Assembly (NCBI GenBank): GCA_047495785.1
Contig: JBLDXI010000015.1
Coordinates: 3,658,001 to 3,722,000, forward strand
Length of the DNA stretch: 64,000 nucleotides
Source of the DNA: Lepidodermella squamata
Lineage: Eukaryota; Animalia; Gastrotricha
Direction: 5' to 3'
The notes below the pieces were generated by a model. That model saw only the letters and a list, made by a program, of their open reading frames with translations. It was not told where the DNA came from and searched no databases. The translations under genes were made by a program, and so were the position numbers. This document shows, piece by piece, positions 1 through 64,000 of the stretch (position 1 is the stretch's first letter; every line of letters begins with the position of its first letter).

Positions 1-1227
1 ATTATAAAAAATGTGATGACTATGATTATCGACTATGATTTGCATACCTATTTGCAGCGACAGTTGATGCTGCTTTAATAAATGGGAAATTTAAATGTAA
101 ATGGAAAAAAAAATGAAAATGAAAACTGACAGCTGGTTTGATTGCCTTGAGAAGGTTCTGGTGCGGTGACAGGATTCGGCACATCACTTAAGGTTGAAGC
201 TCCATTGCTCAAAGGAGCAACCGAATCCTTTCCAGCTTCGCTCGCAGATGACGAAGCTGGTAAAGGTTCCACAGCAGGAATCGATTTCGCTTCAACAGCC
301 TGAGCTTGGCTAAAGTCAATAATTATATGAAGAATTATGTATAGCTCTGCTAAACATTTCAATCTTAAGGCTTGGTGCCCTGATTCAGTATCGATAATCG
401 TATATGAACACAGAATTAAAATTCACTCACCTATTTTCAGGGATGTTCGAGCTTACGGTTGTGGCTGCAGTTGAAGCTGCGTTTAAAAATCGGAGTTTAA
501 AGTCGAACTACAGAATGTGAAAGGAGTAACTCACAACTGGCTTGATTGTCTTCAGAATCTCCGCTTCCGGAGTCAGAATTCGGCAGCTGAGCTTCATTGA
601 CCACCGGAATGCCCTCATCAGATGACGAGGCTGGCAGAGGTTCCACAGCAGGGATCGGTTTCACTTCGAAAGTACCCTGAGCTTGCCTAATATTAAAATC
701 ATAAGGAATTTTCTTATAGCTCTGTTATAAATTCCAATCTTACGGCTTGGTGTCGTGTTTCGGTACAATAGCCTTCAGCGCATCTTCAGCTTTGTCGCTG
801 GGTTTCTCTTGCGGCTTCTTAGGCTTATTTGCGACGGCCGATTGTTCGGGTTTTTTCTCCTTTTTGTCAGCTTGGGAAGCCTTGATTATTTTCCTCAAAG
901 TTGATTCCCTTAAGGAAAAGTAATTAGAGCCGAATCTTTGCCAGTTAATTTTACTCACTTTTCTGTATCTGGCTTGCTTGGCTGCTGTACATCGGCAGGG
1001 GCTGGACCCTGTTCAGTGTTTTTATTCGGCTTGCTGTCCTTGATGATTTTCTTTGGCAAGGCTGCGGGCTTGGAATCTCCGCCATTCTCGGAATTCCGCG
1101 TCGGCGCACCTGTGATATATCGATATTACCAAATAAAATCCTTGGAGAAAACTAATTTCAAACCTTGAATAGCTACGCAAGCAATCAGCAGCAAGAACGC
1201 TGTTGCGCTGAAGGCTATAATTCTCAT
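1..1227 (-). CDS. Secreted low-complexity (Pro/Ala/Ser/Lys/Glu-rich) multi-exon protein, 3' end outside window
   Basis: ATG at 1227 gives signal peptide MRIIAFSATAFLLLIACVAIQG; several small GT-AG exons follow; exons ~537-687 and ~132-311 are diverged tandem copies (IPAVEPLPASSS). Confidence 0.7.
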
Positions 1228-2281
1228 GGTTTTTCCCTCGAAAGTGAAGCGAAATCGGATAGTTTTGTCAAAAAAATCAGCGAAAACGTTGTATTAAACT
1301 GGATCAAGACTGGCTGGCCCTTTATATAGCATGAAGTTCGTTTGCAAGCGCGTGATGAAAATGCGCTCAAGGTGCGATGATTTAGTGCAAATGTTGCGAA
1401 AACATTGTATCGAGTAAATAATGTGAACTCAGTCGAATAGCCGATGGGTGCGTTACAAGTTCGAACTGAACTGCTTTATTCTAGGTTTTTCTTGATTAAT
1501 CAGCAGTTTTTGTCTAATTCGCACGCTTTTTGAGTCTCATCCACGAACTATCCGCGGCCGGTCGTAGCCATTATAGCGTAGCGAAACGTGAACCTGCTCG
1601 CTCGAACGATAAAAACACGTGGAATAAAATTAACTGCTCTTTTATTGAAAAATTCCATAAAATGACTGTTTCAAAATTACTACAAGCACGGAATAACAAT
1701 ATTATACACCACCATAGATACTTTAAATAACAACTGAGGTTATAATAATAGCTCAACATCATTTAACAATAAATAGGTAGCTTCCATAGAGAGCTGAAGA
1801 ACAGCCTACTAGGGGCCCTACTCTAGCACTTTCTAAAAAATGCTATTGCGTAATATAATAACCCGCTCCTTTGAGGCAAAGGGTAAAGTATTAGTTTGAA
1901 AGGTAAAGAAAGGTAAAGTAGTTTGAAGCATTCTTTATCTTCATGCACAAATAATGCGTTAAAATTGGCGACACACCCTTCGACGTGAAAAGTCGTCGAA
2001 AATGGGCTATTTTTGTGAAGCTTTTCCAGCTTCAGAAGGGCACCAAGGCTGGCCGTTGAACTTCTTTAAATGTTTCAAGTTAAAGACTAGGTCTATTCAT
2101 AATAGATTCATAAATTCATCATATTTTATTTTATATTTGTTTGTCGATTTTTTGTTGGCTTTTTATAGGAAAGTATAAAAGTCGATCGCGTGGAGCCAAT
2201 TGTGTCGGTCTGAAAAATATCGAGGGTAGTTAGCAGCAATTTAGAGGGCTTACAGGCAGTGCAGGGCTATTCCAGCTCATT

Positions 2282-2355
2282 CAGGCAAGGCTCAGGTTCA
2301 GCAAGGCTCAAGGCTCAAGGGTCAGGCTCATGACGGCTCAGGCTCAGGCTCCGGG
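2282..2355 (+). repeat. Degenerate (GGCTCA)n microsatellite
   Basis: About ten imperfect GGCTCA/GGTTCA/GGGTCA units. Confidence 0.6.
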
Positions 2356-2857
2356 CTTTGTAATGCAAGGCAGAGGTCAGTTAGTTAGACGGTATGCTTA
2401 GGTTAGTAGGTCGTAGAATAACTGGTGTTAAGCTGCAGGACTTTGTCCAAAAAAGATTGTCGATGTTCGGTTTCTCGATGTCATAATTCACCTCTGAATC
2501 GTTTTTCTACCTGAATGAGATTCAAAGGTTCGACATTCTGCTGTCATTTAAAAATAGAAACTATGATCGTACCGGCATTCAAGGTCGAAGCTACAAAGCC
2601 CGTAGACATTGCCGTTTTCGCCTATTTCAATCGATGAGAAAAATACGCTCATCATGCAGTCTAAGGAAATTATATGCCTTTAAACAAAACCAGCAATGTT
2701 TGATCCGAAGTTAGGCATAATGGAAGAAAGCTATGTAGACACTGCCCTCCCACTCAAAAACTGGCGTGAGTTCATTTAAGCAAGATGTATCGCTAGCAGT
2801 TGTTTGCTAACAAAATTGATGGCTGAATAATTTTGAAAGCGTTCATATAAAATTCAG

Positions 2858-2968
2858 GAGCCATAACCTTGGACAATCGACGAGAACGTGTTTTATTCAA
2901 TCGAACCTTCTGAAGGGGATTGAGACAAACTGGGCTCCTTGGGTGTATATGATGGCAAACTGCGATTT
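2858..2968 (+). pseudogene. Relic of BMT-like exon 2 joined directly to the family upstream module
   Basis: Frameshifted similarity to RQYLWSIDENVLYSI..GIEKNWAPWVYEGKLRF coding DNA; related relics at ~5590-5656 (-), ~16838-16905 (+), ~20822-20936 (-). Confidence 0.75.
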
Positions 2969-3401
2969 AAATAGCAGTCCACATCAGAATAATCGGAGTA
3001 CTGTCCCGGGGCCCGGTGGAGACAAATCGCATTATACCAGTGAGTTCGATTACTGTACTCAGATGACGGTATTCTCCAACAAAGAGAGCTATGCAAGGGT
3101 ATGAATAAACGACCCAATGAAATATGTTTTTACTCAGCAAAATCAATCTTTTCAACAGCATGAACGAAAATGAATGAACATCAAAATATCACCGAGAGTT
3201 TTCAGCATTTCAACAAAAATAAACAGAAAAGACAAACTGAAAATTATTTTCACTAATATAATATCGTCAGGGTTGTTGAATAGCTCGAATTTGGTGTTGT
3301 TTACGGTTGAAGGTGAGAGGTGACAAGCTAACGTTGTCACCCGTCACCTTGAAAAGGATATAAACAAGTCTAAATCCGAGTTATTCAAACGATATATTTT
3401 A

Positions 3402-4967
3402 TCAAGCTCCTGGAGCGTTGCGACCTTTGAAATGGCGCTCCAAGTCCTGGTCACTCGCCACGGTTAACCACTCATTCATGGCGCTACCACTACTTGCCAG
3501 CTTCCCATCACAATTTTTTGTCTGTTGATCAGCTTCAATTGCTGATTCTGAGGAAAACCCCAAAATTGCCAATACAATAAATTAAAATAAATAGACATAC
3601 TTAATAAACTTTCGAAGCCTTGAAGCCTGCCGATGTAACAGTGATTGTCATTCAAACCTGCGCTGAATACCAGACTGTCAGGCGATTCGATAAATATACT
3701 TCTCGCATATAGGAAAGGTCGAATAATTCCCGCATCTGTTGTCGGTACCGAAAGCATCATAGCAGGGTCGAAAAGTATCGGCGTTGTGACGAGAACAACT
3801 CGTAACGTTTTAGCATTGATCAGGGTTAGTTCAGCACAATATTCTGCATCAAATAAATTTCAGCCATGTCTCAACATCTAATAGCCTTACTTCTCCCGAA
3901 TCTTTTCATTACAGCGTGAGTCATCGATAGATAGTAATCCCCGCTGTATTGGACAAGCGGCGAGCCGCCCCGGAGTACAAAACCGCCTGTGTCGATTCGG
4001 TTGCTCCCGCCAGATATGAACGTGCAGTTTAGCTTTCGCGAAGTTCCATCGGTGAATGGCTCGAAATCGCATTCCATCACCCGCATTTCTGGCGCAAACT
4101 GATATACAAACCGCAGTTTGCCTTCATACACCCAGGGAGCCCAGTTTTTCTCAATTCCATTCAGATTATCAGCCTTGATTGAATACAACACGTTCTCGTC
4201 GATTGACCAAAGATATTGCCTCCTGAACATTGATTATAAGAATATAAAAATCGGTAAACATCGATAAAAAAATACCGCCAGGTCCCTCCACCATGATTAT
4301 GTCCGTTAATAAAATTCATCAACAAATCGCCATTGATTTCTATCAATCTTGGGTCTTCGGGTCCTGTGTACAGTGTGTCCTGAACCGGGCTTGGGATCCC
4401 CAGGAAGTGCCCAGAATTTCGAATAATTCTAAGATCTTTATCTAGCTGCAACACATAGGCCGTACTATCTTGGTACCGATTCCTAACATTGCCGCCCCAA
4501 TGGTCAAGGCGGAGCCAAACTCGAAAGGCACAGTTTAGTATGCCATTTCGAGGTAGGCAGGAGACTTGGAACGGGTACGCATCACCATGAGCCATCCACT
4601 GCTCGGACCGAATGTGTTCGGCGAACATTTGTTTCACGTGATTGTTGATTGTTGGCGAGAAATTTATCAGGATCGAAGTTTCCACTTCTGCGGAACTTTC
4701 GTTTGTGACTACGGCGTTGGAACAGGCCAGTTTATTGAAATGACTGGCTCGTAGTTTGTAGGTGAAGTTAGTATCGCCTGAGCGTAGGAATCTGAACCTT
4801 CGGCTATGCGTTGAGCTCGCATTGAGGTAGTTTCCAGTTTCCTCTCGGGTTACTATGAATCGCCCAGTTTCAGTGAAGAAAAAGAAAAAAATCCCAACCA
4901 CAGCCAAAATTCCCAATGACTTGAATGCACTGTTCCGGCTGAAGTAATTGCGGCTAATCCGTAGCAT
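3402..4967 (-). CDS. BMT/GT91-like glycosyltransferase copy 1, intact, 4 exons, ~470 aa
   Basis: Exons 4967-4276, 4222-3891, 3843-3601, 3547-3402 splice in frame (1413 nt); N-terminal TM anchor; YTGPEDPRL, EKNWAPW and LRGGSP motifs. Confidence 0.8.
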
Positions 4968-5774
4968 TCTAGGTTCTGCTGGATATGTTTATTCGCGTCT
5001 TTAAGGTTTCAATTATTCAGCCATCGATTTCGTTAGAAATTATTTTCTAGCGATACATCTCGCTGAAATGAGCTCACGCCAGTTTTTGAGTGGGAGGGCA
5101 GCGTCTCTACCTAACTTTCTTTTATTATGCATAACTTCAGATCAAACATGACTGGTTTGTCTTAGCAAGGTTTTAGCGGCATATTACTACATTGAACTGC
5201 AGGTGTCAGCAGGCTTTGCTGCTGCTGCTATCTTGAATCTCGATGTTTGGATTGGGTTTGCATCAGAGAGTGGAGCCGTGAAATGGTCCAGTTTGCGTAT
5301 CGAGCTAATGCACTTTTTCCGCTCGCGCATTAGCGGAAATGCATTAGCTCGACCCAAGCAAAACCGGTCGTGGAACCGAGCTGATAAAACTGAATTGACG
5401 TGAATAATTGTGTTTGATACTTTAACAATAATAAAGCCTTTATCACTCGCATCGGTTTCAACAGAGCTGCAAAAATAGTCAACTATTGAGATATAGATTC
5501 TGATTCTACAGAAAAGCCCTACCTTTGAGATGAGACAGTGGTGCTTCGCTGAGTCGTAACTGCCTCTGATTTCTGATTCTGATCAATTAACTTCAGATTA
5601 TCAGGTTGAATTGAATACAACACGTTCTCATCGATTGTCCGAAGTTATTGGCTCCTGAATTTTATATGAGCGGAGTTTTCACGGCTTCACTTCAGTCATC
5701 GATTCCCAGCAAGCGATACATCTCACGCCAGTTAGTGAGTGGGAGGGCAGCGTCATCTCCCTATAGCCTATAGC

Positions 5775-8700
5775 CATAGACAATAATGTTACAGATCGGA
5801 CACTCACACACTTCGCATTGAAATTTAATTATGAACTTTGTACCGTGGATCGGCCATTATAAATTTGGCCGAAAAAAAGCATATCTTATAAATTCTTGGA
5901 AAAAATATCAAAAAATCAGGCATTTTTTGACGGTCATAATGGACCAAACCCTGTCGCGCGAATCGGCTTCGTTATCGGGAAAATCAATATCGAAAAATCG
6001 ATTATTTGCACCATGCGAAACTATGTTGCGTAATTATGACTCATTACTCACTCGAAGAAAAACAAGCTGTGCGAGATATTTTCATGCAAATGTTTATCAA
6101 CAACACACTTGAAATTCGACCCTTTTAGCATGCGCTCAGAGGAAATTTTCAAAGAATGAGTTCAGGATTTTCGGTTTAAAATCTTTCATCAGAAATCCAC
6201 CATGATAGCTCATTGAGATCGTTATTTTTAATTTTTAATTTTTAATTTTTTTTTAATTTTTAATTTTTAATTTTTCAATTTTAGAAACGAGCATGCGGCT
6301 CGTTAAAGTTCGATACTCGTGGTTGATTGCCTGGATGAATTCCAATACTAATCGCCAGCGAGAATTGATGAAGAAGGATTTTAGCCTAAACGACGATGAA
6401 GATCGAATATCACTTCGGCTAGCGCTTGTCGCGCGAGGCTGTCGTGTTCGCGACCTGAAGAAGAAGAAAAGGCCCTCTGGTCTAAAACTTCGCGAATTTA
6501 ACGAGAAGGAATTCGAAATTTCGATCTACAAAATTGGCGAAAAAAAGGGCCAGATTGTTGCCGAAAACTGTGATACCGAAAATTCAGCGGAGGTCGAGAA
6601 GTCTATTGATTTTAACGCATTGCCATGCCCTGCTCTCGACAACTTGGCCTCGACCAGTGCCACCGTCTCGGAAAATGAAATCCCGATTGTTCGGCGACCG
6701 GGTCGAGCAAAATATACAAGAGAACAACTCCAATCCAAGCTTAGGGTGGCTACAGTGACTTGCAGCCGAATGAGGCGGCAAATATTGTCGCTTGAAAGCA
6801 AAATTTCAAAAATACAGCAAAGACGGGATTCTCTTGGCGAGGCTGGAAAACAATTGGTTGACGAAATGGAAAAAATTGCATCAAAGCCACTACATGGACA
6901 CCGATATTCAAATTTATTCAAGGAAATGGCAACGGGTACATTTCCTATTTTTGATTTTATTTTTTTGCATTTGCAAAAATATTAGGAAAATTAGAAAAAA
7001 TCAAGTTAAATTTGGAAATGAAAATTCACAAGAATTTTTAATATATATAAAATATTCTATTAAAGTTGATTTATTAATTTTTATCAATTTTGAATATTAT
7101 ATATTATTAATAATTTTTTATCTGAATTTTTTAAATTTCAATTTGTAATATTTTCAGGCCTGCATCCATCTGCTCGGATGAAACTACGTGTCTATTTCGG
7201 GAAATGCTTGCCATCTGAGCGAACTGTCCGTCGATGGCTTGCCCAGGTTGTCGTTAAACCCGGGTTGCATCAGCTCGCCTTGTCTTTGTTGGAAGCCATT
7301 CGGTTTAAATCGCCGTCAAAGCGCCACTACGTCATCCAGATGGATGCGATGGTAATTAAGCGGGCGGAATATTTTCACTTTGGCGATGGAACGGTGCATG
7401 GCTTGGTTGATGCCGGGTCATTCAATACTTTGCCCGATGTTGAAAAGCAGCTCGGTAAACCTCCACATGAAGCTGTTGTTTTTCTAGCAGTTTCACTGTC
7501 AGGTGGTGTGTGCTACCCAGTATGCACTCTTTTGTTGGAATCTACGAGCGAATCAATTCAATCATCCGTCTTGAAAGCAATTCGTCAGGAATTTGTGACG
7601 CGAGGCTTGCATGCCATTGTTACAACGGCCGATGGCCACCGCGCAAATGTGAAGACTATGCAAGGTTTCGAGGAAATTCCGACCAACATTTTTCTACCAT
7701 TTCCAGCCGCACATGAGTCCAGTTGGTACTGGAGCCAGGACGCTACTCATTGTCTAAAGCTCATAAGAGCTTTATTTGCCAAATGGGGGATTCTTGTGTT
7801 CACGCACCATGGCAAGGTTTTTAAGGCATCGTGGCTTCACATCGTTGAATTAATTCGACTTCAAAATACTGTTGGCCTCCACCTTCGTACCAAGCTAACC
7901 AGTTCACACTTGGCATGGGCTAAGTGGCCCATGAAGGTCACACTGGCCGTTCAGATATTTAGCGGCAGTGTGGCGAATGCACTTGCTGTGCTGCGAAGCA
8001 TGCCTCAATATCAGCTGAACTTTGGCGATAGCGAGGGTACCGAGACTTTGTGCAGAATCATCAACACTCTCTGGGATTGCCTCAACCAGCGCAACCTTTC
8101 AGATGTCGAGCCGAATCGGCGTCCTGTTCGAAAGGAAACATTCCCGATCTGGAAATCGAAACTCGAAGAGGCAGTGAATGTTCTTCTCAGTCTGACGGAC
8201 GTGGTGGGCAATATGGCTATCACCAGCACATTGAGCTCTGGTGTACGCGGAATGGTTCTGGCGATTAGGACAACTACTGCTGTTGTGGAGTATCTATTGT
8301 TTAGCTGCGATGTTGCCTTTGTTGCGACCTACTATCTGCTGCAAGACAGCCTTGAGCTGCTATTTTCTTTTGCACGTCAATTTAATGGATTTGCGATGAA
8401 CCCAACACCTGAGCAGTTGCTCGCCGCTATTCGCGGCTACATGATTCAAAGACATGTTTTGGCGAAAGGCAATGTTGAAAAAACGTTGCGTTTTAACAAT
8501 GTTACGATTTTCGACTACATCAAGAAACCGCTGTATGAAGGTGACGATGCTCAGGAGGCAGTGAGTTTGAATCCTCCTTAATTTAAAAAATAGCGAAATT
8601 TTACATTTTTGGCAATTAGTTCACGAAATTTTTCAAGGCTCCAAAACCTGAAAAATTCACCAAATAATTATCCAGCCTAAAATAAGTATTGAAGCATTTT

Positions 8701-10042
8701 AAATTAATACGTTGCATAATTTTTGCATGTGAATATTTTTTTTATTCGATTATTGTTTTATAATATTTTATAATTATTTCAATATTAATATAAATTCCAG
8801 AATAAATTCATTTTAAAATAAATTTATAATGAATCTTATAAAGTAAAATTGACGAGATCGAATTGAAAAATTATTGCGAAATTCATTAGATAATTATATC
8901 GGAATTTTTCGTGAAAATTTTAAAATTTGTAAAAATTGCCATTCTAACCTTGATTTTTATTTTCCATTTCAAGGTTGCAGAGCCTCATGACTTCAATGAC
9001 TGGGATGAATTTGTAGCCCAAGATGAATTGCTTCAGAAAGGCATGCAATATGAAGCTTCGCTGCCCCTAATCGGGGAAGAAATTATCGCCAACATCGCGG
9101 GTTTTTGCGTGAAAAAACTTCTGAATGATAAGCTGAAATGCTCGGGCTGTATCGATTCTCTGATTCGAGATAGTCTTGTAACACCGTGTCGCGTAATTAA
9201 AGGCTTCAGCTTTCGAACCCACGATGGCAGGTTATGGTAAGGAAAAAGAATTGTGGAGATATTTTGCTAATTTTTTCCATCTTAGTCTGACTCGCCCATC
9301 ATTGGCGACTTATCGTATCGTTAAAACGCTGCGATCAATAATTCGAGAAAATTTGGACCACTACCTTCAAGTTTCCCTACCCATTGTTGCAATACAAGCC
9401 ACAATGTTCTACGCAGCCTCCGCCAGGCCTGTTCTCCTTGATGACCTCTGCTCTGAGGTGGACGCGGGAACTGCCCCCCACTCACATCAGTTATTTCGAT
9501 CAATTGTAGCAGTGGCGGCTGGTACATTCATCAGGCATGAATTGAAAATGCGCCAAGTCGAGATGAAACAGCCTACGAAAAGTCGAAAAGCAGCGCAAAA
9601 TCAGAACATGTAGCCGCTCAGGAGACTATTTACAGTAATTGCTGTGCGATTTACTTTAATTCCATTTTTTTCTGACTCGCTTTTAATGCTCGAAAATGTG
9701 TAATAATAAACAAGTACAAAATGGCGCCAACTGTTGTGTGTTTTAAAAGGAGAGAAACATGTGGCCACGCGAAAAAAAATGAAATAAGGACTCAACAAAT
9801 AAATTTTAATGCAAATTTTTGTTTTTCAATTTAAAAATCAACGGCATCGAATCGCGCGATGAGCCTTTGATCTTTAGAAACCTTGAAAGACGGAGATTCT
9901 TTCCATAAAAATTTCAAAATTTTTGGAGATATGCTTATTTTTCCACCTTTTAAATCAATGCATTCAAATTAGTGTGCAAATTTATGGTTTAACGACAACA
10001 GGCAAGTGCGTGAGTGTCCGATCTGTTACATCATTGTCTATG
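5775..10042 (+). mobile_element. Full-length P-superfamily DNA transposon (4268 bp)
   Basis: 39-bp TIRs CATAGACAATAATGTTACAGATCGGACACTCACACACTT (3 mismatches); 8-bp TSD CCTATAGC at 5767-5774 and 10043-10050; internal transposase. Confidence 0.95.
6293..9613 (+). CDS. P-element/THAP9-type transposase, 4 coding exons, ~876 aa
   Basis: Exons 6293-6935, 7158-8560, 8974-9230 (or 9236), 9286-9613 in frame; motifs LPSERTVRRW, QMDAM, TADG, QDATHCLKLIR, MKVTLAVQIFS, QDSLELLFS..R..NPT, IAGF..KCSGC. Confidence 0.9.
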
Positions 10043-11407
10043 CCTATAGCTATCTTTCATTACGCATAACTTGAGATCAAACATTACAGGTTTGTTTTAC
10101 GGGCATTTAACTTCTCTGGACGCATGCTTGGCGTGTTTTTCTCATCGATTGAAACGGGCGAAAAAGACAATGTCTGCGGGCTTTGCTATCTTTCATTATG
10201 CGTATAAATTCAGATCAAACATTAATGGTTTCTTTAGCAGTATATGATTCATTTTGAACGCATGCTGAGCGTTTTTTCTCATCGATTTGAACCCTCGAAA
10301 AAGACAATGTCCGCGGGCCTTGCAGTTGCTTCGATCTTGCCGGTGCGATCATAATATTTATTTTTTAATGACAATAGAATATCGAGCCTTTGAATCATTC
10401 ATAATTGGCAAACGCTCAGATGCGCTTAATATTTATGTTTTCGTTGAGCCCTTGTTGAGCACAGGTTATATATTGATTGCTCAATTACGCTAAACAAAGA
10501 ATTTAGTGGGACATTTTTCCAAAAATGGCCTGAAATTCATGAAATTTGCACATGATCTCATTTCTCACTTCAGTTCAAATGACCTGGGCATGAAAAAAAT
10601 AAAATTGATTGATTTTATTCAGGAAAAATTGATTGGAGAAAATAATAATAAATCTCCATTTTAGCGTTCGCCAATTATACTTCAATGAAATTAGCGATAT
10701 TATATTGAACTATAATTATTTTGCTATAATTAAATTCATCGCGGATTCCATACTCATATTTATCAACGCGGAAGACTTTTCTTGTTCACCGATCGCGAAC
10801 GACCTAGAAGTGCGATCAACTGGCGGCGCTCTTAGATGTTCTTTACCTAACCACAAGATCCGCCGGTTGGGCAGTAATACCCGTTTTTTTGAAAAAATCC
10901 TCGTCATGGTTTGCAAAATTCTTGGTTTCAACCAGGTTTAGCGGATAAAACCTTCAAAACCTGCAATTTTTCTCTCTTTTGCTTATAGGTTTTCCAATCG
11001 AACATCGGAATTTTTCTATTGTTCCATCGCGAACAATGGTGAGTCCCAATACGGAACAATGGTTGCGTTGGAAATGAGAGGAAAACTGAAACCTTAATTC
11101 AACCTAAAGAAGTTTCCAACATATGCCCCAATTTTTTTTCGCCACTTCCAATCGATCAGAAAAATCACTCACAGTATGGGGCCCGCAGCGAAATTACTAG
11201 CCGTTAAAACAAATCGGCATTGTTTGCTCTAAAGTTATGCATGATAAAAGATTGCTATGTTTTTGTGTGCTAGTGGGACGCTATGCTGTCCCACTAGATA
11301 CGTAGCGCCAGTTCGTTCAAACGATCTCTCTCTAGCTAACAAAATCAATTCTATCTGAGGTGAAACCTCGAAGACTCCGCTTATAAAAATATCAAGCTGA
11401 ACCTAGA

Positions 11408-12973
11408 ATGCTGCAGATTAGCTGCAATTACTTCAGCCAGAACGGCACATCCAAGTCGATAGGCCTAGGTATTTTAGCTGCTGTTGTTACTTTGTTATTT
11501 TTCGTCACTGAAAATGGCCGATTCACAAATTCAAGGCTATTCAGATTCATAACAACCCGAGACGAGATCATTTACTCGTCAAGAAACTACCTCGATTTCA
11601 GCTCTAAGCATATCGAGAAGTTTAGATTCCTACGCTCAGGCGATACTAATTTCACCTACAAACTACGAGCCAGTCATATCAACAAACTGGCCTGTTCCAA
11701 CGCCGTAGTCACAAACGAAAGTTCGGCTGAGGTGGAAACTTCGATCCTGAGAAATTTCTCGCCAACAATCAACAATCACGTGAAACAAATGTTCGCCGAA
11801 CACATTCGGTCCGAGCAGTGGATGACTAATGGTGATGCGTACCCGTTCCAAGTCTCCTGCCTACCTCGAAATGGCTTACTAACTTGTGCATTTCGAGTAT
11901 GGCTCCGACTAGACCATTGGGGCGGCAATGTTAGGAATCGGTACCAAGATAGTACGGCCTATGTGTTGCAGCTAGATGAAGATCTTAGAATTATTCGAAA
12001 TTTATGGAAAGTAGAAGCCTCAAAAACCACCAAAAAGTAAGCATCTGTTAAAGGTCAGGCTTCTTTTTAGATGAGGCTTAAATCTACTTCATCCAACACT
12101 CACATCTCATGCGGTCAGCTAACAGCAGGAGGAATACTAAGTGAGATAAAAAAAACAAAAACAGCCGAACAGGATTCAATCCGGAACTATTAAAATGTGC
12201 TAGGTATGATCGAGAAAAAACCCAAATGAATAAATCTCATCGAATTTTATTGGAATAATTGGAATAAATAAATCAAATTATCTTACTTGGTATTCCTCCT
12301 AACATCCGCATCTGGAGTGGACCTCCATGTGCGTAAAAGGGCTTTTTATCATACCTGTTAGCATGTGCACTAGGGCAGCGGAGAGAAATTAATCCACGCG
12401 ACCTATGCAAGGTAGGGCTCTGCATTTGTCAAATCGGATTTACCTAGGCTTTTAAATGAGACAGGGCACTAAACGAGGGGGTTTAGTATTTCAGAAAATA
12501 CGGTATTTCTGAAATATATTTGATGCAGAATATTGTGCTGAACTAACATTGATCAATGCGAAAACGTTACGAGTTGTGCTCGTCACAACGCCGATACTTT
12601 TCGACCCTGCAATGATGCTGTCGGTACCGACAACAGATGCTGGAATTAATCGACCTTTCCTATATGCGAGAAGTATTTTCATCGAATCACCTGACAGTTT
12701 GGTATTCAGCGCGGGTTTGAACGACAATCACTGTTATATTGGCAGGCTTCAAGGCTTCGAAAGTTTATTGAGTAAGCCAATTATTTTTAAAAATTTCTTA
12801 AATTGACCATTTTGGGGTTTTCATCAGAATCAGCAATGGAAGCTGATCAGGAAACGAAAAAATGTGATGGAAAGCTGGCAAGTAGTGGTAGCGCCATGAA
12901 TGAGTGGTTAACTGTGGCGAGTGACGAGGAACTGGAGCGCCATTTCAAAGGTCGCAACGCTCCTGGCGCTTGA
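11408..12973 (+). pseudogene. BMT-like copy 2 with internal deletion/replacement
   Basis: Matches copy 4 up to ~12001 (LRIIRN); ~500 bp of unrelated DNA then replaces the GPEDPRL segment and all of exon 2; exons 3-4 resume ~12529-12973. Confidence 0.85.
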
Positions 12974-13292
12974 TAAAATATATCGATTGAATAACTCTTG
13001 ATTGATATGATTGATTGACATGATCTATCGTTAGCGTTGGTGAATGAATCTCGGACTTGAGCTTGTGGACATCCGATTCATGGTTATGGATGTCACACAC
13101 ATATTACGCATTCGGGTCAAATTTTGTTGACGGATTATTGAAGCAGAAACCGAAACTGAGGTCCCCGTAAAAAAAGGACCAAGACAATTCAGGTGAGTAG
13201 ATATGGGCCTCGAAAAAATTAAGCCAAGCTATGACACATTACCCTAATTAAATTTGATTGAAATAGGAAAATCTGTCAAAGTCTTGCAAAGT

Positions 13293-14662
13293 CAGCCGCC
13301 GTGTGACGTGTGGTCGTTCGGCGTAACTCTTTATGAACTGGCAAATTTCGTGAGACCAGTAAGAGCGATTGGAAATGGGCACATTTTTTAGTTACTATGA
13401 TTTCACTAATACTTTCACGAAAACTAATACTTCGATAGCGATCACCACATTATTGGCCATTTTTCGTAACCCGTGGAAAATTCGAAAAGCTCTTTCGTAA
13501 TTGGGAAATCGGTGAAGCGATCGCAGATAGGTAGCAGATAGGTAGCTTCGGCAGCGCATTGTTGAGATGATTAATCGCGTATTGGAGTCATTCAAGTAAA
13601 ATTAGGTCATTCGCATGATTTTTGTCAATTTGTTTCTGTGAAATCGCACGGTTTCGCCTGGTCTCAAGGCCGGGCGTTACTAGCTACATAAATGAGGATA
13701 ATTCATTAAGGTCAAACCCGGACAAGTATCATACTAGAATAAAAAACATTTTTAATAGAAAAAAATTATTCAATAATTGGTGACATTTTTTAGTTTAGAT
13801 TTATTAATTGTTCACCGATCGATATCAATGTTATTGGTAGAAAAGGAATTTCGAAGCAGTTCTTATCTTACGTTATCCCTCTTTTGCCTCCCAGGCAACT
13901 GCCGCGGCCATTCGACGATTCACGAGGCTACTCGCCTGAATGCCGTGACTTTATCATGTCGCTGCTGGAGAAGCGGAGCAATAGCCGGCCGGCCATCTAT
14001 CAAGCGCTTAGTCATGCATTTCTACGCCGCGATAGTGTTGTCGAAAGCCCACAACAACCAAAACAGCCGGTCGCACCTCAGCCAGACAAGCCGAACCAAG
14101 GGACAGAGAAATTGTCGAGGTCTAAACTGCAAGAGAAAGTCGAGCAGAAGCCTGCAAGCCTGGTAGAGCCTTCGAAGGCTGTTAAGTTCTTCATTTTTCA
14201 TGAATTCCAAATAATTTAGGCGGTCGTCGAGATCCCGAAAAATGAAGAGGATGCTATCAGGGTTGCTTTCATTATTAGAATAACTGCATTTATATTTCGA
14301 TGTGATGATTGAAACAGGAATTCGTGCGATGTGCAGTTGCGAATGATGCAACCAGAATGTCACAACTGCTGCTATATACGGAGCGATTGGGGCTGGACGT
14401 TAACGGCAAATATGGGGACGTCGAAGGAACTGCACTTCATGCTGCAGCAGAAAAAGGCCATGTTGAAATTGTTGAACTGCTAGCGGACGAGTTCAAAGCC
14501 GACGTCAACTCGGCAAAGAGGAATGGCCAGACGCCATTGCACCTCGCAGCCCGCGATGGCAAAGCTGACTTGGTGGAACTGCTGGCAGGCGAGATCAAAG
14601 CCGACGTCAATGCGACTGATATGGATGGCTGGACGCCATTGCACTATGCCGCCTCGTATGGG
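13293..14662 (+). pseudogene. 3' half of a Ser/Thr kinase-ankyrin gene (kinase C-lobe plus ankyrin repeats), inverted relative to its 5' half
   Basis: QPPCDVWSFGVTLYELANF at 13293-13349; YSPECRDFIMSLL..RP...ALSHAFL; ankyrin repeats GTALHAAAEKGH, GQTPLHLAARDG, GWTPLHYAASYG, then truncated. Confidence 0.85.
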
Positions 14663-14671
14663 CCGAGGCCG

Positions 14672-15895
14672 ACACACAGGGGCCGAATATTCTTCCCTTC
14701 TCGCATTTGCCGTTATCTCTGCAGAGTTGCATTAGAAATATGATGCCAACCCGGTCCGCGTTACGGCAGCTGATCAAAAACCAAAAACCAACTAAAAAAG
14801 CAAAAGCAGTCTGTTTTCTGTCTTTTACGCGTTAGTACGAGGTTCCAGTTTTCAGGCATTTACTACTTACGCTATGGATCGTAACACGTTCAAATCATCC
14901 TGCATAATTATTAGTTTCGATGTAATCTGGAGCTGCGTAGTCCTAAGTAGCAACACTCAGTGAGTTGTTTGTCGCCACAGTCCTGTTAATAGTAGATCAT
15001 AGACTTCGAAATGTTAATTCTCAAGTTGTCCTAATTATTTACTCATTCAAGTGTTTGGCGATTCCGAAACCTCCGAGTTTGACCGTTTGCCCATCATGGC
15101 TTAAAAATATGTTTTTAGGCTTGATGTCCCGGTGAACGATGCAGTTGTCGTGCAGGAAGTTTAACGCAGACGCCAATTGTCTAGCCCAAGATTGAAGCTG
15201 GACCTCGTAGATCTTCTCGTAACCAACTCCAATACGACTGTCCAAATCTCCGCCCTCGCAGTGCTCCATATCCAAATAGTACATCTGGCATCCCTGTTTC
15301 GCGCTCTCCTCTCCGCAGTATTGCTCTAAATTATTCGCAACAGTTAGATTTTACCATCGTAAAACTAGTTTATTTACCTTGAAAGGCGCCAAACAACGAC
15401 ACAATTTTAGGGTGACGTGGCTTTTCCAACTTCGAGTGCTGCACATACCGAGAACTTTTTCATTCCTCAAAAATTGCTTGAGATCTCACCTCGTCGGAGC
15501 TACTTTTGACTATCTTTCTTGATTGGCTATCATTTCCGTAAATATCTTCCAATCGAGTTAAGTAAACTTCTTTGACAACATAGTTTTCATAAGCTGTCCC
15601 CCTTCGGCACAAGTAGATTGTGCCAAAGGCACCACGGCCCAGTACCTTCCACGTATTGAACTCGCAGGATGATTTGAACGTGTTACGATCCATAGCGTAA
15701 GTAGTAAATGCCTGAAAACTGGAACCTCGTACTAACGCGTAAAAGACAGAAAACAGACTGCTTTTGCTTTTTTAGTTGGTTTTTGGTTTTTGATCAGCTG
15801 CCGTAACGCGGACCGGGTTGGCATCATATTTCTAATGCAACTCTGCAGAGATAACGGCAAATGCGAGAAGGGAAGAATATTCGGCCCCTGTGTGT
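14672..15895. repeat. 232-bp inverted duplication (14672-14903 vs 15664-15895)
   Basis: Direct reverse-complement match covering the kinase upstream region and first codons (MDRNTFKSSC). Confidence 0.9.
14904..15693 (-). pseudogene. 5' half of NEK-like Ser/Thr kinase
   Basis: LGRGAFG, VVKEV, HPKIV, MEHCEGGDL, HRDIKPKN motifs; DFG reads GFG; in-frame TAG just before DYAAPDY; ends abruptly at IETNNY (14904). Confidence 0.85.
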
Positions 15896-17095
15896 TTCCC
15901 GTTGAGATATTCAAGCGGAATGATATCAACTTCGCCGGATAATCTCTTCTGAGAGGTTGCTGTACATGCTCCGGTCTAATGAGACTGTGCTTCCCTGAAA
16001 TTCAGATTTCAGATTCCAGCCTGGGGTGTACGATGTGGGTGTACGATGGCGTACAAGTGTGGGAAGGAGGAGAGGGGGGGGGGGGTATCGTACCCCCATT
16101 TCCAGGAGGTCCAGGCAAGAAAATTCGAAACAAAACAGTAAACTGGAAATATTTGTGAATGAAGCAGATTCCTCGAACTAGGGGTATTTTCCGACCCGAT
16201 TTTGCAGGCTCAAAAGGTCTAGTGCTTTGAGGTTCCATGCGTGGACCTCTCTAACTTCCTCAAAGCTCTCGAAGATATCATCCTCGTGAATTTGCTTATG
16301 TTTATGTCTAGTTTTTATTTATGTACAGCGCTGTGGAAGGACTTCATTGCAGATGGCCTCTCAGATTGCTCTGCTGATTGCTGATGAGTACAGGGGTAGC
16401 TCTAACGATCCAGGCTAGAAAACCCGAAAAAACCACAAAGACTTATTTGCTAAGATTCGAGGCTGAAAATACCCGATTGTACCCCCTAGCTCGAGGATCC
16501 TACTTCGCGCGATGTTTCTACCTATAAATGAGATTCAACAATTCGATATTCTGCTGTCATTAAAAATAGAAACTATCATCGCACCGGCATTCAAGATCGA
16601 AGCAGCAAAGCCCGCAGACATAGTCTTTCCCGCCTATATCAATCGATGAGAAAACAAACGTTCAGCCTGCAGTGCAAAGAAAACTTATTTGCCGCTGACT
16701 AACCGCAGTAATTTTTATCTGAAGTTCTGCATAATAAAAGATGACAAACACGCAGACATTGTCTTTCGTACAAACGAGATCTCTCGCTAGCTATGACTGA
16801 AGTGAAACCTTAAAGACTCCGCACATATAAAATACAGGATATCTTTGGACAATCGACGAGAACGTGTTGTATTCAATCACCTGATAGTCTAAATGGAATT
16901 GAGAAATAGTGAGCTCAATATTTCTCAATGCGAAAAGACAATACTGAAAAATATGTTTTTCTCTAGCTACGTAATATCGTTAGGGTCGTCGAATAGCTCG
17001 AGTTTAGCTGTCAGTGACAACGTTAACTTGTCACCCGTCATCTTGAAACAGATGTATACAATTCTAAATCCGAGTTATTCAAACGATATATTTTA

Positions 17096-19808
17096 TCAAG
17101 CTCCTGGAGCGTTGCGACCTTTCAAATGGCGCTCCAGTTCCTCCTCACTCGCCACGGTTAACCACTCATTCATGGCGCTACCACTACTTGCCAGCTTCCC
17201 ATCACAGGTTTTCGTTTCCTGATCAGCCTCCATTGCTGATTCTGATGAAAACCCCATAATAGCCAATTTCAGAATTGTTTGCAATATAGACATACTCAAT
17301 AAACTTCCGAAACCTTGAAGCCTGCCAATATAACAGTGATTGTCGTTCAAACCCGCGCTGAATACCAGGCTGTCAGGCGATTCGATGAAAATACTTCTCG
17401 CGTATAGGAAAGGTCGAATGATTCCCGCATCTGTTGTCGGTACCGACAGCATCATAGCAGGGTCGAAAAGTATAGGCGTTGTGACGAGCACAACACGAAA
17501 CGTTTTCGCATTGATCAAGGTAAGTTGAGCACAATACTCTGCATCAAATAAAGTTAAGAAATTAATTAGATGTGTCTAGAGATCGAGCCTTACTTCTTCC
17601 GAATCGTCTCATAACAGCATGAGTCATCGAAAGATAGTAATCCCCGCTGTATTGGACAAGCGGCGAGCCGCCCCGGAGTACAAAGCCGCCTGTATCGATT
17701 TGGTTGCTTCCGCCTGATATGAACTTGCAGTTCAACATTCTTGAAGTTACATCGGTGAATGGCTCGAAATTGCACTCCATCACCCGCATTTCTGGCGCGA
17801 ACTGATATATAAACCGCAGTTTGCCTTCATAGACCCAAGGAGCCCAGTTCTTCTCAATTCCATTCAAATTATCCGCCTTGATTGAATACAATACGTTCTC
17901 GTCGATTGACCAAAGATATTGCCTCCTGAACATTGATTATTGGAATATAAAAATTGTTAAACATCGATAAAACAATACCGCCAGGTCCCTCCACCATGAT
18001 TATGCCCGTTAATAAAATTCATGCTTATTTGCAGACCCCCCCTAGAAAAGTGAACGACGAGAAATTCAAATTTCGCGTTCTTCCGCATGTTTTTCACTGC
18101 AAATAAAATTTGTATTGGAAAACAAATTTAAAAACTAAAATAAGAAAGAAATTAGAATTTTAAAAAATATTTTGTTTACATTAGCAACGGGTTTTCGTTC
18201 GTTCGTTGGGCAACGAGCGCGCTAGGCCGCGGCGTCGTCCTAGGCTTCCCTACGTCGCAGCGCAAAAACTATGAGGGGTAGATCATTTCTGTAAATTGCG
18301 CTGAACTCAGCATGGTCGAATTACCTAGAAACCGTTGAAAAACCGATAAGTCAGAAAAATCGACATTTTGCCCCTCCAGCGCCTTAGTACCCCCTTAGGG
18401 GTCATCTTAGGTCATCTTGGTGATCTCTCTGGATCTCTAACCGAGACACGTGGAAGCTTCTAATATTGATTTTCAGATTCTCCGCACTCGATTTAGTATA
18501 GAAATGATCTTTAGGAGACATCATGACTGCCCAAAGTCATTTGACGAAATGGGGTTGTAGGTCAAGATGACACGCTAACCCACCTTAACTAAAGATGACT
18601 AATGAAGATCTCTTACGACTCAATGTGTAAAGATGTTCTCTCTATAAGATCATTTCTATACTAAATCGAGTGCGGAGAATCTGAAAATCAATATTAGAAG
18701 CTTCCACGTGTCTCGGTTAGAGATCCAGAGAGATCACCAAGATGACCTAAGATGACCCCTAAGGGGGTACTAAGGCGCTGGAGGGGCAAAATGTCGATTT
18801 TTCTGACTTATCGGTTTTTCAACGGTTTCTAGGTAATTCGACCATGCTGAGTTCAGCGCAATTCACAGAATTGTTCTAACCTTCACAGTTTTTCATCTAC
18901 AACATTGGGAACGCTAGAACGACGCCGCGGCCTCGTTGCCCAACGAACGAACGAAAACCCGTTGCTAATGTAAACAAAATATTTTTTAAAATTCTAATTT
19001 CTTTCTTATTTTAGTTTTTAAATTTGTTTTCCAATACAAATTTTATTTGCAGTGAAAAACATGCGGAAGAACGCGAAATTTGAATTTCTCGTCGTTCACT
19101 TTTCTAGGGGGGGTCTGCAAATAAGCTAAAATTCATCAACAAGTCTCCATTGATTTCTATCAATCTTGGATCTTCAGGTCCTGTGTAAAGTGTGTCCTGA
19201 ACCGGGCTGGGAATCCCCAAGAAGTGTCCAGAATTTCGAATTATTCTGAGATCTTCATCTAGCTGCAACACGTAGGCCGTGCTGTCTTGGTATCTATTTC
19301 TGACATTGCCAGCCCAACGGTCGAGGCGAAGCCATACTCGAAATGCACATGTTAGTATTTCGCCCCGAGGCAGGCAGGAAACTTGGAAAGGGTACGCATC
19401 ACCATGAGCCATCCACTGCTCGGACCGAATGTGTTCGGCGAACATTTGTTTCACGTGATTGTTGATTGTTGGCGAGAAATTTATCAGGATCGAAGTTTCC
19501 ACTTCTGCGGAACTTTCGTTTGTAACTGCGCCGCCTGTACAGGCCAGTTTATTGATATGACTGGCTCGTAGTTTGTAGGTGAAATTTGTATCGCCTGAGC
19601 GTAAGAATCTGAACCTTCGGCTTTGCGCTGAGCTCGAATTGAGTTTAGTTGTCGAGTTTGGGTAGTTTCTTGTCGAGTATATGATCTCGCCTCGGCTGAA
19701 TCGGCCGGTTTCAATGACGAAAAACAACAAAATCACAACTGCAGCTAAAATGCCAAACGACTTGTATGTGCTGTTTCGGCTGAAGTAATTGCGGCTAATC
19801 CGTAGCAC
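17096..19808 (-). pseudogene. BMT-like copy 3, interrupted by a foldback element; start codon reads GTG
   Basis: Colinear with copy 1; insertion 18023-19126 in exon 1 just after GPEDPRL; the position homologous to the copy 1 ATG is GTG (19806-19808). Confidence 0.9.
18023..19126. mobile_element. Non-autonomous foldback/Mutator-like element, 1104 bp
   Basis: ~480-bp inverted arms starting GCTTATTTGCAGACCCCCCCTAG, ~135-bp spacer, 10-bp TSD TAAAATTCAT (18013-18022, 19127-19136); empty site visible in copy 1. Confidence 0.95.
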
Positions 19809-19970
19809 TCTAGGAAATGTTTCTGTTGGAAATGTTTATTCGAGTCTTTAAGGTATCAATTATTCAGTCATCGATTTCGTTAGCAACTAACCGCTAGCGA
19901 TACACCTCGCTTGAACGAATTCGCGCCAGTTTTTGAGAGGGAGGGTAGCGTCTCTGCATAGCTTTCTTAT

Positions 19971-20004
19971 CATAGAGAACGAAGTGATCACTCCGTTCTC
20001 TATG
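19971..20004. mobile_element. 34-bp P-type excision footprint (17+17 bp TIR ends)
   Basis: CATAGAGAACGAAGTGA|TCACTCCGTTCTCTATG flanked by 8-bp direct repeat TTTCTTAT; absent from the homologous module at ~5110-5130. Confidence 0.8.
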
Positions 20005-21439
20005 TTTCTTATATTATGCATAACTTCAGATCAAAAGTTGCTGGTATGTTTAAGCTGCATATTACTAAATTGGACTAGATGAACGTGATTATTTACTTAT
20101 CGATCGGAGTAAGAGAAGGTGTCAGCAGGCTTTGCTGCTGCTGCGATCTTGAATGCCAATAAATGGAATGTCGGTGCCAACATAATTTCCATATTTTAAT
20201 GCCAAAAATATCGAAATTTGGCGCTCTTCTTCGCGGAAAGTGCACTAGCTCGATACGCTAACTGGACCATTTCACGACTCCACTCTCAAAACCGGTCGCG
20301 GAACCGAGCTGATAAAACTGAATCGACATGAATAAGTAGTGTGGTTGATACTTTTAAAACCATAAGGCAAATCCATCACTCAACACAGCTGCAAAAATTT
20401 TCGACTATTAAGTAATAGATTCTGATTATCGATTATCTATATTCTATATAGATTTCATCTAACCCGGAATTCAACCTTTCAATAACTCAGCTAAATATAT
20501 CCTTTTTCATTCGCTTTGAAGTTGGAATTATTTCTCCAAAATGCTGTCCGAATGTCCTGGGATGTTCCTGTCAAGTTCCACCTCCAATTTTGGCCAATTG
20601 ATATCATGCCTTATCGAGAGAGTTTCGATGAGAGCCGATCAATCACTGTTGATGTTGTTGATTTTACTGAGAAATAACATATTTCAATAGGCCGTTATTT
20701 ATACCCTTGCATAGCTCTCTTTGTTGGAGATTACAGTCAATTCAAGTATATAGGAATTGGCTCCCCGGCCAGTACTCCGATTTTGCTGATATAATATAGT
20801 ATATAATGAACTGATATTTAAATCGCAGTTTGCCATCATCTACACCCAAGGAGCCCAGTTTTTCTCAATTCGCTTCAGATATCGGGTTTGATTGAGTACA
20901 ACATGTTCTCGTCGATTGTCCAAAGTTATTGGCTCCTGAATTTTATATGAGCAGAGTTTTCACGGCTTCACTTCAGTCATCGATTCCCAGCAAGCGATAC
21001 ATCTCGCTTGAACGAACTCACACCAGCTAGTGAGTGGGAGGGCGGCGCCTCCTTTAGCTTTCTTTTATTTTGCATAACTTTAGATCAAACATTATTGGTT
21101 TGATTAGCAGCATATTTTGAACGCATGCTGAGCGTCTGTTTTCATCGATTTGAACCTTCGAAAACGACAATGTCTGCGGGCTTTGCTGCTGCGGTCTTGC
21201 CGGTGCGATCATAGTTTCTATTTTTAAATGACAGCAGAATATCGAACCTTTGAATCTAATTTAGGTAGAAAATCGATTCAGAGGTGAATTACCGCTTAGC
21301 CTAACACCAGGTATTCTATGACCTACTAACCTGCACCCACAAAATCTGTTTATAATTGAATGATTCATTCTTCTGAAGCAAAAATATCCTTTATAACGGT
21401 AAGCTGATTTCCGTCAAACTTGATTTGCGTTCGATAGCC

Positions 21440-21660
21440 ATAATTATTGATCGAAAATTCACGGTTACCTATTTTCAGGGACCATCGAGTTCACGGTTGT
21501 GGCTTCAGTCGAAGCTGTGTTAATAGATCGCAGTTAAAAGCCTAACTGAAGTATGCAAGGAACAAGTCACAGCTAGCTTGATTGCCTTTAGAAGGTAAGT
21601 TGGAAATTGTTTGGCTTGAAGCAGCCGCCCATGCGAGCAACATTCGAGTCTCTGACCACG
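21440..21660 (-). pseudogene. Degenerate copy of exons of the secreted gene at the window start
   Basis: Similar to ~400-620 (CCTATTTTCAGGGA..ACGGTTGTGGCT..GAAGCTG..GCTTGATTG). Confidence 0.65.
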
Positions 21661-22739
21661 TTCCGCCGACCTTGATCTACCTAAGACTATAACGGAAGGC
21701 CAAAAAATCATTCTAGACCTCATTGTGACAATCAGGACCGTTGGTAGAGAAATTATAACACAGACCCTGCTAATTTTCAAAAAGCGGTCTCTTGCGTTTC
21801 ACCGCCTGCTGCCATGCACATATTACGCATTCGGGTCAAATTTTATCGACGGATTATTGAAGCCTGAACTGAGGTCCCCGTCAAAAAGGTCGGACCGAGA
21901 CCCATCAGGTGAGTGGATAGAGCAGGAATACCTAATTTCGGCCGCTTCCTAAATTCGATCTTTTATTTCATATCTTATATCTTTCTATCTCATGGAGAGT
22001 CTATAGGGCTATACGACGACACCAAGAAATCGATAATCGGCCCAGTGGTTAGGGAACGCAATTGACCGCAATTTTCACATGTTTATTGGAGAAAAACTAC
22101 CCAATCACGCTCATTTTAACAAGTTTTCGAGTCAGTTTTCTTACAATACGGCTGGATTGATTTCGGGCGCGATAAGTCAGCATGGTAGTGCGTGCATTGG
22201 GCTATCGAACGATACAGAGAAATAAAACTTCCGAAGGGTATTAGTTATGGACTTTGTGTTGACGAAATGTCACCTATCCTTTGTTAACATGTTCGGAATA
22301 TTGCCGAATTGCGAGTGGACGCTTCACAAAAGAGACAAAAAGACTCAAAGACTCACTCTACATGAGATTCAAAAAGAATTCAATGCATGTTTGTCAAACA
22401 AAAATGGAGTCTACGATCGCATCGCCATTCAATATTGTAGCAATAAAGCCTGCTGACACCTTCTTTTTCGCCACTTCCAATATCGATCAGAAAAAAATCA
22501 CTCTCAGCATGGAGCCTGCAGCGAAATTACAAGCCGCTAAAACAAATCAGCAATGTTTGCTCTGAAGTTATGCATAATAAAAGATAGCTATGTAGAGACG
22601 CTATGCTTTCCCACTCGATAACTAGCGCGAGTTCATTCAAACGATCTCTCTCTCTAGCTGCGATTTGCTAACAAAATCGATGCTGACTGGAGTGAAACCT
22701 CGAAGACTCCGCTTGTAAAAATATCCAGCGGAATCTAGA

Positions 22740-24355
22740 ATGCTACAAATTAGCTGCAATTACTTCAGCCAGAACAGCACATCCAAGTCGATAGGACTCG
22801 GCATTTTGGCGGCTGTTGTCATTTTGATATTTTTCATCACTGAAACTGGTCGTTTCACAAATTCAAGGCTATTCAGATTTATAACAGCCCGAGACGAGAT
22901 CATATACTCAACTAGAAACTACCTCAATTCTAGCTCAACACATAGTGGAAGGTTCAGATTCCTACGCTCAGGCGATACAAATTTCACCTACAATCTACGA
23001 GCCAGTCATATCAATAAACTGGCCTGTACAGGCGGCGCAATTACAAACGAAAGTTCCGCAGAAGTGGAAACTTCGATCCTGATAAATTTCTCGCCAACAA
23101 TCAACAATCACGTGAAACAAATGTTCGCCGAACACATTCGGTCCGAGCAGTGGATGGCTCATGGTGATACGTACCCGTTCCAAGTTTCCTGCCTGCCTCG
23201 TGGTGACATACTAACTTGTGCCTTTCGAATTTGGCTCCGCCTTGACCGGTGGGGCGGCAATGTTAGGAATCGATACCAAGATAGCACTGCCTATGTGTTG
23301 CAATTAGATGAAGATCTTAGAATTATTCGAAATTCTGGGCACTTCATAGGAATTCCTAGCCCGGTTCAGGACACACTGTATACAGGACCCGAAGACCCGA
23401 GGTTGATAGAAATTAATGGCGATTTGTTGATGAATTTTATTAACGGGCATAATCATGGTGGAGGGACTTGGCGGTATTTTTTATCGATGTTCACCAATTT
23501 TTATATTCCTATAATCAATGTTCAGGAGGCAATATCTTTGGTCAATCGACGAAAGTGTGTTGTATTCAATCAAGGCTGATAATCTGAATGGAATTGAGAA
23601 GAACTGGGCTCCTTGGGTCTATGAAGGCAAACTGCGATTTATATATCAGTTTGCGCCAGAAATGCGGGTGATGGAATGCAATTTCGAGTCATTCAACGAT
23701 GAAACTTCAAGAATGTTGAACTGCAAGTTCATATCGGGTGGAAGCAACCAAATCGATACTGGCGGTTTTGTACTCCGAGGCGGCTCGCCGCTTGTCCAAT
23801 ACAGCGGGGATTACTATCTTTCGATGACTCACGCTGTTATGAGACGATTCGGAAGAAGTAAGGCTCCATCTTGAGACACATCTAATTAATTTCTTAACTT
23901 TATTTGATGCAGAATATTGTGCTCAACTAACCCTGATCAATGCGAAAACGTTTCGTGTTGTGCTCGTCACAACGCCTATACTTTTCGACCCTGCTATGAT
24001 GCTGTCGGTACCGACAACAGATGCGGGAATTATTCGACCTTTCCTATATGCAAGGAGTATCTTCATCGAATCGCCTGACAGTCTGGTATTCAGCGCGGGC
24101 TTGAACGACAATCACTGTTACATTGGCAGGCTTCAGGGCTTCGGAAGTTTATTGAGTAAGTCTATATTGCAAACAATTCTTAAATTGGCTATTTTGAGGT
24201 TTTTATCAGAATCAGCAATGGAAGCTGATCAGGAAACGAAAAATTGTGATGGAAAGCTGGCAAGTAGTGGTAGTGCCATGAATGAGTGGTTGATCGCGGC
24301 AAGTGACGACGAACTGGAACGTCATTTTAAAGGTCGCAACGCTCCAGGAGCTTAA
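22740..24355 (+). CDS. BMT/GT91-like copy 4, intact, 4 exons, ~484 aa
   Basis: Exons 22740-23473, 23526-23857, 23913-24155, 24210-24355 in frame; all motifs present. Confidence 0.8.
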
Positions 24356-25062
24356 TGGGCTACGAGAATATAATTGTTTTAGTGTTTCCTTTTCTGCTGC
24401 TGATTTTTGTCGAAATGCTATAAACTCTCGGTGATATTTTTATTTTTTCCGTGATGTGTCCTGAGCTAAATAAAAAGGGTCGAAATATTAAATCGGCAAT
24501 TCTTGTTTCTTTGTCCAATTTTTTCGTTTGAGATATAAAATCCTCGCACAACAACCTTTCTCCGCTTGTAACATCAGGATCAGCAGAAAGCTCATCTAAA
24601 CAACGTGGCCAGGTGAGTAGATCAAGCTACTTGGCAACGATTGCTATGATTTTGCGGTGAGTTTTGTTTTTGAATTTTATAGGTGAGCGATTTACAGGAA
24701 AAAGTCCAATAAACAAAAAGGCCAAATGCTGAAGGAGTCACCCATATAGACTATGATTCGAAGGTTCCTACTTGCCAGTTCATCTAAGCTGCTTATTATT
24801 TGGTCATACATGTTCGACATCTGTAGAAATTGTCACTGATATTAAAATTGAAACTGTTCCAATCAAAGTTCATCAAAACTGGCTAACAGGTCAAACGAGC
24901 TGTACATAGTGATATTCCTCGTCAATTCAGAAATTATGCTCACTTTTCCCAGCCATTCCCTTTAACGAAATAGGCGATCGATATTTATACCGATATCTGT
25001 CATACGAGGCTGTTTATGATGGCCGAATAGAATTCCTCCATGCCGTCATGACTTTCCGAAGT

Positions 25063-26196
25063 TCAACCAGTTAACATTATCGCGAGGAAAACAGCAGACG
25101 AAACTGTAATAACAAGAGCACAGAAAGAAAAGCATGCCACATCGCTCCTTTTAAGGGCTGTAATCAGAAACCGTTTTCGCTCCTGCTTGTGACATTCTTT
25201 AATCAAATTGTTGTAGATGTAGCAGGAAATTGAGGCGTAGACCGTGATGACAGTCGCAATACCGAGTTGAATGGTGAAAACTATGGCAATGTAGCTCAAC
25301 TTTGAACTTGGCGGCATTTTACCGTCTATGTTCGTCTGAAGAACCCCCAACGCTAGTTGGCAAGATATAGCATAAGCCGACCGGTCCGGGGCACTAGCCG
25401 GAATTCCGAAGGTCGCCAATTGCAGTAGCATCAGGAAAGCCATGGGAATTATTGCTATGTAAATGAACTGAAGCGGGCGGCGTTTAAGGGTGATGCTGAA
25501 GTGAGCCGCGCTGAAAAAGGCGCCGCATTTTATCTTGCGAATAGCCCGACTGCCTGTAACGTACCACTGCGAGCTTTCCGACGTGAACTCAGTATTCTCC
25601 CAGCCAATTCTGATAGCTAAATTGCCCAATTCCAAGTCAGCGCATGCATCCAAGTAGCCGAATTTGAAGATGCAAGTCTGTTCATCGAAAGGAAAGTAGA
25701 GAAAGTCTAACGGGCAGACTGTTGTAATTGCCGGCACCGGTGGGTAGAATTTGACGACCCCATCCGGCTGCACGTGTATCGTTTCGAGCTTTGCGTCGTA
25801 CTTCAACGTTGCATAAATGTCTTCAGCGTTGTTCATATGCAAAAGCTTAGGCACCCAGTTGTTTTGCGGGCTTATAGCCAGCTCATTGATACGTTCAAAC
25901 TCGCTGATGTTATCCCATTTGTAGAACGGGTCCTGCCATTCGTGTTTGAAATCTGGCAATAGGGTGAGTGTTTCGCCTATCTCATCCAAAGAAATGAAAC
26001 TAATCGCTCGGAAGGTCAAATTTAGCGATATAACATCCCATTCATTCAACTTTGGCGGGTCGCGTCCTGTTATGTTGGCCTTGTCCCGGTTTTGAGACAT
26101 GAGCGATTGAAGTCTTGAAATTGTCCAGTTTGCGTTTCGAGCCAGTGCATTTTCCGCGTTCAAGAGCGCAAAAATTAGGCTGAAGTAAAGTTCCAT
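25063..26196 (-). CDS. Intronless Cys-loop pentameric ligand-gated ion channel subunit, 377 aa
   Basis: Signal peptide; WVPKL; Cys-loop CPLDFLYFPFDEQTC; TLKRRP before M1; four TM segments; short M3-M4 loop; no vicinal CC. Confidence 0.92.
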   Translation of the reverse strand: MELYFSLIFALLNAENALARNANWTISRLQSLMSQNRDKANITGRDPPKLNEWDVISLNLTFRAISFISLDEIGETLTLLPDFKHEWQDPFYKWDNISEFERINELAISPQNNWVPKLLHMNNAEDIYATLKYDAKLETIHVQPDGVVKFYPPVPAITTVCPLDFLYFPFDEQTCIFKFGYLDACADLELGNLAIRIGWENTEFTSESSQWYVTGSRAIRKIKCGAFFSAAHFSITLKRRPLQFIYIAIIPMAFLMLLQLATFGIPASAPDRSAYAISCQLALGVLQTNIDGKMPPSSKLSYIAIVFTIQLGIATVITVYASISCYIYNNLIKECHKQERKRFLITALKRSDVACFSFCALVITVSSAVFLAIMLTG

Positions 26197-27963
26197 ATAT
26201 ATTGGGGGAAATGATTTTTGCGCTTGATTTACATCAGATAGCTGTCATTGCGCAAATTTACGAATAAATATCTATTTCTTGTACGTTTTCTCCGCTTATT
26301 TTATTTACTCTCAGGGTTATTTGCATTTGGAGGCTTTTTTATTTAAATGGCATTCGTGTTATAAAATAACTCTTCCTAAAATAGCTTTGCTGCCCGTTGT
26401 ATTTATTTTTTTCTATTTTTGCATAAATCATGGTATTAATACGCGAACATTCAAATTATAAGGCGAAAAGTCAATTTTGCCACGGCAAACTAGGTATCAC
26501 GTGCTGGAAAAAAAACAATATTATGTTTAAATAACTCTAAATGACTGACGATTAGTACACGGTGGAATAAATATAAATCAAATTTACAAATAATTGTTTG
26601 ATTGCGTACAAATTTGCTCTTATAATCATTACGTTATCACTTCTGTATCCGAGCTGGCTGTATCCGAATATTTCAAACTACCTTTTGAGAAACTCAACGA
26701 AGAACCGAACTAGGATAAATGTTACTGTTTCTGATAGCTCCTCGAGATGCCTAAAAACGGGCTATCCAACGTTACCAAATAAAAGGTATTCTGAAAGTTA
26801 CCTGTTTTTTGATAAATAAAAAGGTGGGATGTTTCAAAACGTCGATTTGGGACCCCTATTATTCCCAGTTAACCTGAAAGCCGATTGTTCTGAAAAATTT
26901 ACCAGTAGTAATTGACACCATGAACTGTCAACTTGTAAAAAAACGGGACATTTGGCGCATGGAACTTTTTATAGGTGAGCTCAAATTTAAGGCCCAACGT
27001 AGGGGGCAGTTTTGGAAATGATAAATGCGTTGAGCTAAAAATAGCGGGAAATCGAGCTTTAATATGACGTCATCAGTTTCTTGCCACCATCTGCGCATTT
27101 TTTTCGGAATTTCAAGAAAAGCTTCAAGCTCTGCACGCTATGAATATGCTAATGAGGCGACCAAAATTACCTCACAAGTGTCCAAATTTAGCCAAACCTG
27201 ACAGTATTTCTATAAAATCAAGGTAAAATGACAAAATTACCAAATTTTGCTCTGAGATGGGAAGTGGGCCCCCTCATGCCCTGAAATTTTCACGTTTTTA
27301 TAATTTTTTCCTGATTTTCTAGAGCTGAAAACCATGTTTTTGTCTAAAAACTACACTTACGGTATTTTAGAAAAATTAAAAGATAAATTTGAAATTTTAC
27401 GAAATTATTGGAAAGATGGCACTTCTTATCTATTAAAGGCCAACACCTTGCACCATTGCTCCGACTTGAACAATAAATCAAGATATCGGTTATCAAACTT
27501 AGCCTTGAAGTTTCTTCTGCTGCCAGGCAATGAGAAAATTTTCTGAACGTCTTACGGATTGTTCTGGAAACTTCCATTACCATTTCATTCTAGAAGCTTC
27601 TGCGGTAAAATCCATGTCGTGGGAAATTGGTTTAAAAGTGCGTCTCGCTATATTTGTACCTCACTATCAGCTCCGTATGTTTTGGCTCAGCATTAAACAC
27701 ATAACGCCTTATCAAATATAACCAGAAACGTTTATAGCTGGCATGTTTTTTTTTAAGCAAAACACTTTATACACCTAGATGAACTATGCTAATCTATATG
27801 AGACGTGTAAACATGTGATAGATTATACGGATGGCTTGACCTGGAAAAGCCAAAATGTCCTTTTGAATAAGGCCGACTTACGCTATAAAAACCCCAACAA
27901 ATTTGACTACAACATTCATTCAAAGCTTCTCACAAAAGTAACAAGCACATCTTCAACCTTAAA

Positions 27964-28592
27964 ATGACCGCGATTTCGCTTTTCATCCTGGCGGCCTTGC
28001 CTTTGATTGGTTAGTTTCAATTTTCGCTGGAGATCCCGTGAATTAATAATTTTTTCTATTTTCAGCCGTCGCCCTGCCTGCTAAGGAACCATCGTCGCCG
28101 ATTCCTCTGCAGCCTGATTTCGACTTCAGCAAATTCGCCGGCAAATGGTTCGACATTTACCGCTCGCCAGCCATGACCTGGGAAGAAGGCACTGACAACA
28201 ATTTCGTCTACTCATCTCGCGCCGATGGCAAGATCAACGTTCAGTATTCCGACTGGCGCAATGGCCAATGGTACGTGCCTAAGCCATCCTATGCTTGGAC
28301 CCCCGATGTCAACCAGCCAGCTGCCTGGTTGATGAAATTCTCGTGGTTCATGCCAGCTGGTGACTTCAGAATCTTGTACACCGACTACACCGATGTTGCT
28401 CTCGTTTACGGCGAGCAGAAGATTTTCGGCTACAAATTTGGCGAGTTCGCTTGGGTTTTCGGCCGTAACAATCAGATCAGCCAGGAAGTTGAGGACTACG
28501 TCTTCAAGGTGCTGAACGAGCGTACGGGAATGAAGAAAACCGATCTGGTGAAGTCAACCCAAGGTGTTGCTCCTTACCCGAGGCCAAACTGA
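27964..28592 (+). CDS. Lipocalin (ApoD-like), 2 exons
   Basis: Signal peptide exon 27964-28009, exon 2 from 28066; DFDFSKFAGKWFDI (GxW), ILYTDY and AWVFGR motifs. Confidence 0.88.
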
Positions 28593-29783
28593 TTTTATGA
28601 ACTTTGATTACACTCAATAAACGAATCCGATTTGCACGTGAAATTTTTCGTCTCTTATTTCTTACTATGCCGGCATTCCAATTTTAGCTGCCTCGAGCCT
28701 ATCGAGAGGAAAAATTCAAAAACCCTGCGAAAAGGTTCAGCAGAGCTTTAGAAGCAGTTAGCATGCTTGCAGTATGTCTGGCCTTAAACCTCAAGCTTCA
28801 AATATCCAAAAGTAAAGGTATCGGCTCAGCCTTGGAACCCTTTGGAAGCTGAACAATTATTGTACAAGGTTTCGCCAAAATACCTTTTCGGGTGATATTT
28901 GATGCTTCGGAATGAGTGTTTCGATTAAATAATCACTATGATTTTAGTGATTTCTATTACGGGATTTTCGGCATTTGAAGCTGAACAAAAATAAACAAAT
29001 TGCGCTGAGTAGCTGGCAAGCGGTGGTGGCGGATGAGTGGCGAATCGCAGACCAGGGACTTCAGTAAACTGGACACGAAGCTCCAGCAGGTTGAATGTAT
29101 ACGTAAACCGAAGATCCTCCTTTTAAATCGATTGCCATTACCAGCCGATCGATTTAAGGCGTCCAGTTTTTGAGCGTTGAAATATCGGAATTCCGGGACC
29201 TTGGGACTATGAATTTTTCTCCAGCTCACGATGACGACATTTTTTGCTCTTATTTATTTAAAGAGCATGATATCCAGGTCTGGAAGAAGCTCTACAAGGT
29301 GAGCTTCGGAAGCCCGAAAATTCAGGAAAATAAAAAACACTCAGGACTGCAGGAATCTATAAGCTTCAGTCACCGGTGTACTTTCATCCCCATTTGGACC
29401 ATTTTCGCGTGTAAAATGCTCAATAAATTTGCTTGTGGCTTTAAGTTGACCGCTGAATCGTCGCCCTAATAATTTTCTACAGGTGGTTCTTCTTGGAGTG
29501 AAATATTCACGCGGCCACTTAACCCCACTTCGTCAAGATCGTTTTTACATGGCAAGAACTAATTTATTTCATCGGTTTTCGACCGCGGGATTTCTTTAGC
29601 CAGAATTTTTGTACGACAGGTGACAGGTGGAAGAGACGGGTACTAAAATTAGCGAGGGAAATGCCGTCATTCGAAAAAATGTTATTGAATGAGATAAATA
29701 ATCGTGAATGGCACGTGTCGCGTATAAAAAATTCTTGAGAAATCGTGAATTTTTTTCGTTTCATTTTTTTCATTCATTCTGCG

Positions 29784-32205
29784 ATGGCTGTTTTACGACG
29801 TCAAATTAGGTGTAAAACCAGCTTAATTTGGATTATTCTATGCTTTGCTATTATTTCGATATGCTTTTATCAGACTCTACGATCACCGAAAGGGTACAGG
29901 CTGATTTCCAGGAATAGCGAATTCTTTCGCCAAAATCAACTCCTGGCTGATAGCTCATCAAGAGATGGAGAATTTTTCCGAATCACCAAAGTTCCAATTG
30001 CAATTTACAACCAAACGCTCCGGGGCTATTACTTCAACCCCGAGTTATGTGATCAAGGCCCGTTGTTGAAAGAATCAACGGCAGAAGTCAGCGTTTCGAC
30101 TCTACTCGACATCACGCCACTTGTCCGGTCTCATGTGAGGAAAATGTTCGCCCAACATGTGCTCAACGAGTATTGGATAGCCGATGCGAACAGCACGCCA
30201 TACGCCTTTCACCCAGCCTGTATTCCTCACCGTGGGAAGTTGACATGTGTCACCCGAGTTTGGCTCGACTTCGACGGATTCAAGGCAAAACCGATGCTAA
30301 ATCGATTTCAGGAGAGTTACCTATACGCTAATGACTTCGACAGTCAATTACGAGTGATTCCGAAATCGAATGGAATCCTTGGAATTCCGAGTCCGATTCA
30401 GGAAATCCGATATACAGGACCTGAAGATCCTAGGATGGTTATTATCGACGATTCAATCCACATGAGTTTCCTTCAAGGCCATAATTACACAACGAGTTTG
30501 TCAATTTTCCGAGGGAAAAATTCCTAATAATTCTCTACTTTTCGACAGGTATGAGATATCCAGACCGGCGGCAATTTATCTGGTCATTCGAAGATAGCTC
30601 GATCTATACCCTCAACGTAGATGGTTTCAAGTACCACAAAATGGAGAAGAACTGGTCACCTTGGGTTATCGACAATATCCTGCATTACGTTTACCAGTAC
30701 CTACCATCAATGCGAGTTATCCGATGTGATCCTAACTCAATTCAAGACGACCAGCCTCGGACGATGAACTGCAAATTTATCAAGGGCGACGGGGGAGGTC
30801 ATACGAGGGACCTTCTGCTCAGGGGTGGCTCATCGGTTATTCATTACAAGGAGAATTATTACATGGCGCTGACCCATGTTGTGGTGGCTAAACGGAGGCC
30901 AACAAGTAGAAGTAGGCGTTTCTTTATATTTTACGATTTTACGAAGTGTTATTTCATACGCATCCATGCATATTCATAACTTTTCATACATATTTCTTTG
31001 TATAAAATTGTATTTTTTAACAACACAATGTTTAGGAATTGGGGTTAGGGTTAGGGTTAGGGTTAGGGTTAGGGTTAGGGTTATGGCTTGGTTAGAGCTC
31101 AGGGTCAAGGTTAGGGTTGGTTTAGGGTTAGGGTTAGGTCGAGTTTGGGGTTTTTACTAAGTTCAATTTTAGAGCCCTTGCACTTCACCAATGACCATAT
31201 TCAAGCGGAAAAAAATTGAATTCGTTGTTGGAACCCCTTATGCGTGTTGCGCAACTATTTTTAAATTTGGCAAATTTTTGGAGGAAATTTAAACTAATTT
31301 TATTAAATTAAACCTATACTGATAAAATACTTCGCGATTAAACCGGAGAAATAAATAACGTACCGGAGAAAACCCGGAAAACCCTGATGGTAACTGGTTC
31401 GGTAATTTTCGGTATTTTACCCTGTAGGACCAAATTTCTCCGGCCTTCTTTAATCCCATTAACAGGTGACATACTAGATTACTATTCTTGATTTTTTTGA
31501 TTTTTTGAATTTTTTCAAAGTTTTTCTTGCTACACGATGATAGTTTGTCCCTCACGTTAGGGTTTCTGAACCCTTTTCGGTGTATTTTCATTTTGCTTGA
31601 GTTACTTAGAGGACACGCTGTATAAACCGAAAATGGTGTTTCCTTAATGATCCCAGCTAGATTTAATGGAAAAAAATGTGTATGAAAGGTTTATTTTATT
31701 TATTTTTATTTTAAAATTAAAGAGTATGCATCTCAAATCACGTTGATTAATCGGGCTAAAATGGAGGTGGTATTTGTTTCGTCTCCGATTTTTATCGACG
31801 CTGAAACTATGCTGAGCATTCCGTTCACCGTCAGGCACATCACGGCGCCATTCCTGTACACGACCAGCGTATTTCTGGAGTCTTATAACAGTTTAATTTT
31901 CACGGCCGGGGTGAACGATAACCATGGATTTATTCTTCGCATTGAAGGGGTCGAGAAGCTTCTAGGTATGCCCTAATAACTTGGATGAGTCCTATTCTTT
32001 ACTTTCGATTTCAGATGCTGCAATCGCAGGTGACAAAGCCGCCCAAAATTGCCGCTACGACGTCGAACGAGCTGCTAACGAGACTCTGGTTTGGCTACGA
32101 GACGTCAGCATGGGTGAAGTTAACAATCACTTTCAAGGAAAAAATGCATTTGTTCCGGTTAAAAAACCCGGCAACCACACCAAACATCGAAAAAATAATT
32201 TATGA
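29784..32205 (+). CDS. BMT/GT91-like copy 5, 4 exons, ~502 aa
   Basis: Exons 29784-30495, 30549-30911, 31723-31965, 32015-32205 in frame; YTGPEDPRM, EKNWSPW, LRGGSS. Confidence 0.8.
31041..31139 (+). repeat. Interstitial (TTAGGG)n telomere-like array inside intron 2 of copy 5
   Basis: About six perfect TTAGGG units followed by degenerate units. Confidence 0.85.
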
Positions 32206-32254
32206 AATTATTCATTTCTGAATTTTTAGATTTTTGTTATACAAAAATTTGCAT

Positions 32255-33877
32255 ATGGCAGTGAGAAGGGAGCTCAAATTCAAGGTTATAATATGTGCTG
32301 TAATGTTGGCTTTGGCGTGGGTAACCTTGTTCCAGCCAGGCGTAACCAAATCTAGCAGCGATTTCCAAATTTTCAAAATCTCAAAACTTCAAGACGATGT
32401 AATCTCGGTTGGGCATCTTCGAGGGAATAACCTGTTCAGCTACACAATGCGAGGAGTTATGCTTCGAGATTCGCTCTGCAATAGCAATTCAACTTTAGAA
32501 GAGTTCCAATCCGAAGTTGAGACATCGGTCCTACTAGATTTTTCAGCGCTTGTAGTCCCTCATTTCAAACAAATGTTCCCTGAACATGTTTGGAAAGAAC
32601 CGACTCTCTCAGGTCCAGGACCTTTCGCCCTTCACCCCGCTTGCCTGCCGAAAGATGGTCGATTACTATGCTTCTGCCGCGTTTGGCTTCGATTGACCCC
32701 AGCTGTCCGCGAGGGATCGAAAAATCGCTACCAAGAGAGCCAAATGTACATGTTGGAGTTGGACGACCAGCTTAACGTAGTTCGCGGGTCGAAAAAGCTC
32801 TTAGGTATTCCTAGTGCTATTCAAGACGAGCGAAATACAGGGCCGGAAGATCCGAGGTTGATCTCTCTTCACGACAACGTTTACATCAGCTTCATCAATG
32901 GCCATTTATATCCGAATGCAAATAGGACATTCAGGTAAAATTAATTTGTTTAGATTTTTTATAGTTTACATTTTTATTTAAATTTGAAAATTTGAGAATT
33001 AAATTTTAATTTTAATTTTTTAATAAATTTTTCAATTTTTAGACGGCAATTTCTTTGGTCGCTTGATGACAGTGAACTGTATACCGTGAAGGCGGACATA
33101 CCCGGCTATCACAAGTCAGATAAAAACTGGGTGCCTTGGGTTGTTGGCGAGAAATTCTACTACATGTTTCAATACCTTCCGGAGATGAGGGTTCTCGAGT
33201 GCAAATTCAGGGACAGAAATGTTGAAAAGCCTCAAATTTTGCATTGTGATTTCATTCTTGGCGATGGCCATCGTCCAACTAAGAGCTTGGAACTTCGAGG
33301 AGGATCGCCATTGGTTTACTATTCTGACAATGACTACTACCTTGCTTCAACTCATGTCGTGCTGAAGTTGAATAAAATAACTAGAAGTAAGTCGATTTCC
33401 TAACTGGAATTTTCCATCACTTTTTTAATTTTTTCAGAATATTCTTCCCAACTTATACTGGTCAACGCTCGAGAATTTCGAGTGGTCTTTGTGTCATCGC
33501 CGATTTTCATCGACCCAGACATGATGACTAGCATTCCACTAACCGTGAATCACAGTTTCCGTGCATTCCTTTACTCAACGGGCCTAATTGTGGAGAACCC
33601 GGACAGCCTGATACTGACCGTTGGGTTAAACGACAATCGCGGATACATGATTCGACTGCGCGGAGTGGCAACTATGCTAAGTAAATCTCGCTAATTTACC
33701 GTCGAAATAATCTTTATTTGCTATTTAGGGAAAGCTATCTCGAATGATCTGAGTTCGGACCTTCGGCAATGCGCTGAAAAATCGAAAGAAGCTGCTTCTG
33801 CAATGAATTCTTGGCTTATCAAAGTGAGTAATCACGAAGTCGACAAAATGCTCAAATCGAACGTGTCCCATATATGA
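32255..33877 (+). CDS. BMT/GT91-like copy 6, 4 exons, ~471 aa
   Basis: Exons 32255-32934, 33043-33386, 33438-33680, 33729-33877 in frame; NTGPEDPRL, DKNWVPW, LRGGSP. Confidence 0.8.
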
Positions 33878-34112
33878 ATATTTTTCCAACCTAATAAAAA
33901 TTCCATTATCCATAAAATTTTATTGCAATTTCTTCACAACCAGAGTAATTTTAGCACAAATTTGTAAATATAATGGGACAGGTAGCAAAACTTTCAAACT
34001 GCATCGAAAAAAAACACGCACCAAACTTGACTAGACCCTAATCCTTACATCCAAGTCATGATTTGTATCAGCTAGGCTGATAAAGGCAGCAGACATGTTA
34101 GGGGCATGAAAT

Positions 34113-35802
34113 TCAAGCCTGCATTGATCTCAGCGGAACACCTTCAGGTCCAGTTTTTGCCTCCTCCTGCTGTCTCCTGAGGAAATAAAAAAAAATTATA
34201 ATAATTTTGAGACATTTTCTAGCTTACTTTTTCTTCCTACAGCAGCATACGATAACGATGATAATAATGATTATAAGAACAATAACTGCAATGATAATTG
34301 CGATCCAATATTCCTCTGCAATAAAATTGATTTTTTTTAAATTATTCGATCAATTAATTTCAAAATAACACCAACTTTTCAAACCAGCGATTGTTTTCTC
34401 CGGTGGTGCGGAGCAGGTATTTTGAGCGGAACAGATCGCCCCGTCCTGACAGGCAGGTTCGCATATAGCTATGATAGACAATTCGCATCGCGTAAGAAAT
34501 TAGGTCATTCTGCACTTACGAATATCGCAGTTGTCGCCGGATAGGCCATCTGCGCACTTGCTAACACTCTGCTCCTTCTTCGCCTCTTCGATGAGTATTT
34601 CTGTCACGATTTCAACAGCTAATTACGTAGGCAACAAGTCATCAGGTGCATTTTAGAGTTCAAAAAATTAGTTATTACTTGTTTCCTCTTCCTCCTTAAT
34701 TGGGGCAGGGGTAGGCGGAGGAGCTATATTTGTTAGTGCGAAACAATGAATCACACCGCAAAAATGTTATTATCGGTTGGGGTTGGCTTCATTAACTCAC
34801 GCAAATCGCAATTTTGTTGGAAAACGTCCGAGTTTTTACAACGGCAGACGTAGGTTTTACCGCCATCGGCTAAATTAGCGTGGCACGTCTCTGGATGGCA
34901 ATTTTCACTCTGACAAGGTTCCTCTGTAAAAATTCAAGCCGATGGAAAAAAAAAATTGAATACGAATTAAAATTTCACCTGCGAATAATCGATGTAAACG
35001 GTAGACGTCGATGATTTGTTCCTTTTTTAAGGCTGCTTTGAAAATCGACAAACTGGCGACTTTTCCCTTCATCACCTTACTGACTCTCACTTTTGGAATA
35101 GGCTCACTGTGAGAAGCAAAAATAATAAAAACTAATTTAAGGTGGTATTTTTTGCAACTATCACCTTTTTCCTAGGGTGAATCCTAAATCGCTAGTCAAG
35201 GAATTGTCTGGCGAGTCGATCGGTTCGCTGACAGTCGCGTTGCAGAAAACTCGAACCGTTTGCGCCTCGGCGTTGTAGATGAAGCCGACAAATACCCACG
35301 ATTTCTTGATTTCAGGACAGTCCAGCGAAACAGGATCAGCTGCGTTCATCATCATGAAATGAAGGCTATGTTCAGTCGGCCATCTCCACAAATTAAGCCC
35401 AAAAGCGACCTCGCTAGGTTGCGCTAACGGGAACTCAATAATAGGCCCAACGCTAGTTTCGTCATCGAATTTAACAATTAGAGACATTGTGAGTGAGCTG
35501 TTGCCGAAGTTGAACTCGGGTTTCGCGAATTCAACGTAGCTTTTCTCATCAGCTCCGAGTGAATAGGCCGAGGCTGGTATTTTCAACGGACCATCCACTG
35601 CTTCGATTTTCGACGATAAAAACACGCCGTCGAGTCGGTTTGTGGACGCGTCTTGCGATCCGAATCGCTTGTTTAGCGGGTAATACGCGAGAAGTGGCGG
35701 TAATTTCTCCAAAACTTGGGCGATAGTCTTTTTCGGCTCGTCTTGACTGGCAGCCGAGCCTAAGCCAAGGATGACAAGTACTGCTATCAGGCGAAGTTCC
35801 AT
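34113..35802 (-). CDS. Type I membrane protein with LamG/concanavalin-like domain and EGF-like Cys-rich segment
   Basis: Signal MELRLIAVLVILGLGSAA; LAYYPLN..SLTMSLIVK..WVFVGFIYN pattern; CADGLSGDNC and CEPACQDGAIC; TM YWIAIIIAVIVLIIIIIIVIVCCCRKK; about 8 exons, internal boundaries approximate. Confidence 0.7.
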
Positions 35803-36292
35803 TTTTTTGGCAAAATAACCGGTCTCTTTTGGTATATAGGATACGCGTTGAAAGCGGAGCGTGGGAGGTGTTTGTTTCTCTGCTGCTGCTGCGGAGGTTA
35901 GAGATAGCGATATTTCCGTGTCGCGGAATGCTTTATAGCTAGTAATAAAAACGCATGCTTTGATACCGGTGGACAAGGGCCAGAGCCACGGTCTATTGCG
36001 CTGTGCGATAACGTCGTTTTCTTTTGCGGTTTTTATTGCTCAGCGAGAGCGCGGCGCAGGTGGGAGCGGCAAATAATATACAGCCATCCTCCTAATATAG
36101 TGGTGACTTATCAGCAAACAAAGAGAAAACAATGCGTTCCTACTCCGTGAGTCGCGTTACATGTGTTGTCACGCATGGCTAAAAAATAACAACACACTTC
36201 ATGATAATATTATATACAGACAGATATATACACATTTATTTTAATAAATTTGCCAGAACTCAAGAATATGGTATAATATGGTGTGTAATTTT

Positions 36293-36805
36293 TTAAGAAT
36301 TAAGCAGATTTTTCATTATATCGCTCATCACATCAGCCTGCTCGGCAGCTTCCGGCGGAGTTAGTCCATCTTCGAGAACGCCCAACACTGTGTCTATATT
36401 AGGAACTAGACAATTTTGAACAAATTCAAGAGTTCGAACGCTTTGCTTCGATTTAACCACCTCTGTTAAATAAATAAAATTAATTTCAAAAAAATTGAAT
36501 TAAAATTCGAAACCTTGAAATAGCCTGTCAATTGCTCCATCGTCGTTCTCGTCGACCGACTGATCTTTGATCCATTCCGCGCAGTCTGAGTAAGATTTCG
36601 CGTCTTGAAAAGCTTGATCGAATTGTTCGATAACTTCAGGATTTATCCGCTCGAATGGGAATAAATCATCAGCGAGTTTAGCTGTCAGCAAATGGCCACT
36701 GTTGACGATATTCAGCAGTTTGCTATCGCTGTTGCGCTTAGCTATCACGTTAGCCTCACAGAGGCCAGCAAAAACGAAGATAGAAAAGTAGCGAGCTGCT
36801 TGCAT
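36293..36805 (-). CDS. Small secreted protein, family member A (2 exons)
   Basis: Signal peptide; exons 36805-36514 and 36462-36293; motifs FDQAFQDA..YSDCAEW and LEFVQNCL. Confidence 0.75.
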
Positions 36806-37300
36806 CGTTATTAGAACGAAATTATTAGCGAATAAGCTTCGAAATAAAGCGAACTGTAAATTTTACAACCGCCGTGACAAAATGAAACTCGATCCGCTGG
36901 GTCGCTAGACTGATCGATCTTATAAATACACCCGCGCTAACATGCGGAGCGGCTAATTGCTACGCTCACCCACATGCAGCTAAATTAGCGAGGATATAGT
37001 GACAGCTTATTACCGGCGCTATCCTATGAAAGAGGCAAAGGCGACTATTTAGAATCGAACCCGGATTTAAAGTATATAGGTATTCCCTTGTTATCAGGGC
37101 CATTAATTCGCCGAATCACTCGATTATTCATTAAGCTTTCCCGGCATGTCAGTCAGAAATAGCAAAAATGACCTCTACAAGGGTTAATAAATCTGTTCCA
37201 CGTGCCGGCGGCATTCGTCATCTACGCTTATATTAACAGTAAAATAAAATTTATTAATCCGAATGTATATTTAATTCAGTTCAATTTTCAAAAATTGTTA

Positions 37301-37753
37301 TCATTCTTTCGGCATATCGATTGTGTCCTCGATTTTGGACATGATTTGATTGATGTCAGGCATTAGACAATTTTGAACAAACTCGAGTGTGAAAATTTTC
37401 TCGCCCGGCTTGCCAATGTCTGTGCAGAAGAAATTGAAATAATAAATAAGTAAAATTATAGCTAATTACTCACGGTTGAGTAGCGATTCCACTGACTCAT
37501 TAAAAATCTTGGACCTGCTCTCCATCCACTCTTCGCAGGTGTCGAAAATCTCAGCCTTTTGGACAGCTTTTAGGAACGCCTCCATAACTGACGCGTCCGG
37601 TGTTTCGTCGTCCGCAACAAATGGGGGAGGAAGAGTGGTGGTGGTCGTGGATGAGCCCCTGGCAGCTACTTTTTTCTGCTTCCTGATCACACCTGGCGTC
37701 GCTAGGGCAATCAAAGCACAGATGAATAATAGATAGCTGCAAATTTTATTCAT
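37301..37753 (-). CDS. Small secreted protein, family member B (2 exons)
   Basis: Signal peptide; FLKAVQKA..FDTCEEW and LEFVQNCL; intron at the same position as in member A. Confidence 0.75.
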
Positions 37754-38332
37754 TTTTCAAGCGAGAGAAATTGTTATGTTTTGAAATGAAAATAATGCCG
37801 GTTTTATACTCATCGATAATTACGAGGCTAGGCACGGTATCGATGCGCCTCATCGGACCTCTGATAGATTTGAAATCAATCATTACCAGACATCTCTCGG
37901 CTTCTTTTTTTAGCGTTTAATGAGACCTAATAGAAATGAGATTTTTTATATCGAAAGTGTTTTTTATGTCACGTTATAATGTTACTTCATGCATGAAGAT
38001 TAACAAGAGGGCGAAGCTAGAACGAGTGTAATGGGGGCTGAGTAAACTTCTGTTAAAGGAACGTAATATTATGTACCCAACGGCAAAAAAGTGAGTCATT
38101 GGTCGTGCACGTTTTTTTCATCACCTGCACAGTGTTGACTGCCAGGAGAGGATAAAACACGTTTGTATACAGTAAATAAAGAGTGGGCGGTATGTTTTGC
38201 GTAAACTTGATTCACCTGTACACTGGCCAGTTAGCCTTCCCGTATGAGAGAAAACGGGGGCGATCAGCTTCGCCGAATCTTTTGGCTTTATATTAAGGGC
38301 CTGACCAAAGTCACGTCTCACTAACAATCATC

Positions 38333-40017
38333 ATGAAAAGCAAACTAATTTCTAAAATTCACCACATTTTTACTGATAGCAATCGAGTTGTTAGCGATAA
38401 GCCTATTCAAACAAAGGCTGATGTTCGAAAAGATTCGAAAACGACATTGCTCGACCTGGTAGCGTCATGCAGGAAGTCGAAGTACGCGTTAACAGAGCAC
38501 GAGGTAGGGTTTTTAGGACTTTCCTCATCATTTTGAACTTCGAAAACTTAATTTTCAGATTCTGACTATATCGAGCCAAGTTCTGTTCGAAATCGAGATA
38601 AGCCGAGAAGCTGAATGGAGTTCAAATCCAAGCGAAATCTTAGTGCTGGACAACGGGGCAATCCAATTCGTCACACCTCAACTCGCGAATTCGGAAAAAC
38701 GAGCTCCGAAACGAGTCTATCTCGGCCGATTGCTGCATTTTCTTGTGACCCTGTCTGACTGGGAAACTTGTTGCGAATTGAGTCACCTTGATGCGGGGTC
38801 CTGGCTGGTTTATGCTAGATACAGCCCAGATTTGAGGCTCCTTGTTCAAGATCTCCTCACCGGGCAGATGGAAATGCGATCTTTTACGCGAAGAATCAAT
38901 AACTTGAGGGACAAGTTCGAGTCCCAATCAACTTGCGAAGTGATTCGATACTCCGAAGCTCTAGCTGCAGTGTCACCCCTGCGTCTGCGGAAAAACTGGG
39001 GGCGTTATTGGCCCAAAGCTAATGAAGCTGCAAATGACACGGATTCGATTCGTCAGTTATCTTCAAGGGCTGTTGCTTTGATTCGAATATCAAACCTTAC
39101 GGTGGTCATTTGCCAAAATGGAATATTCAAGGTCTGTTTTTTTCAAATTTACATAAAAAATTATTCATTGATTCTTATTTCAGATTTTTGATGCTTGCCT
39201 GACTAAATCGGTCGGATGTAAATGGTTCCGCGATGAGAAAACAATCATATCAGCTAGTTATAATGCTGAAACAAACTGCTTCAGTCTTTTGACGAGTGAT
39301 GCTTTGTTGCTAAGGGTGAATTCATCTGAGTTCGAACAGCTGAACGCTCCGTTTTATAGTTTCGATGAGGTGAAGATGGCACGAAATCAATTCAGTTGCT
39401 TGCTCTACGACGAAGCTAATCATTTAGTATTCGTTGCCGACGGCGCTTCATCAATCTTGTCAGCTTACAGATTATCTGATAATGATCTCTCAAATCCGAT
39501 TCTCAAAATTCGCACAACTGGAGCGATATTCAACAATTTGGCTGTATTCAATCTCGCCACTAAGTCTGAATCTCCAAAATCATTCAAATTGATTCTTTTA
39601 GCGGCTAATGACATTAAAAACAATAATATTTTTCTAAGCTACATATCTGTGGACGAAGGCAGTGGTCGAATGGAACTTCGAGAGGAGCTTACTACGACCT
39701 TGGAAATTGAGGGAAACTCTGGCAGTTTGGCGTTCGATGAGGATGGCAATCTCTTCGTGGGTGTAAATTCCGAGCAAGCTGGACCTGCCGTAATTTGCTA
39801 TGAAATGTCAGCGGATGGTCGCCTGGTAAAATCGTCAGATCAGCCGGCTGAAGTCGCCGGAGCCGATGGTGAAGCTCAGCAGATAACTTCAATTACGACG
39901 ATACCACTCCGAAAAAGGAGCAGGCGATGTCCTTACGTCATCTTCGGAATCCATGACTTTAAATCCAAGAACAATTTTATCTCGGCATTAACTTATACGA
40001 GTCCAAATTTTTCGTGA
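38333..40017 (+). CDS. Uncharacterised protein, ~525 aa, possible beta-propeller C-terminus
   Basis: Exons 38333-38503, 38559-39131, 39184-40017 in frame; LLYDEANHLVFVAD and SLAFDEDGNLFVG resemble NHL/SGL-type blades; AATAAA follows the stop. Confidence 0.65.
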
Positions 40018-40711
40018 TCTTCATAGAAATAATAAAATTAATTAAATAATCGTAAAAATAAACATATAATTTGCGGGGTCTCATTTTTAGAGGAGCTAAA
40101 TTTTGAATTTTAAATAATTAATTCGCGCTTTACCGAATTTTCTGGAATTTCAAGATTAGTTCAAAAATTAAAAAATATTTTTTTATGAATTCCGTGATTT
40201 TTTGGCTGAGGCCTGGTCTTCACTTTCAGAACGCGACACAGTCCTGATCTATAAATAAAGTTTGCCATTTGGCTCCTTAAATTTACTTATGTATTAATTT
40301 TTACTCCATTTTTTATTTAAATAAAATTTAACTTGAACGCATATGTTAGAGTGGTTTTAATTGAGGAAGTGGAACTGACCAAGAAGACTTCCTACTTCCT
40401 ATATTATACAGAAAAAAATTCATCGATTTCGACGCGGTTGTATTATTATCGCATTCTTATTCATCGCGTATTTTAATATGAAATGTATGATCGCTTGGGA
40501 CATGAAAGCGGCGTTCCTATCGTTAAGCCATCGGAGCATGTCTCAAAAATAATTCCGCAGCTTGTATAATATTATATAAGATAAGCCGAGACAATGGAAC
40601 GCTAAAATTTAACTGCAACAATGAGCCCGATCAATGCTGTTATTCCGATGCGTGAATTTGCGCCAGAGTTCCTTAAATCTAAATTGAAATATTGGCTTTT
40701 TATTTTCTAGA

Positions 40712-41134
40712 ATGTCGGAGGAGCAAAGCAATCTGCAAACCGTGGAACTTACGTCAAATTTCACGACAACACCAACTCACAACATCATCGGGCCGTCCTT
40801 ACTCAATGTCAGGGACATTTTGATCGAATTCGCGTCACCTCAATTGCGAACGCAAGCCGAAATCGCGAATCGGCAGCTGAAAATTCGAGCAATTGGCCTG
40901 TCGCTGTTTTCCTTCCCGTTCTGCTTCTTCTGCTGCTCAATTCCAGCGTACCTCATGGCGAAACGAGACCGAGCGCCTAACTCAGTTTACCGGAAATCTT
41001 TAAAACTCAGCCTAATTGCTGTTATTAGCGGCTTTTCAGTTTGTGTAACATGCATTCTGGTATCGATCACACTTTTCATTATCAACGTTTCAGTATTTCC
41101 GAAACCCTCACAACCTGAGATCGATTATGAGTGA
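40712..41134 (+). CDS. Small two-hydrophobic-segment protein, CD225/dispanin-like
   Basis: LSLFSFPFCFFCCSIPAYLMA followed by a basic loop and a long C-terminal hydrophobic helix. Confidence 0.55.
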   Translation: MSEEQSNLQTVELTSNFTTTPTHNIIGPSLLNVRDILIEFASPQLRTQAEIANRQLKIRAIGLSLFSFPFCFFCCSIPAYLMAKRDRAPNSVYRKSLKLSLIAVISGFSVCVTCILVSITLFIINVSVFPKPSQPEIDYE

Positions 41135-41313
41135 TTTAGTTAGTGAGACGCACCAGTTTTTAAGACAAAGGCCGTATAGGAATAAATCAATTGTGTAACA
41201 GGCAGATTTATTTATGACTTGTGCAGTTGAGGTCTGACGTGCTAAAATAATCGATAAACCCCACACACCTGCGGCTTGGTTTTTTTCGATACAACTAGAG
41301 GCAGTTTAGCACA

Positions 41314-43017
41314 ATGGAACCGCAATTCAAGCTAATACCTCGAAAGTTCATTTTCTACGGATTTTTTACATTGGTAGCCCTCGGTTTTATAACCGTGCTA
41401 TTTTACGAGCAATTACTGCTATTGAGGGTTCTACCGCGTAGAGGTCGACATTTTTGGAGGAAGGCCATCAATTGTTTCCAACGAGTTCGATATTTGGAAA
41501 ATGATTTGCATAATCTTGATTTCGACACTGGGGAATACGAGATCAGCGATTTCAATTCAACAATCAGCCCGCCGCCGCCGATTACTGACTTCAAATTATC
41601 GACTAAATTGAAGGAAAGCTCGCCGTATAGTTACCACCTACACGGAATTTTTCATTCAACCACCTGCGACATGAAACAAAACGACCCGGCTAAGGGTGTT
41701 CAAACCCTGTTTCGAGAGGTTCGGTCGTCTATTTTGTTCTCATTCACGCCCCATGTGAAATCTCATGTGGCTAAAATGTTTTCGAAGCAAGTTCGCGAGG
41801 AGGAATGGTTCAGGTTGTACGCGTTTCATTCAAGCTGTTTGCCTTACAAAGGCGCAATGACATGCGCTGTTCGGGTTTGGCTGCGGCTCAGCCGATTTCA
41901 GGCGTCTTCAGCCGATATTCGAAACCGATTTCAAGACAGTCAGATTTACATGTTTCAATTAGACAACAAGCTGTCGTATATCGAAAACTCGGGGCGGGTT
42001 GTAGCAATACCATCGCCTGTCAATGACATTTTCTACACTGGCCCGGAAGATCCGAGGCTGATAATAGTGAATGGCCAGCTATTTATCAGCTTTATTAACA
42101 CTCATTTCAGTGATAAAAAACGAAAAAGGCGGCAATATCTGTGGTCGGTCGATAGAAACGAGCTCTTCGATGTCGATGTCAATAATTACGAATTAAAATG
42201 GGCCGAAAAGAACTGGACACCCATGACTAATAGCAATAACAACGCCCTGAGCTACATCTATCAATTCATCCCTGAAATGCGGATATTGAACTGCAATTTC
42301 CCAACGAAAAAGGACGACAACTCGGTTCGATGTGCGTTTTTGATTCGAGACAAAACGGCAAAGACAATTTTGGAGAAATTTGAAGAGCCGGATTTCGAGT
42401 CGATTCTACGAGGCGGTTCTCAAGCGGCTCAATATTCAGGAGATTTTTACATCGCGATGACTCACACGCTTCAAACTTCGTACCCAGATTCAGGGCAAAG
42501 TAATTGACCTTTTTTTTTAATTCGACAGATTTTTTTTTGACAGTTGTCCCATAGTTTATGCTGCTCAGTTGGTGATGATTCATGTTGCCGATCGGCGGCT
42601 AATTTTCGTCTCATCCCCTATCCTGATCGATCCTAATTTAATGAGTTCGGTGAAAACGACTGTTGGATCGGTGAATAAGCCGTTTCTCTACCCGGAAAGT
42701 ATCTACGTCGAAAATCCGAATAGCATCATTTTCGCAACTGGCCTGAACGATAATGAATCATACCTGGTCAGACTTCAAGGGATCGGCTCAATGCTGAGTA
42801 TTTTTATTAATTAAATAAAAAATAAAAAATTTAAAAATTAATTTTTTTAGGGGCTGCGATTGAAAATTATGAGCAGCTAAAAAAGAAGTGTTCCGCAGGC
42901 CAACTCAGTGATAAGCGATTTAAATCAATCTACTCGGAGATGGAAGACTGGGTGAAGTCGAAAAATATCGCTGTCCTAGACAACCTTTTCACGAAAAGGC
43001 CTGATATAGACCCGTGA
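41314..43017 (+). CDS. BMT/GT91-like copy 7, 3 exons, ~531 aa
   Basis: Exons 41314-42499, 42555-42797, 42851-43017 in frame; YTGPEDPRL, EKNWTPM, LRGGSQ. Confidence 0.8.
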
Positions 43018-43296
43018 TTTGAGAAAATTATAATAAATAAATGATCCACTGCCGTTATATATATAGCTATGTTGTTGTGACTCAATTTCAGCGAAATTTG
43101 CGGCGATTAGTACCCGGATATGTCGAACAATGCGCCTAGGGAATGAGTATTCACTAAGCGATAAATCCACCTTAATTTGTTCACATTAGTCCGAAAATCA
43201 ATAGACTATTATTTACACTAAGCGTGAAATTTTTAAAATTGTTGTTGAGCCTATGTAAAACAAACAAACACAATTTTAGTCACATACAAAAAATTT

Positions 43297-45464
43297 ATGG
43301 CTAAACATATGAAATATTTGATCCTAATACCGCTTGTTATAGCGGTTTGTTTCTCGTTCGGTATCTTATTTATGGCCGAGCAGACGACCATGTGGATGGC
43401 GGCTGAAATCAGCGAGCAAAAGTTTGCTATCAAACGATTTATATTGCCGCAAAGCTACGTCGTAGGCGATGGGAAGCAGTCATTTCGGATTCATAATAAT
43501 GGCGAGGAGTCGACAAGATTTTGGTTCCCATTGTCCGGGGTAATACCTAACGTCTACTGCTCAGACCGCGGCGAGACAAGGTGGTCGCAATCTGATAATA
43601 GCCCAATCAATGAACTTAACGGGCAAGCTGAAACTACTGTTCTACATCGATTCTCACCGTTCATAAATGACCACGTGCGAGGCATGTTTGCCCACCAGAT
43701 CACGCAGGAGCAGTGGTTTGTGATTTATCCTTTTCAAATATCATGCATTCCTAAAAGCGAAGACCGACTGGTTTGCGTCGTTCGAATTTGGTTTCGCCTC
43801 GACCGATTTGAGGAGGCTAGCGATTTTGTCAATCGTTTCCAGGATAGCTATTTCTATCAAATCGAGCTGGACAGTCAGCTGAATTACATTAAAAACTCGG
43901 GGAAAATAATTGGCATTCCGGCTGCGATCCAAAATTTACATTACACAGGGCCTGAAGGTATGAATTAAATTTGACCGTTTGACAAGTGAAAAGTGGGGTT
44001 TGGCGTATGTTCTGTATTTTCCAGCAAATGGTAACAATTTTGTTGACTTAAGGAGGGACGATTCTTGGATTCCTAGATTACTCAGTTTATCTTGGCGATT
44101 TTTAAATGTTCAGACCTCTAGGGGGCTCCCATCCACCTCAAAGGACGAGAGAAACCCCAAAGTGTCGCCAAAGCTTATAGATATTGGTTGAAGTGGAAGC
44201 ACTGGCTTGATTGAACTCAGTGCTTCCACTTCAACCAATATTAGTTTCTTTTTATTGCACTCATTTTTGCACTCTCAACCTAGAATTTTAGAATGAGTGC
44301 AATAAAAAGAAACTAATTTTTTTAAGCGCGCATTTTTTTCGAAATCAGCAATTTTCACGTGTGAACTTAGACGCCCATTTTCTCAACAACCCTGATCGCT
44401 TATCAGCATAATTTTGATATCGTTCGACTCCTCGTTCATTGATCTTGAAAGCGGCATCAAAATCTCACGATGTCAAAAATATCGCCAAGCCCCACTTTTC
44501 ACTTGTTATTAACGGTCAATTTATTTATTTGTAAAGTTTCTGACTGTTGCCACAGATCCTAGACTGATTGCTATTAATGGATCGATTTTCGTCAACTTTA
44601 TAATGGGACATGACCAGCCCGGGATTTCAGGAACCTTTCGGCATCAATTTCTCTGGTCGCTAGAAACAAGCAGTTTATTCGATGTTGAAATAAATGGCTA
44701 CAAGCAGAACGCATTCGAGAAAAACTGGTCGCCTTGGGTCGTCAATGGAAGCCTGCTATTCGTCTATCAACTTCTACCCAAACCTAGAATTTTGCACTGC
44801 CCGATCGTTAAAACACGAGCTTTCAGGTATGCGAACTGCTCATTTGCCGCAGGAGCGCCGAAACAAGGTAAAAAAGTTGAAACCACCCTGCTAGTACTTC
44901 GAGGCGGCTCGCCTTTCGTTCACTACATCGGAGACTATTACATCGCTGTCACTCATTCAGTACAACCAGCGTATTCGGGAAAGGGTCTGTTATTCTAGAT
45001 TTTTCTAATAATTTTATCCTTTTTTATTTTATCAAGCATATGCCGCTCAACTGACGCTGATTAACGGACCAGCTGGCCGAGTGGTTTTCGTATCGTCACC
45101 TATTTTACTTCACCCGAGTGTGATGAAGTCGCTAAAAACAACAGACCGTAACATTCTTCGCCCCTTTTTGTATGCCCGCAGCATTTTTATCGAGGATGAA
45201 AACACGTTCGTCATCGCTGGCGGGGTGAATGATCACGACAGTTTTCTCATCCGCTTACGAGGAGTAGCAGCTATGCTTCTCGACGCCATTGAAAGCGATC
45301 GGCGTCGATCGAAGGAAGAACGCAAATCGCCAGATTCTTGTAGTAATCTCGAGGAAAAATTGCTAGGTGCTTACAAAGCCATGGAAACTTGGATTACTCA
45401 GAAAAATCTGAAGGAACTCGATAATTATTATTACAGAAATGATAAAATTCAGATTAAAAACTAA
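43297..45464 (+). CDS. BMT/GT91-like copy 8, 3 exons, ~505 aa
   Basis: Exons 43297-43957, 44556-44984, 45037-45464 in frame; an intron splits GPE|DPRL; EKNWSPW, LRGGSP. Confidence 0.8.
43971..44519. mobile_element. MITE inside intron 1 of copy 8 with two internal hairpins
   Basis: Imperfect ~35-bp TIRs TTGACCGTT..ACAAGTGAAAAGTGGGG.TTGGCG; internal inverted repeats at ~44181-44241 and ~44241-44316. Confidence 0.8.
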
Positions 45465-45515
45465 GATACAATTTTTATTAAAAATTCCACCTTAATAAAT
45501 ACATTATTTATAGTT

Positions 45516-47039
45516 TTAAATAGCACCAGCAAGGCCGCCTAAATTTGAACCGGTGAGGAGCAGCAGTGTTCGACTGTTCGACGTGCCATTATTTGCCAGT
45601 AGGGAGCTATTCACCGAATAATTACTCGGCCCGTGTATCATTTCATTACTCAGCGCGGCTAGCCCTTCAGCTTGACCTCCCGAGTAATCAATTAGCAGTA
45701 GAAAGTAGGTCATAATGAGGCCGATAAACGAAATGACGTTGCTTTTACGAATGTGAATTAGCCCGAACATGGTAATGCCAATAGGTTCAGAATTAACTTG
45801 GCTGATGAATAAATTAATTTGAACAGCATCTGCAGCTTGACGGTCTGATTTAGCTTGAAGCGGGCAATGCGTGTCATCCCGCCGCAGATAATGCAAAGCT
45901 CCAACTACAGAATGAGCCGAGTGGTTGAGAAATGCGGCTGATCCCAAGTTTAAAACGGCGAAAAGAATTGAAATCATCAGCCAAATTACCCGGAACGTCA
46001 TCCCAACCGTGTTAACCTGTCGGTCGTATAGTAAAAAGTACATGTAGTTGATGCAGCAGAGGAAGGATGAAGCAAGATTAACGCCAACAATCGCTCGAAC
46101 GCAAGTGTCCCAACTTCTTACAATGCGGCCGAGACGTAAATGTTGTAGCCGGTACTGTTCAATATCGACCTCTTGATGCTCGTTATTGACAGGAGCCATT
46201 AGGCTGTTTTTCAGCAGGTGACTGTCCTGAAAACTTTCAGCGTCCGAATTCACGACGTGATTACTATCAGAGCTTCTTCGCTGCATCGAGTTTTGATGCC
46301 CTTCAATCTTTTTCCTCAGTTTACTCTTGAACATTTCGAACGAAAACCCGAAGAAGGTGTTGTAGCAGAAAACGAATGCATTAGCCATAGCAGTCGCTGA
46401 ATCGCTGCAGAAATGAGTCAAAATTTGCAGGAAAATCAGAATAATCCTTAGCCCTAAATTGTTTAGGGCCTGGGGTAGAAGATGAAACGGGGAGAACATG
46501 AAGATGTAGTTCTCCATCGAGATGATGTACAATGTCAAAAGAGCGATTGAATTCAGGATGGTAAACAGCCATGCCACGATTAGAACTGTTTTAACGGTTG
46601 TTGAGGTCCCGGCGCAAATCGGCCCGGATTGCAGGCTGTAGATCTCACGCCGGAAGTCGTTTAGAGCTCGTTCAATCCTGTCGGGGTTGTTGAAAAAGTT
46701 GTGGAATAGGCAAGTTCTGCCTATAACACAGCTCAATTGATACAGGACAACGTTGAAGAAGTAAACAAGTTGGGAGACATTCATTTTAGTCGTGTGATTT
46801 GCCCCTAGGGACATTGTCACCGTGAACAGGAGTAGCCTTGCCGGGAAAATCCAGCTGTAGATGACGGCAAACAGGGCGGCATAATAATTTACCCGTCTTA
46901 GCCATATCGAAGATTTCGGGATTGGAAATGGTCGAAGTAGAACGATGGCTAGTGACCAGTCTAAAGGTCTCATAACTTTGTAGAGACTGTGATTTGGGTG
47001 CTGCGGGTTGCGGATACTTGATCCGATTGATCGACTCAT
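45516..47039 (-). CDS. Gustatory receptor-like (Grl, 7TM ion channel superfamily), intronless, 507 aa
   Basis: About 7 hydrophobic segments; C-terminal LFISQV...GITMFGLIHI...FIGLIMTYFLLLIDY fits the Gr/Grl TM7 TYhhhhhQF-type motif. Confidence 0.85.
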   Translation of the reverse strand: MSRSIGSSIRNPQHPNHSLYKVMRPLDWSLAIVLLRPFPIPKSSIWLRRVNYYAALFAVIYSWIFPARLLLFTVTMSLGANHTTKMNVSQLVYFFNVVLYQLSCVIGRTCLFHNFFNNPDRIERALNDFRREIYSLQSGPICAGTSTTVKTVLIVAWLFTILNSIALLTLYIISMENYIFMFSPFHLLPQALNNLGLRIILIFLQILTHFCSDSATAMANAFVFCYNTFFGFSFEMFKSKLRKKIEGHQNSMQRRSSDSNHVVNSDAESFQDSHLLKNSLMAPVNNEHQEVDIEQYRLQHLRLGRIVRSWDTCVRAIVGVNLASSFLCCINYMYFLLYDRQVNTVGMTFRVIWLMISILFAVLNLGSAAFLNHSAHSVVGALHYLRRDDTHCPLQAKSDRQAADAVQINLFISQVNSEPIGITMFGLIHIRKSNVISFIGLIMTYFLLLIDYSGGQAEGLAALSNEMIHGPSNYSVNSSLLANNGTSNSRTLLLLTGSNLGGLAGAI

Positions 47040-47681
47040 TTTAAGGTTTTATTATTGGTAAAATCGAATTAGAGGGATAAAGTTCGGTTCTATTCCACTT
47101 TCTTCATATGACAGATGGCCATACCGATAACACCGCCCACGGCTATAGGTGATAAAAATATCTATGAAAATTCGAGAAAAATCGTTATGTGCTAAAAATG
47201 ACTTGAAAAATCCGATAAAATACCACGGTAACGAGCGGTAAAAAATGGTTACGCACTCGATATGCAATATGCTATGGCGTAGTAATGATCATCAACACTT
47301 GTATACTAAGTTTGCGCAAGCCGAAAAATAAGCAGCGTTTTGACAGCCGCTGCCAGTATACAGTTTCGCGATCTGTATACACAACTGGAGAAATAAACGA
47401 TATGATTATTGATACATCTCAGACTTCGCATCGGCTAAAGGAATATCACAAACGCAAAGCCAACGAAAATAATGCCGGGTCGTACAATTTTCGGAAATTA
47501 TGCATACTTGAAGGAATTGCTTGCATTCCTTCCTTATTTCATCCAGCTTGATGAGAATTCCATCTCACGTTTCAGTATCTCTCTCATCATAAAAGGAGGT
47601 CAATTATGTTCATTATAAGCTATCGGCATTTCCAAACCGAATTTTTTAATTTTATCGATAAACAAGTAAAATTTGGTAAGT

Positions 47682-48105
47682 CTAATCCAAGCTCGAGATG
47701 TATCCATCGTAATCGTCATAGTCCTCAGCGTCATCTTCAAATGCACAATTTTTGGCAAATTCAGCTGTCAACTTAAGGTAGCCAGGTAGACCAATATCTG
47801 TGATCAAGAAAAACAGAAAACAATGATGACTTTCAATCGTAATCGAGTTGCTTACGCTGAGAAAGTAGTTGAATAGAGTTCCTGAACCCTTTTGCTCGGT
47901 TTCTAGCCCAATCCATGCATGAAGGAAACAGAGTAGCCTCCTCTACAGCGTTTTCGAACTGCTCGTCGGTGACTTCAGGGAAGATGTTGCTCCAAGGCCC
48001 ACCTGGCAAGTCTATGTAAGCAGCCTCTTGCTCGGGGATCACTGCACCTTGGCATGATAGGGCCACAGCCAGAATGGCGAAGACACAAGCGAGGAATGCC
48101 TTCAT
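47682..48105 (-). CDS. Small secreted protein, family member C (2 exons)
   Basis: Signal MKAFLACVFAILAVALSCQG; FENAVEEA..FPSCMDW and AEFAKNCA; same intron position; acidic tail. Confidence 0.72.
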
Positions 48106-48645
48106 GTTAAAATTCGAGAAAATATTTGATAGTGTTTGAAAATCACAATACATTTCGTGCTTCAAATAAGCGTTATGAAATTAGATGAACTCGATTGAAC
48201 TCGCAGATGGCGAGCGGTGATCGGCGTTGACAGCGGCCCAAGCAGACCTATTATGCGCCAATCTTTAACATCGGAAAAATCAGGGGAGATTAAATTGAAA
48301 CGAGACACTCTCCCATCCGACCCTCATGCCATGCAACTAGCCACTATAAAACGATTATCATCATTTGTAAGAGACCAATGAGCTGATAAAATCTCATCCA
48401 ATGGCGATTTTAGACGTGTAAAATTTTATTCATGTAAATCAATAAATTTTTATTCACCAGGTGAGCTCGCAAGAGAAGCCCATTATACTACCTTCAAAGA
48501 CAATATATGGAAAAGCACGCACAGCACAAATCATAACGGAAACAAAGTACAACAAACATTCAGTGTCAAGGTTAAGGTTCCGGTTGATCAAAAAATAGGC
48601 ATTATTACAGCGTCTAGGGATCGCAATATCCTGACTGGCGTTATT

Positions 48646-51537
48646 TCAAATCAAACTCGCCCATTTCGCCGTGGAGAATTGAATCGCGACGAACCCGATA
48701 ATTGCGACTGTTGCCGAAACAAGATCGATGACTCGACTGAGAGCTTTGTGCTTCAAGACAAGCTTAAGTTTCGGTGAAAAGAAGAAAAGAACCGCTACAA
48801 GATGATAAACTGTGCAGGCGAAGCAGAGCCATGTCGAATACTTGACGTACTCGTTCAGCAAGATTGTTGTCGAAGTTTTAGGAACTAGGCCCAGGACAGC
48901 CGACTGCGTGACTGTTAGCGTCAGCAGAATTGTCACGGTGAAAAATGCCCGATCGGTCATTTGAGGTGGCATGAAGAAGGCTGCAATGTTGAGCAGGCAC
49001 AGGACGAATGTTGGGACCATCAAGTTGTTGAAGTAATAGTCCGGAACGCGAGCTATTGTCAGCTGAAACTTGACAATGCTCACGTCAGCGCCCCGGAATC
49101 GAGTCTTGTCCAGCGTCTGATTCCTCGAGACAAATCGCCACTCTGTTGTCTCGTTAAGCTCAGACCAGAGGAATACCGGATCCGTGAACACTAGGAGATC
49201 AGTTGAACGCTGTAGAGTAAACGTGAACTCGCATGTCTGCGTGTCGAATGGGAACAATTCCAAATGAAGCAGACACTGTGATGAATAGAGGCCTTCAGAT
49301 GACCATAGGAATTCAAAAGTCCGATTTCCAACTGGGGCGTTGACGTTCTTGATCGAGAGCGTTAGGTCGTTGCCGAAGTTACCGCCGCTTCGGTAAATGT
49401 CCGAGGTTGCGCTAGTGATGAATCTCAGACCAGGTACCCATATTTCATCTGGCGATGACACATAGACTAAATCGTAAGGATTAGCCGAGATGAGGTCAGA
49501 GCTATTTTGAGGGCATGTTGATACTTGCCATTTCAACAACACGATTCCAAGGGTGTTCACTGCTTCGTTCACAGTGTCTACTTCAGATAGACGGCTGATT
49601 TGAAACGCAATCAAGATCGGGATAGGTTTGTCGAAGACAGGCGGGGCGATTTTCAGAGCGCTGAAATCGCTGCATTTCGTCATGACGCGCTCGCTCGTCT
49701 CTGCAGGGGGTGATGTCTGCTTTGGGTAGCAAGTGGGTACTAAATCTTCAATAACCTTCGGATTCTGGTTCAAGCAATCCTCTAAAGCTGGTTGTTGGCT
49801 CCTTGTTGAAGCCGTAATCATGGATATACCTATACTCGTGGTCGATGAAGTCGGCGTGCTTATCTTTTGATTTGATTGAAGTTGTCTCGCTGATGCTGGG
49901 CTGATTTCCAACGTACTACCAATCACTCCAGCGGCTGCCATGGTAGTACTGTCGGATGGAGGATTCGGGGTCCCCATGCTCGCATCAAATGCCGACGGAC
50001 TTTTCAAGTCTGCTGCACTTGTCAACACAGCTGGGGATACCGAGCTTGTGGTTTCTTGTTGGATGGAAGGAGAAGTGCGTGAAGGACTCGAAGTGCTTAA
50101 ATCCCTTTCGTCAGGAATAGTTTCAAAATATAGAGCTTCAGTCACTTCAGTGGCGGAAGTCTTGGCTGAAGTGGGCGTGACCCATATTGGCATTTGAGTT
50201 GTGTGGCTATTGGCAGAACTCGATTCAAAACTGGAAGTTAATTTCACATTTTGAGTCGTTGTCTGTCTGCTTGTTGCTTCAGTTGTAGTAATCGGATTTA
50301 CCGTGCTAGAAGGATTTTGAATGAAAGCCGTGGAAACTCTGGTTTTAGTACTCGCGACAGTAGTTGTAGTCCTGTATGCACTTGTCGATGTTGAAGTTGT
50401 GGTAGTAGAGGTTGAGGTGGTAGGAGTAGTGGTTGATGTTATTCTGGTCGTAGTAGTAGTCTTTGTTGAAGTTGTCCTAGGAGTCGTAGTCGTAGTCGTA
50501 GTCACTGGAATAACAACGGAACAACGTCACTTCACTAATGAAAATTTCAAACACAAACCCATTTCACAACTAACGGCTGCGGCAAGGTCTACTCGATTTG
50601 GTTTACAGATTGGATGATCGGGCCATTTTGTACCGCAATCGGCTATATCCACTTTCTTACCAGATGGGCATACGACATCGTCATAAGTGAACAAGCCTGT
50701 TGACATGCGTTTGACAGCTAGTTTGTTATCGAGGCTTTTGCCGGCCCTGTCGAATCAAGTAAGATTAAAAATAGACGAAATGAGATGAAAACTCACGTAA
50801 AGCCCATATATTTACAAGCGGCGTTCGCTACATCAGCGTTGAAGTTGGAGCTATCATCACATATTAAACCCCACACATCGCCGTTGAAATACTCGAGAAT
50901 CCCAGCCGATCCGCCTCCGTAAATGCGATACTTTGGTGTTGTGCTGCCTAGGATAAAAATTGGTATTCAGCTCTCATTCAGATCATAAAAAATTCTAACT
51001 ACCTTGCTGGCACGGGTGATCATCGCCGCAGCAGATCGCAGCAACTTGAGAAAGCTCTTTGCAATAAATTGCTCCTTTACGACTATTTGAACACGTCGCT
51101 ATATCAGGCTCTTTTCCAGTTGCGCAAACTACGTTGTCTAGCCATACAGGTAAATCCAGTGAAGATGGGCGGTCTACGACTGCGTATTCATTGCCCATGG
51201 ATTGTCCTGACCTGTGAAGTGAAGCATTTTTATAAATGGTGAAAAAAATACTCCGGGAAAAATTAACGTGTGACCAAGCGCGCGACATACGGCCTCAGCA
51301 GTCTTGTGGTTGAAGTTGCCATTATCGTTACACACGTACGTCCATGACTTTTTATCGGCGGAATAATATTCGAGTAGTCCGAACTGCTTGCCACCGGTGA
51401 TGCGATACAAGCTTGAGGCATTGCTCATCTCTAAACTTGTAATTAAACGTAACAATTGCGAAGGAATTAGCGAGCTTACCTTGAAAGACGAACAATGCCA
51501 TAAGCAATACATGTAGTAACCTTGAAAATAACTGCAT
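48646..51537 (-). CDS. SRCR-SRCR-mucin-pLGIC fusion, gene 1, 6 exons, ~875 aa
   Basis: Exons 51537-51480, 51430-51268, 51211-51003, 50947-50797, 50746-50559, 50504-48646 splice in frame (2628 nt); SRCR motifs GILEY..WGLICDD..A..AC..MG and VWLDNVVC.G.E.DI..C; Cys-loop CLLHLELFPFDTQTC; 4 TM. Confidence 0.88.
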
Positions 51538-52613
51538 TATATTCGTTTTTTTCGACTGATAATTTTCTGACTATCGCGAGGTTCTTTCAAACGGAAACAT
51601 GTTCAAATCGATCTTACCCGTATCAATATTGTTTAGTTCAGGATATTGATGGCGAGACGAAGTTGGCTTTCAATCCGCAAATATTTATTTTTGACCTTTT
51701 GAAGAAAAATCGAAAGTCTCCCAGGGATTCGTCCCTGGCGAAAAGGAATTACTAATAGCAATCTAATAAGAACTCGCCCTCGAACGATAATGGTGTTCTC
51801 GAGGAAAATCAGTCTTATGTTGTTGCAATCGCTATCGAGCATTTTCAATTTCGATGAATAATTGTAGTATTATGTGACAAAATTTGCCATTCATTCTTCT
51901 TTTACTTGATTTTCTTTTACTTAATTATTTTCAATAGTATCTTCAGACGACACATTGGACTCTTTGAACTATGTTGCGGGAATCGAGAGCTCAGGTCACC
52001 CAAGGTATACGTCACGTATCATGATTTTCACGTTCAAAATGCGCACTAAAACTTGACAAATTTGATTGAAGAACTCAGGTTCAGTAACATTGAGTGCGCT
52101 GATGTGGTATTTGTGGTATTTGATTTAGCATGAACGTTGCATACGGGTAGTATTTGAAACGGCCCGAGCGCGAGTATACAAAACACTGCTTCCCTGTCGG
52201 GCTTGGGTCCGCCAGAGCACGAACGATACGAAGTTCATTGCTCCAACCTACGATACTGACCGATGAATATTCGCCAGACGTGCATACTCGCGTCCCGATT
52301 ACTTTTACATTGATAGATCGGCTTGCAACCTGAGTTTGACCAATCGATTGAGAATGAAACGGGGGATTTTGGTATACATTTTAAGGTATAATGTAATCCA
52401 TTTATTCGCGCGAGTTACCCAACATCACGGTATTATAAAAATGTATCAGACTGGCAAAGATATGAAACCGATTGCGTTATATGCAGAAAACATGATTTCT
52501 AGGCATGCAATTTTTAGTCCATCCAAGTTCACCAATCAAATTTTCATTGCGCTGAATAAAAATCACCAGGTTCCAGGTTAATCCGGCAAAAAAGGAAGAA
52601 CCGCCTATTTCTA
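51506..52613 (+). repeat. 1108-bp direct repeat, left copy (native upstream region and first 32 nt of gene 1)
   Basis: Appears identical to 54909-56016 (constant offset 3403; identical ORF translations). Confidence 0.95.
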
Positions 52614-54908
52614 CGTTCACGTCGCGGAAGAACTCGCACTTCTGAAAAAGTCCGACAGTACGTCTAGTACGGTAGGCTCATGCTGTATCGAGTTGTACTG
52701 TAATTTCTACCGTATAAAAAGTACGGTTTTGTCGACCGTACTCCTAATACGGCGGGCCAGCCGTATGATCTGGTACAGCGGAATATAACTGTAGTCGAAG
52801 TACTGTCGATAGCAACTGTATATGATTGTACGGTATCCAGCCGTAGTTGATAGTACAGCTTGCAGTATTTGAAAGTACAGCATAGTACTGTAGAAAAAAG
52901 TACTGTCGGACTTATCAAAATGCTGCAACGCGTGACCTTACAAATTAAACTTTCGGATAAAAAGAAGTATCCACACAGGGTTTCCAATTTATTCAGGCTC
53001 GCATTTTATATCTTGGTGAAATCTCGTCAATGTAAATCCAAATTACGGTGTTGACCACATCCGCGTTCTTTTGAACGCATTTGTGGGAATTTGTGGTTAT
53101 TTCTGAGCTAATTATATGTAATAAGCATGTTACAATGTAACAGTTACGACCGAAGTCCGAAAGCGACCACATCGTGGTCTGGTCGATCAGACCCCGACGT
53201 GGCCACAGTCGATTTCCACGTCGCGCTCTGGTCGACTGGGATGCGACGGGCCTGCAATCTCTCTTATCAAACACCTTTGTCGGGCTTCGGCTCGTAGGTG
53301 TCAACCCAGGTACGGTGGGCTCCAAATCGAGAACAATGGACGTGCGCGCGCATTGTCCCGCCGTGCTCCGGCTCACACTTATTGCGCGCGAGCCAGAGCC
53401 CGACCGCACTCATCGACCAAGTCGAGTGGCCGAACATTTTTTTAATGTTTTTTACCGGACTTCGGTCGTAACATAACAACCAACATCGAAGTAACGACTT
53501 GGAAAGACTGCTGTAACCTCATTTTTAGGACCTCAGTTTAGCTGATGACCAGTGCCGGATTTTGCCTTTTCCCTGTTGGAAATTTCTCGGGGCCGTCAAA
53601 ATACTAATTTCCCTGGTCTTTTACCTTGTCGGCTCAAAATTGCGGTCTAAAACCTCTCTCTTGGGCGGAAAAATCGATCATTAAGGCCGATTTCACAAAG
53701 CAAAATTGTCCCTCCCACTGTGAAATGAAGACAGTTAGAAATTATTGCCATTCCGACGCAACTATGCCCTAAGTTTTGATATTCAACAACTAATTGGGCT
53801 TTTTTAATAACTGCCCGCCCATAGCTTAATTGAAAGGCCACGCCACAGCCGGAGAAACCGAAGGGTCCCCCGTTGGCCAATGAATTCTTTATTCGGGCGT
53901 CAAGACATTTCTGGTTACAACATCCATGCGACCTTCACCTCTACAACAGGGGAGTTGACAGCGGGCCGAATAGTGTTTACGAAACGAACAGTTACGACGA
54001 GTTGGATAGTTATGGACAGAGCTTCGCACTCAATTGGCCAATAAGTTATTGGGAGTAATTAGGGCTGAATTGTCGCTGACTAAAATGTCGAATGAGGGAA
54101 TGCCGTCTTATAAATACAAATCTACGGCTGAAACGTCTCTCGCTAAATCGTCGCGGCTAAAATGTTGCTACTAATTTTTATTTAAATATGGGCTCTTATG
54201 TCGCGGGCTGAATTCTCTTCCGGCTCAATTGACGGGACTGAAATGTCGGGGCTGAAAAGTCGTGGCTAAAACGCCGTGGGCCGAAATGTCATACGACCGT
54301 AATTTGTCAAATTCCGAGAATTCAGTGTGATCCTCAATTCAGTGTGATTTTCAAACGTTCAAGGGCATGAAATTTCTTTACGCTATAATAATGATATGCG
54401 TCTTTTTTGTCGCTAGCTCATTTGTCGCCGCCGTAAAGTAGGTCGGCTTCCAGGTAACAAATACCAGCCTCTGAAATGAGTCAAAACGAGTATAAAGGCT
54501 TTATAAAACGCGTTCATCAGACATGAGACATGACCCATCGATTATAGCCATTCATACTTTGATACATATTCCACGAGTTTCACTGTACCGCCGCTACTGC
54601 TATTAGCCGTAGATTGAGGTACAGCAACCCCAGCTGTACATGATAAATACAGTTATTCGCCGTACATCTATGTACAGTGCATTCGACAGTACTAATAACT
54701 ACGGCGTTTGGCAGTACTTATCAGTACAGTGTGATTACTGTATGCTAATGTACGGCCGGTATCTACTGTACAAATTCTACAGCTGTAATACCGTAGAAAA
54801 CAATACTGTCGAGATGAGCTGTACAAAAAATACAGTCAACTAAACTGTATACGAAAGTACTGTAATCAGAAAAAAAACCGAAGTGCGAGTTCTTCCGCGA
54901 CGTGAACG
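52614..54908. mobile_element. Non-autonomous TIR element, 2295 bp
   Basis: 29-bp perfect TIRs CGTTCACGTCGCGGAAGAACTCGCACTTC; subterminal regions rich in TACAG/AGTACT; no transposase ORF. Confidence 0.85.
53143..53472. mobile_element. Nested MITE, 330 bp
   Basis: 17-bp perfect TIRs GTTACGACCGAAGTCCG; TAACA on both flanks (offset by one base on the right). Confidence 0.7.
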
Positions 54909-56016
54909 AATACATGTAGTAACCTTGAAAATAACTGCATTATATTCGTTTTTTTCGACTGATAATTTTCTGACTATCGCGAGGTTCTTTCAAACGGAAA
55001 CATGTTCAAATCGATCTTACCCGTATCAATATTGTTTAGTTCAGGATATTGATGGCGAGACGAAGTTGGCTTTCAATCCGCAAATATTTATTTTTGACCT
55101 TTTGAAGAAAAATCGAAAGTCTCCCAGGGATTCGTCCCTGGCGAAAAGGAATTACTAATAGCAATCTAATAAGAACTCGCCCTCGAACGATAATGGTGTT
55201 CTCGAGGAAAATCAGTCTTATGTTGTTGCAATCGCTATCGAGCATTTTCAATTTCGATGAATAATTGTAGTATTATGTGACAAAATTTGCCATTCATTCT
55301 TCTTTTACTTGATTTTCTTTTACTTAATTATTTTCAATAGTATCTTCAGACGACACATTGGACTCTTTGAACTATGTTGCGGGAATCGAGAGCTCAGGTC
55401 ACCCAAGGTATACGTCACGTATCATGATTTTCACGTTCAAAATGCGCACTAAAACTTGACAAATTTGATTGAAGAACTCAGGTTCAGTAACATTGAGTGC
55501 GCTGATGTGGTATTTGTGGTATTTGATTTAGCATGAACGTTGCATACGGGTAGTATTTGAAACGGCCCGAGCGCGAGTATACAAAACACTGCTTCCCTGT
55601 CGGGCTTGGGTCCGCCAGAGCACGAACGATACGAAGTTCATTGCTCCAACCTACGATACTGACCGATGAATATTCGCCAGACGTGCATACTCGCGTCCCG
55701 ATTACTTTTACATTGATAGATCGGCTTGCAACCTGAGTTTGACCAATCGATTGAGAATGAAACGGGGGATTTTGGTATACATTTTAAGGTATAATGTAAT
55801 CCATTTATTCGCGCGAGTTACCCAACATCACGGTATTATAAAAATGTATCAGACTGGCAAAGATATGAAACCGATTGCGTTATATGCAGAAAACATGATT
55901 TCTAGGCATGCAATTTTTAGTCCATCCAAGTTCACCAATCAAATTTTCATTGCGCTGAATAAAAATCACCAGGTTCCAGGTTAATCCGGCAAAAAAGGAA
56001 GAACCGCCTATTTCTA
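54909..56016 (+). repeat. 1108-bp direct repeat, right copy
   Basis: Copy of 51506-52613, starting immediately after the right TIR. Confidence 0.95.
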
Positions 56017-56181
56017 CAGTACAAAATGCTCAACACACACACACACAGACACAACATAAATGATTAAATCATAACGGAAACAAAGTACAACAAACATTCA
56101 GTGTCAAGGTTAAGGTTCCGGTTGATCAAAAATAGGCATTATTACAGCGTCTAGGGTTCGCAATATCCTGGCTGCGTTATT

Positions 56182-58993
56182 TCAAATCAAACTCGCCCAT
56201 TTCGCCGTGGAGAATTGAATCGCGACGAACCCAATAATTGCGACTGTTGCCGAAGCAAGATCGATGACTCTACTAAGAGCTTTGTGCTTCAAGACAAGCT
56301 TAAGTTTCGGTGAAAAGAAGAAAAGAACCGCTACGAGATGATAAACTGTGCAGGCGAAGCAGAGCCAAGTCGAATACTTGACGTACTCGTTCAGCAAGAT
56401 TGTTGTCGAAGTTTTCGGAACTAGGCCCAGGACAGCCGACTGCGTGACAGTAAGCGTCAGCAGAATTGTCACGGTGAAAAATGCCCGATCGGTCATTTGA
56501 GGTGGCATGAAGAAGGCTGCAATGTTGAGTAGGCACAGGACGAATGTTGGGACCATCAGATTGTTGAAATAATAGTCCGGAATGCGAGCTATTGTCAGCT
56601 GAAACTTGACCACGCTCACGTCAGCGCCCCGGAATCGAGTCTTGTCCAGCGTCTGATTCCTCGAGACAAATCGCCACTCAGTTGTCTCGTTAAGCTCAGA
56701 CCACAGGAACACAGGGTCCGTAAACACCAGGAGATCTGTTGACCGTTGCAGCGTGAACGTAAACTCGCATGTCTGCGTGTCGAATGGGAACAATTCCAAA
56801 TGAAGCAGACACTGCGAAGAATACAGGCCTTCAGATGACCATAGAAATTCAAAAGTTCGATTGCCAGCTGGGGCGCCGACATTCTTGATCGAGAGCGTAA
56901 GGTCGTTGCCGAAGTTACCGCCGCTTCGGTAAATGTCGGAGGTTGCGCTCGTAATGAATCTGAGACCAGGTACCCATATTTCATCTGGCGATGACACATA
57001 GACTAAATCGTAAGGATTGACCGGAACGAGGTCAGAGCTATTCATAGGGCACGTTGATACCTGCCATTTTAACAGGACTATTCCGAGTGCGTTCACAGCT
57101 TCATTAACAGTGTCTACTTCAGATAGACGGCTGATTTGAAACGCAATCAAGATCGGGATAGGTTTGTCGAAGACAGGCGGGGCGATTTTCAGAGCGCTGA
57201 AATCGCTGCATCTCGTCATAACGCGCTCGCTCGTCTCTGCAGGGGGTGATGTCTGCTTTGGGTAGCAAGTGGGTACCAGATCTTCAATAACCTTCGGATT
57301 CTGGTTCAAGCAATCCTCTAAAACTGGTTGCTTGTCCGTCGAAGAAGCAACCACAGATGTCATTGTAGGTGAGGAATCTGATGGGCTTGTTCCCATGTCG
57401 GCGCGGATCTCTGCTGTTTCGGATGGGGAAGCTGAGCTTGTACCTTCTTTCTGGACGAGAGGAGTTAGAAGTCGCGTGAAGGCTACCGAGCTTACAGTTT
57501 CTTGCTGGATGAAAGCAGGAGTGCGTGAAGAACTCGTATAGCTGAAATCATTTTCCTCAGGAAAGGTTTCGAGGTATAAAGCAGGTGTTGCTTCAGTTGC
57601 TTCAGTTGTAGAAGTGACCATTAACGGTATGAGATTTGTAGACCTCGCAGTACTCGATTCAAAACCATATGTCGGTTTGAGATTTTGAGTCCTACTCTGG
57701 CTGCTTGTTGCTTCAGTTGAAGTAATCGGATTTACCGTGCTCGAAGGATTTGGAATTAAAGTTGTGGATATTCTGGTTTTAGTACTCGCGACAGTAGTTG
57801 TAGTCCTGTATGCTCTTGTCGATGTTGAAGTTGTGGTAGTAGAGGTTGAGGTAGTAGGAGTAGTGGATGATGATGTTCTGGTAGTAGAACTACTAGTCGT
57901 TGAAGTCGGCTTAGTTGAGGTTGTCCTAGAAGTTGTGGACGTGGTCACTAAATGACGCAAAAATATTCAGATCAATGATCAAGACTAGGAGTTGACTAGG
58001 AGACAGTAACGTACCGATTTCACAGCTAACGGCAGCAGCAAGATCTATTCGATTTGGCAAGCATACGGGATGGTTTAGAGAAACTTGACCGCAAGATGTT
58101 ATGTCAGCCTCAACACCAGTCTTGCAAACTACGTTGTCATAGACGAACAAGCCCGTCGACATGCGATCGACAGCAAGATTGTTTTCAAGTTTCTTGCCGG
58201 CCCTGAGCAATCATACGCTCGATCAGCGCCATTGTAACTTGCTAGAGGAAAAGTAGCTTACGTGAAACCCAAGGATCTACAAGCGGCATTCGCTGCTTCG
58301 TCGTTAAAATTTTTAGAATCATCGCATATCAGACCCCAGACGTCTTTGTTGTAGTACTCGAGAATTCCGGATGTCCCTCCGCCATTTATCCGATACTTCT
58401 TGGTCGTGGTTCCTTGTTAACAGGTAATAATACACCTTTCAAACCCAGATGATAGATCAGAGTTATACCTTGTTGACAAGGGTGTTCATCGCCACAACAA
58501 ACCGCGGCAGCTTGAGAAATATCTTTACACCACCTTGCACCGCTTTGACTGCTTATGCACGTTGCTATGTCCGACTCTTTTCCCGTAGAACATCTGACGT
58601 CGTCTAGCAGAAAGGCTAATGCAAGCGAAGAAGGACGGTCTACGACTGCGTATTTATTATTCATCGACCTCCCTGACCTTAAAATCCAAACTGTTTATCA
58701 ATCTATGCAGGCGTTATATATAACTCACGAGTAGTCAAGGGCGCGACATGCGGCCTCTGCAGCTTTGTCATTGAAGTTGTTATTATCGTTGCATATGTAG
58801 GTCCAGGCTGTTTTAGCGGCGGAATAATACTCGAGTATTCCGAAATGTTTGCCACCGTTGATGCGATACAAGTCCGAGGCAGCGGTAGTCTCTGAAATTA
58901 TTTCTATTAACCAAACGTTAGAGTAAAATAAAATTGTATACCTTCGTAAAGATACGAAAGAATAAGAAACAAGCTTAGAACTGATAGTGGCAT
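56182..58993 (-). CDS. SRCR-SRCR-mucin-pLGIC fusion, gene 2, 6 exons, ~842 aa
   Basis: Exons 58993-58942, 58891-58729, 58677-58469, 58412-58262, 58202-58015, 57947-56182 in frame (2529 nt); internal exon sizes 163/209/151/188 identical to gene 1. Confidence 0.88.
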
Positions 58994-59673
58994 TTCAAAC
59001 TCAATTTTCGACCGAATAGCAGAAAATATATTTTCAACCGCCGAAATAAACAATTTCAGCTTGAACAGTGCGAACTTCAGGATATTGCAGCAACAACCAG
59101 AAGTATGCATAGAAGCATACAGAATCTGGCTGTGTTGGTATAATTATTGCGATTTGTTTGTCGAGCAGCTTTTCTGGAATTTACCCCCGTCATTGAGGAC
59201 AACTATAGAGGAACAGTCATTTTCCAAGGTTGTTTGACTCGGCGTTTGGCTCTACAATTTACATGCGTATAGCTATATACCAAATGCTGTTATCAAAATG
59301 ATGATTCGCTGAGACTTCTCGAGCTGCCTTTCTGCGCTGAGAGATCGTTTTAAAATGATGAAAACGCAAAAAAAGCCATTGGGTGTATATTGGTAGTATT
59401 GGGCCTGTCAACACGCTGTGTACCTAATAAGTTTCGAAGTTGAATATTTGGGCTACAATTCGTCCAAAAAATGTATTTCTGTAGATGGATTCGATTCTGC
59501 TGATCACCTTTTTCTTCGAGGGAGGTTTCCTAGAGCTCATTCCCTTTCCACGGCTCTCGGGATAGAAAAGAGCAACTAGGCTCTCCTAACAAAGAACAAA
59601 GGATTCGAGCCGGCTAAAGCGCTTCCCATCGGCTTGCTTGAAACTGACTAAATGAGTTACTTGGTCTTCATGA

Positions 59674-59973
59674 CATTGTGTTTGAGGTTGTAAGTTGAAA
59701 AAAATCCGCACGCTGATTGGTCAGTTGGCTCGTATCCATGACTCCGCCTTGCTACTTGATCGTGCGATCTATAAAATTTGTGGCTTTTATTATTTTTATG
59801 AAGGCCGTATCGTAGCACGCGTTTCCAACAAATGCGTAAAACCATTCATAAAACGATATTTTTTGCAAACATTTTATGGATCGCACGATCAAGTAGCAAG
59901 GCGGAGTCATGGATACGAGCCAACTGACCAATCAGCGTGCAGATTTTTTTCAACTTACAACCTCAAACACAAT
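59674..59973. mobile_element. ~300-bp MITE with ~105-bp inverted arms; terminal base displaced by a nested insertion
   Basis: CATTGTGTTTGAGGTTG... / ...CAACCTCAAACACAAT; final G at 61275 followed by GA, matching GA at 59672-59673 (candidate 2-bp TSD). Confidence 0.85.
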
Positions 59974-61271
59974 GGGTGTTTTTTTTTATTCGACCCGACT
60001 TGCCCGCGCCCGCACTGCCCGCACACGTTCATTTATTCCGCCCAGACCGCCCGTACATCCACGGGCGCCCGAACACATTTTTTTATTAGCCCGGCTTGCC
60101 CGCACTCTACACATCGCCCATAACGCCCGGCCTCTCAAGACCGGGCAGCTGCGGGAAAAATGATCACGCACGCGATTCGAAGCAGCAAAAAATTGCAAAA
60201 AACATTTAATATGAGTGATAAAGTAGTGCAAGTGATTTTATTTCTGCTGCTGAATAATAATTCAGGAAACCATAAAATAAATGCAAATAATTTAAAAATA
60301 ATTATGGTCAATAAGAAGTACGGCAAAATCGCAGCGATTGGCAAGCGATCCCGGGTGGGTATTTCACCTCAATTTATCTCAAATGGCCCCGCATTAGAAT
60401 TGCTTTAAATTATTTTTCCTTTCCGGTATCGAACCGAGAGATGTGAAATTTAGATCGATTTTCATCGTAGATTCGGGTATCGAATCACAATAGCAGTGGT
60501 TGAAGAATACCAAAAGTCTAAACCCGTATTAATTATCAAATTTTAATAATGCTGCATTTAAAAGCCTTTAATTAATGTTAATTAATGTAATTTTGAATTC
60601 AAAATTCCAGCCTCCGTTCAAAATTTTACAAAATTTCATGACAAATTTAGAACATTGTTGAATGATTGAGAATCATATGAGATCGAATTTATCCAGATCC
60701 GAAGCGAGTTGGACACCGGAATTAAACTATGCGTGGCGAATGACCTTGACCAGGTTGACCAGGCCTGTTTCAGAATATTTTAAATGCTGAAGAATGGGAA
60801 TTTGCGATCAGAAATATCATATGAAATCAACTGTACTCGGTCACATTTCACATTTCATTAAATAATGCTGTAGATTTTATCCTTCCTAATTAAGCAAGCA
60901 TCAAGTTAGACTGGAATGGTGCGAATAATTTTCTCCCTTGGTTTGTGAACATAAGCATGAATCAGCAATCGCAGTAAGAAATCGCGAAAATAAGTGTTAT
61001 TAGCACTCGAGCCCGATGACGTTTTTTTACTCGCCCGTGTTTCCCAGCTCGCCCGCGTAGAAGTTGTATTGATAAAAAAATGTTTTCGGGCCGCCCGCAC
61101 AGCCCGGATTTTTTTATTCACGTCGCCCGTGATGCCCGACTCGCGGCCCGGGAGAAAAAGCCGGGGAATAAAAAAATGTACACGCGCCCGCGAAGCCCGG
61201 ATTTTTTTATTGCTCGCCCGTACAATCCGCCGGATCTCCCCGGGCGCAGTGGGGAATAAAAAAAAACGCCC
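59974..61271. mobile_element. Non-autonomous TIR element (Harbinger-like), ~1.3 kb
   Basis: TIRs GGGTGTTTTTTTTTATTC / GAATAAAAAAAAACGCCC; 3-bp TSD AAT; subterminal GCCCG clusters at both ends. Confidence 0.8.
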
Positions 61272-61288
61272 AATGGATCTGATATCCA

Positions 61289-61512
61289 CACCAGAAAAAA
61301 ATCACCCTAATTTGGGTGATAAAAAAAATCGAACTTTTAGCTCGTGAATTCTCCTAATTCATGGATTTTCAACATTTATCTGAATTCATGCCCAAAATCA
61401 CCCTACTTCATCTACAAAAACGCAGTTATTTATCTACTGACAGCATGAATTCAGATACCGAAACTAAATTCATGCTTTCGGTAGATAAATTATCGTGATA
61501 TTTTTTCTGGTG
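61289..61512. mobile_element. 224-bp MITE, CACTA/EnSpm-like ends
   Basis: TIRs CACCAGAAAAAAATCAC / GTGATATTTTTTCTGGTG; 2-bp TSD CA. Confidence 0.7.
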
Positions 61513-61916
61513 CACTTCCCAAGGCCTGCGATCGTTACGCCTGATAGGGCAGGGGCCCTTCTGATCTTCTCCGTCGCTCATTGAGTGTAGCAGTTGTTAA
61601 GATCAACAAATAATGTATTTTTTACGAGGCACAAGTTTATTCGAGAAAAAAGGCACGTTACTTTCAGAACGAAAAACTGAAAAATTCAAATGATAAATTA
61701 TTCAAATACAATTTTGGTTATAACACAGCCGTAGGACGTGGCACTTTTATAACATTAAACATAAGGAGAGAAATTGAGACAATCAGGTTTTAAAACTAAA
61801 AAAAAAACACAAATATATGAACTTTTTAAAACGAGAAACAGTAGGTGCATTCCATAGGATCGATATTCACATTGCCACCTGTCAAGAATTTTACATCTGA
61901 AAGAATGGGCGATCTT

Positions 61917-64000
61917 TCAAATCAGCTTTGCCATTGACGCGATGTAAACATGAATTGCAATAAAACCCGCAATACCAAGAGCGAGTAGTGCCAAATCGAG
62001 CACACGGCTGAGAGACATGTACTTCAAAACCTGCTTTTTCTTTTGGAAAGAAAACAGGAGAACCGCAACCAAATGGTAGACGGTGCAGCCGAAGCACAGC
62101 CACGTCAGGTATTTAACGTATTCGCTTAGTAAAATCCTTGTTTTAGTTTTCGGAACCAAATCTAACACGGCGGACTGGGTAACTGTCAGGGTTAGCAGAA
62201 TAGTCACAGAGAAGCAAGACCTATCAGCGAGCTGAGGTGGCATCAAGAATGCGGTCAGGTCCAATATCCCCAAGACAAAAGTCGGCACCATCAAGTTGTT
62301 GAAATAATAGTCGGGAATACGAGAAAGGGTTACAGTGAATCTAGCGACGGAAACATCCGCTCCTCGGAAACGAGTCTGGTCCAAGGTCTGGTTTTTGAAT
62401 ACGAACCGCCACTCCGTTGTCTCATCCGCCTCTGACCAAAGGAATTGAGGATTAGTGAAAAGAAGCAAGTCAGTCGACCGTTGTAGGGTGAACGTCAACT
62501 CGCAATTTTGCGTGTCGAATGGAAAGTTACTTAGCTCAAGTTGACATGTCGATGAGTAGAGGCCCTCTGATGTCCAAATGAACTCAAACGTACGATTGCC
62601 TTTTGGATTGCCGACATTTTTCATTGAGACTGTCAGATCATCGCTGAAGTACCCGCCACCTCTGTATATGTCTGACGAAGCACTGCTGACATATCGAAGC
62701 CCAGGTACCCAAATGTCTTGACGGGAGGAGACATAGACCAAGTCGTAGGCGGTTGTCGGAATCACGTCCGAACTACTCTCTGGGCACGTTGAAACCTGCC
62801 ACTTGAGAAGAATAATCCCAAGAACGTTCATCGCTTCATTCACAGTATCGATTTCAGCTAGTCGATGTATCTGGAATGCGATCAAGATCGGGATTGGTTT
62901 ATCGTAGACAGGAGGGGCGATTCTCAGGGCTTGGAAATCGCTGCATCTCGTCATGACATTTTCGGTCGTTTCTTTAGCGGGCGAAGTTTGCTTCGGGTAG
63001 CATTTTGGAATCAAGTCTTCTATGACTTTTGGCGGTTTGGTGTTCTCACATCCTTCCAGAGTAAGAACGGGCCGGGTAGTAGTTGGTGTCGACGCGGTTG
63101 TAGTTGTTGTCGTTGTTGTTGTCGTAGTTGTCGATGTTGTCGTAGCTTTCATAAAAAGAAGTATCTCATATTTATTAGTAATTTCTCCGCTGTTGTTTAG
63201 CTTACGAGAGATGCATGTAATAGCTACCGCCATTTCGACATGAAGCTTGCAGGTGTCATGATTGGGGGAGTAATTTCCGCATGTTGCGATATCCGGTTCG
63301 TTCCCAGTAGAACACACGACGTCATCGAGCAAGACAACAGGCTTATCCATGCGGCTTGGAGCAAGACTGTTATCAATAGGTACACCATCACTGCGAATAA
63401 AATCAAATTATTAGAAAATTTCTTGAACACAAATTGAGAATATACGGATATCCGAGCGCTTTGCATACTGCTTTAGCTGCCTTGTCATTGAAGTTCGGAT
63501 TATCGTTGCAAATTACACCCCAAATCCTGTCACTAGCAAGATAGTATTCGAGAATTCCTGAAGACCCATTGCCGTATATACGGTACTTTGAGCTTGGATT
63601 TCCTGTGAAGAATACTTGATATCTTACACCTCTAACTTCTTTTCGCAATACCTTGTTCGCAGGGAGGAGCATCCCCGCAGCAAACGGCAGCCACTTGATT
63701 GACTGTGCTGCAGTATAGGTAGCCGGTAATTTTATCCCCTGCGCAGGTAGCAATGTCCGCTTCGCTTCCAGTTTGACAAATCACGTCATTCAGCATAAAT
63801 GGCAGAGGTGATGTCGGTCTATCAACCCAAGCGTACTTGTTCAGCAAACTTCTTCCAGTGCTGTAAAACGGAAGTTCTTTTAATTCTACCATGATGAATT
63901 AATGGCAACTATAATCTCACGAGTGCCCAAGAGCTCGACAGGCTGCCTTGGCAGCTAAATCGTTGAAGTTCGGATTATCGTCACAAATGTATGTCCATCT
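61917..64000 (-). CDS. SRCR-SRCR-short mucin-pLGIC fusion, gene 3 (5' end outside window)
   Basis: Same exon series (WTYICDDN..ACRALG; FMLNDVICQTGSEADIATC; GILEYY..WGVICND; VLLDDVVCSTGNEPDIATC); last exon from ~63150; Cys-loop CQLELSNFPFDTQNC; 4 TM. Confidence 0.85.

What the first reader, a model, noticed from the sequence alone, without database searches (positions are those of the whole stretch)
3402..45464. Eight-copy expansion of a yeast-type beta-1,2-mannosyltransferase-like family in an animal genome
Seen: eight paralogs with an N-terminal TM anchor (Golgi type II topology) and conserved RVW, NR(F/Y)Q(D/E)S, TGPEDPR, KNWxP, LRGGS and G(L/V)ND motifs, embedded among clearly animal genes and carrying spliceosomal introns. 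Known: GPEDPR/EKNW/LRGG is the pattern of Candida/Pichia BMT enzymes (GT91), related to GH130/GT108 beta-propellers, and beta-1,2-mannosides are known from yeasts, Leishmania and bacteria rather than as a standard animal glycan. Inference: a horizontally acquired or rarely retained enzyme, amplified into a possible stepwise pathway for an unusual mucus or surface glycan.
Basis: partly seen in the sequence, partly recalled or inferred. Interest (0 to 1): 0.85.

Follow-up and report, generated by a model that had tools for sequence, protein, structure and literature searches.

The report
Animal cluster of beta-mannosyltransferase-like genes
This small invertebrate carries eight neighbouring copies (six intact, two broken) of a gene related to the yeast enzymes that add beta-linked mannose to surface sugars; relatives exist in worms and lamp shells, so it is an old, undescribed animal branch of that enzyme family rather than a recent import from yeast.

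Summary
Window 3402-45464 contains eight paralogous loci with short GT-AG introns, lying among animal genes. Six look intact (g1, g4-g8). g2 has lost the catalytic core. g3 has lost its ATG and carries a 1.1-kb transposon.

The GT91/GH130 link is supported:
- Pfam BMT hits fall just below threshold.
- Profile-profile comparison to BMT-positive proteins gives probability 99.8%.
- A confident model of a full-length close relative is a five-bladed propeller (Z 20-24 to GH130, 18-19 to Leishmania GT108).
- The catalytic Asp and the E/K pair typical of beta-1,2 enzymes are kept.

"Yeast-type" and recent transfer are not supported:
- Related genes occur in a nemertean, an annelid and a brachiopod.
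- g7 and g8 have separate orthologs in another species, which share an intron position.
- Young copies show dN/dS of 0.09-0.16.

The ultimate origin stays open. A single animal clade has the best likelihood, but grouping with fungal/protist BMTs is not rejected.

Function is inferred, not shown: Golgi-lumenal beta-mannosyltransferases. No RNA evidence was obtained.

The scan had already noted GT91-like clusters on other pieces of this genome. Moderate interest.

The parts
3402..4967 (-). g1, intact BMT-like gene (470 aa). Exons 4276-4967, 3891-4222, 3601-3843, 3402-3547.
   Evidence: Gene model with GT-AG introns of 47-53 nt and no stops. The exon-2 piece hits Pfam BMT at 19.8 bits.
11408..12900 (+). 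g2, pseudogene. The N-terminal exon runs to ~12002 and the C-terminal exons start at ~12505. The core (GPEDPR to LRGGS) is replaced by ~500 nt of unrelated DNA.
   Evidence: ORF listing and DNA alignment with g1/g3/g4; self-comparison.
17096..19808 (-). g3, recently disabled copy. The start codon is GTG instead of ATG. Exon 1 is interrupted. The rest of the reading frame is still open (478 codons once the insert is removed in silico for the comparison).
18016..19133 (.). Non-autonomous DNA transposon (foldback/MULE-like) inserted in g3 exon 1. Terminal inverted repeats of 207 nt (98%) and 301 nt (93%). 10-bp target duplication ATGAATTTTA.
   Evidence: the repeat finder I1, I2 and D12; alignment gap relative to g1/g4; junctions read.
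22740..24355 (+). g4, intact gene (484 aa). Exons 22740-23473, 23526-23857, 23913-24155, 24210-24355.
   Evidence: 93% identical to g1 over the aligned columns. dN/dS against g1 is 0.16.
29784..32205 (+). g5, intact gene (502 aa from ATG 29784). Exons 29784-30495, 30549-30911, 31723-31965, 32015-32205. The second intron is 811 nt and contains a GT microsatellite.
32255..33877 (+). g6, intact gene (471 aa). Exons 32255-32934, 33043-33386, 33438-33680, 33729-33877. It starts 49 nt after the g5 stop.
41314..43017 (+). g7, intact gene (531 aa). Exons 41314-42499, 42555-42797, 42851-43017. It lacks the first intron of g1-g6.
   Evidence: Pfam BMT 26.9 bits. Ortholog P0005/L001 in another species.
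43297..45464 (+). g8, intact gene (505 aa). Exons 43297-43957, 44556-44984, 45037-45464. It has its own intron inside the GPE|DPR codons and no third intron.
   Evidence: Ortholog P0001/P0151 (L002) is 56% identical over 243-249 aligned columns and also lacks the third intron.
43968..44522 (.). MITE-like insert that enlarges the g8-specific intron from about 45 nt to 598 nt.
   Evidence: Inverted repeats I3 (24 nt, 96%) and I8; sequence read.

Best explanation
The window holds a tandem or inverted cluster of an old animal gene family: six working copies and two dead ones. Each encodes a roughly 470-530-aa type II membrane protein. Its lumenal domain is a five-bladed beta-propeller of the GH130 / GT108 / GT91 (Pfam BMT) superfamily.

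Shown:
- Homology to BMT proteins.
- The fold, in a full-length close relative.
- Conservation of the active-site positions: the Glu-Asp of GPEDPR (the Asp is the GH130 catalytic acid), the Lys of EKNW, the His of 'TH' and the Asp of G[LV]ND. The Arg of LRGGS is also kept, but 7fip has no Arg at the aligned position, so it has no GH130 equivalent here.
- Purifying selection on the young copies.
- Conserved introns, and orthologs in a second species.

Inferred:
- The proteins sit in the Golgi with the propeller in the lumen.
- They act as inverting glycosyltransferases that move mannose from GDP-alpha-mannose onto mannose-containing glycans, making beta-mannosidic linkages. The linkage is most likely beta-1,2, because the E/K pair marks beta-1,2 specificity in GH130.
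- The deeply diverged paralogs (35-47% identity) probably differ in acceptor, as the Candida Bmt1-9 enzymes do.

The family was not recently imported. It is shared with nemerteans, annelids and brachiopods. Whether it entered an early spiralian by transfer or is a rarely retained eukaryotic gene is unresolved.
For: Homology:
- The window profile finds 437 proteins at E<=1e-3. Of the top 99, 68 match Pfam BMT, best 2.9e-34.
- hhalign of the window profile against a BMT-positive group gives probability 99.8%, E 1.1e-28, with GPEDPR, EKNW and LRGG in register.
- g7 exon 1 scores 26.9 bits against a cut-off of 28.3. The nearest relative, P0001, scores 30.0.

Fold:
- AlphaFold model of P0003, which belongs to the window clade: pLDDT 86.4, pTM 0.83.
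- Foldseek top hits are all GH130 and Leishmania GT108, E 1e-10 to 1e-7.
- VIA Z is 20-23.6 for GH130, 18.4-19.2 for GT108 and about 16 for GH43.

Active site:
- GPEDPR aligns to GVEDPR of the beta-1,2-mannobiose phosphorylase 7fip.
- Intermediate sequences that pass Pfam GH130 are themselves hit by the window profile. Their profile hits 7fip at E 1.2e-10, pairing EDPR, the K, the H and the C-terminal D.
- In GH130 the residue before the catalytic Asp, together with the R150-equivalent, sets the linkage. E/K means beta-1,2 (PMC7660257).

Topology: N-terminal hydrophobic helices (models).

Genes are real and old:
- dN/dS is 0.09-0.16 at dS ~0.33 for g1/g3/g4, and dS is saturated for the other pairs.
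- Orthology pairs g7/P0005 (98/97) and g8/P0001 (89-92).
- Intron B is conserved in L001 and L002.
- Named relatives in Lineus, Owenia and Lingula lie between animal genes.
Against: - No window protein reaches Pfam's BMT gathering score. The full spliced proteins could not be submitted by reference.
- The specific fold match was obtained on a relative about 30-35% identical (P0003). The window's own exon-1 fragment, which lacks the last blades, gave only generic propeller matches.
No listed run is on record as RNA.
- Animals are not known, to my knowledge, to import GDP-mannose into the Golgi. A lumenal GDP-Man enzyme needs a transporter, and I could not look for one.
- Donor, acceptor and linkage are inferred from residues at 12-15% identity to solved enzymes.
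- The equivalence of the EKNW Lys to the GH130 Lys rests on a transitive sequence alignment, not on a superposition.
Confidence: 0.6

Rival explanations
1. The proteins are glycosyltransferases of this fold, but with another donor or linkage. Candidates are a different GDP- or UDP-sugar, or beta-1,3/beta-1,4 mannose. The 'beta-1,2-mannoside' label would then be wrong.
For: - Identity to any characterised enzyme is only 12-25%.
- The window clade and the annelid/brachiopod clade differ in the key motifs: GPEDPR/EKNW against GPYDPR, GCSDAR and D[ST]NW. Specificity has therefore drifted within the animal family.
- Nucleotide-binding residues are poorly conserved even within GH130 subfamilies (PMC12814180).
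Against: - The window clade keeps the exact E-D and K pattern of beta-1,2 enzymes and of the fungal and ciliate BMT proteins.
- The closest solved sequences by profile are the two beta-1,2-specific phosphorylases.
Confidence: 0.2
2. They are lumenal or secreted GH130-like hydrolases or phosphorylases. They would break down beta-mannosides, for example yeast mannan in the food, rather than build them.
For: - The best structural matches are GH130 phosphorylases and beta-1,2-mannosidases.
- GH130 hydrolases carry signal peptides (PMC7660257), and these proteins enter the secretory pathway.
Against: - By sequence they group with BMT (GT91) transferases, not with GH130. No Pfam GH130 hit was found for any window piece.
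- They keep the position aligned with the phosphate-binding His, which GH130 hydrolases lack.
- Phosphorolysis is a cytosolic strategy, while these proteins have an N-terminal membrane anchor.
Confidence: 0.12
3. Origin rival: the window clade was acquired separately from a fungus, protist or giant virus. This would be independent of the annelid/nemertean/brachiopod genes, and would predate the split from the species behind P0001-P0005. It was then amplified.
For: - AU does not reject window clade plus fungal/protist BMTs (p 0.42).
- The window clade keeps the fungal/ciliate motif forms.
- The Owenia and Lingula genes are intronless in intron-rich genomes, as expected of transferred genes.
- Giant-virus proteins share the fold at E 1e-13 to 1e-9.
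- Other agents' notes, untested here, suggest a rotifer-like genome with other foreign-looking genes.
Against: - The best-likelihood tree keeps the window clade with the other animal sequences. It is 4.9 lnL units better than the free search and 9.4 better than the fungal grouping. SH-aLRT is 91 in the quick tree rooted on GH130-like sequences.
- No non-animal sequence falls inside or next to the window clade.
Confidence: 0.3
4. Artefact: the genes belong to a contaminant (yeast or protist), or the contig is chimeric.
For: Nothing positive. The nearest relatives come from metagenome assemblies without organism names.
Against: - The eight loci are interleaved over 42 kb with Cys-loop channel, 7tm_7, ankyrin and lipocalin-like genes.
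- GC is the same across the window, and the ~50-nt intron style holds across all copies.
- Two copies are hit by TIR-bearing DNA-transposon-like insertions.
- An independent run holds 64% of the sampled words of the g7-g8 stretch.
- Named animal genomes carry relatives between animal genes.
Confidence: 0.02

Closest known systems
[quoted passage not shown]
   Same: - Homologous by profile-profile comparison: 99.8%, E 1e-28.
- Same order of the motifs R..W, GPEDPR, EKNW and LRGG[ST].
- Type II membrane layout.
- Multi-copy families with diverged paralogs.
   Different: - The window proteins fall 1.4 bits or more below the Pfam cut-off.
- They are shorter than most core-only BMT hits: 470-530 aa against about 500-610 aa for most of those, with extremes of 437 and 755 aa.
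- They form a separate deep clade with other animal proteins.
- They carry introns and sit in an animal genome. GT91 was described in a 2021 survey as confined to fungi (PMC8476585).
- Activity is untested.
GH130 beta-mannoside phosphorylases and beta-1,2-mannosidases (e.g. 5ay9, 7fip, 9fj8, 5a7v)
   Same: - Five-bladed propeller: Z 20-23.6, about 280-300 aligned residues.
- Catalytic Asp in an EDPR motif, an E/K pair like the beta-1,2-specific members, and a conserved His and C-terminal Asp (PMC7660257).
   Different: - No Pfam GH130 hit, and 9-15% identity.
- Membrane-anchored and lumenal rather than cytosolic and soluble.
- Extra conserved Cys residues and an Arg in LRGGS.
- Groups with nucleotide-sugar transferases by sequence.
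Leishmania GT108 mannosyltransferase/phosphorylases (MTP/MPT, 6q4w-6q50)
   Same: Same fold (Z 18.4-19.2). Inverting beta-1,2-mannosyl transfer from GDP-Man on a GH130-like scaffold.
   Different: - No detectable sequence match.
- From my own knowledge, not checked here: the GT108 enzymes are cytosolic and build a storage mannan.
- The window proteins have a membrane anchor and a secretory-pathway look.
Uncharacterised BMT-like proteins of Lineus longissimus, Owenia fusiformis and Lingula anatina (e.g. XP_064622464, CAH1784812, XP_013380179)
   Same: - Same family and domain span: local HMM scores of 195-230 bits over HMM positions ~100-455.
- Multi-copy, partly tandem, and located in animal chromosomes.
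   Different: - Separate clade (97/86) with altered motifs: GPYDPR, GCSDAR and D[ST]NW instead of GPEDPR and EKNW.
- The two genes checked are intronless, whereas the window genes have 2-3 introns.

Membership tests
Pfam BMT (PF12141) / CAZy GT91 | Score at or above Pfam's gathering cut-off (28.3 bits) | tested here: not met
   - g7 exon 1 scores 26.9 bits.
- Exon-2 pieces of g1, g3, g4, g5 and g8 score 15-21 bits, and g6 scores nothing.
- Full spliced proteins could not be submitted by reference.
- The nearest relative P0001 scores 30.0, and 68 of 99 homologs match.
Pfam BMT (PF12141) / CAZy GT91 | Demonstrable homology to bona fide BMT-domain proteins | tested here: met
   hhalign of A1 against A6 gives probability 99.8%, E 1.1e-28, over 199 columns. 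20 of the 25 A6 members pass Pfam BMT.
Pfam BMT (PF12141) / CAZy GT91 | Conserved GPEDPR, EKNW and LRGG[ST] motifs in order | tested here: met
   Present in g1 and g3-g8, absent from g2. The same residues are invariant in the BMT-positive set (E318, D319, R321, K368, N369, W370).
Pfam BMT (PF12141) / CAZy GT91 | Type II membrane protein with a lumenal catalytic domain | tested here: inconclusive
   N-terminal stretches of 16-20 hydrophobic residues follow a short basic tail. They are modelled as long helices. No transmembrane or signal-peptide predictor was available.
Pfam BMT (PF12141) / CAZy GT91 | GDP-mannose-dependent beta-1,2-mannosyl transfer | not testable with these tools
   Needs an enzyme assay.
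GH130 / GT108 propeller superfamily | Five-bladed beta-propeller fold | tested here: met
   - Model of P0003 (window clade): Foldseek E 1.7e-10 to GH130 and 5e-9 to GT108.
- VIA Z up to 23.6.
- The window's truncated exon-1 model gave only generic propeller hits.
GH130 / GT108 propeller superfamily | Catalytic Asp at the GH130 proton-donor position | tested here: met
   GPEDPR aligns to GVEDPR of 7fip. The same pairing appears through GH130-positive intermediates at E 1.2e-10. The Asp is the family's proton donor (PMC7660257).
GH130 (as a family member) | Pfam Glyco_hydro_130 match, and a soluble protein without an anchor | tested here: not met
   No GH130 hit for any window piece. N-terminal anchors are present.
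GH130 (as a family member) | E/K pair that marks beta-1,2 specificity | tested here: inconclusive
   The Glu precedes the Asp in all seven core-bearing copies. The Lys of [ED]KNW aligns to the NKD Lys of 7fip only through a transitive alignment. No superposition at residue level was possible.

The most novel reading that the evidence does not exclude
Spiralian animals, including this one, run a fungal-style Golgi mannan pathway. An anciently acquired GT91-like family caps mannose chains with beta-1,2-mannose. Its paralogs act stepwise on different acceptors. It would work together with the GT15 alpha-mannosyltransferase expansions that other first-stage readers of this scan noted (unchecked) elsewhere in the genome. 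This would give these animals a surface or mucus glycan so far known only from yeasts.
Probability: 0.25. Interest if true: 0.8.

Novelty: new variant of a known kind. Interest (0 to 1): 0.5.

Why it matters
GT91 was treated in a 2021 survey as a fungal family (PMC8476585), and beta-1,2-mannosides as a mark of yeasts, Leishmania and some bacteria. I found no paper describing animal members.

A conserved, expanded, selectively maintained branch in at least four spiralian lineages has several consequences:
- It predicts an unrecognised class of animal glycans.
- It gives a concrete set of enzymes to assay.
- It ties GT91 to the GH130/GT108 propeller clan by sequence intermediates and by fold. 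No GT91 structure had been solved as of that 2021 survey.
- It raises the question of how an animal Golgi would obtain GDP-mannose.

It is not a new kind of system. It is a new taxonomic and sequence branch of a known enzyme kind.

Tried and rejected
- Word-indexed protein searches found nothing for g7 exon 1. They found only close paralogs for an alignment of 42 hits and for Lineus P0009. They therefore added no taxa.
- A PDB sequence search with the window profile alone found nothing. phmmer with P0132 also found nothing.
There is therefore no splice or expression evidence. One local self-comparison of window 1-47000 inside the closed script machine did include them, as did local exon extraction.
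- Folding g7 exon 1 alone gave a good but truncated model whose matches were unspecific.
- Comparing intron positions with Lingula and Owenia failed because those genes have no introns.
- Synteny with the related species showed none. The g7- and g8-type genes lie on different scaffolds without tandem partners.
- The organism could not be named. Run and organism names are coded. 'Probably a rotifer' is other agents' untested guess.
- Recent transfer from yeast and contamination were rejected for the reasons given under the rival explanations.


Full report
**What is in the window**

An ORF listing and tblastn with the longest ORF and with a C-terminal exon find exactly eight related loci between 3402 and 45464.

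I built gene models by listing in-frame GT-AG pairs between the conserved pieces. Six genes are open from ATG to stop:
- g1 (-), 3402-4967, 470 aa
- g4 (+), 22740-24355, 484 aa
- g5 (+), 29784-32205, 502 aa
- g6 (+), 32255-33877, 471 aa
- g7 (+), 41314-43017, 531 aa
- g8 (+), 43297-45464, 505 aa

Introns are mostly 47-108 nt with good donors such as GTAAGT, GTAAGG and GTATGT.
- Intron A lies after '...GGGTW' and is present in g1 and g3-g6.
- Intron B lies before 'Y[AC][AS]QL' and is present in every copy that still has this junction (g2's junction lies in its replaced segment).
- Intron C lies after '...SLL' and is present in g1 and g3-g7; the g2 donor also aligns (GTAAGC). g8 lacks it.
- g8 has a private intron inside the GPE|DPR codons. 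It is a ~45-nt intron swollen to 598 nt by a MITE-like insert at 43968-44522.

All six proteins start with a short basic tail and a stretch of 16-20 hydrophobic residues. All carry R[VI]W, NR[FY]Q[DE]S, TGPEDPR, [ED]KNWxP, LRGGS, TH and G[LV]ND.

**Two copies are dead**

g2 keeps the first ~185 codons and the last two exons. About 550 nt holding GPEDPR, KNW and LRGGS have been replaced by ~500 nt of unrelated DNA.

g3 has GTG where g1, g2 and g4 have ATG. An 1118-bp element (18016-19133) sits in exon 1. Its terminal inverted repeats are 207 nt (98%) and 301 nt (93%), and it is flanked by the 10-bp duplication ATGAATTTTA. The rest of the g3 frame is still open, so the damage is recent.

g1-g4 are young copies, 82-94% identical in DNA. 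They are arranged as two inverted pairs.
- dN/dS for g1/g3/g4 is 0.09-0.16 at dS about 0.33. The copies were therefore under purifying selection after duplication.
- g5, g6, g7 and g8 are old. They are 35-47% identical in protein, and silent sites are saturated.

**Context**

The paralogs are interleaved with animal-type genes:
- a Cys-loop channel at 25063-26196
- a 7tm_7 chemoreceptor-like gene at 45516-47039
- three further channel genes downstream
- an ankyrin ORF and a lipocalin-like ORF
- a P-element/THAP9-like transposase at 7178-8581

GC is even across the window. A public run holds 64% of the sampled words of the g7-g8 stretch. I see no sign of a chimeric contig.

**Family**

Sequence evidence:
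- g7 exon 1 hits Pfam BMT (PF12141) at 26.9 bits, against a cut-off of 28.3.
- The exon-2 pieces of five other copies hit the same part of the profile at 15-21 bits.
- A word-indexed search found nothing.
- An exhaustive HMMER search with a profile of the window's own exon pieces found 437 proteins at E<=1e-3 and 94 at E<=1e-10.
- Of the top 99 hits, 68 match Pfam BMT (best 2.9e-34) and 4 match GH130 weakly.
- A profile-profile comparison of the window alignment with a set of fungal, ciliate and other hits, 20 of 25 of which pass Pfam BMT, gives probability 99.8% and E 1.1e-28. GPEDPR, EKNW and LRGG line up.

The window genes are therefore homologs of the BMT (GT91) family. They are a distant branch that Pfam's own threshold just misses.

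**Fold and active site**

Spliced window proteins have no reference, so I folded P0003. It is a full-length member of the window clade from a metagenome contig (372 bits to an HMM of the window proteins). I used a 90-row alignment that included the window exons.
- The model is confident: pLDDT 86.4, pTM 0.83.
- Foldseek against the PDB returns only GH130 mannoside phosphorylases and beta-1,2-mannosidases, plus the Leishmania GT108 mannosyltransferases, at the top (E 1.7e-10 to about 1e-7).
- VIA-align gives Z 20-23.6 for GH130, 18.4-19.2 for GT108 and about 16 for GH43.
- The window's own g7 exon 1, which lacks the last blades, folds well (pLDDT 80). It gives only generic propeller matches, with a GH130 entry at rank 24.

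At sequence level:
- The broad family profile aligns GPEDPR to GVEDPR of the beta-1,2-mannobiose phosphorylase 7fip (E 0.022).
- Four hits of the window profile (P0132, P0148, P0138, P0129) pass Pfam GH130's cut-off.
- A profile built from these four plus P0083, which has no Pfam hit, hits 7fip at E 1.2e-10 and the 1,2-beta-oligomannan phosphorylase 9fj8 at 5e-7. It pairs the EDPR Asp, the EKNW Lys, the 'HT' His and the 'ND' Asp with GH130 residues.

In GH130 that Asp is the proton donor. A Glu before it, together with a Lys at the R150-equivalent position (the 'E/K pair'), marks beta-1,2 specificity (PMC7660257).

The Lys equivalence is transitive and was not checked by superposition.

**Who else has it**

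Named members among the hits:
- several proteins each from Lineus longissimus (Nemertea), Owenia fusiformis (Annelida) and Lingula anatina (Brachiopoda)
- a 'Beta-mannosyltransferase 1' from the blastoclad fungus Sorochytrium
- a protein from the ciliate Blepharisma

The ESM Atlas neighbours by features and by shape are an annelid-dominated BMT cluster (TM 0.75), then diatom, ascomycete, Chlamydiota GH130-like and giant-virus clusters. BFVD shows the same fold in pithovirus-like, mimivirus-like and entomopoxvirus proteins.

The Lingula and Owenia genes I fetched are single-exon genes lying between ordinary animal genes: Amnionless, VIT/VWA and Ank-SOCS. Owenia has a tandem pair.

The five nearest hits (P0001-P0005) come from unnamed metagenome contigs at ~40% GC (one contig measured), whose neighbours include eukaryote-type genes (VIR_N, RRM, ankyrin).

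**Phylogeny**

In a 97-row quick tree and in a 64-row careful tree, the window proteins plus P0001-P0005 form one clade (100/97). Within it:
- g7 pairs with P0005 (98/97).
- g8 pairs with P0001 (89-92).
- g1/g4 pair with g5/g6 (SH-aLRT 96 in the 97-row quick tree, 80 in the 64-row one).

The main duplications therefore predate the split from that second species.

Intron B sits at the same place in the g7-type gene of L001 and in the g8-type gene of L002. The L002 gene also lacks intron C, as g8 does.

The Lineus, Owenia and Lingula proteins form a second clade (97/86). The fungal and ciliate BMTs form a third (94/77).
- Rooted on the GH130-positive intermediates, the quick tree joins the two animal clades (SH-aLRT 91).
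- The careful free search did not join them. A tree with the two animal clades held together is 4.9 log-likelihood units better than the free tree (p-AU 0.62).
- Window clade plus fungal/protist BMTs is 4.45 units worse than the free tree, but it is not rejected (p-AU 0.42).

A single animal clade is therefore the best-supported reading, and it is not proven.

**Interpretation**

Recent transfer from a yeast followed by amplification is excluded. So is contamination.

The evidence supports an old family of at least some spiralian animals, locally amplified here and still turning over: two recent losses, transposon hits, and intron gain and loss.

The evidence cannot say whether the family entered an early spiralian by transfer or is a eukaryotic gene lost from most animals. 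Intronless genes in intron-rich genomes, and fungal, protist and giant-virus relatives, fit transfer. My sampling of names was small (30 of 150 listed hits), so absence from other animal groups is not established.

**Mechanism**

The most likely function is a Golgi-lumenal inverting beta-mannosyltransferase using GDP-mannose. The linkage is probably beta-1,2, with paralog-specific acceptors by analogy with Candida Bmt1-9 (PMC4564806, title and abstract).

This is inference from homology, fold, conserved residues and topology. Caveats:
- There is no expression evidence.
- To my knowledge, animals are not known to import GDP-mannose into the Golgi.
- Identity to characterised enzymes is low.

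**Earlier scan notes**

Other first-stage notes list GT91-like clusters on other pieces of this genome and GT15 (Kre2/Mnt1-like) expansions. One follow-up proposed an operon of mannosyltransferase-like genes.

I did not test these. I did see that g6 starts 49 nt after the g5 stop, with a splice-acceptor-like 'tttttag' 26 nt before its ATG. That fits the operon idea.

'Probably a rotifer' is other agents' guess. No named rotifer protein appeared among the 30 hits whose names I looked up.

**Limits and compliance**

I worked beside them and sent them to no tool call afterwards. A local self-comparison inside the closed script machine included them. No sequence was taken for human.

Noticed in passing
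window 7178-8581 (+), with ORF 6293-6985 upstream: P-element/THAP9-like transposase ORF (TNP-like RNase H and GTP-binding insertion domains). It lies between g1 and g2, inside the duplicated block.
   Followed up: partly
window 18016-19133: Young 1118-bp foldback/MULE-like non-autonomous transposon with very long terminal inverted repeats and a 10-bp target duplication. It is inserted in g3 exon 1.
   Followed up: yes
window 43968-44522: MITE-like element (24-nt terminal inverted repeats, 96%) inside the g8-specific intron. It turns a ~45-nt intron into a 598-nt one.
   Followed up: partly
window 14672-14903 and 15664-15895: Perfect 232-nt inverted repeat about 760 nt apart, next to an ankyrin-repeat ORF (14309-14743). 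It could be another foldback element or a hairpin.
   Followed up: no
window 32203-32257: The g5 stop and the g6 ATG are only 49 nt apart on the same strand, with 'ctgaatttttag' 26 nt before the ATG. This layout would fit a two-gene operon resolved by trans-splicing, as another note of the scan proposed for a sister cluster.
   Followed up: partly
window ~31050-31130 (g5 intron B, 30912-31722): A GT/GTT-rich microsatellite (it reads as 'RVRVRV...') sits inside an unusually long 811-nt intron, in a genome whose introns are mostly ~50 nt.
   Followed up: no
window 28173-28592 (+), 35161-35976 (-), 38643-40017 (+): A lipocalin-like ORF (sub-threshold Pfam hit) and three sizeable ORFs with no Pfam match lie between the BMT-like genes.
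   Followed up: partly
L006 8001-9425 and 12404-13840; L005 8001-9368: The BMT-like genes of Owenia fusiformis (a tandem pair) and Lingula anatina are single-exon genes, in genomes that I know as intron-rich. They are flanked by ordinary animal genes.
   Followed up: partly
P0132, P0148, P0138, P0129 (unnamed JGI/Logan contigs): These proteins pass Pfam GH130's cut-off. Two of them also score weakly on Pfam BMT, and all four are hit by the window profile at E about 1e-8. They are sequence intermediates linking GT91 and GH130.
   Followed up: partly
They lie in g7's last intron and were left out of all later tool calls.
   Followed up: no

Follow-up and report, generated by a model that had tools for sequence, protein, structure and literature searches.

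The window analysed here (64,000 nt of Lepidodermella squamata contig JBLDXI010000015.1) contained three large open reading frames (ORFs) on the minus strand, at 48646-50505, 56182-57960 and 61917-63350. Splice models built by hand from the genomic sequence, with solely GT-AG introns of 49-67 nt, placed these frames in the 3' parts of three longer genes, designated g1, g2 and g3. The g1 model (51537-48646, minus strand) was complete and in frame and encoded 875 aa. Its hydrophobic first exon (51537-51480) encoded a signal peptide and was followed by two SRCR (scavenger-receptor) domains, the first encoded by 51430-51268 and 51211-51003, the second by 50947-50797 and 50746-50559. The last exon (50504-48646) encoded a Ser/Thr stalk of 241 aa and a channel module of 378 aa, stop codon included. 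Heads and stalk/channel were joined across intron 5 (50505-50558), a GT..AG intron of 54 nt in phase 1. The g2 model (58993-56182, minus strand) was also complete (842 aa) and had the same architecture with a stalk of 210 aa; its exons were located at 58993-58942, 58891-58729, 58677-58469, 58412-58262, 58202-58015 and 57947-56182, and the counterpart of g1 intron 5 at 57948-58014. The g3 model (64000-61917, minus strand) resembled g1 and g2 in structure, with a stalk of 30 aa, and its 5' end lay past the edge of the window. Its exons were located at 64000-63921 (partial), 63860-63652, 63602-63446, 63390-63206 and 63145-61917; its intron 5 (63146-63205, 60 nt) was open in frame. The sequence-only reading had described three tandem genes, each encoding a signal peptide, two SRCR domains, a stalk and a complete Cys-loop channel (pLGIC). 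This description held for the whole of g1 and g2, and for g3 with the exception of the signal-peptide exon, which lies beyond the window.

Five introns were present in each of g1 and g2, and splicing of the genomic models kept a single frame. The exon lengths were 58, 163, 209, 151, 188 and 1859 nt in g1 and 52, 163, 209, 151, 188 and 1766 nt in g2. Those of g3 (80, cut by the window end, 209, 157, 185 and 1229 nt) were equal to these or differed by multiples of 3, which bears out the earlier claim that exon sizes and phases are conserved. Each SRCR domain was encoded by two exons, with symmetric 1-1 phases. Signal peptides were predicted nowhere but in exon 1 of g1 and g2. Identity between these two genes was 70-79% in exons and 48-57% in introns. 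The read run covering the locus was of genomic DNA, with even depth that included the intergenic DNA, variants at 50:50 and no joints. The cluster was transposon-rich and recently rearranged, with an exact 1109-bp repeat around a TIR element, and a 7tm_7 chemoreceptor gene adjoined the array.

The channel module of g1 (48646-49779) was characterised with Pfam, PDB alignments, an AF2 fold and Foldseek. Neur_chan_LBD (PF02931) matched all three genes with 36-38 bits (gathering cut-off 26), and the best matches in a phmmer search of the PDB were nAChR beta (E 1.3e-13), alpha3, alpha6 and ACR-23 (E about 1e-13). In g1 the module comprised a Cys-containing segment ahead of the ligand-binding domain (LBD), the LBD itself and helices M1-M4, with a link of about 10 residues between M3 and M4. 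A Cys-loop of the form C-x13-C with FPFD was present in g1, g2 and g3; across 37 relatives both Cys and the Pro showed no variation, and the Phe and Asp almost none. The AF2 model (pLDDT 89) had transmembrane helices at 240-262, 268-291, 300-327 and 338-366, and its Foldseek TM scores to GlyR, GluCl, nAChR, GLIC and ELIC were 0.74-0.84. M1-M3 could be aligned to nAChR alpha3 and beta. In the alignment to alpha3, the M2 residues at -1', 0' and 9' were Asp, Arg and Leu, respectively, and there was no Pro-Ala at -2'/-1'. The LBD sequence, the Cys-loop and four transmembrane helices with Leu 9' in M2 place the modules in the pLGIC (Cys-loop) superfamily, and the Asp at -1' together with the lack of Pro-Ala suggests that the pore would be cation-selective.

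With the nicotinic/5-HT3 cationic receptors, among which the nAChRs were the closest PDB sequences, the modules share the Cys-loop, Leu 9' of M2 and the acidic residue at -1'. However, the M3-M4 loop of those receptors is 100 residues or more, against about 10 in the g1 channel, which would be a complete subunit with almost no intracellular loop. The added N-terminal head and stalk of g1-g3 are a further difference, and so is the binding site. In alignments to alpha3 and alpha6 the aromatic box of the ACh type was absent, with the loop-B Trp in a gap and the loop-C Tyr missing, and loop C was shorter, with Gly-Ala in place of the vicinal Cys-Cys. Identity as acetylcholine receptors was rejected because these binding-site residues are missing.

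Exon-wise matches of the heads to the Pfam SRCR profile spanned positions 7-46 and 57-99 of 100. The SRCR_2 match reached 28.9 bits (cut-off 27), and the other half-domain SRCR matches, at 18-22 bits, were under the Pfam cut-off. When profiles of the N-halves and C-halves were run against the PDB, essentially only SRCR structures were found, aligned over the corresponding domain half (best E-values 2.5e-13 and 1.3e-9, respectively; non-SRCR rows 0.09 or weaker). The matches included PIT54 (2.5e-13), CD163 (8e-12 and 1.3e-9), MARCO, CD5L, TMPRSS2 and CD6, as well as the SRCR structures of SCARA5 and SR-A. In alignments of the six half-domain sets the six canonical SRCR Cys were invariant and in the right order; the first domain had two more Cys at its C-terminal end. 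The whole-domain sequence match and the six Cys assign the heads to group A of the SRCR superfamily, of which the split of the domain over two exons is a mark. MARCO, SR-AI, SCARA5 and Mac-2BP have the same six Cys in canonical order and two exons per domain. These proteins are scavenger receptors, either collagenous or soluble, and not channels, whereas the heads of g1-g3 sit on channels. In addition, g1-g3 do not conserve the E-D of the usual EDAGV motif, the acidic pair that precedes the last Cys.

The stalks of 241 (g1), 210 (g2) and 30 (g3) residues contained 47-73% Ser+Thr and no Cys. They are mucin-like, being Ser/Thr-rich, Cys-free segments of low complexity in an extracellular position, and are predicted to be O-glycosylated. 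The g1 stalk (49780-50504, 47% Ser+Thr) shares its exon with the channel.

The closest relatives were metagenomic proteins (35-42% identity), and across the head-stalk-channel relatives the channel modules were 31-42% identical. In P0002, P0006, P0010, P0011 and P0017 a signal peptide, one or more LamG-like heads, a Thr-rich linker and the channel were encoded in one ORF. The heads of the relatives were LamG_3/ConA-like, in one to three copies, or contained EGF, and several of the genes were intronless single ORFs. A Cys motif ahead of the LBD, a Thr-rich linker and a short M3-M4 loop are shared with g1-g3, but the heads of the latter are SRCR. The SRCR genes nested among the LamG/ConA-headed relatives in the same clade of the tree (SH-aLRT 95 and 99), which points to a swap of the head inside an undescribed clade of head-bearing channels. 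A profile of the SRCR domains in the window found nothing in 160 related proteins, in the contigs of P0001 and P0002, or in six-frame translations of 84 related loci (found with a 5-row alignment query). With no SRCR domain detected in the 160 proteins or beside the 84 loci, nothing outside this genome independently replicates the SRCR form. In a word-indexed protein search the g1 channel gave no matches, P0002 gave only itself and P0001, and a family alignment gave two proteins; the probable causes are few shared 5-mers and, in the alignment query, Thr-run words.

No paper joining SRCR and Cys-loop channels was found in the literature searched, in agreement with the earlier statement that no such fusion has been characterised, and searches of the ESM Atlas gave no cluster with SRCR and Neur_chan domains. 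The accompanying statement that animal pLGICs normally begin directly with the LBD was too strong if read as a universal. Such a universal is contradicted by the LamG/ConA-headed relatives and by ESM Atlas clusters in which arthropod LDLa, pentraxin or C-type lectin domains are combined with Neur_chan_LBD. The arthropod proteins are also animal pLGICs with extra N-terminal extracellular domains (TM 0.80 to the g1 channel), but their heads are different, and neither SRCR nor a mucin stalk was recorded in the cluster entries compared. No paper on these proteins was found in the literature searched. N-terminal domains of pLGICs have been described as exclusively prokaryotic and absent in eukaryotes (PMC9897478; bioRxiv 10.1101/2025.02.24.640012). 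Prokaryotic channels of the DeCLIC type likewise have extra extracellular (periplasmic) domains ahead of the channel, and their intracellular domain is short or missing. The N-terminal domain (NTD) of DeCLIC, formed by two jelly-roll lobes, packs on the extracellular domain and lacks a long linker (PMC9897478), whereas in g1-g3 a mucin-like, low-complexity stalk of 30-241 residues lies between head and channel. In contrast to DeCLIC, g1-g3 are also animal genes with SRCR heads and a true Cys-loop.

The dN/dS ratio was 0.12-0.19 for the SRCR exons and 0.07 for the channel, showing purifying selection; positive selection on the heads was rejected, these values being far below 1. Between g1 and g2, dS was 0.24 in the 3' part as against 1-1.9 elsewhere. 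The impression of a variable head on a constant channel in this pair looks mainly to be the result of gene conversion at the 3' end, not of fast head evolution. The channels of g1-g3 were 71-97% identical, and stalk length nonetheless ranged from 30 to 241 residues. We propose that, within an older head-stalk-channel clade, a LamG/ConA-like head was replaced by phase 1-1 SRCR exon pairs, and that tandem duplication and gene conversion of the channel part would have followed.

As a whole, the locus is in our opinion very probably explained by fused SRCR-stalk-channel genes, a head swap, duplication and a role in capture or anchoring. Judging from the gene models, g1, g2 and g3 are each most likely a single transcription unit, encoding a membrane protein of the secreted pathway in the order signal peptide-SRCR-SRCR-stalk-channel. 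The topology is coherent, since SRCR domains and mucin stalks have to lie outside the cell, where the N-terminus of a pLGIC is found. The subunits would assemble as pentamers, in which as many as ten SRCR heads would stand above the membrane. Given the fusion, we lean slightly towards a channel that is gated by a small ligand or ion at its own extracellular domain, with heads that capture, concentrate or anchor. By binding to surfaces, matrix or polyanionic particles, the tethered heads would determine both the place and the target of the channel's sensing.

Alternatively, the proteins could be ionotropic pattern-recognition or contact receptors, in which the channel is opened, by stalk tension or clustering, when the SRCR heads themselves bind a ligand that is multivalent or particulate, such as a microbe, an alga, a polyanion or matrix. 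With ten heads on extended stalks, a pentamer would be well suited to avidity binding, the heads are under purifying selection, the canonical neurotransmitter site is degenerate in loops B and C, and a chemoreceptor gene lies next door. However, the flexible stalk of 30-241 residues speaks against rigid allosteric coupling, a disordered mucin linker being a poor transmitter of conformational change. Its length varies this widely on channels that are 71-97% identical, and in DeCLIC, the only NTD-bearing pLGIC studied, the lobes are packed straight onto the extracellular domain (PMC9897478). A long and flexible linker of such variable length makes it less likely that the heads gate the channel directly, and we consider this alternative rather unlikely.

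A far less probable explanation is that each unit consists of two genes, one for a small SRCR-SRCR protein that is secreted and another, 54-67 nt downstream, for the channel alone. In its favour, read-through of intron 5 adds 13 codons in g1 and 30 in g2 before a stop is reached, so an SRCR-only product would be possible upon retention of this intron. However, a stop closes the frame of the channel exon 23 nt (g1) or 20 nt (g2) before the acceptor, and no ATG lies in between. The first Met of the exon is at codon 104 in g1, 109 in g2 and 64 in g3, with no signal peptide there, and the claim that the channel exon has no start or signal peptide of its own was thus upheld for g1 and g2. Introns of only 54-67 nt at the joint leave no space for a terminator, promoter and leader. 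A phase-compatible joint has been kept in three paralogs despite saturated synonymous divergence, and the relatives have head and channel within one ORF. That the array is decaying or unexpressed, made up of recent duplicates that look intact and are non-functional, would fit a transposon-rich, recently rearranged cluster with an exact repeat, but it is hardly credible given frames intact over 619-875 codons in all three genes, dN/dS of 0.07-0.19 across heads and channel, and conservation of all Cys, the Cys-loop and the pore residues.

The fused genes with capturing or anchoring heads, which remain our preferred explanation, also allow a bolder proposal that we regard as distinctly unlikely. 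The SRCR heads, held above the glycocalyx, might turn microbial, algal or matrix contact directly into a millisecond cation current through tension or clustering, as one arm of a larger animal family with interchangeable SRCR, LamG/ConA-like and EGF heads on one channel chassis. An animal clade in which interchangeable recognition heads are linked by a mucin stalk to a Cys-loop channel would overturn the view of pLGIC N-terminal domains as a prokaryotic peculiarity, and a fast ionotropic route would be added to surface or pattern recognition. The genes would offer a natural system for studying how remote domains influence Cys-loop gating, a question that is directly testable because the paralogs differ in stalk length (30 versus 241 residues) and head type.

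The window contains three large ORFs on the minus strand (48646-50505, 56182-57960 and 61917-63350), each beginning with a Thr/Ser-rich run and ending with a Neur_chan_LBD module above the Pfam gathering score. Small ORF pieces with half-length Pfam matches to SRCR are located upstream of each. The DNA was read directly and exons were assembled by script, resulting in three tandem gene models (g1, 51537-48646; g2, 58993-56182; g3, 64000-61917, cut by the window end inside its second exon). g1 and g2 consist of 6 exons each (875 and 842 codons, respectively). The five introns of g1 are all GT-AG and measure 49-56 nt, those of g2 measure 50-67 nt, and g3 is built in the same way. The sequence-only reading had proposed in-frame splicing of signal peptide, two SRCR domains, Ser/Thr stalk and pLGIC, with conserved exon sizes and phases. 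This was borne out by complete GT-AG models for g1 and g2, and g3 is alike within the window. Exons 2-5 have identical sizes in g1 and g2 (163, 209, 151 and 188 nt), and the g3 counterparts of the last three (209, 157 and 185 nt) differ by multiples of three. Every SRCR domain spans a pair of exons that begins and ends in phase 1, and the exon encoding stalk and channel also starts in phase 1; such phase symmetry is a classic mark of shuffled extracellular modules.

The sequencing run covering the locus is of genomic DNA, and the case for one gene rather than two was built on gene structure and comparison, along six lines. The signal peptide is encoded by exon 1 only. As noted in the sequence-only reading, the channel exon (the last exon) has no signal peptide or proper start of its own: its frame closes 23 nt (g1) and 20 nt (g2) upstream of the acceptor without an ATG, and its first Met (codon 104, 109 and 64 in g1, g2 and g3, respectively) is not followed by a hydrophobic segment. 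In contrast, a stand-alone, head-less pLGIC gene in the same genome (25063-26196, minus strand; one ORF of 377 aa with a short M3-M4 loop; Neur_chan_LBD 2e-22 in Pfam; only 19% identity to the SRCR-headed channels) starts with an ATG of its own and a hydrophobic leader at the N-terminus. The introns between head (the SRCR pair) and stalk are 54-67 nt, the size class of the other introns, which is too short to accommodate a terminator, a promoter and a leader. The phase of the joint is kept in all three paralogs, with synonymous sites saturated for g3 versus g1 and g2. Between g1 and g2 the exons are 70-79% identical and the introns 48-57%, and dN/dS of the SRCR domains is 0.12-0.19; the heads are therefore constrained coding sequence. 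The topology fits a fusion as well, since pLGIC subunits have their N-terminus outside the cell, the side required for disulfide-rich SRCR domains and an O-glycosylated stalk.

Further support came from relatives that have the same design without splicing. Searched exhaustively with HMMER, 1.84 billion representatives yielded 3378 relatives, the best of which (35-42% identity) all originated from ENA metagenome assemblies, many with long N-terminal extensions inside one ORF. Among them the head-stalk-channel design occurs with LamG_3/ConA-like heads: P0010 has a signal peptide, a LamG-like domain, a long Thr/Ser/Pro-rich stalk (first ~40 residues mostly Thr) and the channel, and P0017 has three LamG_3 domains followed by the channel within a single ORF of 1099 aa. 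P0002, P0006 and P0011 each bear one or two LamG-like domains. The head of P0001 (locus L001, 9270-11386) is an adjoining 243-aa secreted LamG-like ORF with its own signal peptide, abutting the stalk-channel ORF; a short intron or a frame change probably links the two. The feature is real, and gene structure and comparison make it very probable that the SRCR exons and the channel exon form a true fusion.

A profile of the window's SRCR domains found no SRCR domain in 160 related proteins. In a maximum likelihood tree of the channel modules, g1, g2 and g3 cluster together (SH-aLRT 100) within a nine-member group (SH-aLRT 95), the other members of which bear heads or N-terminal extensions, bar one truncated fragment; this group is nested in a clade of sixteen (SH-aLRT 99). 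The simplest history would be head replacement within a pre-existing head-stalk-channel clade.

Amino-acid identity between g1 and g2 is 69% in the heads and 97% in the channels. The 3' part looks like the product of gene conversion: a sliding window comparison showed 89-97% identity over the channel and the ~140 nt that follow its stop, and 93% in a patch where the stalk begins (48500-50432 against 56040-57870), compared with 61-79% in the SRCR exons; the flanks could not be aligned. Accelerated evolution of the heads was rejected as the cause, because dS differs too (1.0-1.9 in the SRCR exons, 0.59 in the stalk and 0.24 in the channel) and because of this mosaic.

In the stretch from the g1 start towards g2, an exact 1109-bp direct repeat (51506-52614 and 54909-56017) flanks an element of 2294 bp (52615-54908) with terminal inverted repeats of ~28 bp. 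The repeat takes in the region upstream of g1, its ATG and 32 nt from the beginning of exon 1, leaving a second, orphan g1 start at ~54940. Either a recent insertion accompanied by duplication or an artefact of assembly or haplotypes could account for this arrangement. Just downstream of g1 (48289-48524), the DNA run gave two contigs of about equal depth with 13 differing sites, which reflects heterozygosity in the individual sequenced rather than editing. On the minus strand follow a small ORF of 110 aa (47833-48165; internal Met, then a signal-peptide-like segment; no Pfam match) and, ~1.6 kb downstream of g1, a protein matching the gustatory-receptor-like chemoreceptors (7tm_7, 45516-47039; single ORF, 507 aa; Pfam E 7.7e-9). 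The window also contains a P-element/THAP9-type transposase ORF (7178-8581, plus strand; TNP-like RNase H and GTP-binding insertion domains, 1.4e-26) and a paralogous type-II-membrane-like array (4161-4967, 11408-12040, 19104-19808, 22740-23579, 29745-30979, 32234-32938, 41314-42507 and 43297-44998). The member at 41314-42507 has a weak Pfam match just below cut-off (2.4e-6) to BMT, a beta-mannosyltransferase, which is unusual for an animal.

The N-half and C-half SRCR exons of all copies were aligned separately, in frame, and each profile was searched against PDB sequences. The N-half matched PIT54 (2.5e-13), CD163 (8e-12), MARCO, CD5L, TMPRSS2, CD6, SCARA5 and DMBT1, and the C-half CD163 (1.3e-9), PIT54, neurotrypsin, SR-A, SCARA5, Mac-2BP and MARCO, each half aligning to its counterpart in the SRCR fold. 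All matches better than E 0.09 were SRCR proteins, for both profiles. Six cysteines are invariant and in canonical order across the copies; with the two-exon structure, a mark of group A, this points to a group-A SRCR pattern.

The g1 channel module (370 residues) matched nAChR beta, ACR-23, alpha6 and alpha3 in PDB sequences at E ~1e-13, and the Cys-loop is C-x13-C with FPFD. An AlphaFold2 model based on 37 relatives (pLDDT 89, pTM 0.82) has a beta-sandwich and four TM helices, with TM-scores of 0.7-0.84 to GlyR, GluCl, nAChR, GLIC and ELIC. The M3-M4 link is ~10 residues. In an alignment to alpha3/alpha6, positions -1', 0' and 9' of M2 are Asp, Arg and Leu, respectively, and the pore is accordingly predicted to be cation-selective. 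An acetylcholine site was rejected, because this alignment shows neither the loop-B Trp nor the Cys-Cys/Tyr of loop C.

In the literature searched, no paper joined SRCR with Cys-loop or pLGIC in the sense of a fusion, in agreement with the earlier statement that none has been characterised. The accompanying statement that animal pLGICs normally begin at the ligand-binding domain held for the literature searched, but not for databases, which contain uncharacterised animal examples with an extra N-terminal domain (NTD). Lycksell et al. (PMC9897478) and a 2025 preprint (bioRxiv 10.1101/2025.02.24.640012) both treat pLGIC NTDs as prokaryotic only, and the Pro-loop inventory paper does not mention a pLGIC with an N-terminal accessory domain. 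ESM Atlas clusters include uncharacterised arthropod proteins with LDLa and pentraxin or C-type lectin domains plus Neur_chan_LBD, and AlphaFold DB has numerous long entries in which a pLGIC module makes up the C-terminal part; some of these are surely gene models that were merged. Animal pLGICs with an N-terminal accessory domain are thus in the data already, but absent from the literature searched. NTD-bearing pLGICs are known from bacteria; the SRCR-mucin-stalk form was found nowhere else among the relatives, related loci and Atlas clusters searched.

The SRCR-headed channels belong to a wider, undescribed animal family. Beyond the observed architecture, fold, constraint, and conserved pore and Cys-loop, the subunits would assemble as pentamers carrying up to ten heads on stalks that may be O-glycosylated. 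In the favoured view, the heads would serve for capture or anchoring and so determine the place and the target of sensing, and a small ligand would bind the channel's own extracellular domain. This view is based on the linker, which is disordered and, among channels that are much alike, varies in length from 30 to 241 residues. Direct gating by the heads, via tension or clustering, is unlikely, but would be a remarkable outcome if true.
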